Virus record (IMG/VR): IMGVR_UViG_3300001765_000097
Coordinates: 1 to 55,664 of that record
Length of the DNA stretch: 55,664 nucleotides
Source: a virus
Lineage: Duplodnaviria > Caudoviricetes
Reading direction: 5' to 3' (one strand)
Shown here: positions 1 to 55,664 of the stretch, one piece after another
Position numbering within the stretch: the first letter of the stretch is position 1
Layout of the letters: each line of letters opens with the position of its first letter
Position numbers and translations under genes: made by a program
The notes under the pieces: generated by a model
Databases searched by the model: none
What the model saw: the letters and a program-made list of their open reading frames with translations, nothing else
What the model was told of the DNA's origin: nothing

Positions 1-116
1 GATTTCAATAGTTTCTATTATTATAGTCCACAATACAAATTTATAGCGGTTAATGATGAATTTCTTATATTCGTATTATCACCTTTAGGTGGGTTTTCAA
101 AATTAGGTGTATTAAA

Positions 117-440
117 ATGACTAGTAGAGAGAAAATTTTAGGTCCCGCAATCAGAGTCATAAATGACAATTGTGTACAAGCCAAAATTTATACGTTACCA
201 ATACCCTTTTCACATAAAGATATTGACTTAGAAGGTATTAAGGCTAATAATACTAAAGTAATTGATGTGGATATTGAGTACACTATTGGTATTAGGATGA
301 CAGACGGATTCTATACAAACAAAAGAGTATTTATAAGCAGGTATGATGCTATGTTGGTTGCTAAAGAAGCTAATCAAATAAAGCATCCGTGGTTAGATAA
401 CGGGTTACATTTGTTCACCAATAATTTAAAAGGATATTGA
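117..440 (+). CDS. Hypothetical phage protein
   Basis: 107-aa ORF with AGGT upstream. The C-terminal GFYTNKRVFISRYDAMLVA..ANQI pattern resembles small conserved phage proteins; function unknown. Confidence 0.7.
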   Translation: MTSREKILGPAIRVINDNCVQAKIYTLPIPFSHKDIDLEGIKANNTKVIDVDIEYTIGIRMTDGFYTNKRVFISRYDAMLVAKEANQIKHPWLDNGLHLFTNNLKGY

Positions 441-443
441 AAA

Positions 444-1247
444 ATGGGTAAAAAGGCATTATGCATTAGTAAAGATCAAGCTAATGAACCGATTGAAAAA
501 TGGGTGACTAAATTAATAGATAGGGATATTTGTGAGACAGATGAATCTGTTTTACAAATTATTCCTTATATTACGTTAATAGATAAATTAACCGAAGAGA
601 TTTTCTCTTACACACGTGGCTCCGGTGGTAAAGAAAATAGATTACACTCTAAAATCAGCATAGGTATTGGTGGACATATTGATATCGATACCAGTGAAGA
701 TTTAGATATAATTTCTGTAATTGCAAAAGAGGCAGTCAGAGAAATTGAAGAAGAAGTAGGTTGTCAAGTAAGTGAAGATTATATTGAATCAATGTTAGAA
801 AACGGTGAATATGTTATTTTACATGTGCCACAATCTGATAATCAAGTAGATAGGGTTCATATTGGCGTCGCCATTGGTGTGGAAGTTAATAAACACGAAT
901 GTGATAAATTAGAAGATGGTGTAATCATGGATATTGAATGGTTATCCGAAGAAGAACTGATTTCAATATGCAAAGAAAAGCAGATCAGATTAGAGAAATG
1001 GTCTGATATATTAGCTAAATCTTTAATTGAAGTAAACGCGAAAGATAATGAACAAAGTGTTTACGTGGAGTTCACTACTTCTAATCAAACATTTAACATT
1101 GTTCTAAATGTAAATAAAGAGAGCATAAGCGAACAATTGCTTCGTTGGCATCAAGGTAATTCATCTTTATTCGGTTACGATGAGAATGGTTATAAAATGA
1201 TACTGGGTAAAGATCTGGGTCCTGTTTCTATTTGCACTTTAAGATAA
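444..1247 (+). CDS. Nudix-family hydrolase (MutT-like predicted phosphoesterase)
   Basis: Nudix box remnant EAVREIEEEVG, plus QIIPY, E.RLH.K.SIGIGGHI and RVHIG motifs. Has an extra ~70-aa C-terminal extension. Confidence 0.85.
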   Translation: MGKKALCISKDQANEPIEKWVTKLIDRDICETDESVLQIIPYITLIDKLTEEIFSYTRGSGGKENRLHSKISIGIGGHIDIDTSEDLDIISVIAKEAVREIEEEVGCQVSEDYIESMLENGEYVILHVPQSDNQVDRVHIGVAIGVEVNKHECDKLEDGVIMDIEWLSEEELISICKEKQIRLEKWSDILAKSLIEVNAKDNEQSVYVEFTTSNQTFNIVLNVNKESISEQLLRWHQGNSSLFGYDENGYKMILGKDLGPVSICTLR

Positions 1248-1250
1248 TAA

Positions 1251-1293
1251 ATATATAATCCACACACTTCTTATAGTGGTGTGGATTATATAT
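1251..1293 (+). terminator. Long hairpin, probable terminator
   Basis: 15-bp perfect arms ATATATAATCCACAC / GTGTGGATTATATAT directly after the stop codon. Confidence 0.7.
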
Positions 1294-1296
1294 CAA

Positions 1297-1331
1297 ATTC
1301 TAAATTTTTTAAACCACATATTACTAACTTG
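1297..1331 (+). promoter_or_regulatory. Early (virion RNAP-type) promoter P1
   Basis: TTCTAAA-T run-AAACCA, CATATTAC at 1317-1324, G at 1331. Matches the phiKZ early TATATTAC motif and eight other copies in this window. Confidence 0.75.
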
Positions 1332-1456
1332 AATATAGCCTGCACTGTATTCCCCCTAGTATTACGAAAGTGATACGAATCAGTCGTTTAACTTTTATTA
1401 GTTAGACATAATTAGTAATCTATTAAATTAGATTAAAATCCAATGGAGTATTTAAA

Positions 1457-1801
1457 ATGGCAGTTAATTTTATTAAAAATGACGATGATCGTACTAAATC
1501 ACGCATTTCGTCTAGTGTAACGGCTCTGAATTGTTTAGATAAAGTGAGCGTGACTTACCTTAAAGATAAATCAATCATTAATGTAGATTGCGACTTTAAA
1601 GGTATGCCCAATTTTGAGTTGGTTTGGAGCGAAGTGGATAAGTATTATCGTGTATATATTTTAGTAGCTAGTACTAACGGTGAAAAAATCAATGCGGGGT
1701 ACAATATCTTCAACATCAAAAACAACTATGTTGCTGCTGGTTTTGTGACGATGTATGGTTTAATTTACCATCACCGCGCATATAAATCATCTAAAGAATA
1801 A
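1457..1801 (+). CDS. Hypothetical early protein
   Basis: 114-aa ORF, GGAG SD, first gene after P1. Confidence 0.75.
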   Translation: MAVNFIKNDDDRTKSRISSSVTALNCLDKVSVTYLKDKSIINVDCDFKGMPNFELVWSEVDKYYRVYILVASTNGEKINAGYNIFNIKNNYVAAGFVTMYGLIYHHRAYKSSKE

Positions 1802-1815
1802 CCCTACCTAAAAGC

Positions 1816-2097
1816 GTGCAACAGATTGTAGGGTCTGTTGCACGTATTAACCAAATATTTTTTATGCTTAATATTTCAACGATTAAAAATTTAGAAAATT
1901 CTGAATTGCTTAGAATGTTAGACGATATTAAGCATCATAGTCCAATTATACTTGAATTGTGTAATAGATTAAATGACGCTGAAATAAATCTTGTAAATGT
2001 AAATATGAGAGTCGAATGTCCTGTTTGTAGAGCAGGCTTAATAGTCGATTTTGATGAAGCTAATAGCCTATTTAATCTTAATATTGACAAATCATGA
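1816..2097 (+). CDS. Hypothetical protein with a CPVC motif (start may be ATG 1864)
   Basis: ORF in operon context, ATGA overlap with the next gene. Confidence 0.6.
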   Translation: MQQIVGSVARINQIFFMLNISTIKNLENSELLRMLDDIKHHSPIILELCNRLNDAEINLVNVNMRVECPVCRAGLIVDFDEANSLFNLNIDKS

Positions 2098-2268
2098 CAG
2101 ATAAAATTTTGGTGTCAGCAGACGCATTACTAGATGTATTGCAAGCATTAAATGGACCTCATCATTTAGTTTTAGAATTACAAACTATCATGAGGCTTCC
2201 AGTTACTTCTTCTGAAAAATATAATCCAATTGGAAAATTAATGCAAGAATATAAAGATTGGATTAATA

Positions 2269-2294
<26 letters not shown>
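2094..2294 (+). CDS. Hypothetical protein
   Basis: 66-aa ORF with a 4-bp overlap indicating translational coupling. Confidence 0.65.
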
Positions 2295-4669
<2,375 letters not shown>

Positions 4670-4696
4670 ATATTTTTAAGTACAAAGAGGTTATTT

Positions 4697-5206
4697 ATGT
4701 TAAATCATTTCACTGAGTTAGATACAGGTTGCAATGACTATTATCCTGCAGTATACGTTATAATGTTTGAAAAAACAAATAAAATTTATGTGGGTGTAAC
4801 ATCTAATGCTTATAGACGTAGTCACAATGTTAGAACGTGTTTTAGTTATAACCGTACTCTTTCCAAAGCTTTACTTAATGAATACTCGAAATGTAAAGAA
4901 TATAAATTTCTTGTGTACAAAGCAAAATCTTTCGAAGAAGCTATTTTGGCTAAAAAAATAATTTTAGATTGTTATAAAGAAAGTGAATTATTATTAAATA
5001 AACGACTGGATCTTAATAATTTTAATTATTGGGGTTCTTGTACAAAAGAATACACATTTGTTTACGATAATGCAAGTAATTTAGAAAATACTAGTGTTTA
5101 TAATAATACTAGTATTTATGATAATAGTAGCGCTCAGCCACTAAATTCAATTGTTATAAATTACAAAATAAATAAACCTCCAAATACATCAATAATTAAT
5201 ATTTAA
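4697..5206 (+). CDS. GIY-YIG-like nuclease domain protein (possibly degenerate)
   Basis: AVYVIMFEKTNKIYVGVTSNAYRR matches GIY-X10-YIG plus the conserved Arg. Low-complexity N/S/T tail with 18-bp tandem repeats; no NUMOD repeats. Confidence 0.6.
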   Translation: MLNHFTELDTGCNDYYPAVYVIMFEKTNKIYVGVTSNAYRRSHNVRTCFSYNRTLSKALLNEYSKCKEYKFLVYKAKSFEEAILAKKIILDCYKESELLLNKRLDLNNFNYWGSCTKEYTFVYDNASNLENTSVYNNTSIYDNSSAQPLNSIVINYKINKPPNTSIINI

Positions 5207-5209
5207 AAT

Positions 5210-5836
5210 ATGGATAATGTCACATCTGAAAAGGTAAAGTTATATCGAATGCTTTTGTTGTACGACCATATAACAAACACATTCTTAAATTTACTTTTTC
5301 ATACTTTTAAACTGATGTTTAAAAAACATGCAATGGTTAGAGAGCATGGTGTGCCAAACACCTATTACTATCTAACCGATGATGCACTAAACAGGTTAGA
5401 TAGTTTCAAAACACATTTTTACGCAATTGATAGCGAAACATGTTGTTTTGAAATAGAGGTGGATTCTGTAGTTTTAAAAAACAAGTTGTTAACATTGTCT
5501 TTCTATAACTCTACATCAGACACCGTGGTGGAGTTTATAAATGCAGCTACTAAAATCACATTAGATGTTTATATTCAAATGTCAAATGGTGCAAATGTTA
5601 ACGATTGTAAACCTGAACCTAATATTGAACAAATGTCTAATGTAGGGTTTATAAAAAGAATTAAAAGAATTGAAGAGGGCGGGCAAATGTTTAAATATGT
5701 AATTTCGTTTGATGATGACACTTATCATAATGTAATTACACCTAATGCATTGTTGCCACAAATTCAAGTAGGTGATTTCGCGCATTTAGATGAATCTAAC
5801 AACTTTAATTTTATTTCTAAAAATTCAATACATTAA
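5210..5836 (+). CDS. Hypothetical protein
   Basis: 208-aa ORF starting 3 bp after the previous stop. Confidence 0.7.
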   Translation: MDNVTSEKVKLYRMLLLYDHITNTFLNLLFHTFKLMFKKHAMVREHGVPNTYYYLTDDALNRLDSFKTHFYAIDSETCCFEIEVDSVVLKNKLLTLSFYNSTSDTVVEFINAATKITLDVYIQMSNGANVNDCKPEPNIEQMSNVGFIKRIKRIEEGGQMFKYVISFDDDTYHNVITPNALLPQIQVGDFAHLDESNNFNFISKNSIH

Positions 5837-5855
5837 ATTAATAAGGAAATTACTT

Positions 5856-6638
5856 ATGATACTCGCCGACAAACAAATCATTCAACTGTGTAAACTTCCT
5901 AAATTTGTAATCGTTAGGAAAAAAAGTGTAGTTCAAAATATAATGAACGAAGAAGGTGTGTCAATACCGAAGCTAGTCCCAGTCACAACTTATGAATATT
6001 CGTATTTAACAATAAACGAAATTAACGACGTTGCTACTGAGAAAAAAGATAATTCAATTATTGATATAAGAGAATTAACTGAAGAGGAAATATTTCAGCA
6101 AAAGGTAATGATTTATCCTTTTTCAGAAAATCAAATAAGAGAAAATGAATTAGCCGATGGAACAATTGAGAAAATAATTTCGTATGGATGCGGTCCATAT
6201 TCTTACGATCTTACGCTATCTTCAGAATTTAAAGTATTTACTAATATAAATAGCGCAGTAATAGACCCTAAAGATTTTAACGAAAAAACGTATACTGAAA
6301 TTAAAACCGACATGTTGATTGTTCCACCTAATTCATTTGTTCTAGGTAAAACAAATGAATATATAAACATGCCAAATGTTTTAACTGGTATACTTTTATC
6401 AAAGTCCACATATGCCAGAGTTGGCTTAAACATGTTTGCTACAGTCGTGCAGTGTGGGTTCTCTGGACAAATTGTGCTAGAATTTGCAAACACTACATCA
6501 CTGCCAATAAAACTCCATGCAAATGAAGGTTGTGCCCAAATGCTCTTTTTAAGAGGTGACACAGCTCCATCATCTACATATGCTGATCAAGGTGGAAAAT
6601 ATATGTATCAGACATCTGTTCAGACTTCTTTACTATAA
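5856..6638 (+). CDS. dcd: dCTP deaminase with N-terminal insertion
   Basis: MILADKQI start with AAGGA SD at ATG 5856 (rather than 5790). Motifs ISYG..YSYD, EFKVFTNINS.VIDPK.F, VPPNSF.LG, KSTYAR.G, G.IVLEF.N, EG.AQ.LF, GKY..Q. Confidence 0.92.
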   Translation: MILADKQIIQLCKLPKFVIVRKKSVVQNIMNEEGVSIPKLVPVTTYEYSYLTINEINDVATEKKDNSIIDIRELTEEEIFQQKVMIYPFSENQIRENELADGTIEKIISYGCGPYSYDLTLSSEFKVFTNINSAVIDPKDFNEKTYTEIKTDMLIVPPNSFVLGKTNEYINMPNVLTGILLSKSTYARVGLNMFATVVQCGFSGQIVLEFANTTSLPIKLHANEGCAQMLFLRGDTAPSSTYADQGGKYMYQTSVQTSLL

Positions 6639-6640
6639 AC

Positions 6641-6799
6641 ATGCTAACATCGATATATAAATTATTGGTTATAATAACTGCAATTATTATATTAACACCA
6701 ATTTTAATAGGTGCATCAATTACATTAATAGCAATTGATGTTTTCTTATTAATTTCTATATTTACAATGGCTTTACCAAATAAATTAATTAAAAAATAA
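6641..6799 (+). CDS. Small membrane protein, 52 aa (absent from ORF track)
   Basis: Manual translation MLTSIYKLLVIITAIIILTPILIGASITLIAIDVFLLISIFTMALPNKLIKK. Starts 2 bp after the dcd stop and fills the gap almost exactly. Confidence 0.6.
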   Translation: MLTSIYKLLVIITAIIILTPILIGASITLIAIDVFLLISIFTMALPNKLIKK

Positions 6800-6813
6800 T
6801 TAATATAAACATC

Positions 6814-7446
6814 ATGAAAGTACTGTGTAATTTTGAACTAAAATCAGATCAAAATAAAGAATACGAACCTTGGCTTGAAGATATTTTTATAAATCTTGAA
6901 AATTATAGCCAAAGTGATTTTGTGTTAAGAGTGTCAAAAGAATCTCACAATAGGGCTATAAATTATCGTATTGATAATAAAAAGAATAAATCTTATTCAA
7001 TTATTAATAAACGCAGAGATAACATTACAGTAAAAACATATAAAAAATGTTTACCTAGTAACACCGATTATATCAAACCACCTTACGAGTTAGTTTACGA
7101 AAAAATTTATTTAAATACACCTGAAGATAAAATAATTATTGCCAAAGATCTGGTGGCTATCTTAGATAACCATAACGAATACAGTGAAAATAGAGTAAAG
7201 AAAATCACTGTATCTTTACTCTACAAATACAATTCCGACACATATTTTGGTGGACCCATTACTGATATAATGGATGCAGATGAAAATAAAATAATTTTCA
7301 TACCGACAGGTGAGTCTTTTATGTTGCCTACCGAGGAACTGACTACTAAAAGAGCGGCTATTGGTAAATTCATTATTATGGATAAATCGTTAAAGTTTGA
7401 TATTTTCTTTCACAGCGAAATATCACAATATTTTAATTTGGTCTAG
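6814..7446 (+). CDS. Hypothetical protein
   Basis: 210-aa ORF in operon. Confidence 0.7.
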   Translation: MKVLCNFELKSDQNKEYEPWLEDIFINLENYSQSDFVLRVSKESHNRAINYRIDNKKNKSYSIINKRRDNITVKTYKKCLPSNTDYIKPPYELVYEKIYLNTPEDKIIIAKDLVAILDNHNEYSENRVKKITVSLLYKYNSDTYFGGPITDIMDADENKIIFIPTGESFMLPTEELTTKRAAIGKFIIMDKSLKFDIFFHSEISQYFNLV

Positions 7447-7475
7447 ATTAGTTAATTGTTTAAAAAGGTAAAATT

Positions 7476-7961
7476 ATGAGCGTTGAAACGGATACACGTG
7501 AAATGACAATTGAATCATTATTTGATGATTTTTATTCAGATAAAATCGAAGCTATTATATACAAGGATATTAATGTCGTTTTTACAGAATTAAAAGAATT
7601 CATTTTTAATAATACGAATAATTTTACAGTTCAACCTACGCAGTTCACATGCGAAGTAACTACCGATTTAACAAAGATAGATTATTCTAAAAATATTCTA
7701 AATATTGAGTGGTGTGATTTTTCAGTTGATGGTATCTACACATTACGCAGAAACGAATATAATGATCAACATACAGACGTCATATTTACTGATGCAGAAG
7801 CAGAATTATGGCTAGAGGGTGAAAATATACCAGATGTCATTAAAGAAGCGGAGCCCTGTAGAATAACTGGATCAAAAGGAACGGTGTTTGCAGATGACTA
7901 CGATTTAGATGAACCTAACGACTTAATCGATCGCTACTTGGAACTAGAAGACGATGATTAA
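7476..7961 (+). CDS. Highly acidic hypothetical protein
   Basis: AAGGT SD. About 40 D/E versus 12 K/R in 161 aa by manual count. Confidence 0.75.
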   Translation: MSVETDTREMTIESLFDDFYSDKIEAIIYKDINVVFTELKEFIFNNTNNFTVQPTQFTCEVTTDLTKIDYSKNILNIEWCDFSVDGIYTLRRNEYNDQHTDVIFTDAEAELWLEGENIPDVIKEAEPCRITGSKGTVFADDYDLDEPNDLIDRYLELEDDD

Positions 7962-8205
7962 AAAAGAAGATGTTAAAGATCTTGAATTGGCTCTACATAG
8001 AAAATTGCTTAACATTGGTTCTGATATTAGAAAATGCAGGAAAGTGAAATCACCTGACACTGTAATATTAGAAGTTCTTAAAAAGAAAAGAAAACTTGTA
8101 GATGCCACTTTAAATGCTACTAAACAGTTCTATAATCATTTTGATTCTTATATTGAACCCGATGCACTATATAGTCAATATATTCGACTATATAGGGATT
8201 TATAA
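7954..8205 (+). CDS. Small basic hypothetical protein
   Basis: 8-bp overlap with the upstream gene; K/R-rich helical sequence. Confidence 0.7.
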   Translation: MIKKEDVKDLELALHRKLLNIGSDIRKCRKVKSPDTVILEVLKKKRKLVDATLNATKQFYNHFDSYIEPDALYSQYIRLYRDL

Positions 8206-8223
8206 ACAAAAGGAAATATTACA

Positions 8224-8478
8224 ATGGAACTGAAAGAAAAGAAAATTGCACCCATTAAAATTAGATTATTAGGTCTATGGTACGCAATTAAATATCTGTT
8301 TAACATGGGTGGCATGTTCATAAAAACACAAACTAAAGTAGAAATAAGTAATTCTAGTGAATTAATTGTCAGCTATTGGGGGTTCAATATAGTTAATAAC
8401 AAATGGGTGAATCACCATGTTATTTATGACGGTCACAATAAACCACTGGGTTATATAGATGGTACACTGATTTCTTAA
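8224..8478 (+). CDS. Hypothetical protein
   Basis: AAGGA SD, 84 aa. Confidence 0.7.
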   Translation: MELKEKKIAPIKIRLLGLWYAIKYLFNMGGMFIKTQTKVEISNSSELIVSYWGFNIVNNKWVNHHVIYDGHNKPLGYIDGTLIS

Positions 8479-8481
8479 AAT

Positions 8482-8706
8482 ATGAATTCGCATCAAAGAA
8501 GAATATTTAAAAGAAAAATGAGTAAAGAACTTTGCTCAAACTGCAATGAACCCGGCGAACATTACGTAGTCGGGTATGGTTTTAATTCAGGATTTTGGAC
8601 TTGTTCAAAATACTACGGTGCAGATGGTAGAAGATTACCGGAATACATCGATGATCATCCTTTCAATACTGCAATAGCAATGTCAATATTAACATCAATT
8701 AAATAA
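8482..8706 (+). CDS. Small putative Zn-binding protein
   Basis: Basic N-terminus MNSHQRR and a CSNC..H..C pattern. Confidence 0.65.
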   Translation: MNSHQRRIFKRKMSKELCSNCNEPGEHYVVGYGFNSGFWTCSKYYGADGRRLPEYIDDHPFNTAIAMSILTSIK

Positions 8707-8722
8707 AAAGGAAATTTATATA

Positions 8723-9262
8723 ATGAAAACTCAAACCAAAATAAAAGTGCTTCCACATATCGCCGTGTATGATTTCATCTTAAACAATCCTGGGGCATGT
8801 AAAGCGTGCGTGGCTGAGAATTTCGACTTCTGTGTCATGCCGGCCTTAGATGAGCTTTTAGATCAGGGTAGGATCACAGTTACAGACCAAGGTTTATTTA
8901 ATGTCGTCACTACTGCATCCGGTCACTCAGCTAAACGGATAAAAGAGACTGTTATTAAAATTGTCGATGATGATTATAAACCATTGAAGTTTTCATCAAC
9001 ATCAGATTACATTAGATCATCAATGATGAATTCGGCAATGGAAGGTCATCTTGAGCGTGGTGATAAATCGGTCCCCGAACCACTGAGTTCAAAAACCCAA
9101 TTTTTTAAAGATAGCTTGATCCAATTAGACTCAAGAGATTATGATCTGGTTAATCAAATCAGAGATAGTTTCTTGAAAGTTCACGGAGTTGAGTTATCTA
9201 ATACTCAGGTTGTCAAACGAGCATTATGGCTCTCAGTGGCTGCAATAACGGATATGAAGTAA
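8723..9262 (+). CDS. Putative DNA-binding protein (wHTH-like N-terminus, RHH-like C-terminus)
   Basis: AVYDFILNNPG..L.ELLDQGRI resembles a winged helix. The C-terminal LIQLDSRDYDLVNQIR..HGVELSNTQVVKRAL resembles a ribbon-helix-helix. Confidence 0.6.
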   Translation: MKTQTKIKVLPHIAVYDFILNNPGACKACVAENFDFCVMPALDELLDQGRITVTDQGLFNVVTTASGHSAKRIKETVIKIVDDDYKPLKFSSTSDYIRSSMMNSAMEGHLERGDKSVPEPLSSKTQFFKDSLIQLDSRDYDLVNQIRDSFLKVHGVELSNTQVVKRALWLSVAAITDMK

Positions 9263-9267
9263 AACAA

Positions 9268-9312
9268 CATATTACCTAAACTACCCTTAATTGAGTAGTT
9301 TAGGTAAATATG
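9268..9312 (+). terminator. Long hairpin, probable terminator
   Basis: Near-perfect arms CATATTACCTAAACTAC / GTAGTTTAGGTAAATATG. Confidence 0.7.
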
Positions 9313-9347
9313 ATTCTAGAAAATTTTAATCTTATATTACTAAATTG
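9313..9347 (+). promoter_or_regulatory. Early promoter P2
   Basis: ATTCTAGA..TTTTAATCT, TATATTAC at 9333-9340, G at 9347. Confidence 0.8.
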
Positions 9348-9401
9348 TAGACCAGGTCATAAAACATACCTATATAAAAATGTTTAAATTTTGGAGATCA
9401 C

Positions 9402-10127
9402 ATGCATAATTGTGTAAACAATATAAACCCAGCAACTGAAGATGTTTGCATTTATCAACACTCAGCGCAACTAGAAATTTGTCATCCAGACGTAATAATG
9501 GAATTATATATAACACCACATAAACAGTTCTATATGAATATGGAAACAAATTTGATTGAGAGAATTAAATCTAAAATACATTTGACTTCAAAGGAAGCAT
9601 TCGAATGGATTGAAGATAATTGTCCGGAATATCAAAGTGAGGTTATTAGAATTATGAATAGTTTAGATAAAACCAGACTCAGAAATTACCGCTCGACAGC
9701 TAATAAAATTTGGGATTTTATCAAAAGTAACCCAAATTGTACGTTTAAAGACATTTCTGAAAAATTTAAAAATGTTTCTTCAAATCCAACACCTGTTATT
9801 CAATATATGCTTAATTTAGGTATCATCACAACTAATAGAGAATATTCTGTAAATGACAGAAAATACAATGCAATCGGTCCTAAATATATGACAAAGAAAA
9901 TTTTTAAAGAGTATGTTAAATCCGAATCATCCAAACAATCCGTTGTTTCAACTACAGACGAAAGCGGTAATATGAGCATCAACGTTGATACGCAAACAGT
10001 GGCTCCAACTACAGTCCTTAACAAAATTCAAGAAAAAATCGCCTCTCTTCATGCGGAAGAGAAAACCCATGCTAATGAAAAAGTTGAAGCTGATACAAAT
10101 ACCAAAGCCAAAAAAACCAGTGATTAA
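9402..10127 (+). CDS. Putative DNA-binding protein with central wHTH-like domain
   Basis: GGAG SD. KIWDFIKSNPNCTFKDISEKF..IQYMLNLGII is similar to the N-terminus of 8723..9262. Confidence 0.7.
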   Translation: MHNCVNNINPATEDVCIYQHSAQLEICHPDVIMELYITPHKQFYMNMETNLIERIKSKIHLTSKEAFEWIEDNCPEYQSEVIRIMNSLDKTRLRNYRSTANKIWDFIKSNPNCTFKDISEKFKNVSSNPTPVIQYMLNLGIITTNREYSVNDRKYNAIGPKYMTKKIFKEYVKSESSKQSVVSTTDESGNMSINVDTQTVAPTTVLNKIQEKIASLHAEEKTHANEKVEADTNTKAKKTSD

Positions 10128-10128
10128 A

Positions 10129-10368
10129 ATGCAACTAGGTGAATCAATTGATTTTTCTGATAAATCAATGAAAATCATGCAAGATGCCCAAATTCAACTG
10201 GCTATCATATTTGGATTTAAACCTACGCTTTCTCAAACATTGGAACATATTTTAAACAATGTTCAAAAAGATTTAAGTAATTTCCAACACTCAGGACCAA
10301 AGCCAGGTCCGGAGTACTATAGAACACAGTCTGGTTTTTTCCCATCACCCAACCAACCTAAATGGTAA
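10129..10368 (+). CDS. RHH-like small protein, or frameshifted C-terminus of the upstream gene
   Basis: The frame is open from 9985 and ATG 10129 lies 1 bp after the upstream stop. IDFSDKSMKIMQDAQ..FGFKPTLSQTLEHIL parallels 10417 (LGFMPTMEQTISNIF). Confidence 0.65.
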   Translation: MQLGESIDFSDKSMKIMQDAQIQLAIIFGFKPTLSQTLEHILNNVQKDLSNFQHSGPKPGPEYYRTQSGFFPSPNQPKW

Positions 10369-10416
10369 TGGTAAATTTTAAACCAACTTTAATTGAAACT
10401 AACCAAAAGGAAATTT

Positions 10417-11079
10417 ATGCCTAATCAAATCAACATCGAAAAAGAAATTATTGAACCAGTTTTGTATAGCTATGTATTGAAAAGCAGCGAAGAGAAACTG
10501 TTCCAAGCTGTTCAGAAGGATTTGTTTGATCAATTGGGTTTTATGCCTACTATGGAACAAACCATTTCAAACATATTTCTCATATCTAGAGGTGTAAATT
10601 CTACACCTATAGACTACACGTTACCTGAAATTGTAAAGAGAAAATTAGATGCTTTTGAGGTCGCGTTAAAAATCAAAAATGATAATTATAATTGTAATGT
10701 TAATGATAAATACGTTATTTATTCAATCGGATCTAATACCGGTCATCAAAAGGGATTTAGTCTCACTATTGAACAAGCTATATCTTGTATGTTTACACAG
10801 GCAAATAGAAATCATGTTACTACAATGCAACATTTTAATGGTCCTGTTCAGCAGCCATATAATCCTAACGTACAAAACAATGTAGGTGTGCATCCACAGC
10901 ATTCTTTTGCCAGGGATTATGCACCAAATTGTGACGAAACGGATGACGACGATGCATCTTGGGACGACGTAAAAGAACTCGTAAAAAAGTACGCAAAAAA
11001 GTATAGTAAAAAGTATACTAAATTTTATGCCGAAAATTTAGCTGATCAATTAGGTGTTGATCTAGACGACGACAATTGA
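10417..11079 (+). CDS. Hypothetical protein with N-terminal RHH-like segment and acidic/KKY-repeat tail
   Basis: AAGGA SD favours ATG 10417. A 12-bp tandem repeat x3 at 10984-11019 encodes KKYA KKYS KKYT. Confidence 0.7.
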   Translation: MPNQINIEKEIIEPVLYSYVLKSSEEKLFQAVQKDLFDQLGFMPTMEQTISNIFLISRGVNSTPIDYTLPEIVKRKLDAFEVALKIKNDNYNCNVNDKYVIYSIGSNTGHQKGFSLTIEQAISCMFTQANRNHVTTMQHFNGPVQQPYNPNVQNNVGVHPQHSFARDYAPNCDETDDDDASWDDVKELVKKYAKKYSKKYTKFYAENLADQLGVDLDDDN

Positions 11080-11113
11080 TTAGTTAGGGCAATTCTAATA
11101 TGTTGTTTTAAAT

Positions 11114-11161
11114 CATATTACCCATCACTGAGCCAAATAAGGTTCAGTGATGGGTAATATG
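11114..11161. terminator. Bidirectional hairpin between convergent genes
   Basis: Arms CATATTACCCATCACTGA / TCAGTGATGGGTAATATG. Confidence 0.8.
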
Positions 11162-11170
11162 TATATTTTT

Positions 11171-11998
11171 TTACCAACTCAAAAATGCAGGTCTTAGTTC
11201 TGGTTCTTTTAACATTCTCCAGAATTTATCACTCGTCCGTTTACCAATTATTATTTCAGTTCTCTTAAAACCACATTTCTCAAATGTAGCTAGGCTAGCC
11301 GCATTATGTGGTTCAATAAATGCTAACCCATATTCTTTATCAGAAAAAAATTCACTAATTGCTTTACTAGCTAAACCTTTCTTCCTATATTTCGGTAATA
11401 TATAGATAGCACCAGTTCTCCAATACATTCTTTTTTTGTATTCAGTTTGTCTAGGTGTATAGAATCCAGCTATTACTTTACCAAAATAAATAGGCACTCT
11501 GGTTTTATCTTTGTCAACTTCAATGATATCTTCTAAGAATGGATCTTTATCAGCCTGCTGAAGTATCTCTAATGGAATGGTTTCATTATAGTTCTCTAAA
11601 GAAGTATTTTTCAGTTTAGCCAGTAAATCTAATATAGCTTTCTTTTGAGAATCTATTAAAATGAAATGTTCTTTTGGTGGTTGCTCATCAGTATCTTTAA
11701 CCCACACTTCTTTCTGCCATTTTAAATCCACTGGATCTATAAACCCATCAGGTACACCAAACTTAAGAAATACTTTTTGTTTGTCTTTAGGCATGTGCTC
11801 ATATCTGTCACAACCTCTAGAATGGCCAATATAAATATCAGCATCTAACTTTGGAATTGTGTACGCTTTACCGTCATTGAATTCTACTCTATCTACACCG
11901 TTAGATTTTAAAAACTTTTCTATTTCTTTGTAGTAATTTCTGGCTAAATCATTATTAATGTATTTAGGATTACCTTTAATTATAATTGCTTTTACCAT
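11171..11998 (-). CDS. Two-domain protein: alpha/beta-hydrolase-like N-terminus plus GNAT acetyltransferase
   Basis: GNAT motif A IYILPKYRKKGLAS and motif B N.ASLATFEKCGF. The N-terminal GHSRG resembles a nucleophile elbow (GxSxG). An SLE motif lies in the linker. Confidence 0.75.
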   Translation of the reverse strand: MVKAIIIKGNPKYINNDLARNYYKEIEKFLKSNGVDRVEFNDGKAYTIPKLDADIYIGHSRGCDRYEHMPKDKQKVFLKFGVPDGFIDPVDLKWQKEVWVKDTDEQPPKEHFILIDSQKKAILDLLAKLKNTSLENYNETIPLEILQQADKDPFLEDIIEVDKDKTRVPIYFGKVIAGFYTPRQTEYKKRMYWRTGAIYILPKYRKKGLASKAISEFFSDKEYGLAFIEPHNAASLATFEKCGFKRTEIIIGKRTSDKFWRMLKEPELRPAFLSW

Positions 11999-12747
11999 TT
12001 GAAATATCCTGGTATTGGTTTATCTTTATAAGACAACAGTGTAGCAGCTAAATTCTTAGCTTCATTGTATTCGCTGGCGCTGCAACTTTTTACTTTGAAA
12101 TCAGATTCCTTATTACAATCTCGCGTGTCAGCATTATCACTAAAGAAAACTTCGGCTTTATGAAACCCAGGATCCAATGTATTTGTAGGGCTAAATTTTA
12201 CACCTTCGGTTTTATTATGTTCGATATAAATAGTGATTAAACTAGTAGGATCATTACCGTCATGAGCGCTTAGCAGTATGGAGCTCACAAACATTTTACC
12301 AATATCGATTGGTTTATATTGTAATGACTTTTCATTGTAAGATACTAACCAATGTTCTAAACTTCTATCTGCATCATAGACTAATCTGTTTGTAGGTTGA
12401 ATACAGTGCATGTATGGTAATTCACATATTTGGTAGCCGCCTCTGAACCCGGTTTGTTTTGATACTTTTGGATGAGTACCGTCAGTGAAGTCGAAATCAC
12501 TTCTAGCATATCCAATTAAACATCCCATCAAATTAGGCGCAACAGTGATTCTGGATGTAGTGTTGTCTTCTGATTTTGCAGCAGATCTTGGCATTTGTGG
12601 GGTAAATACATGCGGTGTCTTTTTATCGATGTGATACATCGCGCCAGCACCTGCGCAGCTTACAATTTGTGATTGATTTTGTACTTTTTTACTTTGTATC
12701 AAAAACCAGTCGTTGATATCTTTTCTATCTTCTTCTAAATTATCCAT
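11992..12747 (-). CDS. Conserved jumbo-phage hypothetical protein (probable virion protein)
   Basis: MYHI..F.P..P..EDNTT.RITVAP.L.GC..G..EHW pattern. AAGGA SD; overlaps the GNAT gene. Confidence 0.7.
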   Translation of the reverse strand: MDNLEEDRKDINDWFLIQSKKVQNQSQIVSCAGAGAMYHIDKKTPHVFTPQMPRSAAKSEDNTTSRITVAPNLMGCLIGYARSDFDFTDGTHPKVSKQTGFRGGYQICELPYMHCIQPTNRLVYDADRSLEHWLVSYNEKSLQYKPIDIGKMFVSSILLSAHDGNDPTSLITIYIEHNKTEGVKFSPTNTLDPGFHKAEVFFSDNADTRDCNKESDFKVKSCSASEYNEAKNLAATLLSYKDKPIPGYFKW

Positions 12748-12781
12748 TATTAAATCCTTTTATTTTAGTCACAAGATTCAT

Positions 12782-12816
12782 ATTCCAGATTTTTTCAATC
12801 ATACATAATTAGATTG
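12782..12816 (+). promoter_or_regulatory. Early promoter P3
   Basis: ATTCCAGATTTTTTCAATCA, TACATAAT at 12802-12809, G at 12816. Confidence 0.7.
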
Positions 12817-12830
12817 GTATTAGTTTAATT

Positions 12831-12852
12831 AATGCTGCAATGCAGCGAAAGG
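12831..12852 (+). promoter_or_regulatory. Leader hairpin-SD element, copy 1
   Basis: AAT-GCTGC-AAT-GCAGC-GAAAGG, ending 7 nt before ATG 12860. Confidence 0.7.
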
Positions 12853-12859
12853 ATTTAGT

Positions 12860-13390
12860 ATGTTTGAAAACCTTTTGATCATGGTAAGATTGTTATTGGC
12901 AACATTGTCGAGCGCTGGTGTCAAAGTCAAGAAAATTGGCTTTGTTGGGGTGGATTATATCGAAGTTATTTTTGATAATAGAGATGATTATCCATCAGTG
13001 TTGGAAATAGCAAACGATGCAGATGTTCCAAAAAAGATTAACTTTACCGTTAGTGTCGCTGATGAAGAAGGTGACTACATGTATCGTGAGTTGTCATTCA
13101 TGAGAGACAGTGGAATGTGCAACGACGATGTTGTTCTTGCATTTGTGACTCTTATTGATATTGATAAACTCAAACCGGCGCCGGTTGAAATTGTCGCACC
13201 TGTCAAAGAAGACTATCATTTCTTCTTCACTAAATTGTGCCGGAAATGTAACGATGTATATTTCAGGAATGAAATTACAAAAGACGCATTTGAGAATCAA
13301 CTTGGTAACGATAATATTGATGTCATTTATGATGACCATTATAATCGACGCATTCAATTGATTAGTGTATGTGCAAAATGTTCTAGTTAA
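12860..13390 (+). CDS. Hypothetical early protein with C-terminal Zn ribbon
   Basis: CRKC..CAKC; has its own promoter, SD and terminator. Confidence 0.75.
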   Translation: MFENLLIMVRLLLATLSSAGVKVKKIGFVGVDYIEVIFDNRDDYPSVLEIANDADVPKKINFTVSVADEEGDYMYRELSFMRDSGMCNDDVVLAFVTLIDIDKLKPAPVEIVAPVKEDYHFFFTKLCRKCNDVYFRNEITKDAFENQLGNDNIDVIYDDHYNRRIQLISVCAKCSS

Positions 13391-13402
13391 AATAATGCAG
13401 AA

Positions 13403-13440
13403 TAATGCATGCATTCCCTTAATTGGGAATGCATGCATTA
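13403..13440. terminator. Bidirectional hairpin
   Basis: 16-bp perfect arms TAATGCATGCATTCCC / GGGAATGCATGCATTA followed by a T run; lies between convergent genes. Confidence 0.8.
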
Positions 13441-13454
13441 CATCCATTTTTTTT

Positions 13455-14732
13455 TTAAACTTGCTGAGCAAGCAATGTAACAGTCAAACCTTTTACATCG
13501 GCATCAATTGCAGCTGGCGCTTCAACAATATCAAAGGTGATTCTTTCGCCTTTAGATACCAATGTATCAACCATATTTGCATTTGGTGTAACAGAGTAAG
13601 TGGTTGCGTTTGATAAATAATTAATTACCATGTAAGCTCCACCGAACATGGAAACACCATTTACTTTAACATCAACTGTTAATTTAACCAGCGGATCCGT
13701 TGTGGCACCAAAATTGCCAACAAATAAATCCATCCAGATGTCTTTTACGTCTAAATCAAATGGAGCTACAATGTATGCTTTGTCAGCACCTGCAGCACAA
13801 ACTTCACCAATCGCGGTTAGTTGAGCGTTAAATGGGAACACCACTGTTGGCGCAGGCGTACCGGCAGGACCTTGTGGACCTGTAGCACCATCAGCGCCAG
13901 CAGGACCTTGTACACCATCAGCACCCGCTGGGCCTTGAGGACCTGCAGGACCTACTTCACCCTGAGGACCAGGAACATTAGATACGCCGTCAGCGCCAGC
14001 TGGTCCCTGAGGACCTGTAGCACCATCCGCACCTGCGGGCCCTTGAGGACCAACAGCACCGTCTGCTCCCGCAGGACCTTGTATACCATCAGCGCCAGCT
14101 GGACCAGCGAGACCTTGTTCACCTTGAATACCTTGAGGACCTGGCACTGTAGAATCTGCACCCGCAGCGCCAGCTGGACCTTGAGGACCAACAGCGCCAT
14201 CTGCACCCGCAGGACCCTGTGGTCCTGGTACGTTGCTAACTCCGTCAGCGCCAGCTGGACCCTGGGGACCTGTAGCACCGTCTGCACCAGCTGGACCTTG
14301 TTCACCTTGTGGACCAGGTACTACTGAGTCAGCACCTGCAGGGCCTTGGGGACCAGCAGGACCAGCAGGTCCTTGCATGCCGTCTGCACCAGTCAAACCT
14401 ATTGATCCTTCAGGTCCAGGAACTGTACTTACTGGACCCATCGGACCTTCAGGACCAGCAGGTCCTGCAACACCTTCAGGACCAATAGGTCCAGTTAAAC
14501 CATCAGCGCCAGCTGGACCTTGAGGACCCATTGGTCCTGATGAACCGACTAGGCTTAGCAACCATTCGCTTTGAGTACCTGTAAAACCAGCAGCGACTGC
14601 GATTTCATATGCACTCATATTAGCAGGTAAAGTGCTAACAGCTGTACTTTTGCTTACGCCACCTTGAACAATTTCAATTAGTTCTGCACCGGTGATTGCA
14701 CTGGCTGGGGGTAATTCTGATATTTTTGACAT
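13455..14732 (-). CDS. Collagen-like fibre protein
   Basis: About 230 aa of G-X-Y triplets ([10 protein letters not shown]). N-terminal KISELP and SAYEIAV..GF.GT.SEWL.SL motifs; C-terminal beta-rich domain. Confidence 0.9.
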
Positions 14733-14756
14733 AATTTAATCTCGATTTAAAAAAAG

Positions 14757-15287
14757 TTAATTAATTTCTCTGGGTAGACCGTTTTCAGTCAATCTCATGG
14801 ATCCGTTTTCAGTAGTTCTGAAATTAGTGGGTACCGCGTAATTGATTGACATATTTATATCGCCACTAATCCAAGCAGGATTATCGCGACTTACTCTAAA
14901 ACTAAAAGGAACTGTTGGGTTATCAATTCTTCTATTGATGACGTCAGCACTTACTAAACTTAAATCATGCTCTCTGTTTATATCATCGAGCACATCCCAA
15001 ACAGTTAATGGAAAGGATTTATATGTAGTGAAAGATTTACCATTCAATATATCATCTAGCATCAAACGCCTGTATATGAAACCATTTTCATCAGTGATTA
15101 TAGTGTCTTTACCATCACTGAAATCTACATTAATAAATGTATTTTCGTCATCTGTAATATCCACTCGCAAATCAAGCACTTTAGGTTTGCCTAACTTGAT
15201 TTTACTTTCTTCATATGCTACACCGCTGTAGCGTTCTATTTGATCTAAAGCAATTGCCTTAGATGTTTTTTTGTATTTAGTACTCAT
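14757..15287 (-). CDS. Probable virion structural/adaptor protein
   Basis: AAGGA SD; YRRL.L and N.AW.G motifs. C-terminal FRTTENGSMRLTENGLPREIN is shared with 30892..33498. Confidence 0.7.
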   Translation of the reverse strand: MSTKYKKTSKAIALDQIERYSGVAYEESKIKLGKPKVLDLRVDITDDENTFINVDFSDGKDTIITDENGFIYRRLMLDDILNGKSFTTYKSFPLTVWDVLDDINREHDLSLVSADVINRRIDNPTVPFSFRVSRDNPAWISGDINMSINYAVPTNFRTTENGSMRLTENGLPREIN

Positions 15288-15342
15288 GTTTTCCTTTAAG
15301 ATTATAAAGAATAAGTTGTCATATTATCTTACAACATATTTA

Positions 15343-15369
15343 CCTGTATTACAAATAATGTAATACAGG
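15343..15369 (-). terminator. Hairpin after helicase
   Basis: Arms CCTGTATTACA / TGTAATACAGG. Confidence 0.65.
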
Positions 15370-15380
15370 CAAACAGTGTT

Positions 15381-16916
15381 TTAAGTTGACATGAAAAACG
15401 GCACTTCATCGCCGTGACCTGAGCCAACTGTAGGTGCCCCAATCTTTTTCATATGTATAGCCGGTTTACCTAAGTCATCAGGTATAGGTCCTTTTGGTGG
15501 AAACTCATAAACGCAATACATGTCATCTTCAGAAATGACATCTACACCTCTATGCTTATCTCTTTGCAATGTTAGATAAGACACCTTGTTCAATTTTTCT
15601 ATATGCAAATAAACACCAACATCGTACTCTTGATCAATTTGTTTACTGCCACTGAAATAACCTCTACCTGGCAATAGTTTAACAAAATTCTGATGTCCAT
15701 CTCTAAGCAATTGTTTTGCATCAGTTGACAATTGATGAGGTGTGATCATGGTAATTTTTCTTGTTGAGAAAAAGTTACGAGTCCTCCTATATAGATCCCT
15801 CAACGCATGACCCATAGGCCCATCTTCACAACCGGTAGTAGGAATCATAGGTAAATAATCCACTACACATAAATGGATTTCATAACCGTTAGCTTCTAAT
15901 TCTAAAATATAATTTTGTAAATCTTTATATGTCCAACTGCTAGGATCTACCCTGAGTAATTTAATCTGATAACCATTGACTTGAAGTTTTTCTTTGACAT
16001 ACTTTGCCATTTCAACAGTCGATAATTCTCTGATGTCAGGTAGAACACCTGTCTCATTGAATACTAAATTCTGATACAAGAATTGCAAATTAGTGCTGAG
16101 TGAATCCTCAAAAGAAATTCTAAGTAATAACGGTTTCTTATTCGGATTGATCATTACAGGTTTATTGTAAATAGCAATCTGTTTAAAAAGAGTTAGTGTA
16201 AAACCGGTTTTAAATTTATGTTGAAGTGCAGGTAAGCACACCTGTTCACCTCGTCTAAATCCACCTTGAAGCATTGTATTTAAACCTTGCCATCCAGTGA
16301 TTAATAATCCACTGCAATCTGCCATAGCTTTAACTTCAGCGAATGCATCACTCAATCCACTGGTATCCCCGATATCTACACTAGATACTATAGCTGGGTC
16401 TCGTCTGCTGCTCTCAATTGCAAACGGTTCTAATTTAGTACAGAGATCATTTACAAACCCCCTTATACTTTTGATTTTATCACGGTGAAAACATATCGAT
16501 GAATTAGCTGCTTTAATTATCTTTAATATTTCGTTTTCCCTAAATGTATCATTTATGAATTTCCTTATGGATAGGACAGTTCTTTTCAGACTACCTTCAT
16601 CCATATCTTTTTCAATCTCTTGAGAAAAAGCTTCGTATAATTTATCATCGTTTAGACAGTTGACTCTTAACCTTTGCAGTATTTCATCTTTTTCATAAAT
16701 TGTATCGAAAGGATTACCACACATATATAGAGCAGTCTCTTTTAAAGCCTGCAACTCTATATGTCCGTGATTTAAACTAACTGATTCAGTTGGTAAAATA
16801 ATTGTCTCTAATATAGTGCGCACTAGATCGGCACTGTTTTCACTTTTCTCAGACAACAATCCTTCTCTATATAAAAGTGTGATAGCTTTTACTATAACTA
16901 ATTTTGGATCATTCAT
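15381..16916 (-). CDS. dnaB: DnaB-like replicative helicase (phiKZ gp118-like)
   Basis: TGWQGLN.ML.GGFRRGE, variant Walker A ALQHKFKT, ISFE, Walker B CVVDYL, TPHQLS, I.QE.D and R.KHRG arginine finger. Divergent from the capsid operon as in phiKZ. Confidence 0.88.
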   Translation of the reverse strand: MNDPKLVIVKAITLLYREGLLSEKSENSADLVRTILETIILPTESVSLNHGHIELQALKETALYMCGNPFDTIYEKDEILQRLRVNCLNDDKLYEAFSQEIEKDMDEGSLKRTVLSIRKFINDTFRENEILKIIKAANSSICFHRDKIKSIRGFVNDLCTKLEPFAIESSRRDPAIVSSVDIGDTSGLSDAFAEVKAMADCSGLLITGWQGLNTMLQGGFRRGEQVCLPALQHKFKTGFTLTLFKQIAIYNKPVMINPNKKPLLLRISFEDSLSTNLQFLYQNLVFNETGVLPDIRELSTVEMAKYVKEKLQVNGYQIKLLRVDPSSWTYKDLQNYILELEANGYEIHLCVVDYLPMIPTTGCEDGPMGHALRDLYRRTRNFFSTRKITMITPHQLSTDAKQLLRDGHQNFVKLLPGRGYFSGSKQIDQEYDVGVYLHIEKLNKVSYLTLQRDKHRGVDVISEDDMYCVYEFPPKGPIPDDLGKPAIHMKKIGAPTVGSGHGDEVPFFMST

Positions 16917-17015
16917 AATTGATTAATTTCCTTTTATTAATTAAAATTCTTTTTCAAAAGCTTTTCCTTTTGAACACAACATTAATAACAGTTATATTTT
17001 TTAAAGTGTAATTAA

Positions 17016-17019
17016 TATG
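17016..17019 (+). promoter_or_regulatory. Candidate late promoter (TATG) for the capsid operon
   Basis: TATG is the phiKZ late consensus and lies here in an AT-rich intergenic region 54 nt upstream of 17073. A 4-mer is weak evidence. Confidence 0.35.
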
Positions 17020-17072
17020 ACACGCGTTGGTGGCGCTATAATCTGAGTATATTTTTAAAATAGAAGGAAACT

Positions 17073-17564
17073 ATGAGTATTCATGTTGAAAAAAATGTAT
17101 TTTTGGTACCGTATTGGATAGTGAATACTGTAGAGAGAAATCGTCTTACATTGAACACTATTTTAGATCTAGAGAAACTCACCAGTATTACTAGTGCAGA
17201 AGATCTAGCTTTGACGTCTTTGCTTAATGAACATAGTGAGAAAATTTTTGGGATTAGCTCATATTCTCCATCCCTTTATACTAACTGGTATAAAGATAGC
17301 GTTAGTTGGGATAAATTCAATACACAAATTAAACCATTAGAGCCAATCGTGTCTAATGATTTAGAGAGTAGATTATTTAATGAATCTTCTCGTAATGAAA
17401 GATACCCCGTGCCTTTTGAAATTAAAGATGTTGATTCTAATACATTTTTGATTATTATCTATCCGGGGTTTTTTGGAGGGCCTGATTATAAACATCACCA
17501 ATTTAATATTACTAAAGAGTTATTAAAGCTATTCTATGTGTACGAATCGGCGCCAGATATATGA
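17073..17564 (+). CDS. Small virion-associated protein (phiKZ gp119 position)
   Basis: Syntenic between helicase and capsid; AAGGA SD. Confidence 0.7.
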   Translation: MSIHVEKNVFLVPYWIVNTVERNRLTLNTILDLEKLTSITSAEDLALTSLLNEHSEKIFGISSYSPSLYTNWYKDSVSWDKFNTQIKPLEPIVSNDLESRLFNESSRNERYPVPFEIKDVDSNTFLIIIYPGFFGGPDYKHHQFNITKELLKLFYVYESAPDI

Positions 17565-17707
17565 ATATTATATAAATCAATTGTGATGTAATATTAAAAT
17601 ATATAATCAATATTGTGTGCAGCTAAAGTGCAACAGAATTAAAACGCTGGGTAGTTTATTTTACTTTTCTAAATTTTTATATTCTTAACCGAAGGACAAC
17701 TTTCAAA

Positions 17708-19912
17708 ATGAAACATCAAAATCTCTTTACTAACCGTGGCATGTCGCCTCAAGTAGAAGTATCCCCATTGGCATTGGTTGTAGAATCATTGCAATCAGTG
17801 GTGAATCAAGGACCTGGTCAATTTGCTACACCTGAAGTAGCTAAGGCTGCCATGGCTCTAGAGAGCATGTCTCCAGATAAACAGTTTCAACTGAATACAG
17901 CTGTTACTAATCTGTCGAATGTTATTGATACTTGCTTGAAGACTTTGCCAGGTTTTGGTAAACTCAATGTGGCTCAAGAATCAGCAGCTATTGCAGCTGG
18001 CGTGATGGCTTCTGCACCACAGTCATATTTCATTAAACCCATTCAAACTGCTGGTTCTTTACAAGCAGCTGCATCGGGTACCAATACTACCGTGATCGGT
18101 AATAACGGTATCAATGGCGCAATGGAAAGCCGTGCATTTGCATTAGAAGCTTTTGATACAAAAGAAAACAAGAATGCCATGGTGTATTCAGTTGCTTACA
18201 ATATGCAAGCAGCTCGTCAAGACGAATTCGGTGAAGCCTTCTTCCCAACCGTAGTGGTTACACCTGACAATGTCGGTTTCATGGTATCTATCCGTCTGAT
18301 CTTCGTGCAAGATGAAGTTCGTCGCGAACTCAATGGCTCGTTAGACAAGTTTGGTCGCAAGAACGTTATCAAAGCCGTGATAGACGCAACAATCCTGCGT
18401 AACGATCAAACTAAGATTGTTCCTATCGTGCGTACCGGCGGCGGTGCTAATGATTCTACAGTTAATTTCGTAGCTGCTGCTGATGTGGCTCCCTACACTG
18501 TTACTTTAGATACACAACCTGTTGTGACTGCACCTTTAGCAGTTGGCAAGAAGTTCTCTCTGTTAGGTATTTCACAAACTGCTGCACTGTTAGCAACTGG
18601 TATCCTTGATAGCACCGACGCTATCGATTCAGCTGTTCGTTTGAGCGCAGTGTATGTTAAAGTTAAAGCCGATGCTACTAACCCAGCAGCTGTTGTTAAA
18701 TTTAACGTAGATAAGCTCCCACGCTTCAACTATGCAGTACAAGGTAACACTCGTTTGCTGCAATTGAACTTTGAATCAGACGCTTTGAAGGTTGTTTCAA
18801 CTACTAAGAAAATTGATGGTTCAGCCGTTCCTCAATTTGCAGCTTTGACTGACCACACTGTTCGTTTGAGCGCAGTGTATGTTAAAGTTAAAGCCGATGC
18901 TACTAACCCAGCAGCTGTTGTTAAATTTAACGTAGATAAGCTCCCACGCACAGTTGACGGCCAAATCATGGATCTGACTGCAGGTACAGGTGCTACTATT
19001 GCCGCTATTTTCGCTGGCGCTACTGTTATTGGTTACGACTTAGTCGCTTACCGTACCAATAGTAACCGTCGTCAACGTGGTCAGCTGATTGACACTCAAT
19101 ACGTCAATCATCTCTACACAGTGCCTCTGTTGCCTCCCATTACCGCTTTGCGTCCAGTGGGTGACACTGAAGCCAATGACAGCTCACTGTTATCAGCTTT
19201 GATTACAACTACACACATCCGTACCAGCAACGCTGCTGTGGGTGCTTTGCTTGACGCACGCGATTTCTTGAAAGACTTCGTAAGCGCTTCTGATGCAGCT
19301 ACTGATGCTCCAGAAATTCTAGGCGTTGCTCGTTATTTGGTATCACCAGCTTACGCTGAAGATACACTTGACACTGAGACACAAATTGATTCTCTGAAGT
19401 CATCTGACCGCGCTGAAGACATGGTTGCTTTGATTATCAACAAGATCCGTGACATGGCTTATCGCCTGTACACCACTTCTGGTTACAAGGCTGCTTGCGA
19501 TGCGTTGTTTGACGGTGCTGCTCCTAAGCCAATGGTTATTATCGGTACAGATCCAATTCTGAACCGTTACTTGACATTGAACGGCGACATGCGTCTATTG
19601 GGTGAATACTTCGATTACAAGCTAGTTTCTACACTGGACAGCCGTATGACTGGTAAACTCATCCTTACCTTCGGTATGGAAACCAGCTACAATTCTGGCG
19701 TGCCTAATCCTCTGCATTTCGGTGCAATGGCTTGGAAACCAGAACTGACACTGATGATGCCTATCGTTCGTAATGGCGCTACCACAATGGAGCTGACCGT
19801 ACAGCCTTCATTCCGTCACATTGTTTCATTGCCTGTGATGGGTTCACTCGATGTTGTTGGTATCCAAAACATCATTGCTGATAAGGCCGTAGTTCAGACG
19901 CATGTTGTATAG
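17708..19912 (+). CDS. Major capsid protein precursor (phiKZ gp120-like)
   Basis: 734 aa with YN..AARQDEFGEAFFPT, RTNSNRRQRGQL and PNPLHFG motifs. A-X-E protease sites (ALE 50-52, AQE 89-91, AME 138-140, ALE 145-147), codon usage of a highly expressed gene, and synteny. Confidence 0.93.
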   Translation: MKHQNLFTNRGMSPQVEVSPLALVVESLQSVVNQGPGQFATPEVAKAAMALESMSPDKQFQLNTAVTNLSNVIDTCLKTLPGFGKLNVAQESAAIAAGVMASAPQSYFIKPIQTAGSLQAAASGTNTTVIGNNGINGAMESRAFALEAFDTKENKNAMVYSVAYNMQAARQDEFGEAFFPTVVVTPDNVGFMVSIRLIFVQDEVRRELNGSLDKFGRKNVIKAVIDATILRNDQTKIVPIVRTGGGANDSTVNFVAAADVAPYTVTLDTQPVVTAPLAVGKKFSLLGISQTAALLATGILDSTDAIDSAVRLSAVYVKVKADATNPAAVVKFNVDKLPRFNYAVQGNTRLLQLNFESDALKVVSTTKKIDGSAVPQFAALTDHTVRLSAVYVKVKADATNPAAVVKFNVDKLPRTVDGQIMDLTAGTGATIAAIFAGATVIGYDLVAYRTNSNRRQRGQLIDTQYVNHLYTVPLLPPITALRPVGDTEANDSSLLSALITTTHIRTSNAAVGALLDARDFLKDFVSASDAATDAPEILGVARYLVSPAYAEDTLDTETQIDSLKSSDRAEDMVALIINKIRDMAYRLYTTSGYKAACDALFDGAAPKPMVIIGTDPILNRYLTLNGDMRLLGEYFDYKLVSTLDSRMTGKLILTFGMETSYNSGVPNPLHFGAMAWKPELTLMMPIVRNGATTMELTVQPSFRHIVSLPVMGSLDVVGIQNIIADKAVVQTHVV
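18633..18949 (+). repeat. Exact 92-bp direct repeat inside capsid gene (18633-18724 and 18858-18949)
   Basis: CTGTTCGTTTGAGCGCAG...GATAAGCTCCCACGC occurs twice, 225 bp apart and in frame (VRLSAVYVKVKADATNPAAVVKFNVDKLPR x2). Confidence 0.95.
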
Positions 19913-19950
19913 GTATACACTGTATTAACGGTTGCTATTCATTTTTAAAT

Positions 19951-19980
19951 CATAAAAAGGGATTAATTTCCCTTTTTATG
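19951..19980 (+). terminator. Terminator after capsid gene
   Basis: CATAAAAAGGGA-TTAATT-TCCCTTTTTATG. Confidence 0.8.
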
Positions 19981-19984
19981 CTCT

Positions 19985-21031
19985 ATGTTATGTAGCAACT
20001 ATAATCACAGATTGTGTAGTAAAATGAACAAATGTGTTTTGACAGAATGCATAGAGTTACCAGGATTTTACCATGTGCCTAATTTTGATACGTATGTTGT
20101 TAATGTAGACGGTGTATTTTTTAATCTAAAAACAAAAAAGTATATTACCGTTAATGTTAAAAATAGTAGGTACAATAGAATAGAGTTTTGTGTAGACGGT
20201 AAAATGTTTAATAAAACGGTTCATCGTATATTAGCATTTATGTTTATACCGAAACCTAAACATCTGGAAAATATACCATATGAAAAATTGGAGATAAATC
20301 ATATTGATAATAATCCTCGAAATAACTCTCTAAGCAATTTAGAATGGTGTACTCGTTCTGAAAATATTAGGCACTCTATATTAAAAGGTAATGCGATATG
20401 TACACCGGTGTTAGCTAGAGATGTTCACACCGACATTATAAGAAGATTTGATATAGTTCAAGATTGTATTGATTTCTTTAATATTCCTAAAGATAAATTA
20501 TTTAAACATTTAAAATCTAGATATATTGGAACATTAACTAAAGATTTTCATGTATTCAAATACGATGATAATATACCGTGGCCTAAATTACAAAAACATC
20601 AAATTGTTCAAAATAGTTTATTATATGAACAAAGAGGTCATTGGCTAGGATTAAATATTAATAAGAAATTAATATTAGCTAATACACTCAAAGATTTATG
20701 TGATCTCATTGGTTTAAATTATTGGACAACTTTAAATGTGATAAAAGCTCAAGGTGGTCGCAGTGATGAAGGTAATAAAGTAAAAGATTGGCTAATTCAA
20801 TATAAATGCACTACACCTCCAGAAATATTATGTTTATTGCCAGATAAAAAAATAAAAAACAATAAACCTAAACCATTAAAATTAATAAATACGTTAACAA
20901 ATGAAGAAATTGTATTTGAAAATTATTCGGAAATTTGTAAACATTTAAACATAGCTAAAGACAAATTGGCTAGAACATTGTTTTTAGGTAATGGTAAATA
21001 TTTACATTTTAAAATAGAACACGTTGTCTGA
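19985..21031 (+). CDS. Free-standing HNH homing endonuclease
   Basis: VHRILA..F and EINHIDNNPRNN.LSNLEWCT.SEN..H (HNH_3/I-HmuI type), with C-terminal IENR/NUMOD1-like HTH modules. Confidence 0.9.
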   Translation: MLCSNYNHRLCSKMNKCVLTECIELPGFYHVPNFDTYVVNVDGVFFNLKTKKYITVNVKNSRYNRIEFCVDGKMFNKTVHRILAFMFIPKPKHLENIPYEKLEINHIDNNPRNNSLSNLEWCTRSENIRHSILKGNAICTPVLARDVHTDIIRRFDIVQDCIDFFNIPKDKLFKHLKSRYIGTLTKDFHVFKYDDNIPWPKLQKHQIVQNSLLYEQRGHWLGLNINKKLILANTLKDLCDLIGLNYWTTLNVIKAQGGRSDEGNKVKDWLIQYKCTTPPEILCLLPDKKIKNNKPKPLKLINTLTNEEIVFENYSEICKHLNIAKDKLARTLFLGNGKYLHFKIEHVV

Positions 21032-21082
21032 TAAAGATACGGTGTAAAAAAAGATATCGCTACTGAATGAGTAGGTTATTTT

Positions 21083-21127
21083 CATAATCCCCTAGCTTAG
21101 CTCACAAGGCTTTGCTAGGGGATTATG
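21083..21127 (+). terminator. Long hairpin
   Basis: Arms CATAATCCCCTAGC / GCTAGGGGATTATG. Confidence 0.75.
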
Positions 21128-21131
21128 TTGT

Positions 21132-21168
21132 ATTCCAGATTTTTTTTCAGTCACATATACTAGAATTG
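21132..21168 (+). promoter_or_regulatory. Early promoter P4
   Basis: ATTCCAGA-T run-CAGTCA, CATATACT at 21154-21161, G at 21168. Confidence 0.75.
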
Positions 21169-21201
21169 AATAGGTATAGGAATATATCTAATTTATTTTA
21201 T

Positions 21202-21223
21202 AATGCTACACAGTAGCGAAAGG
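21202..21223 (+). promoter_or_regulatory. Leader hairpin-SD element, copy 2
   Basis: AAT-GCTAC-ACA-GTAGC-GAAAGG before ATG 21230. Confidence 0.75.
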
Positions 21224-21229
21224 TAAGAT

Positions 21230-21601
21230 ATGAATGCATCGACTTCAAAAGAACTATCGTTTGCCACTAAAATGGCATTGCTTCAGGGTAAGATAACTAC
21301 ATCTCCGATAGCAGACATTATCCTGGCCAGCATCAAACCACATTGGCCCGGCAGTTATGTAGAGGCAATCAAGGTCCAAGGTAATTGGCCGAAGAGTGCG
21401 ATGTGGGGGGTGTGCAAGGTTACGAACCACCGGAGTTTCTATAATAACGAGAGTCAAAGTAACCATTATTTCAACTCTAAAGAAGAGATGGAAGAATGGG
21501 TCGCGTCTATTGATCATGACCCAGAGGACTTTGCTGTTAAGTTGTGGATCTACGAATGGGATCTTGGCCCACAGTACCGCGACCTGCTTCAGCTTAGCTG
21601 A
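21230..21601 (+). CDS. Hypothetical early protein (visibly more GC-rich than flanks)
   Basis: Own promoter and SD, plus a downstream CCCG-GTGG-CGGG stem and T tract (21615-21641). Confidence 0.75.
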   Translation: MNASTSKELSFATKMALLQGKITTSPIADIILASIKPHWPGSYVEAIKVQGNWPKSAMWGVCKVTNHRSFYNNESQSNHYFNSKEEMEEWVASIDHDPEDFAVKLWIYEWDLGPQYRDLLQLS

Positions 21602-21645
21602 GTAGAAAAAATAACCCGGTGGCGGGCTCTATTTTTTTTTTCTTA

Positions 21646-21679
21646 ATCTAGATTTTTTCAGTCTTATATTACTGTAATG
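21646..21679 (+). promoter_or_regulatory. Early promoter P5
   Basis: ATCTAGATTTTTTCAGTCT, TATATTAC at 21665-21672, G at 21679. Confidence 0.8.
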
Positions 21680-21697
21680 AGATACTATCTATTAACC

Positions 21698-21721
21698 AAT
21701 GCAACTATGTTGCGAGAAAGG
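21698..21721 (+). promoter_or_regulatory. Leader hairpin-SD element, copy 3
   Basis: AAT-GCAAC-TAT-GTTGC-GAGAAAGG before ATG 21727. Confidence 0.75.
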
Positions 21722-21726
21722 TATTT

Positions 21727-21933
21727 ATGAAAGAGATTGCTTACACCGGACAGGTGATTGAAGAAATAAAATTTGGTTCACAGTGGGTGAAATGCCCTGT
21801 TTGTGAGTCTAATAATCTCATTAGTCTTAATGGGAATGCTTGGTTTGATAATACCATAAACAAGTATGTTCATTATGGTTGCTTATCTCAAGAGCGGTTA
21901 AATGAGATAAGTCTAAAAAAGACTTCTGTATGA
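21727..21933 (+). CDS. Small Zn-finger-like protein
   Basis: CPVC..H..C; 68 aa. Confidence 0.7.
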   Translation: MKEIAYTGQVIEEIKFGSQWVKCPVCESNNLISLNGNAWFDNTINKYVHYGCLSQERLNEISLKKTSV

Positions 21934-22008
21934 AAAAACAAAATACGCCGAGCCAAAAGAAGAATTCTCTTGATAGCATTCTGTAAAAAATAAATTTTGG
22001 TTTTGTAT

Positions 22009-22030
22009 AATGCTACATAGTAGCGAAAGG
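22009..22030 (+). promoter_or_regulatory. Leader hairpin-SD element, copy 4
   Basis: AAT-GCTAC-ATA-GTAGC-GAAAGG before ATG 22038. Confidence 0.75.
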
Positions 22031-22037
22031 AAATAAA

Positions 22038-22379
22038 ATGTTTGTAGTAACAGTGACAGTTGATGACGAAACATCATACCTTGCGATTGATGATCAGTCT
22101 GGCGGTTATCCTTATTGGAGCGATTCAATATCGAGAGCAAAGATTCATCATTCTTTTGATGAAGCCAATAAGTGGCTAGATAGTCCAGACTTTACAAAGG
22201 ATAATGTAATGTCTGATGGGGGAGTGTTTCCACCTAGCATGATTCATAGTGGGCTGAGGCTGAATTATGCTAAAAAGAGCGGAACAGGTGTCATTAGCAT
22301 AAAAAAGATTACATTCGAGAACAAGCTAGTGAAATATATTGGCGCAATCGTCAAACTTGGTAAACCGTATTCAATTTAA
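22038..22379 (+). CDS. Hypothetical early protein
   Basis: 113 aa; YLAID..SGGYPYW motif; strong SD. Confidence 0.75.
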   Translation: MFVVTVTVDDETSYLAIDDQSGGYPYWSDSISRAKIHHSFDEANKWLDSPDFTKDNVMSDGGVFPPSMIHSGLRLNYAKKSGTGVISIKKITFENKLVKYIGAIVKLGKPYSI

Positions 22380-22382
22380 GCA

Positions 22383-22420
22383 GCATATATGCCACACCTA
22401 TTAAGGTGTGGCATATATGC
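22383..22420 (+). terminator. Long hairpin
   Basis: 17-bp perfect arms GCATATATGCCACACCT / AGGTGTGGCATATATGC. Confidence 0.8.
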
Positions 22421-22430
22421 TATAATTATT

Positions 22431-22465
22431 TTTCTATATTTTTTTGATCACATATTACTACATTG
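22431..22465 (+). promoter_or_regulatory. Early promoter P6 (drives the RNAP-subunit operon)
   Basis: TTTCTATA-T run-GATCA, CATATTAC at 22451-22458, G at 22465. Confidence 0.75.
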
Positions 22466-22490
22466 GTATTAGTTTTTGGAGTATATAAAA

Positions 22491-23927
22491 ATGATAACAG
22501 ATGAGAAGATTCCTCCAGTGTTCTCTAATAGCAATATTGCTATTAGATTACATTCAGATTCAATGCGTACATTTTACGGCAATCCTTACAGTTCACAAAC
22601 AGCGTATAATCTACTAGAAGAATTAAAACAGATAGAATACACTGAAGAAACTTTCTATGTGAATTCAACATATAGAAATATATCGGTGATGGGTAGAAAT
22701 GGTTTAGCTGTCAACATACCTTATGTTTCCAGTTATAATACACAGGGTTTTATTATTAGAAAAATAATAAAACTAAAAGGGCACAGTTTAGCATCCGCGA
22801 TGGATGCTTTACAAAGCATTACACAGTTAGATAGTTTAGAATTAATAGAAGTAAAAAAAGTATTATCTGGTACAGATAGAAGATCTTTTATATTTACATC
22901 AATAATGATAGATTATCTAATCACATTAGATGATTTAAAATGTAAAGGTAATACACTTTACCATTATCAAACAGATCTAATGATATCTTTGAATGATACC
23001 ATTACCATTGATGCACATCCATACAGTTCTAGGTTTCTAGGGATAGGTACATTTGGAATTACAAATGATTACACTAATCAACAGGAATTAAATTTAAAGA
23101 TTAAATATGTTAATCATGATATAAATGCATCACCGGTATATTTAAATGTATTTGGTAAAGTGTTTACAGTGTTTCCACAAAGAGATGCACCTGCTAGAAA
23201 GTTGTATAGCGGTAAATCGGGTAATATTATATTTGAAGATTACTTGATATTCTTTTATTCTTCTAGAAACGATACGGAAGTTTTATCTGGCAACGGTGTC
23301 AGTGCGGTTAAAATGTCACTAGCAGAAGCCAGAGAAAATATTGGTCTTTATGATACATATCAAGAAGCTCAAAATTATGGAAACGTAGAGTTGACTAGAA
23401 AAGAAGAATTGTCGGCATTGAATCACAAGTTAGAAATATTAAAACAAAGTACTGCAATAGAGAAAAGCAGGTTGGATAAAGAAGATTTAATCAGAAAAGA
23501 AAAATTATTAGAAAAAGAGCATGCTTTAGAAATGCTTAAGAAAGAAACAGCAGAATTGAAACAAGACCTTGAGTTAGCTTCACAAAAATTAAATATACAA
23601 GTTTTAGAAAATAAACAAAAACAAACTTTGTTAGATACTAAACTTCAAGATCTTGATAATGAAAAAAGAATTTTGGAAATTAAAAGAAAAGATCAAGACG
23701 ATCGAATAGATAGAGAGAAGAAAGAATTCGAAGAAAAACTTAAACTTCTCAGAGACGAACATGATCATAGGTTAAAACAAGAATCGATGTACTGGAGAGA
23801 CTTCTACGAAAAGAGAAGTTATGAAAGAAAAGACACATCTGAAGTAGTTAAATTTATACCTGGTATACTTATTGGGGTAATTGGTATAGCCACAGCTGTT
23901 ATTAAAATGAGTCCAAATAAAGCTTAA
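22491..23927 (+). CDS. Conserved coiled-coil protein with C-terminal membrane anchor (phiKZ gp122 position)
   Basis: GGAG SD favours ATG 22491. Long E/K/L coiled coil, then RSYERKD.SE..KF.P and a hydrophobic tail; syntenic with the RNAP subunit. Confidence 0.75.
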   Translation: MITDEKIPPVFSNSNIAIRLHSDSMRTFYGNPYSSQTAYNLLEELKQIEYTEETFYVNSTYRNISVMGRNGLAVNIPYVSSYNTQGFIIRKIIKLKGHSLASAMDALQSITQLDSLELIEVKKVLSGTDRRSFIFTSIMIDYLITLDDLKCKGNTLYHYQTDLMISLNDTITIDAHPYSSRFLGIGTFGITNDYTNQQELNLKIKYVNHDINASPVYLNVFGKVFTVFPQRDAPARKLYSGKSGNIIFEDYLIFFYSSRNDTEVLSGNGVSAVKMSLAEARENIGLYDTYQEAQNYGNVELTRKEELSALNHKLEILKQSTAIEKSRLDKEDLIRKEKLLEKEHALEMLKKETAELKQDLELASQKLNIQVLENKQKQTLLDTKLQDLDNEKRILEIKRKDQDDRIDREKKEFEEKLKLLRDEHDHRLKQESMYWRDFYEKRSYERKDTSEVVKFIPGILIGVIGIATAVIKMSPNKA

Positions 23928-24006
23928 AAAAATATAAGCGTAATAAATAACTATAGGTACAATGTAAATTTACCTAAAACATATTTCCCCAAATTAAAGG
24001 ATAAAC

Positions 24007-25629
24007 GTGTTTCCTAAATCAATGCAAATGCTCATAGATGAAGCTACTCCAGATGTAAATCCAATATTGGCAAATGGTCTAGCTTGCACACATTTAAGAC
24101 AAGTGGAAGATTATGTAGACAGTATTTTTAGGTCAGCAGCTCAAGGTTTTCCACCAGGTATGTTGTATTTGGGTTCCAGGCGATGTACGCCTCAAGAAGA
24201 ATATTTCGAGTCTACAAAGAAAAAGGGAAGTCGCTGTGTTTACGATACAGCCCGCAGTGATGTTTACTTAATGGAGTATAAATTTAGTTATTTGGGTGAA
24301 GATTTACCGTCTAAATATATGTTACTGCCGTTTGTTAGCGATGCAGGCATTATCTTTTTAGGTGGAAGTAGATTTGTCATTTCTCCTATTTTGTCAGATA
24401 GAGTAATATCTGTAGGTATGACAAATGTGTTTGTTAGACTACTAAAAGCCAGACTCACATTTAATCGTACGGCTCAGCACTATATGGTTAACGGTGTAAG
24501 AGAAAGTGTACAAGTAGCATGGAGTGACATTTATAATGATAAGAAAAATGATTCTTCTCAGAAAACTACAGTTAAAGCAAACTGTACATTAGCACATTAC
24601 TTATTTTGTAAATATGGATTACATGAAACATTTAAACAGTTTGCAAACTGCACACCGGTTGTAGGTTTACCAGATACAATAAATGAGGAAAATTACCCAC
24701 CTAACGAATGGGTAATTTGCTATAGCGGTTGTTATATGTCACCTAATAAACCGAGAGGTTTTGGGAAATCGTATTATGAACCTAGTAGTATTGCATTAGC
24801 TATTCGTAAATCAGAATACACGTTAATGGTGAAAAATCTAGTAGGTGGATTTTTCTATTGCGTAGATTTCTTTCCTTCACACATAAAACCTGAGTATGTA
24901 AACCATAAAGAATTATGGATGTATTTACTCGGGCACATCATTTGGTCAGGTAACATTAATCGTGGTAAATTAGTTAATGACGTAACTGATCATATTGCGT
25001 CTTTGGACGAATACGTGGACGGTATAGTTTCATCTAAGTTAAAAGATATTGGTTTTCACTGCACAAACATTTATCAAATATTTGCATTGATTATCGATAA
25101 ATTTAATGATTGGTTATTATCGTCGGATGATAGAATTAATACGATGTATGATAAAGAACTCAGTATTCTTTATTATATTTGTTATGAAATTAGTAGCACA
25201 ATTTTCAAATTATATTTTAAACTTAAAGCCGCACAAAAGAAAGATTTAAATAGAAATAAAATCATTAACATCATGAACATGAATTTAAAGACAGGTTTGA
25301 TCTTTAAAATCACAAGAGAACATGGTGAGGTTACAACTACGTCAACATCTGGCGATAATAAAGCTTTGAAAACAACTTTACTATTAGTGCCCCAAAGTAG
25401 CTCTAGTAGAAATAAAAGTAAACGCGATAGATTAGCATTAGCTGATCCGGGCAAAAGATTAAATGCATCTATTGCTGAAGCTGGATCATATTCCGGCTTA
25501 CCTAAATCAGAACCAACTGGAAGAAGTAGATTAAACTTGCATATACAAATTTCACCATCCGGTTTACTTTTAAGAAACCCTAAATATTTAGAATTGATTA
25601 ATAATGTACAATCGATGATTAGGAGATAA
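24007..25629 (+). CDS. Non-virion RNA polymerase subunit, beta N-terminal-like (phiKZ gp123-like)
   Basis: 540 aa; LPFV.D.G...L.GS.F.ISP.L.D motif and C-terminal L.ASIAE.GS...LPKSEPTGR.RLN. Located just downstream of the capsid gene under an early promoter. Confidence 0.82.
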   Translation: MFPKSMQMLIDEATPDVNPILANGLACTHLRQVEDYVDSIFRSAAQGFPPGMLYLGSRRCTPQEEYFESTKKKGSRCVYDTARSDVYLMEYKFSYLGEDLPSKYMLLPFVSDAGIIFLGGSRFVISPILSDRVISVGMTNVFVRLLKARLTFNRTAQHYMVNGVRESVQVAWSDIYNDKKNDSSQKTTVKANCTLAHYLFCKYGLHETFKQFANCTPVVGLPDTINEENYPPNEWVICYSGCYMSPNKPRGFGKSYYEPSSIALAIRKSEYTLMVKNLVGGFFYCVDFFPSHIKPEYVNHKELWMYLLGHIIWSGNINRGKLVNDVTDHIASLDEYVDGIVSSKLKDIGFHCTNIYQIFALIIDKFNDWLLSSDDRINTMYDKELSILYYICYEISSTIFKLYFKLKAAQKKDLNRNKIINIMNMNLKTGLIFKITREHGEVTTTSTSGDNKALKTTLLLVPQSSSSRNKSKRDRLALADPGKRLNASIAEAGSYSGLPKSEPTGRSRLNLHIQISPSGLLLRNPKYLELINNVQSMIRR

Positions 25630-25662
25630 CCAAAATCTTTATGATCATATATCATTAACATG
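25630..25662 (+). promoter_or_regulatory. Early promoter P7
   Basis: TTTATGATCA, TATATCAT at 25648-25655, G at 25662. Confidence 0.6.
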
Positions 25663-25685
25663 TGTAGTACATAAAAGGAAATAAA

Positions 25686-27656
25686 ATGTCTTATCCAATA
25701 CCGTTACCGTATTCTACGGTGCAGCTACAGGCGCCGTTTGTACAGGTAAGTCCAGGATCATTTCCAGGATCATTGCCTGTAGTAGTGAATCAAAATTTAA
25801 TGCAATTCCTGCCGTTGATTGGAACGGCCTGTATCGACGTAGTGCAAAATCGCGCACAAGAAAACCCATTGAGGGTGTTTCTTTACAATCAGATGCGCGA
25901 TAATGTATTTAATAACCAATCTTTCTACGAGTTAGTTAAATTAACTGCAATATATGCGGACATGTGTTTGCAAAGAGGTATATTTACAAATCCAACTGAT
26001 GCTATTTACGATTCAGCTAATAAAATGACTGAAATGGTTTGTGCAGAAAATATGAGGAATGTTAACGGTTTGGCATCAGTGTTGGATCCACTGTTTGTCA
26101 ATAAAGTACAGAATACATTAATTAAAGCTCAAAACGTACGACAAGAACTCGGTAACTTTTTAAATGGTATAAGTGGATTTAATCAGCCGCAATATCCACA
26201 ACAAAATAATCATTTCCCTCAAGCTGTTTACCCATCAGTAATGCCACCTCCACCCTATCAAAGGTCTTTCCCTCAACAGCAACAGCCTCAGCAAAATAAT
26301 ATTTACGGAAATAATTTAAATAGCCAGCCTGTATTCTCAAATAACAATCAAAATTCATTTACCCGTCCTAATCAACAACCGTCAATTGGAAGCTCATTCT
26401 TAGTTAAGGATAAAGTAGAAGAACCGTTGCCTATTAAAATTGAAACAATCGTGCCACCGCCTCCAGTAGCTACAGTGGTCCCTGCTTTAGCCGATAAATT
26501 TGGAGATAAAACAGAATGGGTTCCATCAAAAGAATATCCATTTAATTTAGCATTTGATCCAAACAGGCAAGAGTTATGTTATTTAGTAGAACCAGGTAAA
26601 CCAACTATACCTTTCACAAAAGAATTAACGCCGGAGAAATTAATGGAGCGCTATAAGCATTTCAAATCTATAACAGTACCTGTTACAACGCAGACTTTAG
26701 TGGAAAGTGAAAAAGAAGCTAATGCTATTAGAAGTGAAAAATTTGCTCGTAACATTAACGGTGATTGTATTTCTAATAAACAAATTGAGGTAGATATCAT
26801 GATTGCAGGATTACCGGAAAGTACAGAAAATGTAGAACTACTGACAGAAAAAGAAAAAAATGTAATAGGTGTAGGCGATCAAGAAATTTGGCGCGATTGC
26901 GATTTGATGCTATTGGCTAAAAAGAAAGAAAATGTGCAGAACATCGCATACAGTTCATGTGCGTATGTGAATGACCCACTAGTTACACTATCGTCTCCAA
27001 AACCGTTAGCTGATAAACTATTATCATGCGAAGATTTATTTACAGCATTTAATATTCTAAAAACAGCTAAAGCAGCGGCGATTAGGTCAGATAACCCTAT
27101 TGATGAATTAACAATTGTTAATTATTTTAATATGCGTCTGACAGAACGTATTAATAGGTTTACACAAAACCAACTGTGTTTAGCAATTAATATTGATTCA
27201 TTCATCACTGAAGGTGTAGAATTAATTGATTACATTGAAAAGAAATTTGGTGATAAGTTTAGTGATCCGCTACGCTTGAGTCAAAAGAAAATCATTGAAG
27301 ACTGTTGCACATATGCAACTGATGGCTACGAGAAATCTTTAACTGGTTTATATCTCAATAGTGATATGCCTTTTAGACCAAACGTAACGTTCTTTTACAG
27401 CTTAGATTATTTTGTTTCATTACATTGTTTTAGTATCGATTTGCGATTTGAAATCCCTGACGATAAATGCTCTGTAGCTATCTTTGAAAATAATGTACCT
27501 ATTCTTTATAAGCTAGCAAACCACATTTATAAAGAAGCAGATACTTATTCGTATACATTTAACCGATGTCTGATTAGGACTTTAGATCGTAAGATCTATA
27601 TGTTAAACAGGTCAGTTATTGATAAAGACACATATCTAGTTAACGTAGTTAAATGA
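25686..27656 (+). CDS. Conserved jumbo-phage protein with P/Q/N-rich disordered linker
   Basis: 656 aa, AAGGA SD; N.LR.F.YN N-domain and IDSF..E C-domain; follows the RNAP subunit. Confidence 0.75.
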   Translation: MSYPIPLPYSTVQLQAPFVQVSPGSFPGSLPVVVNQNLMQFLPLIGTACIDVVQNRAQENPLRVFLYNQMRDNVFNNQSFYELVKLTAIYADMCLQRGIFTNPTDAIYDSANKMTEMVCAENMRNVNGLASVLDPLFVNKVQNTLIKAQNVRQELGNFLNGISGFNQPQYPQQNNHFPQAVYPSVMPPPPYQRSFPQQQQPQQNNIYGNNLNSQPVFSNNNQNSFTRPNQQPSIGSSFLVKDKVEEPLPIKIETIVPPPPVATVVPALADKFGDKTEWVPSKEYPFNLAFDPNRQELCYLVEPGKPTIPFTKELTPEKLMERYKHFKSITVPVTTQTLVESEKEANAIRSEKFARNINGDCISNKQIEVDIMIAGLPESTENVELLTEKEKNVIGVGDQEIWRDCDLMLLAKKKENVQNIAYSSCAYVNDPLVTLSSPKPLADKLLSCEDLFTAFNILKTAKAAAIRSDNPIDELTIVNYFNMRLTERINRFTQNQLCLAINIDSFITEGVELIDYIEKKFGDKFSDPLRLSQKKIIEDCCTYATDGYEKSLTGLYLNSDMPFRPNVTFFYSLDYFVSLHCFSIDLRFEIPDDKCSVAIFENNVPILYKLANHIYKEADTYSYTFNRCLIRTLDRKIYMLNRSVIDKDTYLVNVVK

Positions 27657-27660
27657 TGAA

Positions 27661-27690
27661 ATAATTGAGAAGGGACGCCTTCTCAATTAT
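27661..27690 (+). terminator. Hairpin terminator
   Basis: ATAATTGAGAAGG-GACG-CCTTCTCAATTAT. Confidence 0.75.
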
Positions 27691-27704
27691 GCTGTAAAAA
27701 TCGT

Positions 27705-27739
27705 ATTCCAGATTTTTTCAGTCACATATGACTAAATTG
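27705..27739 (+). promoter_or_regulatory. Early promoter P8
   Basis: ATTCCAGATTTTTTCAGTCA, CATATGAC at 27725-27732, G at 27739; nearly identical to P4. Confidence 0.75.
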
Positions 27740-27794
27740 AATTAGTATAGGAATATATTAACTTGGGTATTAAAATGCTCCCATTAGCATTTAA

Positions 27795-27814
27795 TTGTAC
27801 TGCAGTACAAAGGA
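27795..27814 (+). promoter_or_regulatory. Variant leader hairpin-SD element, copy 5
   Basis: Perfect 16-nt palindrome TTGTACTGCAGTACAA abutting AGGA before ATG 27821. Confidence 0.6.
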
Positions 27815-27820
27815 AACATC

Positions 27821-28048
27821 ATGTCAGAAGCAACACAAACCACAGCTACACCCGCCGTTACCCAAGAGAGCAGCCTCGCTGCCCAAGTCGCCGCTGTTCG
27901 CGGCACATCGTCTATCTGGGATGACGTGAAAGACGCGTCCCGCACAGGCCTTAACCTTGGAGTGACAATCGGTGTCGCGGTCGTTATCGTCTCGGTTGTC
28001 GGAGCTGCTTGCAGCTACCTTCCAAACGCTAACCGTCCAGCGGCATAA
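27821..28048 (+). CDS. Small single-pass membrane protein (GC-rich)
   Basis: Hydrophobic GLNLGVTIGVAVVIVSVVGAAC segment with GxxxG motifs; own promoter, SD and terminators. Confidence 0.75.
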   Translation: MSEATQTTATPAVTQESSLAAQVAAVRGTSSIWDDVKDASRTGLNLGVTIGVAVVIVSVVGAACSYLPNANRPAA

Positions 28049-28056
28049 GCGGCATA

Positions 28057-28113
28057 GATCCACTGATCCTTAAACAGATCAGTGGATCGAAAATAAACCT
28101 TCGGGTTTATTTT
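28057..28113. terminator. Tandem hairpins between convergent genes
   Basis: GATCCACTGATC / GATCAGTGGATC (28057-28088) and AAAATAAACC-TTCG-GGTTTATTTT (28090-28113, cUUCGg loop). Confidence 0.8.
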
Positions 28114-28116
28114 TTT

Positions 28117-30858
28117 TTACTTTTCTTCTGGCTCTTCTTTTTCTTCTGGTTTATCTTCTTCTGTATCTTCAGTTGGTTCTTCATCTGGATCAGCTGGAGT
28201 ATCTTCAGGTGCAGTTTCTTCACCCATATCACCCATACCAAAATCATCACCGCCACCAAACTCGTCACCTGAACTTTCAGACGAAGACGCGTCATCACCA
28301 CCGCTATCGCCTGATGAATCCATATTAGTAGCTTGTAAATCTTGGTTAGCTGCTTGTACGATCGGTTGAAGTTTAACCATTGTCGTGACACCAGATCTTA
28401 CCAATGCTTGTACATGTTCTGTAATTTCTTTCATTAAATTAAGTTGTGGCTCGCCATCTTCTCTTACAGCGGTGAGTTCAGATAGTTTGCCATTATTAGA
28501 TAAGAACTTACGAGTGAAGTAAGCTTTAACCATAGCTTTGATTGTATTTATCTCATTACTCAAATCACCACTAGTGCTACTTGTCATAAATGAATCAGAT
28601 ATGTATGCATCTATTGCGGTATCTAAACCATCCATGTATGTTTTCAAATCATCTAATTGATTTTGCAGAGTCACAGATGGTGGCTTAGGTAATTCAATTT
28701 CGAATTGATTTAAGAAATCATTCAAAGCTTTATTAATAATTATTTTCTTCTTTGTTTCTTCATCGATTGTATTAATTTCATCTGATTCGATTTCATCGAT
28801 CTCTATTTTAATACCTTCAAAATTCTCCATCAACATTTCTTTTAAGTCATTAACTAACTCTTCAGAATTAATAGCCACTTTTCTCAAATGATCACTAAGT
28901 AGTGGACAAAAGAGTTGTTGATACGTCATCACTCGTTTACCTAATAGAATATTATTAGCTACCACTGTAGTTGCAAATTCTGTATTAAATCCACTATCCA
29001 CCATCTCGGGTGATAACCCCATGGCCATAATAGATGATTTTCTGAGGAAGTCCTGTAAGTCAGTATCGGGTTTAGCGAAATTTGTATTGGTGTTTTGTAA
29101 ATCAAATTTCAAATCAGGTAACCCTGGATGTCCTTCGAATTTCCATTCAAAACCAGCTCTTTGAATAAAGTCAGTAATATCAGACGGGTTAGTGACACCT
29201 AACGGGATACCTAGTTGTCTGGATCTGACAATTTCATCTTGAGCAACTTCTATCGTCTTCATCGGGTTAGGGTCACCTTCAGGTAACGTCATGGTGACCT
29301 GTGTTCTACCAATTGAATTCTTTACTGAAGCAATCACATCTGTAAACAATAATACTGTTCTTAAAGTATTAATCATAGAAGTGTCATCTAACAGACTTCT
29401 ACCAATGCCGTCATCACTATATTTGAAAGCGATATACGTCATGTATTCAATTGGTAGAAATAATATCTGTGTGTATTTTCTAGCTAATACACGTGATAAC
29501 ATAATTCTATACACTTCTTCGTTTTTAGCTAAAGCTACATTGTTAGAATGTATTCCATTTTTAATGCGAGAAATTAAATCCCTCTCCACCATGTCTGAAT
29601 ACACTTGAGCTGCAAAATCTAAATGTTGTGCAGCTCCTGGGTTAAATGTGTTAGCGCCGCCAATATTAGTTTCTACTTTTCTAATGATATTAGACGATAG
29701 AGAATTATTAGACGAATTAGTCATTCCAGCGCCCATGCCATTATAATAATGTTCACTATCAGGTGCTTCAATTGGATTACCTTCTTCATCTAAAATGACA
29801 AAGTAACCAATATGTTGTTCTACGTTTCCAGGTACATGTACGGGTATAACTGATTCACTAGGTAACTTCATTATTAAAGGATTACCTACAGTCCTTCTAC
29901 CTAACTCACCTTGTTTCTTTAACGTGGTAACTGGTTCATTTTGGAACTGTCTAGTTCTATATATTAATTTCTCAATTTGAAAATCAGATACATTTGTTTC
30001 ATTGTCTTCAAAAGAGAAACTTCTATTTCCTACGTTGAATGTTTTCTTAATAGCTTTAGTTTTTAAAAGCTTATTAATTTTTGATATTTTGAGTGTAGAT
30101 GGATTATCGGTTACAAATAAGTATTCCTCTTTTGTATACGATAAATTACCTAAAATATCTTCAACATAATGGACACTGTTATCAATTTTTGATACATTCA
30201 CGCTATCCTTATAGCCCTCTAAAGATAAACCAATTTTACTTTTTTTAGATGTATCATTTATGTAATTACCTAAGATTCCGATGTTTTTAGGTTGACCATT
30301 TGAGTCTACGAAATCCCTTAGATTTTCTAAAGATATTGCTTGATCACTGTTAATAAAATCATCGATTGCATTCTCTGGAATGACTGCTACCGGGTAAGAT
30401 CCTTTCTCTGCTAAGATCTCTCTCAACATTTTCGGCAAAAGAGGTTTAATTTTATAGGTCTCATCGAAATATTCTTTCAGTCTATTAAGTAAACTACCGG
30501 ATAAATCTGAGTTTAATAAATTCTTCGGTCCAGTAAAATTTACATCTACTGACATCATATCTGAAGGTGACAAAATAGAACTAGTTAATATTTGAATAGA
30601 TAATTCAATATCTGGAAGTAGGCGAAGAATGGTCGCCGCATCACTGTTTCTTTTTGCTCTTTTTTCTAGAGATGCTTTAAAGGCGTATGAGTGTGGTAGT
30701 AGTGTTTTTCTATTACCTTGCTCATCTCTAGGTGTAGCATACTGATTATTTCTAACAGTCTTAGAAATCATAGCGGCTACTTTAGGATCCTTCCTAACTA
30801 AATTTACCGCCGGATACTTATTGCTAATTTGAGCTTCTTGAATTTTGCGTATTACCAT
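28117..30858 (-). CDS. Portal protein (phiKZ gp129-like)
   Basis: 913 aa; LP.ESVIPVHVPG....HIGYF..LDE.GNP and G.GRSLL motifs, several S-X-E sites in the N-terminal third, acidic tail, head-to-head with a baseplate-type gene. Confidence 0.75.
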   Translation of the reverse strand: MVIRKIQEAQISNKYPAVNLVRKDPKVAAMISKTVRNNQYATPRDEQGNRKTLLPHSYAFKASLEKRAKRNSDAATILRLLPDIELSIQILTSSILSPSDMMSVDVNFTGPKNLLNSDLSGSLLNRLKEYFDETYKIKPLLPKMLREILAEKGSYPVAVIPENAIDDFINSDQAISLENLRDFVDSNGQPKNIGILGNYINDTSKKSKIGLSLEGYKDSVNVSKIDNSVHYVEDILGNLSYTKEEYLFVTDNPSTLKISKINKLLKTKAIKKTFNVGNRSFSFEDNETNVSDFQIEKLIYRTRQFQNEPVTTLKKQGELGRRTVGNPLIMKLPSESVIPVHVPGNVEQHIGYFVILDEEGNPIEAPDSEHYYNGMGAGMTNSSNNSLSSNIIRKVETNIGGANTFNPGAAQHLDFAAQVYSDMVERDLISRIKNGIHSNNVALAKNEEVYRIMLSRVLARKYTQILFLPIEYMTYIAFKYSDDGIGRSLLDDTSMINTLRTVLLFTDVIASVKNSIGRTQVTMTLPEGDPNPMKTIEVAQDEIVRSRQLGIPLGVTNPSDITDFIQRAGFEWKFEGHPGLPDLKFDLQNTNTNFAKPDTDLQDFLRKSSIMAMGLSPEMVDSGFNTEFATTVVANNILLGKRVMTYQQLFCPLLSDHLRKVAINSEELVNDLKEMLMENFEGIKIEIDEIESDEINTIDEETKKKIIINKALNDFLNQFEIELPKPPSVTLQNQLDDLKTYMDGLDTAIDAYISDSFMTSSTSGDLSNEINTIKAMVKAYFTRKFLSNNGKLSELTAVREDGEPQLNLMKEITEHVQALVRSGVTTMVKLQPIVQAANQDLQATNMDSSGDSGGDDASSSESSGDEFGGGDDFGMGDMGEETAPEDTPADPDEEPTEDTEEDKPEEKEEPEEK

Positions 30859-30891
30859 TTGAGTTAATCTTTCTAATCTTAAAGGATACAG

Positions 30892-33498
30892 ATGAATAAT
30901 TATTATAAGTTATATATTGAAAACACTTACACTTTAGCTGAAACAATAGTTATTAAATTTGAAGACGCAGCTCGCGCTCTTAACTTAAGAGTCATGGCTG
31001 ATCATGGTTTAAACTCGGTTTCTCCAGACGTAAGTACATGGAAATATTATCAAAACATTAGCGGAAATTATCATTTTAGCGACGTTTTTGATAATAATTC
31101 TAAAGTTATAACTATAACATCGTTAGACACTTTAGAACAAATTGAATTTAGATCTTCTGTATTAGAAAATCACCCAGCTACTAAAAGAGCTTATTTATTC
31201 GGTAACAGACACTATCGTCAACTTATTCAGAAATACCCTGGTTATGAATTATTAATTTTAGGTGTTTTATACCCAGTTGATATAAATATAGCTATATCTG
31301 CAAAAGATGGCACTATATTAAATTACCCAAAATATTTAATTGATGTTAATGAATATTCGCTAATAGATAAACTTCAAAGTTGGATTTATAAATACGTTGA
31401 CAGATGGATTAATAAACAATTTGCAATCAGTGACGATTTATATGTTGCCACATATCTTGGACAATTGTATTTACATTTAGTCCCAGAGATTATCAACCTC
31501 AGATTACAAGCTTGTAAAACTAATGAAGCGCATAGTTTTCACATAAGAGAATATTTAGCAAGTAATGGCATGTTAGACAAATATCTAGATGTCATGACAA
31601 TTAACCAGGCGTTATTCTTCTATAGAAATATTCTTTATATTGAAAGAAATGCAGGTAAGAGAGATACGTTTGATTGGTTAGTTGAAAATCTAATGACTGT
31701 TAGGTCTTTACCGCTTTATGATTTCACCATGAAGCACGATGTTGACGCAATGATTAGTGCGCCTACAAATGAAGTACTTAGTTTACATCCTAACATTACA
31801 TTTAGAAGAAATCCAATAAATTATAAAACGCAACTTGATGCACCGAATTCATTCTTATCATTACATTCTGTAAATTTAAAACTCAAAGATTTAGTGCCTG
31901 GTAATGCGGTTTATCTAGAAAATAATATAATACCTATTAGGGAAAAATTAGAAGATTCTAAATCCAACGTAGTAGGTACTAAATTATTAGAATCGTTAGT
32001 GTCGGATTATCAATTATCCACACCTTACACATTGGAAATGATTTTATTAAATCATTGGTTATACTGGTCTTCAGAAAATATCTACAACGCTTATGTATCT
32101 ATCTCTTTTATTAAAACTAAAAAGATAGTGGACATGAGTGTAAAAGATGCATTCATTCTTTTAATATATGTAATCAATAGAGCAATAGGTTTAGATCTAC
32201 CTAACATCCCAAGTGCGTTAGCCACTAGAGTTTTACCTGTAATTAAAACAGATGTAAGTGAACTCAGGAAAATGACTGACACTAAGTATGTAGATCAATC
32301 TAAACTAGATTTAATACATAGTACGGTACCGACGATTGGTCCGATTGATTCAATTGACGTATTTTACGCTAAATGTAAATTAATATACATATCTACTCTA
32401 CAACAATATAGAATTGAATACGGTGTAGAAAATCAAATAGAACGTGGTGAAATACAAGCTGCAATTACTAGATTGTACATAGATAAAAAAGTGGGTCTAG
32501 GTAATGAATCATACGCTAGTTGGTTTAGTAGATTAGGTTTAGATTTCACAGTTTATGAAGGGTCAGATTTCTACGAGTTATATAATAGCATCATAACTGA
32601 AACCACAGGCGTAAACAATGTAGATGATCTGTCCATAAGAAAAGTTCAGATAGCCATGGTGGAAATGCTTCAATTATTGAGCAGTTATTCAATTGAAGTA
32701 GTTAGAAATTCATCAGAGCCACCTATTCAAGTTATACCTCGGCCATCAGTTAGAGTTGGTGACGAATCGATTAAGGATAATAGTTTAGACTACGTGGATT
32801 CGGCTCCAGTTTTCGTACAAGATATAATCAATAGTGAAAACGAAGAAGTTAAGATAGATATAAATACAGTGTTTCCGCTAGGTGATATAGAAGGTAGGGA
32901 ACATACAAAAACTCACGTTGATATAGCTATAGATATTAAATCGTCTAAACATATTGGTAAGTTAGATCCTATCAGAATACATTTGGCAAACATTAGAGTA
33001 GTGGACAGATATACACATATATCTAATAAATTCTGTGTTCCTCAAGGTGTGGATATATTTGATATACAGACCAAGGACGTTAATGATGAAACAGTAACGC
33101 AACAAGATATTCGCATTATGGATATCCATAATACGTTTATGGGTGGAATGTTTGTAGCTGACAACATAACTGACGTACCGTTATTATTATCAGGTAATCC
33201 TAATATAATAGCCCCTGCGGAATTTGAGTTTACAGCACCTACCACTGTTACTGAAACCGATGTAATTTATTTTAGTTCGTCTGTATTTGGGGTACCTGAA
33301 AATACATTACAGCCGCCACATTTAGTGACAGAGAATAATAAAATATATTTCACTTCCTCACTATTTCATCCAGATGCATTTAAAGGCAAATTAACAGACG
33401 TTCCAATTAAACTTAGTATATTTAATAGTGGGTTTAGAACTACTGAAACTGGATCAATCAGGTTGACTGAAAATGGTCTGCCTAGAGATATTAATTAA
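30892..33498 (+). CDS. Virion structural protein, probable baseplate component (phiKZ gp128-like) with C-terminal extension
   Basis: WKYY.N.SG.YH, SLDTLE.I.F, CKT.EAHSFHI..YL.S, YRNI.YI.RN.GK..TF and LSSYS motifs. Confidence 0.75.
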   Translation: MNNYYKLYIENTYTLAETIVIKFEDAARALNLRVMADHGLNSVSPDVSTWKYYQNISGNYHFSDVFDNNSKVITITSLDTLEQIEFRSSVLENHPATKRAYLFGNRHYRQLIQKYPGYELLILGVLYPVDINIAISAKDGTILNYPKYLIDVNEYSLIDKLQSWIYKYVDRWINKQFAISDDLYVATYLGQLYLHLVPEIINLRLQACKTNEAHSFHIREYLASNGMLDKYLDVMTINQALFFYRNILYIERNAGKRDTFDWLVENLMTVRSLPLYDFTMKHDVDAMISAPTNEVLSLHPNITFRRNPINYKTQLDAPNSFLSLHSVNLKLKDLVPGNAVYLENNIIPIREKLEDSKSNVVGTKLLESLVSDYQLSTPYTLEMILLNHWLYWSSENIYNAYVSISFIKTKKIVDMSVKDAFILLIYVINRAIGLDLPNIPSALATRVLPVIKTDVSELRKMTDTKYVDQSKLDLIHSTVPTIGPIDSIDVFYAKCKLIYISTLQQYRIEYGVENQIERGEIQAAITRLYIDKKVGLGNESYASWFSRLGLDFTVYEGSDFYELYNSIITETTGVNNVDDLSIRKVQIAMVEMLQLLSSYSIEVVRNSSEPPIQVIPRPSVRVGDESIKDNSLDYVDSAPVFVQDIINSENEEVKIDINTVFPLGDIEGREHTKTHVDIAIDIKSSKHIGKLDPIRIHLANIRVVDRYTHISNKFCVPQGVDIFDIQTKDVNDETVTQQDIRIMDIHNTFMGGMFVADNITDVPLLLSGNPNIIAPAEFEFTAPTTVTETDVIYFSSSVFGVPENTLQPPHLVTENNKIYFTSSLFHPDAFKGKLTDVPIKLSIFNSGFRTTETGSIRLTENGLPRDIN

Positions 33499-33511
33499 AA
33501 ATGAGGTAAAA

Positions 33512-36500
33512 ATGATACCACCTACAATATTTTCAGATCCACCAGTGGTAAGTGAATTCTTACCACCTAACGATGAGCAGTATCGTCACCTAAAACAAAT
33601 CGTCTTGGGTGGCGTAGATTTAGATGACCCGTCTCAAGGTAGAAAGTTAAAACGTTGGATAGTTTACTATGAAAACGGTGTAATTAAAGTAAAGCCTGAA
33701 TATGATACTGTAAAATTCACTCTAACAGTTAGTGGTGTAAAAACAGTATCGATGGCGTTTGATGTAGAGATGAGATTAGTTTTAGCTTGGACCACAGTTG
33801 ACGGCGCATATATTCATTATTACGATACACTTTCAGCTAATCACATTACAAAAAATTATCCAGGTGTAAAAAGTTGCAGAGTCGCTGCTGATAGCACTGA
33901 TGATTATTATAAAGAGTATTCGGACATTATTTTTGCTTACACTTTAGACAATAATCTTTATTATAGACAACAAAGAGATCAATATGAAATAGAGTATTTA
34001 ATTGGTCCATGTAATTACACTTTAATAAAATTAGGACAATCGCTTGCTGGTAGACTACAATTTGAATTAGTATCCGATGCAGACATTTTTGGTATTACTC
34101 AAGTTGCAGATACGCCTTTGAAATTAGTAGGCGCACCACCAGTTACATTTATATACACTATTGTTGCAGATAGATATTCTGTAAACGAAGGTGAGACAAT
34201 TGAATTTACAGTAAATACAACGTACATGGTGGATGGAACCACATTAAAGTATGCAAACTCTGCTGGCTCCATAAACGAATCTGATTTTGATTTTAATCCT
34301 ACTGGAACTTTCATTGTTAATGATAATACCGGTACGTTTAGTTTAAAATTAAAAGATGATTTACTCACTGAAGGATTAGAAACCTTAGTGATGTCAGTGT
34401 ATAGTGAACAAAATATTTGGTTAGCTAGCACTGAAACCATAGTGATAAATGATACCAGTTTATCACCTATAGCAGTGTTCCCTGTAAAACTAGCAACACG
34501 AGATTACACATTAATTCAAACAGAATTGATTAAATTCCCAGTAAGATTAAGTGAAAACGGTTATGCATTAATTCAACCTGTTGTATTCAAATATCCAGTA
34601 GGTTTAGCTGAAAACGGCAATACCTTCATTCAACCTGTTGTATTCAAATATCCAGTAGGCTTAACTGAAAATGGTAGTTCGTTGACTCAACCTGTTGTAT
34701 TCAAATATCCAGTAGGTTTATCTACTAGACACAATAATTTAATTGATGCAGCTAAACACGTATTTCCGATAGGTTTGCATGTTATATCGTACGTAGTGAC
34801 GTCTGATGTGACAACAATCAATGAAGGTGGTACAGTTAACTTTACAGTAAACACAACTGGTGTGCCTGATGGTGAACGTCTGGATTATTTCATTTATTCA
34901 GGCAATGCATCCGTAAATGATTTTAACCCAGATCCTTATGCGACCAACGTGGAGTTAATGATTAGTGGTGACAACATTGATAACTCAACAGTTCCAATTG
35001 ATGTTAGTATTGTACCCAAACAGTTAACAATATTTGGAGACACGTATGTATCATTAATCGCTAAGAAATTTGGTTCCGGTAGTATCTATTTTGATGGGAC
35101 TGGTGACTATATCAAAGTACCGAACTGGTCGGCTTTAGGTACCTCAGATTTCACTATTGAGACATGGTTTAACCCAACAAGCTATCGCGTGGCAATGTTG
35201 TATTCCACTAGATCATCTCAGGAAAATAATTTATGTTTATACATGGATGATAATGGTACAGTATGTATGTGGACAGGTAGTGGTAACACACTGGCTTCAT
35301 CTGCCATACCGCTTAATACATGGACACATATTGCATTTACGCGTTCAGGTACAAGTATTTATTTATTCATAAATGGTGTATTAGCATCGACCGTCAATAA
35401 CTACAATGTTTCATTTGGGTCTAGTTTATTAACCGTGGGTGCCAACGGTAATGGCACTGAAGCAATGCATGGTTATATAGATGACTTTAGAGTCACAAGA
35501 GGTGTTGCTAGATATACTAGTGATTTTAATAGTTACAATGCTTCATCACAAGTAGCGATCATGAACGGTACTGCTGAATTTAGTTTAATTGCAATTCAAG
35601 ACTTTCTAACAGAAGGTAATGAGACCTTTAAATTAAAGGTCGTTAATTCTAAATTATCCCACAGATTCTGCATTAGCCCTGAAATAACAATTTTGGATAC
35701 TAGTAAATCACGAATTTATACTATATCACCCGATGTGACTAGTATTAACGAAGGTGGTGTTATTACTTACACCGTTAATACTGAGAACGTCGAAATAGGT
35801 ACAGTGTTAAATTGGATGCAAATAAGCGGTAGTGCAAACTCGACTGATTTTAGTACGCCCTTATCTGGAACGATCACTGTCACTGGTTCTCCACAAACAT
35901 TCACTATTGTTTCCATAGATGGTAATTCTAATAATTGGAATAAGACAATTTCATTTGGATTAACTAATTCTACTGGTAATTCAATATTGGCTTATTCACA
36001 AACAGTGACAATTGTTGACGATACACCTAGTTATACATTAACATCGAGTGCATCATACATTTCAGAAAATATAACAGTTACCTATTATGCGAATACATCT
36101 AATGTTCCAAACGGCACTGTGTTGTACTGGTACAGTGATATAGATTTAAGTCCTAGTTACGGTACTTCAACAGGGACTGATTTTGGATATGCCAGTGATT
36201 GGAGTGATGCGAATACCGCAATCACAATAAATAATAACATAGCATCTTTTAGTTTAAAAGCTATTAATGATCTAACCACTGAAGGTAATGAAACGTTGGC
36301 TATTACGTTGAGATCGGCACCTGCAGGACCTTTGTTAGCCAGAGGTCCTTTAGTCACTGTTTACGACACAAGTATGTCGCCTCCACCGCCTCCACCACCG
36401 CCTCCACCACCGCCTCCACCACCATCCCCGACGCCTACCCCAACACCGTTCCCAACTCCCACACCAACACCGTTCCCAACTCCCACACCAACACCGTTCC

Positions 36501-37321
36501 CGCCTCCACCGCCTCCACCACCCCCGGTTACAGCCCCGGTGATCACTTACAGCATTTCAGTCTCACCTTCTACGATTAGTGAAGGTCAGCAAATGACAAT
36601 TACAGTTTTATCTAATGATACTTCAGGTTCAGGTTACTCAATGAGTGTCCGTGGTACCAATATTGAAATGTATGATTTCGGAACTGGTCCAAATACATCT
36701 TACAATACAGTTGTAGGACAACCAGATTATTTGGTAAATGGTAGAATCCAAAATTCACTTGCTTGGACTACCAATGATTTAAAAACAGAAGGATCTGAAT
36801 CATTTGTAATGTATTTGTATAAATACAAACCGGGTAATGTAGGTTACACAGATGCTGATATATTAGCCACCAGTAGCCCAATTACTATTCTTGACACAAG
36901 TGTTGCTATAACAAGCCCGCCACCACCAGCTCCTCCAGCTGGTAGAACATACAGCATTGCAACTAGCTCTACAAGTATTAACGAAGGTGGTACAGTTAAC
37001 TTTACAGTAAATTCAACAGGTGTGCCTGACGGAACTAGAATATTCTATCAAACATTGAATAATTCTGCAGGATTAGGTTTCGAAGACTTATTATGGACAT
37101 CTAGTACAATGTTAGGATCCGGTAATAACTTTACCGTTAATAATAACGTTGGCACATTCTCTATAACAGCTAAAGTAGACGGAGTATATGAACCTAACGA
37201 AACATTCCAAATAACATTACATGATTATGCGGCATGGGTAGCTAGAGGTTCTATACCTGGTGATGCAGGTGTGGCATTAGCTACATCACCTACAATCACG
37301 TTTAATAGTAATTATACATAA
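33512..37321 (+). CDS. Large fibre/adhesin: Ig-like (Calx-beta-like) repeats, LamG domain, polyproline linker
   Basis: GAGGT SD favours ATG 33512. Repeats SINEG..V.FTV.T..V.DGT..D..TEG.ETF; LamG motifs FDGTGDY, DFTIETW, WTHIAF, GYIDDFRVTRGVARY. Confidence 0.85.
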   Translation: MIPPTIFSDPPVVSEFLPPNDEQYRHLKQIVLGGVDLDDPSQGRKLKRWIVYYENGVIKVKPEYDTVKFTLTVSGVKTVSMAFDVEMRLVLAWTTVDGAYIHYYDTLSANHITKNYPGVKSCRVAADSTDDYYKEYSDIIFAYTLDNNLYYRQQRDQYEIEYLIGPCNYTLIKLGQSLAGRLQFELVSDADIFGITQVADTPLKLVGAPPVTFIYTIVADRYSVNEGETIEFTVNTTYMVDGTTLKYANSAGSINESDFDFNPTGTFIVNDNTGTFSLKLKDDLLTEGLETLVMSVYSEQNIWLASTETIVINDTSLSPIAVFPVKLATRDYTLIQTELIKFPVRLSENGYALIQPVVFKYPVGLAENGNTFIQPVVFKYPVGLTENGSSLTQPVVFKYPVGLSTRHNNLIDAAKHVFPIGLHVISYVVTSDVTTINEGGTVNFTVNTTGVPDGERLDYFIYSGNASVNDFNPDPYATNVELMISGDNIDNSTVPIDVSIVPKQLTIFGDTYVSLIAKKFGSGSIYFDGTGDYIKVPNWSALGTSDFTIETWFNPTSYRVAMLYSTRSSQENNLCLYMDDNGTVCMWTGSGNTLASSAIPLNTWTHIAFTRSGTSIYLFINGVLASTVNNYNVSFGSSLLTVGANGNGTEAMHGYIDDFRVTRGVARYTSDFNSYNASSQVAIMNGTAEFSLIAIQDFLTEGNETFKLKVVNSKLSHRFCISPEITILDTSKSRIYTISPDVTSINEGGVITYTVNTENVEIGTVLNWMQISGSANSTDFSTPLSGTITVTGSPQTFTIVSIDGNSNNWNKTISFGLTNSTGNSILAYSQTVTIVDDTPSYTLTSSASYISENITVTYYANTSNVPNGTVLYWYSDIDLSPSYGTSTGTDFGYASDWSDANTAITINNNIASFSLKAINDLTTEGNETLAITLRSAPAGPLLARGPLVTVYDTSMSPPPPPPPPPPPPPPPSPTPTPTPFPTPTPTPFPTPTPTPFPPPPPPPPPVTAPVITYSISVSPSTISEGQQMTITVLSNDTSGSGYSMSVRGTNIEMYDFGTGPNTSYNTVVGQPDYLVNGRIQNSLAWTTNDLKTEGSESFVMYLYKYKPGNVGYTDADILATSSPITILDTSVAITSPPPPAPPAGRTYSIATSSTSINEGGTVNFTVNSTGVPDGTRIFYQTLNNSAGLGFEDLLWTSSTMLGSGNNFTVNNNVGTFSITAKVDGVYEPNETFQITLHDYAAWVARGSIPGDAGVALATSPTITFNSNYT
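34574..34719 (+). repeat. 57-bp coding tandem repeat x3 (degenerate copies flank it)
   Basis: CAACCTGTTGTATTCAAATATCCAGTAGG starts at 34574, 34631 and 34688, encoding QPVVFKYPVGL.ENG. Confidence 0.9.
36379..36540 (+). repeat. Polyproline/PT microsatellite-like coding repeat
   Basis: CCGCCTCCA(CCA) units and 24-bp CCGTTCCCAACTCCCACACCAACA units encoding poly-P and (PFPTPTPT)n. Confidence 0.9.
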
Positions 37322-37335
37322 ATCGTATGAACAAC

Positions 37336-37369
37336 ATATACCCAGTAGATAATGATCTACTGGGTATAT
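37336..37369 (+). promoter_or_regulatory. Hairpin preceding the A1/B1 pair (terminator or 5' stem)
   Basis: 15-bp perfect arms ATATACCCAGTAGAT / ATCTACTGGGTATAT; TATG at 37326. Confidence 0.6.
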
Positions 37370-37390
37370 TTAATAAATAAAGGTAAAAAA

Positions 37391-37867
37391 ATGACAGTTA
37401 AGTTTCATCCAAATATTGCGTACTTGATGATAGGTAGAGGTATTTTAGGTGCAAGCTTTGGTTCACCATCAGGTATAACTATTTATTCAGGAATGCAGCC
37501 AAACGCTGCAGATATCGTAGCGAATTGGGCTAATTATAATTCTGCAAATGCTAGTTTTTTAGCGCACTACTCCGGAGCAGTATGGTCCCAACCATTGGAC
37601 GGCGATTCTAAATTTTGCAGTATAACTACTCTACCACCCCCTGTATTACCAACCAATGCAGGTCAAGGTTCATGGTGTATTGTTTGGTCTAAAGATGTGA
37701 GTTCAGTTGAATTAGCATCGAATATATTACCCGATGATATTTTTATAGTAGGCGAAGTTAGTACATTAGCTCAATCTGGAATTGTTAGATTTAACCCAGA
37801 TAGGCATTTTTTATTAGGTACATCTAAAGCTATTGCGGATGGTGTTATATCGGCAAGCATAGTTTGA
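37391..37867 (+). CDS. Small structural protein, paralogue family A (A1)
   Basis: AAGGT SD favours ATG 37391 (MTVKFH). Motifs IYSG.QP.A..IV.NW..Y, FLAHY, GI.RF, I.DG.I.A. Confidence 0.75.
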   Translation: MTVKFHPNIAYLMIGRGILGASFGSPSGITIYSGMQPNAADIVANWANYNSANASFLAHYSGAVWSQPLDGDSKFCSITTLPPPVLPTNAGQGSWCIVWSKDVSSVELASNILPDDIFIVGEVSTLAQSGIVRFNPDRHFLLGTSKAIADGVISASIV

Positions 37868-37879
37868 AAGATTAAATAA

Positions 37880-38434
37880 ATGTCAAAAATAGAATTATCG
37901 CCTAAATTAGGTGTGGATTATACAGGTAGAATGATTGGTTATCCAACATTTCGAAGTATGAATCCAACAAATGCCTTATATTCGGAGTGTCCGTTACTAA
38001 ACAATAATCCTAACATCGGTGGGTGGACAGGTGAGATATTAATTATGAAAGGTGAGGTGCCTTTAGATTTTAGCACTTTAGTAGATACTGATTCTAGAAA
38101 TTCAGACTTATTAATATTGTACACTTGTGCATATAGTGAAGACACTCTTAATTATCCTACTAATTTTTCTAAAAGCATAACCAATATTAATCCTTGTACA
38201 ATTCAAACCGATTATGTAAAATCGGTAGCTGGTGGCATAGCTACATGGTTCTGGTGGAGAGTTAGAGCAAAAGGTCTCGCCGGACAAAAGGACATACCCC
38301 ATCAAATTATCGGTACTGTCGGCATGGTGGATACCGGTGAAGATCTAGAGATACCTGATACGAACATCATTATAGATTTAACATATCGTATCACAAATTT
38401 TAAATTAAAATTCCCCACATCTTGGGTATATTAA
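37880..38434 (+). CDS. Small structural protein, paralogue family B (B1)
   Basis: MSKI.LS, IMKG.VP, G.ATWFWW, GTVG....G.DL, YRI....L.FPTSW. Confidence 0.75.
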   Translation: MSKIELSPKLGVDYTGRMIGYPTFRSMNPTNALYSECPLLNNNPNIGGWTGEILIMKGEVPLDFSTLVDTDSRNSDLLILYTCAYSEDTLNYPTNFSKSITNINPCTIQTDYVKSVAGGIATWFWWRVRAKGLAGQKDIPHQIIGTVGMVDTGEDLEIPDTNIIIDLTYRITNFKLKFPTSWVY

Positions 38435-38446
38435 AAGGAAAATAAA

Positions 38447-39808
38447 ATGACATTAAAATGGCACTCCAATGTAAGAAATCTGATGATAGGTCAGGGTCTG
38501 TTAGCTGGTTTTTCTAACCCAGCAGCGATTTCTGTTTATTCAGGCGCGCAACCTAGGGCTTCGGAAGTTGTATCGAATTGGACTAATTACAAAACAAATA
38601 TAGCAGGTAACACCAATAGTTTTACTTCCGATGTCCACACTTTAATGCAAGACGCAGATTGGACTGCTTCATCCGGATGGAGATCAATTGCATACGGCGC
38701 TGGTCTCTTTGTAGCAGTAGCGATGAATTCGAAAAGTCTGAATACATCTGCAGATGGTATTGACTGGACACTTAGAGCTATGCCCGTGAATGCGCATTGG
38801 ATTAGTGTATTATACGAAAATAATACATTTGTAGCTATAGCTTACAATAGTTCAATAGCGGCTACATCAACAGATGGAATCACTTGGGTTGAAAGAGTGT
38901 TACCTGTTACTGCTGAATGGATTGATGTTAGTTTCGGTAACGGTGTGTTTGTAGCTATAGCTAGTAATAGTAATAAAGCTGCTACATCAACAGATGGAAT
39001 TACTTGGGTTCAAAGAACATTACCTGCAACAGCTGATTGGCGCTCTATTGCTTTCGGCAACGGGATATTTGTAGCTATAGCTTATAACAGTGTTATGGTG
39101 GCTACATCAACTGATGGTATTAATTGGATACAACGTGTTGCACCTGTTAAATTATTTTATAAGTGTATTACGTTTGGCGGTAACAAATTTGTGGCAATTG
39201 CTAAAGACACTAATATATCTATTACATCTGAAGACGGGATTAATTGGGATCAAGTGTTGTTGCCAGCTAGCACATTGTGGAGTGAAATCCAATATGCAAA
39301 TGGGTCATTCTTAGCTATATCTGAGACAAGTACTATCTGTGCAGTGAGCTCAGATGCATTTACATGGGTACAGCAAGCTCTACCTACTGGTTATACTTTA
39401 CATTCTTTGTCTTATGGTAACGGTGTGTTTATAGCATTATCGATGGCGACTAATACATCTACTGCTATAAGAATAGTTACGCAAGGCGGCGCTGAAACAC
39501 CTTATTTATTAGGTCATTTTACAGGTGCTGTTTGGTCTCAACCTGCATATGGTCTTTTATTACAATTGGCAGTGCCACCAGCGAGTAATGGGATTAATAC
39601 CGGCAATGCTACTTGGGCTATTCTTTGGGCAACTAATATTACTAAAGTTCAAATGGATGCGTCAACTTTACCAAATGGTGAATTTATTGTGGTACCGGTG
39701 TCTAACGATATTGGACCTGGAGCCATTAGATTTGCAGATACTTCCTTTGTGGCAAATGTATCCAAAGTAATATCTGACGGTTCTATTGACGCTGTCATGA
39801 TTAATTAA
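38447..39808 (+). CDS. Family A protein (A2) with inserted beta-propeller repeats
   Basis: A-type N- and C-termini enclose about seven ~41-aa repeats W..I.YGNG.FVAIA.....AATSTDGI.W. Confidence 0.8.
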   Translation: MTLKWHSNVRNLMIGQGLLAGFSNPAAISVYSGAQPRASEVVSNWTNYKTNIAGNTNSFTSDVHTLMQDADWTASSGWRSIAYGAGLFVAVAMNSKSLNTSADGIDWTLRAMPVNAHWISVLYENNTFVAIAYNSSIAATSTDGITWVERVLPVTAEWIDVSFGNGVFVAIASNSNKAATSTDGITWVQRTLPATADWRSIAFGNGIFVAIAYNSVMVATSTDGINWIQRVAPVKLFYKCITFGGNKFVAIAKDTNISITSEDGINWDQVLLPASTLWSEIQYANGSFLAISETSTICAVSSDAFTWVQQALPTGYTLHSLSYGNGVFIALSMATNTSTAIRIVTQGGAETPYLLGHFTGAVWSQPAYGLLLQLAVPPASNGINTGNATWAILWATNITKVQMDASTLPNGEFIVVPVSNDIGPGAIRFADTSFVANVSKVISDGSIDAVMIN

Positions 39809-39822
39809 AAGGAATATTAAAA

Positions 39823-40407
39823 ATGTCTAATAGAATAGATTTAAGCAGTGGTTGGGTTCTTGGCACTGGCAATATGGTATCTAGATTAATGTATTCCAAC
39901 TCATGGTCTACTTTAGCTGTGAAGGCAAATAGCGGTGTGTTATCTGCTGCTATAGGTTTAGGGTACCCTGATATTGCTACTTACACTGCACAAGCAACGG
40001 GATCAGTTATCACTATAATGAAAGGTATAATGCCTACATCTATAGGTTCCTTAACACCAACTTTGGTGTGGGCAGAAATAAAATCTAGATTCAGTGATGA
40101 GTTAGTTATTTTCGATACTGCACAGGGTCATTTTAACCCTAGTTCCTACACTGTTAATCCTGCTATTATATCTACTTCCTTTAATGTAGCTAAAGCAACA
40201 GGGACAGCTACTTGGTTTTGGTTAAGAAGTTATGGTGGACAACCAAATGGTAGCAACCCGGGAACTATAGGTCAACAAGCTATTGGAACAGTAGGTTTGA
40301 TTGGATCAGGCGCTGATTTAGAAATGGCTGATGTTAATTTATTAACAGGTGATTCATACAGAATCTCGGGTATGAAAATAGAATTTCCCACTAGTTGGAC
40401 TTTCTAA
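39823..40407 (+). CDS. Family B protein (B2)
   Basis: IMKG.MP, GTATWFW, GTVGLIGSGADL, YRI...IEFPTSW. Confidence 0.75.
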   Translation: MSNRIDLSSGWVLGTGNMVSRLMYSNSWSTLAVKANSGVLSAAIGLGYPDIATYTAQATGSVITIMKGIMPTSIGSLTPTLVWAEIKSRFSDELVIFDTAQGHFNPSSYTVNPAIISTSFNVAKATGTATWFWLRSYGGQPNGSNPGTIGQQAIGTVGLIGSGADLEMADVNLLTGDSYRISGMKIEFPTSWTF

Positions 40408-40415
40408 AACACAAC

Positions 40416-40445
40416 ATAAATAGGAGGATGATTCCTCCTATTTAT
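40416..40445 (+). terminator. Hairpin terminator
   Basis: ATAAATAGGAGGA-TGAT-TCCTCCTATTTAT. Confidence 0.75.
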
Positions 40446-40468
40446 TAACAAATATTTAAATCATTTCT

Positions 40469-40502
40469 AAGGAATTAAAATATGGAATCGGTCACATTGT
40501 AG
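40469..40502 (+). pseudogene. Relic duplicated 5' end (RBS + MESVTL*) of the 41449 gene
   Basis: AAGGA..ATATGGAATCGGT at 40480-40492 is identical to 41447-41459. Confidence 0.6.
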
Positions 40503-40530
40503 AATAATTCAGTCCCATATTACATTATTG
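40496..40530 (+). promoter_or_regulatory. Early promoter P9 of the GIY-YIG cassette
   Basis: TGTAGAATAATTCAGTCC, CATATTAC at 40516-40523, G at 40530. Confidence 0.7.
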
Positions 40531-40558
40531 GTTTAACTAATAATAAATAGGCTTAATT

Positions 40559-41389
40559 ATGGAAAACAAACAATGTGGTGCTTATATACTGACACATGTG
40601 AATACTGGCATATTTTATGTAGGTAGTACTGGAAATTTTGGGAATCGAAAAAGAGCGCATTTACATGAACTGAAACATGATAAACATCATAGTCTCATAT
40701 TACAAAAAGTGTACAGAGATAATCAAAATATTTCTTATCAATTCTTTCCTACAGAAACCAGAGAAGACGCTTATGATTTAGAACAGAAATTATTAGATGA
40801 AAATAGTCGAAACAAATACATGTCTAACATTGCAATTAATTCTCGCTTAGCTACTAAAGGATTATATCAAAGTCCTGCTGCCAAGGCAAAGATATCTAGA
40901 GCTGGTTTAGGTAGAAAACATACAGAAGAAGCTAAGCAAAAAATCAGTGAAGCACATATCGGTAAATGTTCAAATGAAAAACGTGAGCATTTAAAGCAGC
41001 TTTCTGAGTCTCAAAAAGGAGTACCTTTAAGTACTGAACATCGTGCAAATATCAGTGCTGGTGGTTTAGGTAGAAAATTCTCACCTGAACATAAAGCTAG
41101 AATTGCATTAGCTCTTAAAGGTAAAAAGAAATCACCTACAGCTATTGCTAATAATGCTAAAGCTAGATTAGGGTTTAAACAAACTCCTGAAGCTATTGAG
41201 AAAATAAGAGCATTTAATATTGGTAGGAAAAAATCACCCGAAGTCATAGCTAAAACAGTAGCAGCTAATCTTGGAAGAAAACATTCTCCTGAAACCATAG
41301 CTAAATTGACAGGTGTTAAAAGATCTGATGAAACTCGTGCTAAATTATCTACTATTGCTAAAAATAGATATTTATCACGAAATAGATAA
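40559..41389 (+). CDS. GIY-YIG homing endonuclease with NUMOD3 repeats
   Basis: GAYILTHVNTGIFYVGST....R...H, EQ..LD and N motifs, then multiple GRKHTEE.K.KIS-type repeats. Confidence 0.92.
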   Translation: MENKQCGAYILTHVNTGIFYVGSTGNFGNRKRAHLHELKHDKHHSLILQKVYRDNQNISYQFFPTETREDAYDLEQKLLDENSRNKYMSNIAINSRLATKGLYQSPAAKAKISRAGLGRKHTEEAKQKISEAHIGKCSNEKREHLKQLSESQKGVPLSTEHRANISAGGLGRKFSPEHKARIALALKGKKKSPTAIANNAKARLGFKQTPEAIEKIRAFNIGRKKSPEVIAKTVAANLGRKHSPETIAKLTGVKRSDETRAKLSTIAKNRYLSRNR

Positions 41390-41392
41390 GTG

Positions 41393-41422
41393 AAAAATAA
41401 GAGGCACATACCTCTTATTTTT
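41393..41422 (+). terminator. Intrinsic terminator
   Basis: AAAAATAAGAGG-CACATA-CCTCTTATTTTT followed by further Ts. Confidence 0.8.
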
Positions 41423-41448
41423 TTTGTTAATTTTTTTAAAGGAAATAT

Positions 41449-42291
41449 ATGGAATCGGTGGTCCGCACAATTTTTGGATCGTATTTACAGTCGTGTGAGC
41501 TACTAGGTATATCTCACGATATTAAAGAATTCACTACACTAAACGAAAAATTTGCTATTCAAAGTGGTGTAGCTATACCGCCAGGTACCTATCCAAAAGT
41601 GCAATATTTCTGCATAGGTAATGGTGGTCATCAAATGACAATGGGTGCGGATAACATTCCACTCACAAAAATCAATCAACATAAAGCAACCGACGCAGCG
41701 CTCTTTAAGCATCTACCATTTGCTCTTAGGACCATAGACAACGATTTAACATCTACAGAGAGGGCAAATTACGCTCTGCGTAAAGAAGTGGTTTACAATG
41801 GAACCACTTACATTGCCTATTATTTACGTCGAATTGACATGACAGGTGTGGTGTCCGAGATTGATTATAGGTCAGTACTTAACGGTGTGATTACATCTAC
41901 GCCATACGTGCCCTCTATAGGCTCTCTAAGCCCTGTTCCTGCCATCATTAATAACACAGGTGTCAATGTACTAGCAGGGGATTATATCACCACCACAGCG
42001 ATGGTTACAGTGTCCTTCTCACCTGAAGATATTGCAGAGTTACTCAATGTAGCCAATATCATTTATGCAAATGAAGACTATGCAATAATTTCAGAAATTG
42101 GACTTTGCTCAGGTGTCGATAAAGTAATTAACATTACATCAGCTGGCGGTGGCAGTTTTAATTTCAATGAAGCTATTGGGGTGCAAATTATCTCTTTCAT
42201 CTCTTCTATGCATATTGCTAAGTACACTACAGCTGGTATAGAAAAGTTCCTCGATATCGGTTGCAACGAACCGATTCTGAATGTTGTATAA
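41449..42291 (+). CDS. Virion structural protein (phiKZ gp130-like)
   Basis: TTLNEKF.I, YF.IGNGGH, H..TDAAL...LPF.LR...NDL...ER..Y.LR, YIAYYLR, AIISEI..CSGVD and G..EP motifs typical of this jumbo-phage tail/baseplate family. Confidence 0.75.
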   Translation: MESVVRTIFGSYLQSCELLGISHDIKEFTTLNEKFAIQSGVAIPPGTYPKVQYFCIGNGGHQMTMGADNIPLTKINQHKATDAALFKHLPFALRTIDNDLTSTERANYALRKEVVYNGTTYIAYYLRRIDMTGVVSEIDYRSVLNGVITSTPYVPSIGSLSPVPAIINNTGVNVLAGDYITTTAMVTVSFSPEDIAELLNVANIIYANEDYAIISEIGLCSGVDKVINITSAGGGSFNFNEAIGVQIISFISSMHIAKYTTAGIEKFLDIGCNEPILNVV

Positions 42292-42320
42292 ACATATTAT
42301 ATACATATGTAATTTTTTAT

Positions 42321-42360
42321 TCCTAATATACATGTATTGAATAAACATGTATATTAGGAG
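42321..42360 (+). promoter_or_regulatory. Hairpin sequestering the endonuclease RBS
   Basis: 15-bp perfect arms TCCTAATATACATGT / ACATGTATATTAGGA; the 3' arm contains AGGA(G) at 42356-42360, 6 nt before the ATG. Confidence 0.7.
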
Positions 42361-42366
42361 TTAAGA

Positions 42367-43326
42367 ATGGAAAAGAAAAAAGGCGTCTACATATTAGGTA
42401 ATTTAGTAGAAAAAAATGTATACATAGGAAGTAGTATTGATCTTAAAGCCAGAGTTAAAAAACATTTTTCAGAATTAAAACATAATAAGCATTCTAATTA
42501 TAAACTACAAAATGCTTTTAATGAAGACAATACTCAATTTTTAGCAATTACTATACCAGCTAATGGAGATGTGAATATACGTGAAATCGAACAACAATTG
42601 TTAAATGAATTTGCACCTACTGGTAAATTATACAATATTGCGATTAATGTAGAATGTCCAATGGAAGGTAAAAAACATGCTCCGGAAACTATTGAGAAAT
42701 TAAAAGAATTAGCAGTAGGTAGAGTGCCACCAAGAGAAGCAGTAGAAAACTCAGTCAAAGCTCGTTTAGGTGTACCGTTGTCACCTGAGAGAGTAGAAGC
42801 ACTCAGAGTCAAAGGCATTGAAGCTATGAAAGATCCAGCTGCCCGACAACACTTATCAGATGTCAATGTTGGAATTAAACACACCCCAGAGACTATCGAG
42901 AAAATGAAAGAGATTTGTAAAGATAGAACATTTACACCTCAAGCCAGAGCAGCTAGTCTAGAAGCCAATATCGGTAGAAAATTATCAGAAGAACATATTC
43001 AAGCTATTAAAAATGCAAACACTGGAATAGTAAGATCTGAAGAAACCAGAGCTAAAATGAGTGAAGCTAAAAGAGGAATCACTCCACCGCAATCTACTAT
43101 TAATGCAATTAAGTTAGCCAATACTGGTAGAGTCAAATCCCAAGAAGAATTAGATGTTTGTAGAGCTACACTCGTAGAACAAAATGCTTTAAGAAGTAAA
43201 AAAGTAGTGGCTGATGGAATTACTTTCAATAGTATTTCTGAAGCAGCTAGAGAATTAAATATTGATAAAGGTACTATCCATAGAAGAGCCGCTAATGAAA
43301 AATTTTCAAATTGGAACTATGCTTAA
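42367..43326 (+). CDS. GIY-YIG homing endonuclease with NUMOD3 repeats and C-terminal NUMOD1/IENR HTH
   Basis: GVYILGNLVEKNVYIGSS.DL..R...H, EQ.LL, LYN, GKKH.PET repeats, FNSISEAARELNI...TI.RR. Confidence 0.93.
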   Translation: MEKKKGVYILGNLVEKNVYIGSSIDLKARVKKHFSELKHNKHSNYKLQNAFNEDNTQFLAITIPANGDVNIREIEQQLLNEFAPTGKLYNIAINVECPMEGKKHAPETIEKLKELAVGRVPPREAVENSVKARLGVPLSPERVEALRVKGIEAMKDPAARQHLSDVNVGIKHTPETIEKMKEICKDRTFTPQARAASLEANIGRKLSEEHIQAIKNANTGIVRSEETRAKMSEAKRGITPPQSTINAIKLANTGRVKSQEELDVCRATLVEQNALRSKKVVADGITFNSISEAARELNIDKGTIHRRAANEKFSNWNYA

Positions 43327-43332
43327 ACGATT

Positions 43333-43376
43333 ATCATAAATACCAATACCTATGTGAGGGTATTGGTATTTATGAT
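43333..43376 (+). terminator. Long hairpin
   Basis: 18-bp perfect arms ATCATAAATACCAATACC / GGTATTGGTATTTATGAT. Confidence 0.8.
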
Positions 43377-43417
43377 GTCTTTCCTTCATGTTATGATTAA
43401 AAAATAAAAGGAAAATC

Positions 43418-46400
43418 ATGCCAAATATTGTACCTAATTTTTATTTAGATCTAGACACTACAGGTGTATCTCCAGCAAATAAAATAGTTTTAGAAAGATA
43501 TACTTTACCATCGACGGTTGTGAAATGCATCATACCTAATTATGGTGCTTATTATACAAATACACTTGAAGTATATTCAATAAGTACATTTAACGGTGTA
43601 TCTATTTTACTGGAAAGAGAATTAGATTATAAATGTGTAGAAATGCTACCGCAAGTAAGCGCTGATATTGGTAGCGAAATATGTTTTGTAATCTTATTAA
43701 TAAGATCTTCTGCTTCTACTGAAATAGAAATTACATATCAAGCTCTAGGTGGATCTGATAGTCCAAACAGACCATTGATGATGGAAATTTATAGACAGAT
43801 GACTGCTGCGATGAGCGGTATAGAGTGGGATGACATATTACATAAACCAGATGAATATCCACCTGCTCACCATTTACACGATAGCGCAGATGTATACGGA
43901 TTAGACCCAATTACAGATGAGTTAAAATGGATTAAAGCAGATATTGAATTAGCTGATAATAAAATACATTCTTATATTTTAAATAAATTAGATTATATTA
44001 ATGCTAAAGCTAATTCAATAGAATTTAAGGCAATTGAGAACATTGACATAAATGCTCAAGTGCAAATCATAGACAATGCTAAAGCTAACTTAGCCAGTGC
44101 TAATAGGTATTTAAATTATATTCAATTGAAATACAATTTAGCTGAGAAATTTTTCACCAGAGTAAATAATCTCCGTATAGAGAGGGAGATGGCTGGTCCA
44201 CCACTGACATCGTCTTCTCTAAATCAACCTACTTTTACTTTGATACCTAGTAAAACTAGTGTGTATGAAGGTGATAATTTAGATTTTAATTTACTCACTA
44301 CTGATTCAGTAGACGGCACTGTCTACAAAATAAAATCTTATCGCGGCTATAACAATGATTTAACTACAATTACATCTGTAGATTTAGATACTGTTTATGA
44401 AAATATTATCACTGTCAATAAAAATGTAGGTGTAGCCACAGTAAGCATTACTAGAGATAATATCATTGAAGGTAATAGATTTCTGACTTATGGACTCTAT
44501 GATCAAAACGATACGTTGTTAGCATTGAGTCGCACGGTGGTAGTGAATGATTCCAATATCACTACTGAGATTAGATCTAGATTTATGCCAGCAGATCCGT
44601 ATTTTAATAAAGTGACTCTGTTATTAAAAGGTGATGGCGCGATAGGTTCTACTGTGGTCAAAGACAGTAGTATGAGTCCAAACGTAATTACCGCATACGG
44701 TGATTTAGTTAACGGTACCACCTATACTGATTTAGGTGGTGGTAGTTTAAAATTCGATGGTGCTGGCGATTATTTAAGAATATCACCCAGTACATCTGTA
44801 GTGTTAGGTGTCAACGATTTTACCATCGAAGCATTTATGTATTTTAATAATACAGATACTGGCGGTTTTGGTAACATGTGCACTTACATTGATCCTTTAA
44901 ACACTTACGGTATTTCTGTATCAATATTGAACGGAAAAATAAATGTAAAAATAGGTAGGAGTATATCTGATTCCTTTTACGAAATAAAAGGCAAATTATC
45001 AGTTATAAAATACACATGGTACCATATAGCTGTTACACGTGCAGCAGGTGTAGTGAGGTTATTCATTAATGGATTACTGGACTCCAGCATTGTTAATACG
45101 ACTAACTTAAATAATAAAGAGTTTGTGGTGGGTAGAACATACCCCACAAATGAAAGTGATTATTTTAATGGTTATATTGATGAGTTAAGAATTACCAAAG
45201 GTTTAGCTAGATACATTAGTAATTTTATATCTCCTATGCCTATTTTACCGCCAGATGTTTTAGATCCATATAGGAATAATACTAACCTGTATCTCAAGGG
45301 TAACGGAGTTGACGCCAGCACATTCATTGAAGACAGTGGTATTCAAGTCCATAGTGTAAAATCACTTACAGGTGCAAAAATATCATCGACTCAGTATGTT
45401 ACTGGTAAGAGTAGTATTTATTTTAAAGGTAATGCTCTAAACTGCCCGTACATTGAACATTCCGATTCTCTAGATTTATTTAATGTTAATAATTGGACTA
45501 TAGAGTTCTATGTTTATTTAACATCTGATGCATCTTTATTTATTTTGGATAAAGACGGTATAGCTGGAAAAGCTTTTCCTCAATACAGAATCACTGTTAA
45601 TAACACATTCATTAGTTTGATGTTAGGTACCGGTAACGGTAATGCAGCTACACAATTATTCATCACGCCTAAATTTCAATCCATTACAAATAAATGGGTA
45701 CATTTTGCGGCGGTAAACACAAATAAGACTATTTACTTATTCGTGGACGGCACTAAAGTATTAGCTTCACCAATCACCATTACAATGTCATCAGGCGGGT
45801 CTAACCTGAACATAGGTACTGAGGCTGGACAAAAATGGGAATTCGATGCTTATATTGATGAGCTAAGAATTACCAAGGGTGTAGCTAGATATATTTACAA
45901 TTTCGCACCATTTACAACAGATACGATTTTTGAAGAATTAAGAGTAGGTTCAATTAGTCAAAATATTTTAATATCTAATAACGATGTTTTAAACTACTCG
46001 GTAGTGGCAACTAAATCTAATGTGTTCGAAAATGAAATGGTTACATTTGTGGTGACTACAAATGACACTAATCATAATGGATACGTGGATGTGACTATCA
46101 ATAAAGTTACTGATACATTTTCAGTAGACGATTATCAAGTATTTGATTTAGCTCCCACTAAGTTATACATTAAAGACGGTCTTGGTAAATACGACATATA
46201 CATTAATAAAGATTTATTAACTGAACTAGATGAGCAATTTAAAGTATGCATTTGGAAATTGAATAAATATAATGTACCTTTAGCAGTATCGGCTAATGTT
46301 ACCATTATAGATAGTCCAAACGTGGATAAATTACAAAATATTTATTTAATTACATCGGACAAGTATTCAATAATGGAAGGTCAGTCGGTATCATTTAAGA

Positions 46401-48457
46401 TATTGACACCTGTTGTACCAAATGGAACTACGCTCTATTATGCTTTATCATCCAGTATTAATAGTTCAGATGTGTACCAAAACACTTGGGGTACAGTTAC
46501 AGTTGTTAATAATAAAGCATCGTTGACAATTTCAGCTATACTAGATACAATAAACGAGCCCATTGAAAGCTTCTTCACTCTTTTGTTCACTGACTCAAAC
46601 GGTACCAACATGGTAGCTGCTAGTAACTCAGTTGAAATAGTGAATGTTGCCAATAATGTTAATCCACCTGTTTATGTAATCAGAGCTAGCACTACTTCAT
46701 TAAATGAAGGTAGTAGCGTTACATTTACAATAGATACTGAAAACGTGTCTAACGGGACCGTACTTTATTATGAAATTAACGGATTGGTAGATAGCACTGA
46801 TTTTAATGAACCGTTAAATTCTAATATTACAATAAATAACAACACTGCATTTTTTACATTAACTGCTAAAAACGATAATAAAACAGAAGGGGTAGAGACA
46901 TTTAATGTTATTTTATATACGAGCTCAATTAAAAATACTTTTTTAGTAACTGGGCCAACAGTAACTATTAATGACACCAGTAAAGCAGTCAGTTGCACAA
47001 TAACACCTGATAGATACACTATCAATGAAGGTGACACAATAGCGTTTACAATTAATACAACGAACATAAGTAACAATACTATTTTGTATTACGAAATTAT
47101 GGGGTTAGCAGATAGTCAAGATATTACAATACCTTTTACAGGTACATGTACTATTAATAACAATCTGTCAGATATAAGTTTTACATTTATAAAAGACGCA
47201 CTCGTTGATGATGTAAAGCATTTCAATCTAGCATTATATTTAAACGACACACGTGTTCACACGTTAGCTATAAGTTCACCTATTACGGTAATAGATGTTA
47301 GCATAGCTTATGTTATACCAACCATGAGAGTTTCTTTAAACTCTGGTAAAGATAGTTTAAAGAACATGAGTACAACTGATTTTAGAGTTTCTTTAAATCA
47401 CGGTATTGATAGTTTATATGCAGAAACATTACATTCAATACCATTGAATGTAAGCATTGGTAGCTCTAGTTTTAATAACGTTATTTCTGAAATGCCATTA
47501 ATGCTGGGTGGTTACGTATCAACAGTGGGTGATGCTTGGGATATAGTACTCACTTATACTGGTGGAAGAAATTGGAGAAAAGTAAAATCAAATTCAGACG
47601 GAACTATATTTGCTGCTTTAAATGATGTTAGTTATCTATACGTTTCACGTGACGGTGGCGCCACAGCGACAATGACAGCCGGAGGAGCACCTGCCGTTTT
47701 CAATAGCTCTATCTGGTGGACTGATGTGACAGGTAATACAGACTGGTCAAAGATGTATGCAACTGTTCAGCCTGAACGTGTATATAAATCAGATGATTTC
47801 GGTATTAGTTGGCAACCTATGGTGTCTGCCGGGACTGCAGCTTGGAGAACAATATCGTGTTCTTCTGACGGTAGTAAAATAGTAATCGGTGGTAGTCTTA
47901 CAAGAGCCAGGTACTCTAATGATTCAGGTGTGACATGGAGCGACTTAAGTGTTGCTGGTGCAACTGAGAAATATTGGGCTGATTCAGCAATGTCATCAGA
48001 CGGTAGTAAAATCGTTCTTTGTGAAAACGCCAGCGACGCTAGTGGGTATATTCACACGTCAAGCGATTTTGGTGCTACTTGGACTCAGAGAACTAATGCA
48101 GGTCTTAAATCATGGAGATCTGTGTCAATGTCATCAGACGGTAGTAAAATAATAGCTGCTACTTTTGAGTACATTTACATGTCTAACGATTCCGGTGCTA
48201 CTTGGACAGCTATAACAAGCTTAGGTTCAAGGTTCTGGGCATCTGTGTCAATGTCATCAGACGGTAGTAAAATAATAGCTGTTCCGGGATTAGGTGATGT
48301 CTACTTTACAACAGATGGTGGTGCTACTTGGACAACTTACGATGGTCAAGGACTAAATGTATACTGGACTGATGCACACGTGTCAGCAGATGGTAACATG
48401 ATGTTTACATGTAATAGTTATGTTGGCGGTAGAGGTAATGTATTGATAAGTGCTTAA
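43418..48457 (+). CDS. Giant tail fibre/receptor-binding protein: jumbo-phage anchor, two LamG domains, Ig-like repeats, BNR/Asp-box propeller
   Basis: N-terminal D.TG....N.I..E / YQALGG / W..I..KP..YPP..H.H anchor. YIDELRITKG.ARY occurs twice; S.NEG repeats; C-terminal S.D.G.TW Asp-boxes. Confidence 0.88.
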   Translation: MPNIVPNFYLDLDTTGVSPANKIVLERYTLPSTVVKCIIPNYGAYYTNTLEVYSISTFNGVSILLERELDYKCVEMLPQVSADIGSEICFVILLIRSSASTEIEITYQALGGSDSPNRPLMMEIYRQMTAAMSGIEWDDILHKPDEYPPAHHLHDSADVYGLDPITDELKWIKADIELADNKIHSYILNKLDYINAKANSIEFKAIENIDINAQVQIIDNAKANLASANRYLNYIQLKYNLAEKFFTRVNNLRIEREMAGPPLTSSSLNQPTFTLIPSKTSVYEGDNLDFNLLTTDSVDGTVYKIKSYRGYNNDLTTITSVDLDTVYENIITVNKNVGVATVSITRDNIIEGNRFLTYGLYDQNDTLLALSRTVVVNDSNITTEIRSRFMPADPYFNKVTLLLKGDGAIGSTVVKDSSMSPNVITAYGDLVNGTTYTDLGGGSLKFDGAGDYLRISPSTSVVLGVNDFTIEAFMYFNNTDTGGFGNMCTYIDPLNTYGISVSILNGKINVKIGRSISDSFYEIKGKLSVIKYTWYHIAVTRAAGVVRLFINGLLDSSIVNTTNLNNKEFVVGRTYPTNESDYFNGYIDELRITKGLARYISNFISPMPILPPDVLDPYRNNTNLYLKGNGVDASTFIEDSGIQVHSVKSLTGAKISSTQYVTGKSSIYFKGNALNCPYIEHSDSLDLFNVNNWTIEFYVYLTSDASLFILDKDGIAGKAFPQYRITVNNTFISLMLGTGNGNAATQLFITPKFQSITNKWVHFAAVNTNKTIYLFVDGTKVLASPITITMSSGGSNLNIGTEAGQKWEFDAYIDELRITKGVARYIYNFAPFTTDTIFEELRVGSISQNILISNNDVLNYSVVATKSNVFENEMVTFVVTTNDTNHNGYVDVTINKVTDTFSVDDYQVFDLAPTKLYIKDGLGKYDIYINKDLLTELDEQFKVCIWKLNKYNVPLAVSANVTIIDSPNVDKLQNIYLITSDKYSIMEGQSVSFKILTPVVPNGTTLYYALSSSINSSDVYQNTWGTVTVVNNKASLTISAILDTINEPIESFFTLLFTDSNGTNMVAASNSVEIVNVANNVNPPVYVIRASTTSLNEGSSVTFTIDTENVSNGTVLYYEINGLVDSTDFNEPLNSNITINNNTAFFTLTAKNDNKTEGVETFNVILYTSSIKNTFLVTGPTVTINDTSKAVSCTITPDRYTINEGDTIAFTINTTNISNNTILYYEIMGLADSQDITIPFTGTCTINNNLSDISFTFIKDALVDDVKHFNLALYLNDTRVHTLAISSPITVIDVSIAYVIPTMRVSLNSGKDSLKNMSTTDFRVSLNHGIDSLYAETLHSIPLNVSIGSSSFNNVISEMPLMLGGYVSTVGDAWDIVLTYTGGRNWRKVKSNSDGTIFAALNDVSYLYVSRDGGATATMTAGGAPAVFNSSIWWTDVTGNTDWSKMYATVQPERVYKSDDFGISWQPMVSAGTAAWRTISCSSDGSKIVIGGSLTRARYSNDSGVTWSDLSVAGATEKYWADSAMSSDGSKIVLCENASDASGYIHTSSDFGATWTQRTNAGLKSWRSVSMSSDGSKIIAATFEYIYMSNDSGATWTAITSLGSRFWASVSMSSDGSKIIAVPGLGDVYFTTDGGATWTTYDGQGLNVYWTDAHVSADGNMMFTCNSYVGGRGNVLISA

Positions 48458-48506
48458 TATTTATTAAGTAGTATTGCAATTATCAAATATACGATACTAT
48501 GACAGG

Positions 48507-48536
48507 GTATACCCCGGTATTAATACCGGGGTATAC
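48507..48536. repeat. Perfect 30-bp palindrome preceding the A3/B3 pair
   Basis: GTATACCCCGGTATTAATACCGGGGTATAC; TATG at 48498. Confidence 0.85.
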
Positions 48537-48561
48537 TAATAATTTTTTTAAGGATAATATA

Positions 48562-49068
48562 ATGACAATTAAATTTCATGAAAATGTAAAAAGGCCTTTT
48601 CTAAATAGATTTATTCTTGGTGGATTAGAGTCACCTTGGAACTACGGATGTGCTGTTTCGATTTATTCAGGTGCTCAACCAACTGCTCAAGAAATAGTGG
48701 ACGATTGGGCAACGTACAATACTACGAGTCCTAATTTCTTAGCGCATTATGCGGAAGGATCGATGATCAATACACCATCGGGTCTCTTGTTAAGTATAGT
48801 CTCATCTTACAGTGCGACTGGCGGACCATGGTCGCAAGTCAGCTCAAAAACATATCATTCAGGTGTTGGTAGTTGGGGTATTTTCTGGTCTAAAACAATG
48901 ACGATTTCTCAAGCTGAAAGTGCAACAGTTTTACCAAATGCTAATTTTTTAGTTTTATCGGTGTCTGATAAAGCCGGAGACGGGGTCATTAGATTTCAAA
49001 ACACTAATTTTTCAACTGGTATATTTAATCCGATTGCAGATGGAACTATCAGTGCGAATTTATATTAA
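48562..49068 (+). CDS. Family A protein (A3)
   Basis: AAGGA SD favours ATG 48562 (MTIKFH). Motifs IYSGAQP.A.EIV.DW..Y, FLAHY, GVIRF, IADGTISA. Confidence 0.75.
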   Translation: MTIKFHENVKRPFLNRFILGGLESPWNYGCAVSIYSGAQPTAQEIVDDWATYNTTSPNFLAHYAEGSMINTPSGLLLSIVSSYSATGGPWSQVSSKTYHSGVGSWGIFWSKTMTISQAESATVLPNANFLVLSVSDKAGDGVIRFQNTNFSTGIFNPIADGTISANLY

Positions 49069-49079
49069 AGGAATTAAAT

Positions 49080-49661
49080 ATGTCAAAAATAGATATTAGT
49101 CCAGGTTGGGTAACTAGAAATTTACCCAAACTCTTTGAATGTCCATCAGCTGTCAGTGCCGGTGACGCTACACCAATAGGAGCTAATAGTGGATTATTAG
49201 CAGCTAAGAACTCATTGCCTGCCAGTAGAGAAGACCTTAACGCATGTGTATTGATAATGAAGGGTGCAGTACCTGTGAATTTTACTAGCATCGCTACAAT
49301 AAATGCTAGAAAGAATGATATATTAATTGCTTATTTAACAGGTAAAGATCAAGTAGGTGATTTTGTAACATCTGACTTTACGTCAAACCCTGTTAAAATA
49401 GCAACTGATTATAAGGCAGCTATTGCAACGGGTGTAGCTACATGGTTCTGGTGGATAAGTGGTTCAAAGTCAACTAATACTTTTGAACCTAATACAGGTA
49501 TAGATTTGAACAACCCTTTGTTACAAAATATTTACGGTACAGTTGGAGCTAACGGTAGCGGCGCAGATCTAATTTTAGATACAGGTACCAATATTGTTCA
49601 AGGACAATCTTACAGATTATCTAGTTTTTCATTAAATATACCTACCAGATTTGGTTACTAA
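49080..49661 (+). CDS. Family B protein (B3)
   Basis: MSKIDIS, IMKGAVP, GVATWFWW, GTVGANGSGADL, YRL....L.IPT. Confidence 0.75.
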   Translation: MSKIDISPGWVTRNLPKLFECPSAVSAGDATPIGANSGLLAAKNSLPASREDLNACVLIMKGAVPVNFTSIATINARKNDILIAYLTGKDQVGDFVTSDFTSNPVKIATDYKAAIATGVATWFWWISGSKSTNTFEPNTGIDLNNPLLQNIYGTVGANGSGADLILDTGTNIVQGQSYRLSSFSLNIPTRFGY

Positions 49662-49663
49662 TA

Positions 49664-50383
49664 ATGCCAACATTATTACCTTATAGATATTCACTAGATT
49701 ACACTGGAACCAGTGTAGACAATCTAGTAGTAGGCGAACCTCACGCACCGGCTAATTATGATATCAGATCAATAGCTCCAATATACGGACCGTACTTTAC
49801 AGAATCACTGAAAGTATATAACACCGCTAATGAAGAGTTACTTTTTAGAAATATCAGTTATCAGTGTGTTGATGTTGTGGGTCTCCCAACTGCTAAAACA
49901 GGTAAAGAGATCTGTACGATTATATTACTAACAGATAAAAGTATCCGTGAAGTAAAAATCGATTACCAAACTTTGGGTGGTGCTTATGAAAGACGATATG
50001 AAGCTATTCGTCTTCTCATGGAAAATCTTAACCTAAATAAAGACTTAGTTACATGGAGAGATATTGTAGACAAACCATCAGAGTTTGATCCTACAATGCA
50101 TCTGCACGCAATTGGTGATGTGATAGGTTTTGAATACCTAGTTGTAGCATTGGAACAAATTAGAAATGCTATCATTTTAGGTGATGATAATGAACACATG
50201 GAGTTATTTAACCAACTCAATAACATTAAAACTGTGATTGATGGTATCCTAAATAACCCATTGATTGCATTAACAAATGATTTAAATACAAATGCATCGC
50301 AAACGTTAACATTAGCAAATCAAATTAATGTTAAATGTGATCAGTTGCTTTATAACGCAGCTTTAATATTATCCAAAATGTGA
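49664..50383 (+). CDS. Short tail-fibre anchor paralogue (phiKZ gp131-135-like family)
   Basis: LDYTG....NLV.GE, YGPYFTESL, YQTLGG, W.DI.DKP.EF.P..HLH..GD..G.EYLV..LE.IR.AI..GD, then a short coiled coil. Confidence 0.78.
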   Translation: MPTLLPYRYSLDYTGTSVDNLVVGEPHAPANYDIRSIAPIYGPYFTESLKVYNTANEELLFRNISYQCVDVVGLPTAKTGKEICTIILLTDKSIREVKIDYQTLGGAYERRYEAIRLLMENLNLNKDLVTWRDIVDKPSEFDPTMHLHAIGDVIGFEYLVVALEQIRNAIILGDDNEHMELFNQLNNIKTVIDGILNNPLIALTNDLNTNASQTLTLANQINVKCDQLLYNAALILSKM

Positions 50384-50388
50384 ACAAC

Positions 50389-50432
50389 ATAAATCCCACT
50401 ATAGTTCTTTATAGAGCTATAGTGGGATTTAT
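50389..50432. terminator. Bidirectional hairpin
   Basis: 16-bp arms ATAAATCCCACTATAG / CTATAGTGGGATTTAT between convergent genes. Confidence 0.8.
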
Positions 50433-50435
50433 TAA

Positions 50436-50816
50436 TTATTTACCAGTAGAGTTAGTTTGAGTAACTTGTAAACTTGTTAATTTCGTAACGAAACCAGCTG
50501 ACATTAATCCAAATATAAACACTAGTATTATACCGATGATGGTTTTAGTAGCGTCTATTTTTAAACCTGAAATTGTTTGTTCAGTTTTCTCTAGCTTAAT
50601 GTGTGCTTTACGGTGACCATCGTAATCAGGTTTATCCAGGTCATTATTAGGAAAAGCAGTACTTTGCTCTTTTAATAATCTTTCCATCTGAGCTAAGTGA
50701 TTACTGAGGTCCTTAACTGCTGCTAAGATGTCTTGGTTAGTAGGGAGGGCGTCTAGTCTATCAGTCGCCCTACGATTTTGAGTCATTGAAGAATCTAGAT
50801 TTTCGTTTAATTGCAT
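50436..50816 (-). CDS. Coiled-coil protein with C-terminal TM helix (start may be ATG 50786)
   Basis: N-terminal RRATD, D.DGHR..H, hydrophobic IIGIILVFIFGLMSAGFV. Confidence 0.7.
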   Translation of the reverse strand: MQLNENLDSSMTQNRRATDRLDALPTNQDILAAVKDLSNHLAQMERLLKEQSTAFPNNDLDKPDYDGHRKAHIKLEKTEQTISGLKIDATKTIIGIILVFIFGLMSAGFVTKLTSLQVTQTNSTGK

Positions 50817-51282
50817 AATGGTATACGATTGATATTAAGATTGGACGAAAGCAAATCCACGAAGACATTATTGCTAGAGCTATTTCGCCACTAATAGCTG
50901 CAGGTGGTGGGGTTACAGAGTTCATCATGCTAAGTGTAACAAACACCCATAGTGATGCATTCCATGCTGAAAAATATCTAGCTACTTTACCGCCAAAGTT
51001 CTCAAACGTGATAATTAAATATTGGCATATCCCTGAGATAGCAAATATTAATCCCCACCATTCCTCGTCCATGACTTCAGCCATTACGTGGTAAGTGGGT
51101 CTCGCAAATGTGTCACCTGGCCAAAACAGTAGAGTGGCCCAAATAATTTCAGCGAAACACAACGTTAAACGTACACCTAAAAGATCGGTATCAAATAGTG
51201 CACGTGCGCTAGAGATCCAAAAATTTTCCTTAACGCGCTGTCGAGCGTCATTAAGGTTATCTATAAAATTTGAATTTGACAT
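50770..51282 (-). CDS. Integral membrane protein (about 4 TM), possible lysis-related
   Basis: Four hydrophobic stretches and a basic C-terminal tail; overlaps the downstream membrane gene. Confidence 0.7.
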   Translation of the reverse strand: MSNSNFIDNLNDARQRVKENFWISSARALFDTDLLGVRLTLCFAEIIWATLLFWPGDTFARPTYHVMAEVMDEEWWGLIFAISGICQYLIITFENFGGKVARYFSAWNASLWVFVTLSMMNSVTPPPAAISGEIALAIMSSWICFRPILISIVYHYAIKRKSRFFNDSKS

Positions 51283-51288
51283 ATTAAT

Positions 51289-52527
51289 TTAAAGGTCTTT
51301 ACCTGTTTCTAAAAAATACCCAGCTGCAATTGAACTGTGTGACATTGATAAATTACTATTTGATACGCTATTTAAATTTAAAGGATTTACGGTATTGTAA
51401 ATCTTGTTTTGAATAGTGTTGTCTTGAATAGTTACAGAATACTGACCATCTTCTAAAGTGCTAATGTACTCAGGGTGTCTACCTAAACCAACCACCAACG
51501 GATACCTTGGTTCTTGATAAGAGATATACATGCCGTACATGTTAGATCTTTTTATATATTGTTTATTTGTAAATATATCGGGATTATCCAATATTACAAA
51601 AAAAGATTGACTTAACGTTAAATAAGATATGATTTTATCATCACTAAACATCTCCTCAATACTAATTTGAGACAAGTTTCTTTCTGTAACAGATAGATTT
51701 AAAGAAGACATGTCTATATAATTGGATGATTCATAATACCTGTCTAATAACTGATAGTTTTTAAAATCTATCTTAAAGTCACTCAATCCAACTTTTGTAA
51801 ATGTATTAGAATCTACTGTGTGTAAATAACCACCAATTACTAGCATCACACTCTTATTTGTCAAATCTTTATCTATTTGCAAATACGCAGATGATGATAA
51901 TTTTTCATATGGATCTTGTTTATGGATCATCTCTGGCTTAATAGCTATTAATTCCAAAGAGCATACACCTTCAAAACTATAAATGCCAATTTGATTCTGA
52001 TTAGATATTCTCAGACTTTTCATTGCATCGTAAACTAAACACCCACTCACTTTATCAGTGTCAGTTAAGTGATAAAATCCATTTACTGAAATTAAGCAAT
52101 GTTTATGAAAAATATCATAATCTATAACAGGTGAATCTCTCTTGAGCATTACCGCTGTTAGATTTTCAGGAGCTGCATTTACACCATATAAAGGATGGAC
52201 CGGTGTTACTGAATAACCTGCTTGAAACGCATCCCTGTATCTAGCTATTTTTGTATCTATTACAGGAAACGTAGCAGTAGTTGGTAAAGCAGTATTACCA
52301 ATACTTATTAGTAACTCGGGGAATGTTCCAGGATACGAGGAGTGTTCAAAGCGAACATCTTCTATATCTAAACAATTAATAACTGGAGGTACGCCGTTTG
52401 ATAATTGTATATAGCATTTTCTAAATATTTTATATAGATCAACTACATTATGCTCATTTAAATCAACAGCTTCCCATCTTTTATTAATACCAAATTTTAT
52501 ACCTACTGATTTAATAATATTATACAA
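51289..52527 (-). CDS. Conserved jumbo-phage virion structural protein
   Basis: Y.DAFQAGY, CLISVNG.YH, LVIGGYLH, YLTLSQSF.V..D and P..PL..G.G...EY motifs; AGGTG SD with TTG start. Confidence 0.7.
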   Translation of the reverse strand: MYNIIKSVGIKFGINKRWEAVDLNEHNVVDLYKIFRKCYIQLSNGVPPVINCLDIEDVRFEHSSYPGTFPELLISIGNTALPTTATFPVIDTKIARYRDAFQAGYSVTPVHPLYGVNAAPENLTAVMLKRDSPVIDYDIFHKHCLISVNGFYHLTDTDKVSGCLVYDAMKSLRISNQNQIGIYSFEGVCSLELIAIKPEMIHKQDPYEKLSSSAYLQIDKDLTNKSVMLVIGGYLHTVDSNTFTKVGLSDFKIDFKNYQLLDRYYESSNYIDMSSLNLSVTERNLSQISIEEMFSDDKIISYLTLSQSFFVILDNPDIFTNKQYIKRSNMYGMYISYQEPRYPLVVGLGRHPEYISTLEDGQYSVTIQDNTIQNKIYNTVNPLNLNSVSNSNLSMSHSSIAAGYFLETGKDL

Positions 52528-52651
52528 TTTATTTCACCTATAAAAGTTTAAGTGCTTAAATACTATAGACCACTTCTCTTTAATAAAAATAAAAAGAAAC
52601 GTAAAAAGTGCTTGAGTTCACATCATTGCCTGTTTAATAAGGAAGAATATA

Positions 52652-55600
52652 ATGCCATTATCTTACGCATTTGATCATACAGGTACACTACCTGATAACA
52701 AAATTATTGGTGAAATACAAGTAATCACACCAATAAATGAAGCTGCTTATCATTTCATCGTACCTACATTTGCACCGTTTTTTGCAGACACACTGTTAAT
52801 TAGTTACACCGATATAAATGGTGATGTAAATCAATTAGTCGAAGGAATTGATTATTATCCATCGTACGTTTTCACAGGAGCCAGTCGTGCATGTGTTAAA
52901 CCAATTTATGGCGGTATCAGTTTTCTAGATTTAAAATTAGCCGGCACTGTTAGATTAGTATATCAAACTTTAGGCGGAAATTGGCCATTAGATATTGCTA
53001 AAATAAATGCAATACTGTCAGATAAAGTTAGAAACCCTAGAACACATACTTGGGAACAAATTGTTAATATTCCTGATCTATTTCCACCAATAGACCATGA
53101 ATGGAATTTAGTAGACATGGTGGGTATGCAAAATGTATCCAATGAATTAAATAACATCGCTTTAGCTATAGCTAACAAAACAGCTCAAGCATCTACACTT
53201 AATGCCACAAAAACCAGTGTAGGTTTAGGTAATGTAAGTAACTTTTCCACTGCATCCGATTTTGAAACAATAGCTGGTATACTTAGTACTAAATTTACGA
53301 CACCACATGGTGTTAAAGCAGCTATTAATAATTTCCTAACAGGTATCAGTGACTTATATGTTAAGATAGTAAACTTATTTTCCAAAGAAGGTGCCAAAGG
53401 TGTAGGAGCTGCAGTAGGTCTACATTTAGATTCAGCCGGTTTAACAGTTAAGACTAAATTAGAATTAAGAGGTTTATCAGCACCTGATGTCGTCAGTGAA
53501 GCTGCTGTTTTAATTACAGTGCTAGGCGATACTACACAAGGGGACTGCGCACCTCAATATTATTATTGGGATAGACTCAATATCCAGAACGATGATAATG
53601 ATACGGTGATAATGCCAAACATTTATCAACCTCAAGGTAGATGGATTGGTATACATCATAATAGTTGGATGTGTGAGAACTTTGTAGCTACGAGTAATCA
53701 AAGAACATATACATTAGCAGTAATACCTGTTCAAGGTTCTTTCCCAAGAATTATTCTAAATAATGTTTTAGAATTAAAACCAGATTGGGATTTTAATGTA
53801 GACGGTAAAGTAATAAATTTCTTATATCAGTTAATAGCTGGAGATGCAGTAGTTATTAATAATCAAATTAAAGAAATCGATACTAATGCTGAAAACCTTT
53901 GGATAAATAAAACATATACGGTAAATAATCAAAATCAAGTATTTGTTTTACCAAGAAAGATATTAAGTCCTAATTACATTAAAGTAGTTTTGAATAATTT
54001 CATTATTTTAAATTACGGAACTGATTTTTTACTTAATGATTTAAACTTAACTATTATTTACCCTATACAAGACGGTGATTCAGTTGAAGTGGTATCGTTA
54101 AATCATCACGATTTAACAATGGTTAAACAATCTAAAAGTATCATAGATTCTAAAGGCGGTGTTATTGACTTGACTAATATTTTACCAAGTCTACAAGGAC
54201 CTCCGGGTCCTATTGGTCCTATGGGACCGATTGGTCCTATGGGTCCTTCTGGTACAGGAACCGGTGGAACATCTGGTATCATGGGTCCACCAGGACCTAA
54301 AGGTGATCAAGGTAATCAAGGTCCAATTGGACCAATGGGATTACAGGGACCAGTGGGTCCTCAAGGTCCAGCAGGCAGCGGTGATGGTTCAAGTGTAGGA
54401 CCCATGGGTCCAATTGGTCCTCAAGGCGTAGCAGGGGCAACTGGGCCTCAAGGTCCTCAAGGTGTCCAAGGCCCAGAAGGTCCTCAAGGTCCATCGGGCG
54501 TGTCAGGCGCACCATTACTAGGTGGAAGATATATCGGTAACGTGTTATTGTCTTCTACTACACCTGATGCCAGAGTCTGGTTTCCCGATACTGCACCTGA
54601 AGGATGGGATGCAAATTCAGGTAGAATGACAGTTGAGTATGAATTTAAATCAAATGGATTTTTTGCAGCTAATCCAAATGCACATTTAGCGGTTGTTCTT
54701 AGAAGCACATCAGCATTGATAAATACAGCTGTACGAGGTCAAGGTATTATATTAGGTAACTTCCTTGGAACAGCGCAACCAAGTTCAGTTAATCCAACAA
54801 CGTTAATAGAAACGTGGATGAATCCTAACGGTACAATTGAAGTCTTCCCAGATGCAACACAAGCAAACTTTCTTTGGTCACATTCAGAGACAGCTAGAAG
54901 TAGTCCATTAAAAGATAATCAAGTTTATAAAACTATTATTGATTCTATCAAAACTAACGAAGGCAATAGATACATCAGATACAGGTTATGGAGTAAGCAA
55001 ATTGCAATAGGTTACAGTCCTACTCAGATTCAAAGTTATTGGAAACTGGAAGTAGATACTGGTGACGTATTAGATCATAACACTTGGGCTGATTTAACTC
55101 AATCAGGTTTAGGGTTTGCTTATGTGTTTCAATCTAATCTAACACCGTGGTCTGTGAATTTCGATAAGTGTAATGTTACTTGGGGCCCTGCAGAAACCGC
55201 AGTGCCTGATCAAACAAATAAAGTCTCAAGATACGGCTCTGAGATGGAAGGCGATATACAGTTTATTGGAAATAGTTACGGTATTAAAGTAAGCTCACCT
55301 AATGCCATTGGTCGTCCAGCTATAGCGTTTCCAGCTAGATTCTCGGACAAAGGTATTAACGTTTTAGGTGCAGCTACTGCTATAGGTGAACCAACAACTC
55401 ATTGGAATAACGTAAGTAACTTCGGTGGAACAAATGCTACAGCTTTTTCTAATTCATCGAATTTGAATATAGATTCTTTATGTTTACCCAATGGTATTTT
55501 TTCATATATAGATGCCAATGGAGTAGGTGAGACTATTAGACCGTTATATTGTTTAATATCTACACTCTATAAAGACTTAAAGGATAGGAAAGTTATTTAA
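52652..55600 (+). CDS. Tail fibre with jumbo-phage anchor, collagen segment and C-terminal receptor-binding-like domain
   Basis: FD.TG....NKI.GE, FAPFF, YQTLGG, WEQIV..P..FPP..H anchor; K..VGLGNV.N motif; G-X-Y run at about 54198-54510. Confidence 0.85.
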
Positions 55601-55601
55601 C

Positions 55602-55664
55602 ATGGATAATTTCATAAAGTTAAAATTTACAGCTGAAGAGTTACAAATTATCAATAGCGCATTG
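55602..55664 (+). CDS. Partial ORF running off the window
   Basis: ATG 1 bp after the upstream stop with an AGGA SD; MDNFIKVKFTAEELQIINSAL remains open at the end. Confidence 0.55.
   Translation, partial: MDNFIKLKFTAEELQIINSAL

Follow-up and report, generated by a model that had tools for sequence, protein, structure and literature searches.

In T4-type phages, promoter early stem-loops (PeSLs) are repeated intergenic elements that join a terminator stem-loop to a strong early promoter and end at the Shine-Dalgarno sequence (SD) or ATG of the next gene (PMC2839356, PMC4122927). A further mark of such cassettes is the mini-circle, excised by recombination between two flanking motifs. Among RNA polymerase (RNAP)-encoding jumbo phages, each has an AT-rich motif of ~10 nt near -10 before its early operons (PMC7598289), and the late promoters of phiKZ are described as a 4-nt TATG, with G as +1 and all four bases required, for which the downstream sequence also matters (PMC7598289, PMC12809450). 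At the level of the message, the operator of T4 gp43 consists of a hairpin and a sequence overlapping the ribosome-binding site (RBS), with a conserved UAAC loop, and T4 RegB cuts in the SD of early mRNAs (PMC3014915). On the hbs mRNA, RNase J1 is held up by ribosomes that initiate at a strong SD (PMC5737220). The genomes of jumbo phages contain small genes by the hundred whose functions are unknown, and little is understood of how such genes are acquired, lost and expressed.

The locus described here displays T4-type PeSL logic at work in a phiKZ-like phage, with an apparent virion-RNAP promoter. An earlier interpretation of this DNA, made from its letters alone (the sequence-only reading), had drawn the analogy to PeSLs, which proved apt when set against the published descriptions (PMC2839356, PMC4122927). 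Its further claim of an 'undescribed system' was overstated: the cassettes follow PeSL logic in a jumbo-phage form, and only the hairpin that abuts the SD appears to be new.

Source of the locus

The window, that is, the whole stretch of 55,664 nucleotides that was analysed, is a 55.7-kb fragment of an uncultured phiKZ-like jumbo phage. This assignment follows from profile searches of the window, in which the capsid protein matches PhiKZ_MCP (E=4e-173) and a divergent DnaB was also found to be encoded; phrog_2943 'polymerase' is matched at 24007-25629. A search of GenBank phages for near-identical DNA returned none matching the window. The best cultured capsid relative is Burkholderia phage FLC9 (46% identity), on which the covariance model of the hairpin gave 0 matches; on six metagenome capsid loci the model gave weak matches only (E=0.46 and 4.6).

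A hairpin abutting the Shine-Dalgarno sequence

The element reads AAU-[5-bp stem, 3-nt loop]-G-AAAGG and occurs in four copies, all on the + strand, before four unrelated small genes, as the sequence-only reading had noticed together with a palindromic variant before a fifth gene:

12831..12852, + strand, hairpin-SD copy 1: AAU; stem 12834-12838/12842-12846; loop AAU; AAAGG at 12848-12852; ATG at 12860
21202..21223, + strand, hairpin-SD copy 2: stem 21205-21209/21213-21217; loop ACA; ATG at 21230; 38.1 bits
21698..21721, + strand, hairpin-SD copy 3: stem 21701-21705/21709-21713; loop UAU; G-AGAAAGG; ATG at 21727; 37.6 bits
22009..22030, + strand, hairpin-SD copy 4: stem 22012-22016/22020-22024; loop AUA; ATG at 22038; 41.2 bits
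27795..27813, + strand, variant fifth hairpin TTGTAC-tgca-GTACAA: palindrome 27795-27810, overlapping AAAGG; ATG at 27821; -4.4 kcal/mol

The pattern AATGCNNCNNNGNNGCGARA has four matches in the window (at 12831, 21202, 21698 and 22009, + strand only) and matches in 0/100 dinucleotide shuffles. It fixes neither of the two inner stem pairs, and these free pairs are paired in 4/4 window copies and in 2/2 matches in the related records G002 and G003. The stems are GCTGC/GCAGC (once), GCTAC/GTAGC (twice) and GCAAC/GTTGC (once), the loops AAT, ACA, TAT and ATA, and the distance from stem to ATG is 12-13 nt. In copy 1, U12833 and G12847 flank the stem, the covariance model scores 47 bits (E=3.6e-9) and the folding energy is -7.1 kcal/mol, whereas copy 4 precedes the second cistron of its unit, with the promoter repeat absent in front. 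The stem type of the fifth hairpin, TGTAC/GTACA, recurs in the related contig G001 at the orthologue of gene 12860.

Over the whole window, the covariance model recovered the four copies at E<=1.8e-6 and no further copy, the next match having E=0.5; the expectation that a scan would reveal more copies thus failed in the window but held in related contigs, where 18 further instances were found. GAAAGG, which had been counted as part of the element, does abut the hairpin, but AAAGGA also precedes many core genes in the window, and GAAAGG is mostly the ordinary SD of this phage. In an Rfam scan of the window, no family reached its gathering score; the hairpin lies outside described families.

Structural conservation in related contigs

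With the instances from related contigs, the census comes to 23, all of them on the sense strand, with 15 distinct stems and with loops of 3-6 nt representing 13 different sequences. The stem is flanked by U and G in 16/23 instances, and the hairpin adjoins the SD with zero gap; in every listed case its end lies 12-15 nt upstream of the start codon. Canonical copies have AAUGC...GCG in common; the AAU 5' flank, conserved among them, is lost in variants. G.U pairs occur inside the stems of G002 93555 and G002 101103, where the opposite strand would have A.C mismatches. Because all instances lie on the sense strand and some contain G.U pairs, the structure is one of RNA.

In ten canonical copies, 100% of cells are paired, a percentage biased by the choice of most instances outside the window for their pairing; 4/6 pairs change on both sides, and the covariation score of 0.600 compares with 0.305 in shuffles, 0/500 of which reach it, and with at most 0.226 in slid controls. 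RNAalifold recovers the same 5-bp helix from the canonical copies. The unbiased evidence for structure is provided by three results, namely the free inner pairs, an orthologous locus and the contrast between early and other genes. At the orthologous locus, the G001 orthologue of gene 12860, TGTAC-uguu-GUACA replaces GCUGC-aau-GCAGC, again abutting GAAAGG: the position of the hairpin is kept and its stem is wholly different. The base pairs are backed by compensatory changes and the hairpin is conserved by structure, which bears out the covariation first seen among the window copies. Folded in context, the stem has a predicted unpaired probability of 0.02-0.08 and the loop of 0.93; predicted stability is weak (-3.4 to -7.1 kcal/mol). 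A MAFFT alignment of the 18 first instances put stems with 4-nt loops out of register, and counts were made without it.

A strict pattern search of IMG/VR returned 33 stretches, most of which we put down to chance. The match in G004, a complete 271-kb record, is unrelated, lying where a GC-rich coding region ends, and those in L016 and L035 belong to a different tandem hairpin repeat.

Promoter repeats, leaders and terminators

The repeat ATTCCAGATTTTTTCA(G/A)TC..ATAT.ACT precedes four of the five hairpins (at about 12782, 21132, 21643 and 27705), and terminators close the blocks, both in agreement with the sequence-only reading:

12782..12810, + strand: early-promoter repeat P1 (ATTCCAGATTTTTTCAATCATACATAATT), a fuzzy consensus match, conserved at the orthologous place in L001
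13403..13440, + strand: terminator of the 12860 unit, a 16-bp stem-loop between convergent genes
21089..21131, + strand: stem-loop CCCCTAGC...GCTAGGGG then ATTATGTTGT, the terminator half of the composite before P4, conserved in L001 and L061
21132..21162, + strand: early-promoter repeat P4, 87.7% identity to G001 across 21050-21178
21166..21201, + strand: leader module GAATAGGTATAGGAATATATCTAAT..., common to P8 and the G003 and L088 copies, with a small hairpin of its own predicted
21613..21641, + strand: intrinsic terminator AACCCGGTGGCGGGCTCT with T-run, the same terminator following different cargo genes in G001 and L061
21643..21673, + strand: early-promoter repeat P5, a repeat-consensus match
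22382..22421, + strand: 18-bp stem-loop terminator closing the block, from the terminator search
22428..22459, + strand: early-promoter repeat with no hairpin, 31 nt before a conserved 478-aa gene at 22491
27665..27695, + strand: stem-loop TTGAGAAGG-gacg-CCTTCTCAA then TTATGCTGT, the terminator half before P8, with an equivalent in L001
27705..27733, + strand: early-promoter repeat P8, 98.4% identity over 63 nt to the G003 copy
28059..28118, + strand: two stem-loops, the second with a T-run, closing the 27821 unit, read directly

At <=1 mismatch the promoter motif occurs eight times, against 2.97 expected, and always on the + strand; its four exact copies all stand before genes. Terminator and promoter form composites at 21089-21162, 21613-21673, 22382-22459 and 27665-27733, and the units of P4 and P8 share, as had been claimed, the leader GAAT(A/T)(G/A)GTATAGGAATATAT (21166-21187 and 27737-27758).

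As in the published accounts of PeSLs, repeated composites of terminator stem-loop and early promoter end in the SD/ATG of the next gene and cluster around ORFans between core genes, and the genes that they flank are inserted, deleted or replaced from one related phage to another, with the motif bounding each gain, loss or replacement. By contrast, the phage is phiKZ-like rather than T4-like, the SD-abutting hairpin, distinct from the PeSL terminator stem-loop, comes after the promoter, within the transcript, and the promoter is not of the host sigma-70 consensus type found in PeSLs: the repeat ATTCCAGATTTTTTCAGTC..ATAT.ACT lacks a TTGACA/TATAAT pair, and sigma-70-like sites are not enriched in the window (69 found, 64.4 expected). 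The T-rich repeats resemble the early promoters of phiKZ-type virion RNAPs. Early promoters of phiKZ contain TATATTAC. The promoter sequence here is lineage-specific. The common feature is a conserved AT-rich motif that stands before early units, here in a phage encoding both the PhiKZ capsid protein and a divergent DnaB (PMC7598289). TTATG(T/C)TGT comes after two of the stem-loops and agrees with the end of the phiKZ terminator motif, ...YTTATKYYGT (PMC10914365).

Genes carrying the hairpin and their exchange

SD-abutting hairpins precede 12/35 early-promoter genes and 5/405 other genes (Fisher p=4e-11), two of the latter five being downstream cistrons of early units. Neither the covariance model nor this census placed the element before core or structural genes. 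The hairpin is restricted to small accessory early genes, in keeping with its reported absence before core genes. Since the repeat at ~22428 has no hairpin behind it and the copy at 22009 has no repeat in front, hairpin and promoter are separable, independent modules. The cargo genes and a neighbouring insertion are as follows:

12860..13390, + strand: cargo gene, 176 aa, no Pfam or PHROG family; G001 orthologue at 39% identity (E=1e-36)
19985..21031, + strand: HNH homing-endonuclease gene, an insertion behind the capsid gene that L001 and L061 lack
21230..21601, + strand: cargo gene, 123 aa, GC 0.46, an ORFan with two homologues (64-65% identity) besides the window's own protein in 5.8 billion proteins
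21727..21933, + strand: cargo gene, 68 aa, no homologue in G001-G005
22038..22379, + strand: cargo gene, 113 aa, no homologue in G001-G005
27821..28048, + strand: cargo gene, 75 aa, GC 0.57, no homologue in G001-G005

Genes 21230 and 27821 are indeed GC-richer than the window (0.347), the other three cargo genes having values of 0.35-0.39. By eye, the C-terminal stretch of the 27821 product looks hydrophobic.

In the window, G001 and L061 alike, the same stem-loop/promoter module and the same terminator follow the capsid gene, but the gene enclosed is an unrelated one in each. DNA contigs of a relative contain the joints 21145->21606 and 21636->22429, and in contigs of relatives one promoter repeat is joined to another across the cargo. 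Cargo is replaced between repeated modules, as the idea of promoter and terminator repeats flanking exchangeable genes had implied. The accompanying proposal that junctions fall at the SD/ATG did not hold for orthologous loci, where homology breaks in the leader just past the promoter and in the terminator (window 21050-21178 versus G001); only between paralogous modules does similarity stop at the SD (window 21130-21224 versus G003). Contigs of two runs contain the joint 19887->21077, in which the HNH gene is missing; homing endonuclease genes are frequent nearby.

Possible functions of the hairpin

The module runs in the order terminator stem-loop, T-rich early promoter, AU-rich leader, hairpin, SD (G)AAAGG and ATG. 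Accessory early genes would be driven by such standard modules, with the promoter read by the virion RNA polymerase, and the terminator/promoter repeats would serve as homology for PeSL-like exchange of cargo. The reading that we favour, although we rate it somewhat short of probable, is that the hairpin works in cis within a standard translation-initiation region, serving ribosome docking or mRNA protection. Placed directly against the SD, it could set the 5' boundary of the ribosome-binding site and may stack on the SD/anti-SD helix; were the AU-rich leader trimmed, it could become a decay-blocking 5' stem-loop. Every step in this mode of action, like the identity of the promoter, is one that we infer.

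A comparable use of 5' UTR structure or of a strong SD is made by Gram-positive 5' stabilisers (5' stem-loops and STAB-SD, the sequence of which resembles GAAAGGAGG), although the decay block is putative here, the host may not be Gram-positive and the hairpin lies away from the primary 5' end. It begins about 16-45 nt past the presumed start site and could act as a 5'-terminal protector only once the leader had been trimmed. Predicted SD accessibility (-12..-7) is not raised (0.48 in 15 hairpin genes, 0.50 in 403 others, p=0.83), so that no simple insulator effect can be seen in the predictions; the lower value over -15..+3 (0.41 versus 0.49) arises because that range includes the stem. A purely physical role also fails to explain the common AAUGC...GCG, for which recent copying or a binding site may be responsible. 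If the hairpin does tune translation or the lifetime of the mRNA, it would provide a compact, portable element for early expression, and it would also help to find accessory early genes in uncultured jumbo phages; should it have no measurable effect, what remains is a family of PeSL-like repeats in a new group of phages.

The main rival, which we consider rather unlikely, is that hairpin and SD together form the operator or target of a phage RNA-binding protein, be it a translational repressor or an endoribonuclease, that would shut off an accessory early regulon at the early-to-middle switch. Such a target would account for the presence of the same element before many unrelated early genes and no core gene, for its fixed position, and for the AAU conserved 5' of the stem and the U...G flanks, and it would have T4 precedents in the gp43 operator and in RegB, likewise concerned with RNA elements at the RBS of early messages, the use of the element for control being putative here (PMC3014915). 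However, the hairpin-binding phage proteins described in that source need loop bases, as with the UAAC loop of the single gp43 target, whereas the hairpins described here, which adjoin the RBS in the manner of gp43-type operators, serve many genes and vary freely in loop sequence and length as well as in stem sequence, and variants lack the AAU flank; the variability of the loops and of the 5' flank in variants argues against a sequence-specific protein site. RegB, for its part, needs GGAG/U and no hairpin, whereas the SD here is AAAGG, with GGAG in 1/23 instances. The profiles PF10715 (RegB) and PF01818 (RegA) matched no gene in G000-G003, a result that carries no weight, the records being 21-51% complete and the control genomes giving no match either. 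It is unlikely, too, that the SD-abutting hairpin acts as a common address label for a post-transcriptional regulon, whereby a phage factor or an early-modified host ribosome would recognise the short helix stacked on AAAGG and boost, time or shut off cargo translation; if it did, any newly acquired cargo would immediately be controlled by the phage, in a plug-and-play expression slot of nucleus-forming jumbo phages.

Quite improbable is the absence of any RNA function, with the hairpin being either a palindrome that hitchhikes in a recombining module or a DNA-level recombination or cleavage site for cassette exchange. Identical stems do precede unrelated genes (window 21205/22012; G003 74460/71085; window 12834/L088), the promoter-leader-hairpin-SD stretch is repeated between loci at 83-86% identity up to the SD, and the homing endonuclease genes would fit as well; yet the 15 different stems all still pair, including the one fully replaced at the orthologous locus, G.U pairs and strict sense orientation fit RNA rather than duplex DNA, and the break points seen among relatives lie outside the hairpin, in promoter repeats, leader and terminator. 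We regard as highly improbable that the stem has at its foot, in AAUG, an nvRNAP promoter that overlaps the start site like the late T(-3)ATG(+1) of phiKZ, in which case a second class of transcripts would start at the hairpin, making it a true 5'-terminal protector. Beyond the phiKZ precedent (PMC7598289, PMC12809450), this would be consistent with an ATG whose G is the first stem base in 15/23 instances, three of which read TATG, and with the copy at 22009, which lacks an early promoter, but the other 12/15 are not TATG (11 AATG, 1 CATG) and so differ from the late phiKZ sequence in its described four-base form, the ATG is missing at the foot of 8/23 hairpins, and no such element precedes any structural gene.

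Two further candidates were discarded. The ATG of AATGC opens frames of 7-8 codons at 12832 and 21203, as an upstream open reading frame might, but 8/23 hairpins are without ATG and there is no SD upstream. N4-type DNA hairpin promoters have a 5-7 bp stem and a 3-nt loop; here a start ~11 nt downstream would fall inside the SD, and G.U pairs occur on the sense strand.

A hairpin abutting the Shine-Dalgarno sequence of small early genes

The sequence-only reading had described a hairpin of the form AAT-[5-bp stem, 3-nt loop]-(GA)GAAAGG, adjoining the Shine-Dalgarno (SD) sequence of small early 'cargo' genes, and both direct reading and pattern matching found the element as described. The pattern AATGCNNCNNNGNNGCGARA has four matches in the window, all on the plus strand (12831, 21202, 21698 and 22009), versus none in 100 shuffles; it leaves two inner stem pairs free to mismatch, and these positions are paired in all four matches. 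Each of these hairpins ends 12–13 nt upstream of the ATG of a small gene; these four genes match no Pfam family and yield at most one weak PHROG match (the gene at 22038). The fifth hairpin (27795–27810) is a distinct 6-bp palindrome with a 4-nt loop which overlaps AAAGG. Folded in isolation, the five hairpins have energies of −4.4 to −7.1 kcal/mol, and four of them are kept in the minimum-energy fold when longer context is included. Many core genes, too, are preceded by AAAGGA, which is this phage's usual SD; the distinctive feature is the hairpin with its zero-gap placement, rather than the purine run.

Other leader structures were also seen. The leader at 27773–27792, 5′ of the 27795 hairpin, holds an additional hairpin, AAATGCT-cccatt-AGCATTT; the shared GGTATAGGAATATATC leader (21170–21189 in the window) is predicted to fold on itself; and ACAGTA...TACTGT and TGCA-gtggt-TGCA recur as leader hairpins in relatives.

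Origin of the window and its relatives

The window (an entire record of 55,664 bp, GC content of 34.7%, CheckV completeness of 21%) encodes virion proteins, collagen-like fibres and several homing endonucleases, in addition to the following:

15381–16916, minus strand: divergent DnaB (PF20307)
17708–19912: PhiKZ-type major capsid protein (PF25620, E=4e-173)
24007–25629: 'polymerase' (phrog_2943)

A search with the capsid protein retrieved 231 phage records, every one below 60% identity (the top one, Burkholderia phage FLC9, at 46%), and megablast with the window returned no match. The window is therefore part of the genome of an uncultured phiKZ-like jumbo phage. The capsid protein also led to syntenic contigs, namely, G001/L001 (89% identity, 135 kb), L002 (71%) and L061 (85%, from a different collection), as well as to more remote ones. 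G001 is collinear with the window over ~3 to 69 kb, with nucleotide identity of 65%–79%. The related record G003 has no core gene in common with the window, yet carries regulatory repeats up to 98.4% identical (63 nt), and may represent another part of the same genome or of a sister genome. The stretch 38828–39128 (within gene 38447–39808) matches positions 1–1924 of the related record G002 and 17.6–19.1 kb of G003 at many offsets ~120 nt apart, and is a tandemly repeated domain of structural-region genes.

The hairpin is a genuine RNA motif

A covariance model trained on 10 canonical copies and run on 433 kb of the window and its relatives recovered all 10 of these and, at E<0.01, also detected three new copies, at L002 3440–3469, L057 8494–8529 and L046 15946–15984. 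It detected one more in L088, a contig from a different sample again, and none in the window beyond those already known. Variants with other stems were added by a structure-only scan and by reading downstream of the promoter repeats, bringing the total to 23 instances. Among these, 15 distinct stems and 13 loop sequences (3–6 nt) occur, and 16 instances have a U...G flank. Every listed instance lies on the sense strand upstream of an ORF. The stems at G002 93555 and 101103 include G.U pairs, which would be mismatches if the opposite strand were read, so it is the RNA that carries the structure.

The compensatory stem changes reported by the sequence-only reading were borne out. Pairing is present in every cell of the 10 canonical copies, with both-sided changes at four of six pairs, and the covariation score is 0.600 versus 0.305 ± 0.052 for shuffles (reached by 0 of 500), although these copies were partly picked for pairing and the figures are accordingly biased towards structure. 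Sliding the partner by 1–3 columns gives a score of at most 0.226, and RNAalifold recovers the same 5-bp helix. Three lines of evidence are free of this bias: pairing of the free inner positions in pattern matches (4/4 in the window, 2/2 in G002 and G003); the G001 orthologue of gene 12860 (39% identity, E=1e-36), located by gene order, at which TGTAC-tgtt-GTACA abuts GAAAGG where the window has GCTGC-aat-GCAGC; and the contrast, described below, between genes with a promoter repeat and other genes. The hairpin matches no Rfam family at gathering score, and we found no description of it in the literature; it is a genuine and apparently undescribed small RNA motif, restricted to a single uncultured clade.

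Association with putative early promoters

The repeat ATTCCAGATTTTTTCA(G/A)TC..ATAT.ACT precedes four of the five hairpin genes (~12782, ~21132, ~21643 and ~27705; P1, P4, P5 and P8, respectively); without a hairpin, it also stands before genes 22491, 40559 and 1457 (copy at ~1306), with a similar copy before 9402. The core pattern has eight matches with at most one mismatch versus 2.97 expected, all on the plus strand, and sigma-70-like sites are not enriched in the window (69 versus 64.4 expected). Jumbo phages encoding RNA polymerases are described as each having an AT-rich motif of their own, ~10 nt long, which is centred near −10 upstream of early operons and read by the virion RNA polymerase (PMC7598289). 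We take the repeat as the putative early motif of this kind in the present phage. Transcription could plausibly start around A(T/A)TG(A/G), which is conserved 3–7 nt 3′ of the repeat. Most commonly, 49–55 nt separate the end of the repeat from the ATG, so that the hairpin would start near +16 to +20.

We called 440 genes in the window, G001–G003, L002 and L061, and marked as early, blind to hairpins, the 35 with a promoter repeat at most 160 nt upstream. The segment from −40 to −10 is more stably folded in this set (median −2.1 versus −0.9 kcal/mol; Mann–Whitney p=2.4e-4), and an SD-abutting hairpin of at least 4 bp precedes 12 of the 35 early genes versus 5 of the 405 others (Fisher p=4e-11), counts which leave out some small genes overlooked by the gene caller, such as 27821. 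Of these five, window 22038 and G003 70501 come second in early units, and two resemble wrongly called starts within genes. Where an early gene lacks the hairpin, it is mostly a large conserved gene whose ATG lies just 28–34 nt from the repeat. The region 25638–25685, upstream of a conserved gene of 656 aa (25686), has a promoter-like repeat of weaker match (TTTATGATCATATATCAT) and a 4-bp hairpin rich in AU, ATGT-gtagt-ACAT, which abuts AAAAGG; this is possibly a degenerate family member in front of a core gene.

Stem-loops preceding P4 (21089–21131) and P8 (27665–27695) are followed by ATTATGTTGT and TTATGCTGT, with no T-run. These tails, and the same one in L061 (TTTATGTTGT), fit the end of the conserved phiKZ terminator motif, given as ...YTTATKYYGT (PMC10914365).

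Cargo exchange behind the capsid gene

The gene arrangement 3′ of the capsid gene varies among relatives. In the window, the order is:

HNH gene
stem-loop, P4, hairpin, 123-aa gene (ATG at 21230), terminator AACCCGGTGGCGGGCTCT-T(n)
P5, hairpin, 68-aa gene (21727), hairpin, 113-aa gene (22038), terminator
promoter, conserved 478-aa gene

In G001, the stem-loop, promoter, first bases of the leader and terminator are the same, but they enclose a different, GC-rich 82-aa gene without an abutting hairpin, behind which other small ORFs lie; L061 holds a third cargo, a 91-aa gene, within the same modules. Apart from 12860, the window cargo genes have no homologue in G001–G005 (related or compared records), and the 123-aa protein has just two (64%–65% identity) in a large protein collection. 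Contigs of relatives from two runs join 19887 to 21077, that is, lack the HNH gene; a single contig has joints from 21145 to 21606 (linking a promoter repeat with a terminator) and from 21636 to 22429 (linking two promoter repeats, with seven ambiguous bases). The expectation that orthologous loci would hold different cargo is thus upheld by the window, G001 and L061, whereas the junctions do not fall at the SD or ATG: homology breaks in the leader and terminator (window 21050–21178 and 21607–21673 versus G001). Between paralogous modules, similarity spans promoter, leader and hairpin and ends at the SD (window 21130–21224 versus G003, 83%–86%).

The T4-type promoter-early stem-loops (PeSLs) are described as composite motifs of terminator and promoter that surround ORFans, end in SD and ATG, and mediate indels and replacements (PMC2839356; PMC4122927). 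The modules of this phage show the same picture of composite motifs and ORFan swapping, but with a non-sigma-70 promoter. Read as a variant of PeSLs in a jumbo phage, the cassette interpretation is largely right.

Other signs of mobility were observed. The HNH homing-endonuclease gene (19985–21031), directly behind the capsid gene's terminator and missing here in G001 and L061, is a recent mobile insertion. Three more homing-endonuclease-like genes (phrog_314) lie at 4697–5206, 40559–41389 and 42367–43326; a separate early-promoter repeat lies 34 nt in front of the one at 40559, and an HNH homologue in G002 likewise stands behind a repeat of this kind. The DnaB-like helicase gene, unbroken in the window, is interrupted in L001 (5891–9206), L002 and the related contig L004 by ~1.8 kb with an HNH-like ORF, the tblastn pieces (1–391 and 386–511) flanking the HNH match; an invasion of intron or intein type seems to have taken place. 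The C-terminal CxxC...CxxC segment (residues 121–175) of the 176-aa protein (12860–13390) matches the N-terminus (14–67) of an L002 protein whose gene (3469–4038) also follows a canonical hairpin, pointing to domain shuffling among cargo genes.

Possible role of the hairpin

Across the instances, a short helix, an A/U-rich loop (3–6 nt), a zero gap to (G)AAAGG and 12–15 nt to the start codon are constant, whereas the stem sequence, the loop and, in variants, the 5′ flank are free. In the main rival explanation, modelled on the T4 gp43 operator and RegB (PMC3014915), the hairpin would serve a phage factor as operator or cleavage site across the whole set of accessory early messages. Because shape and spacing are constant while sequence varies, the pattern fits a physical role in cis at the ribosome-binding site better than it fits a site for a sequence-specific protein. 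The 3′ tail of many bacterial 16S rRNAs is complementary to AGAAAGG. We favour the hairpin as a putative part of a standard translation-initiation module, in which the helix would bound the SD/anti-SD duplex, perhaps stacking on it, and would protect the 5′ end were the AU-rich leader trimmed. Predicted SD accessibility is equal with and without the hairpin (0.48 versus 0.50, p=0.83), which argues against a simple insulator version.

The hairpin foot is unlikely to be a start-site-overlapping promoter of the non-virion RNA polymerase: the phiKZ promoter of this kind is given as TATG (PMC7598289; PMC12809450), a motif found at just 3 of the 23 feet, eight of which lack even ATG. Equally, the strand asymmetry of the instances and the break points between relatives make a DNA-level recombination site unlikely. 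The ATG within AATGC (12832–12858 and 21203–21226) starts frames of 7–8 codons ending at or just before the main ATG; these are probably meaningless, since no SD lies upstream and the ATG is missing from 8 of the 23 hairpins.
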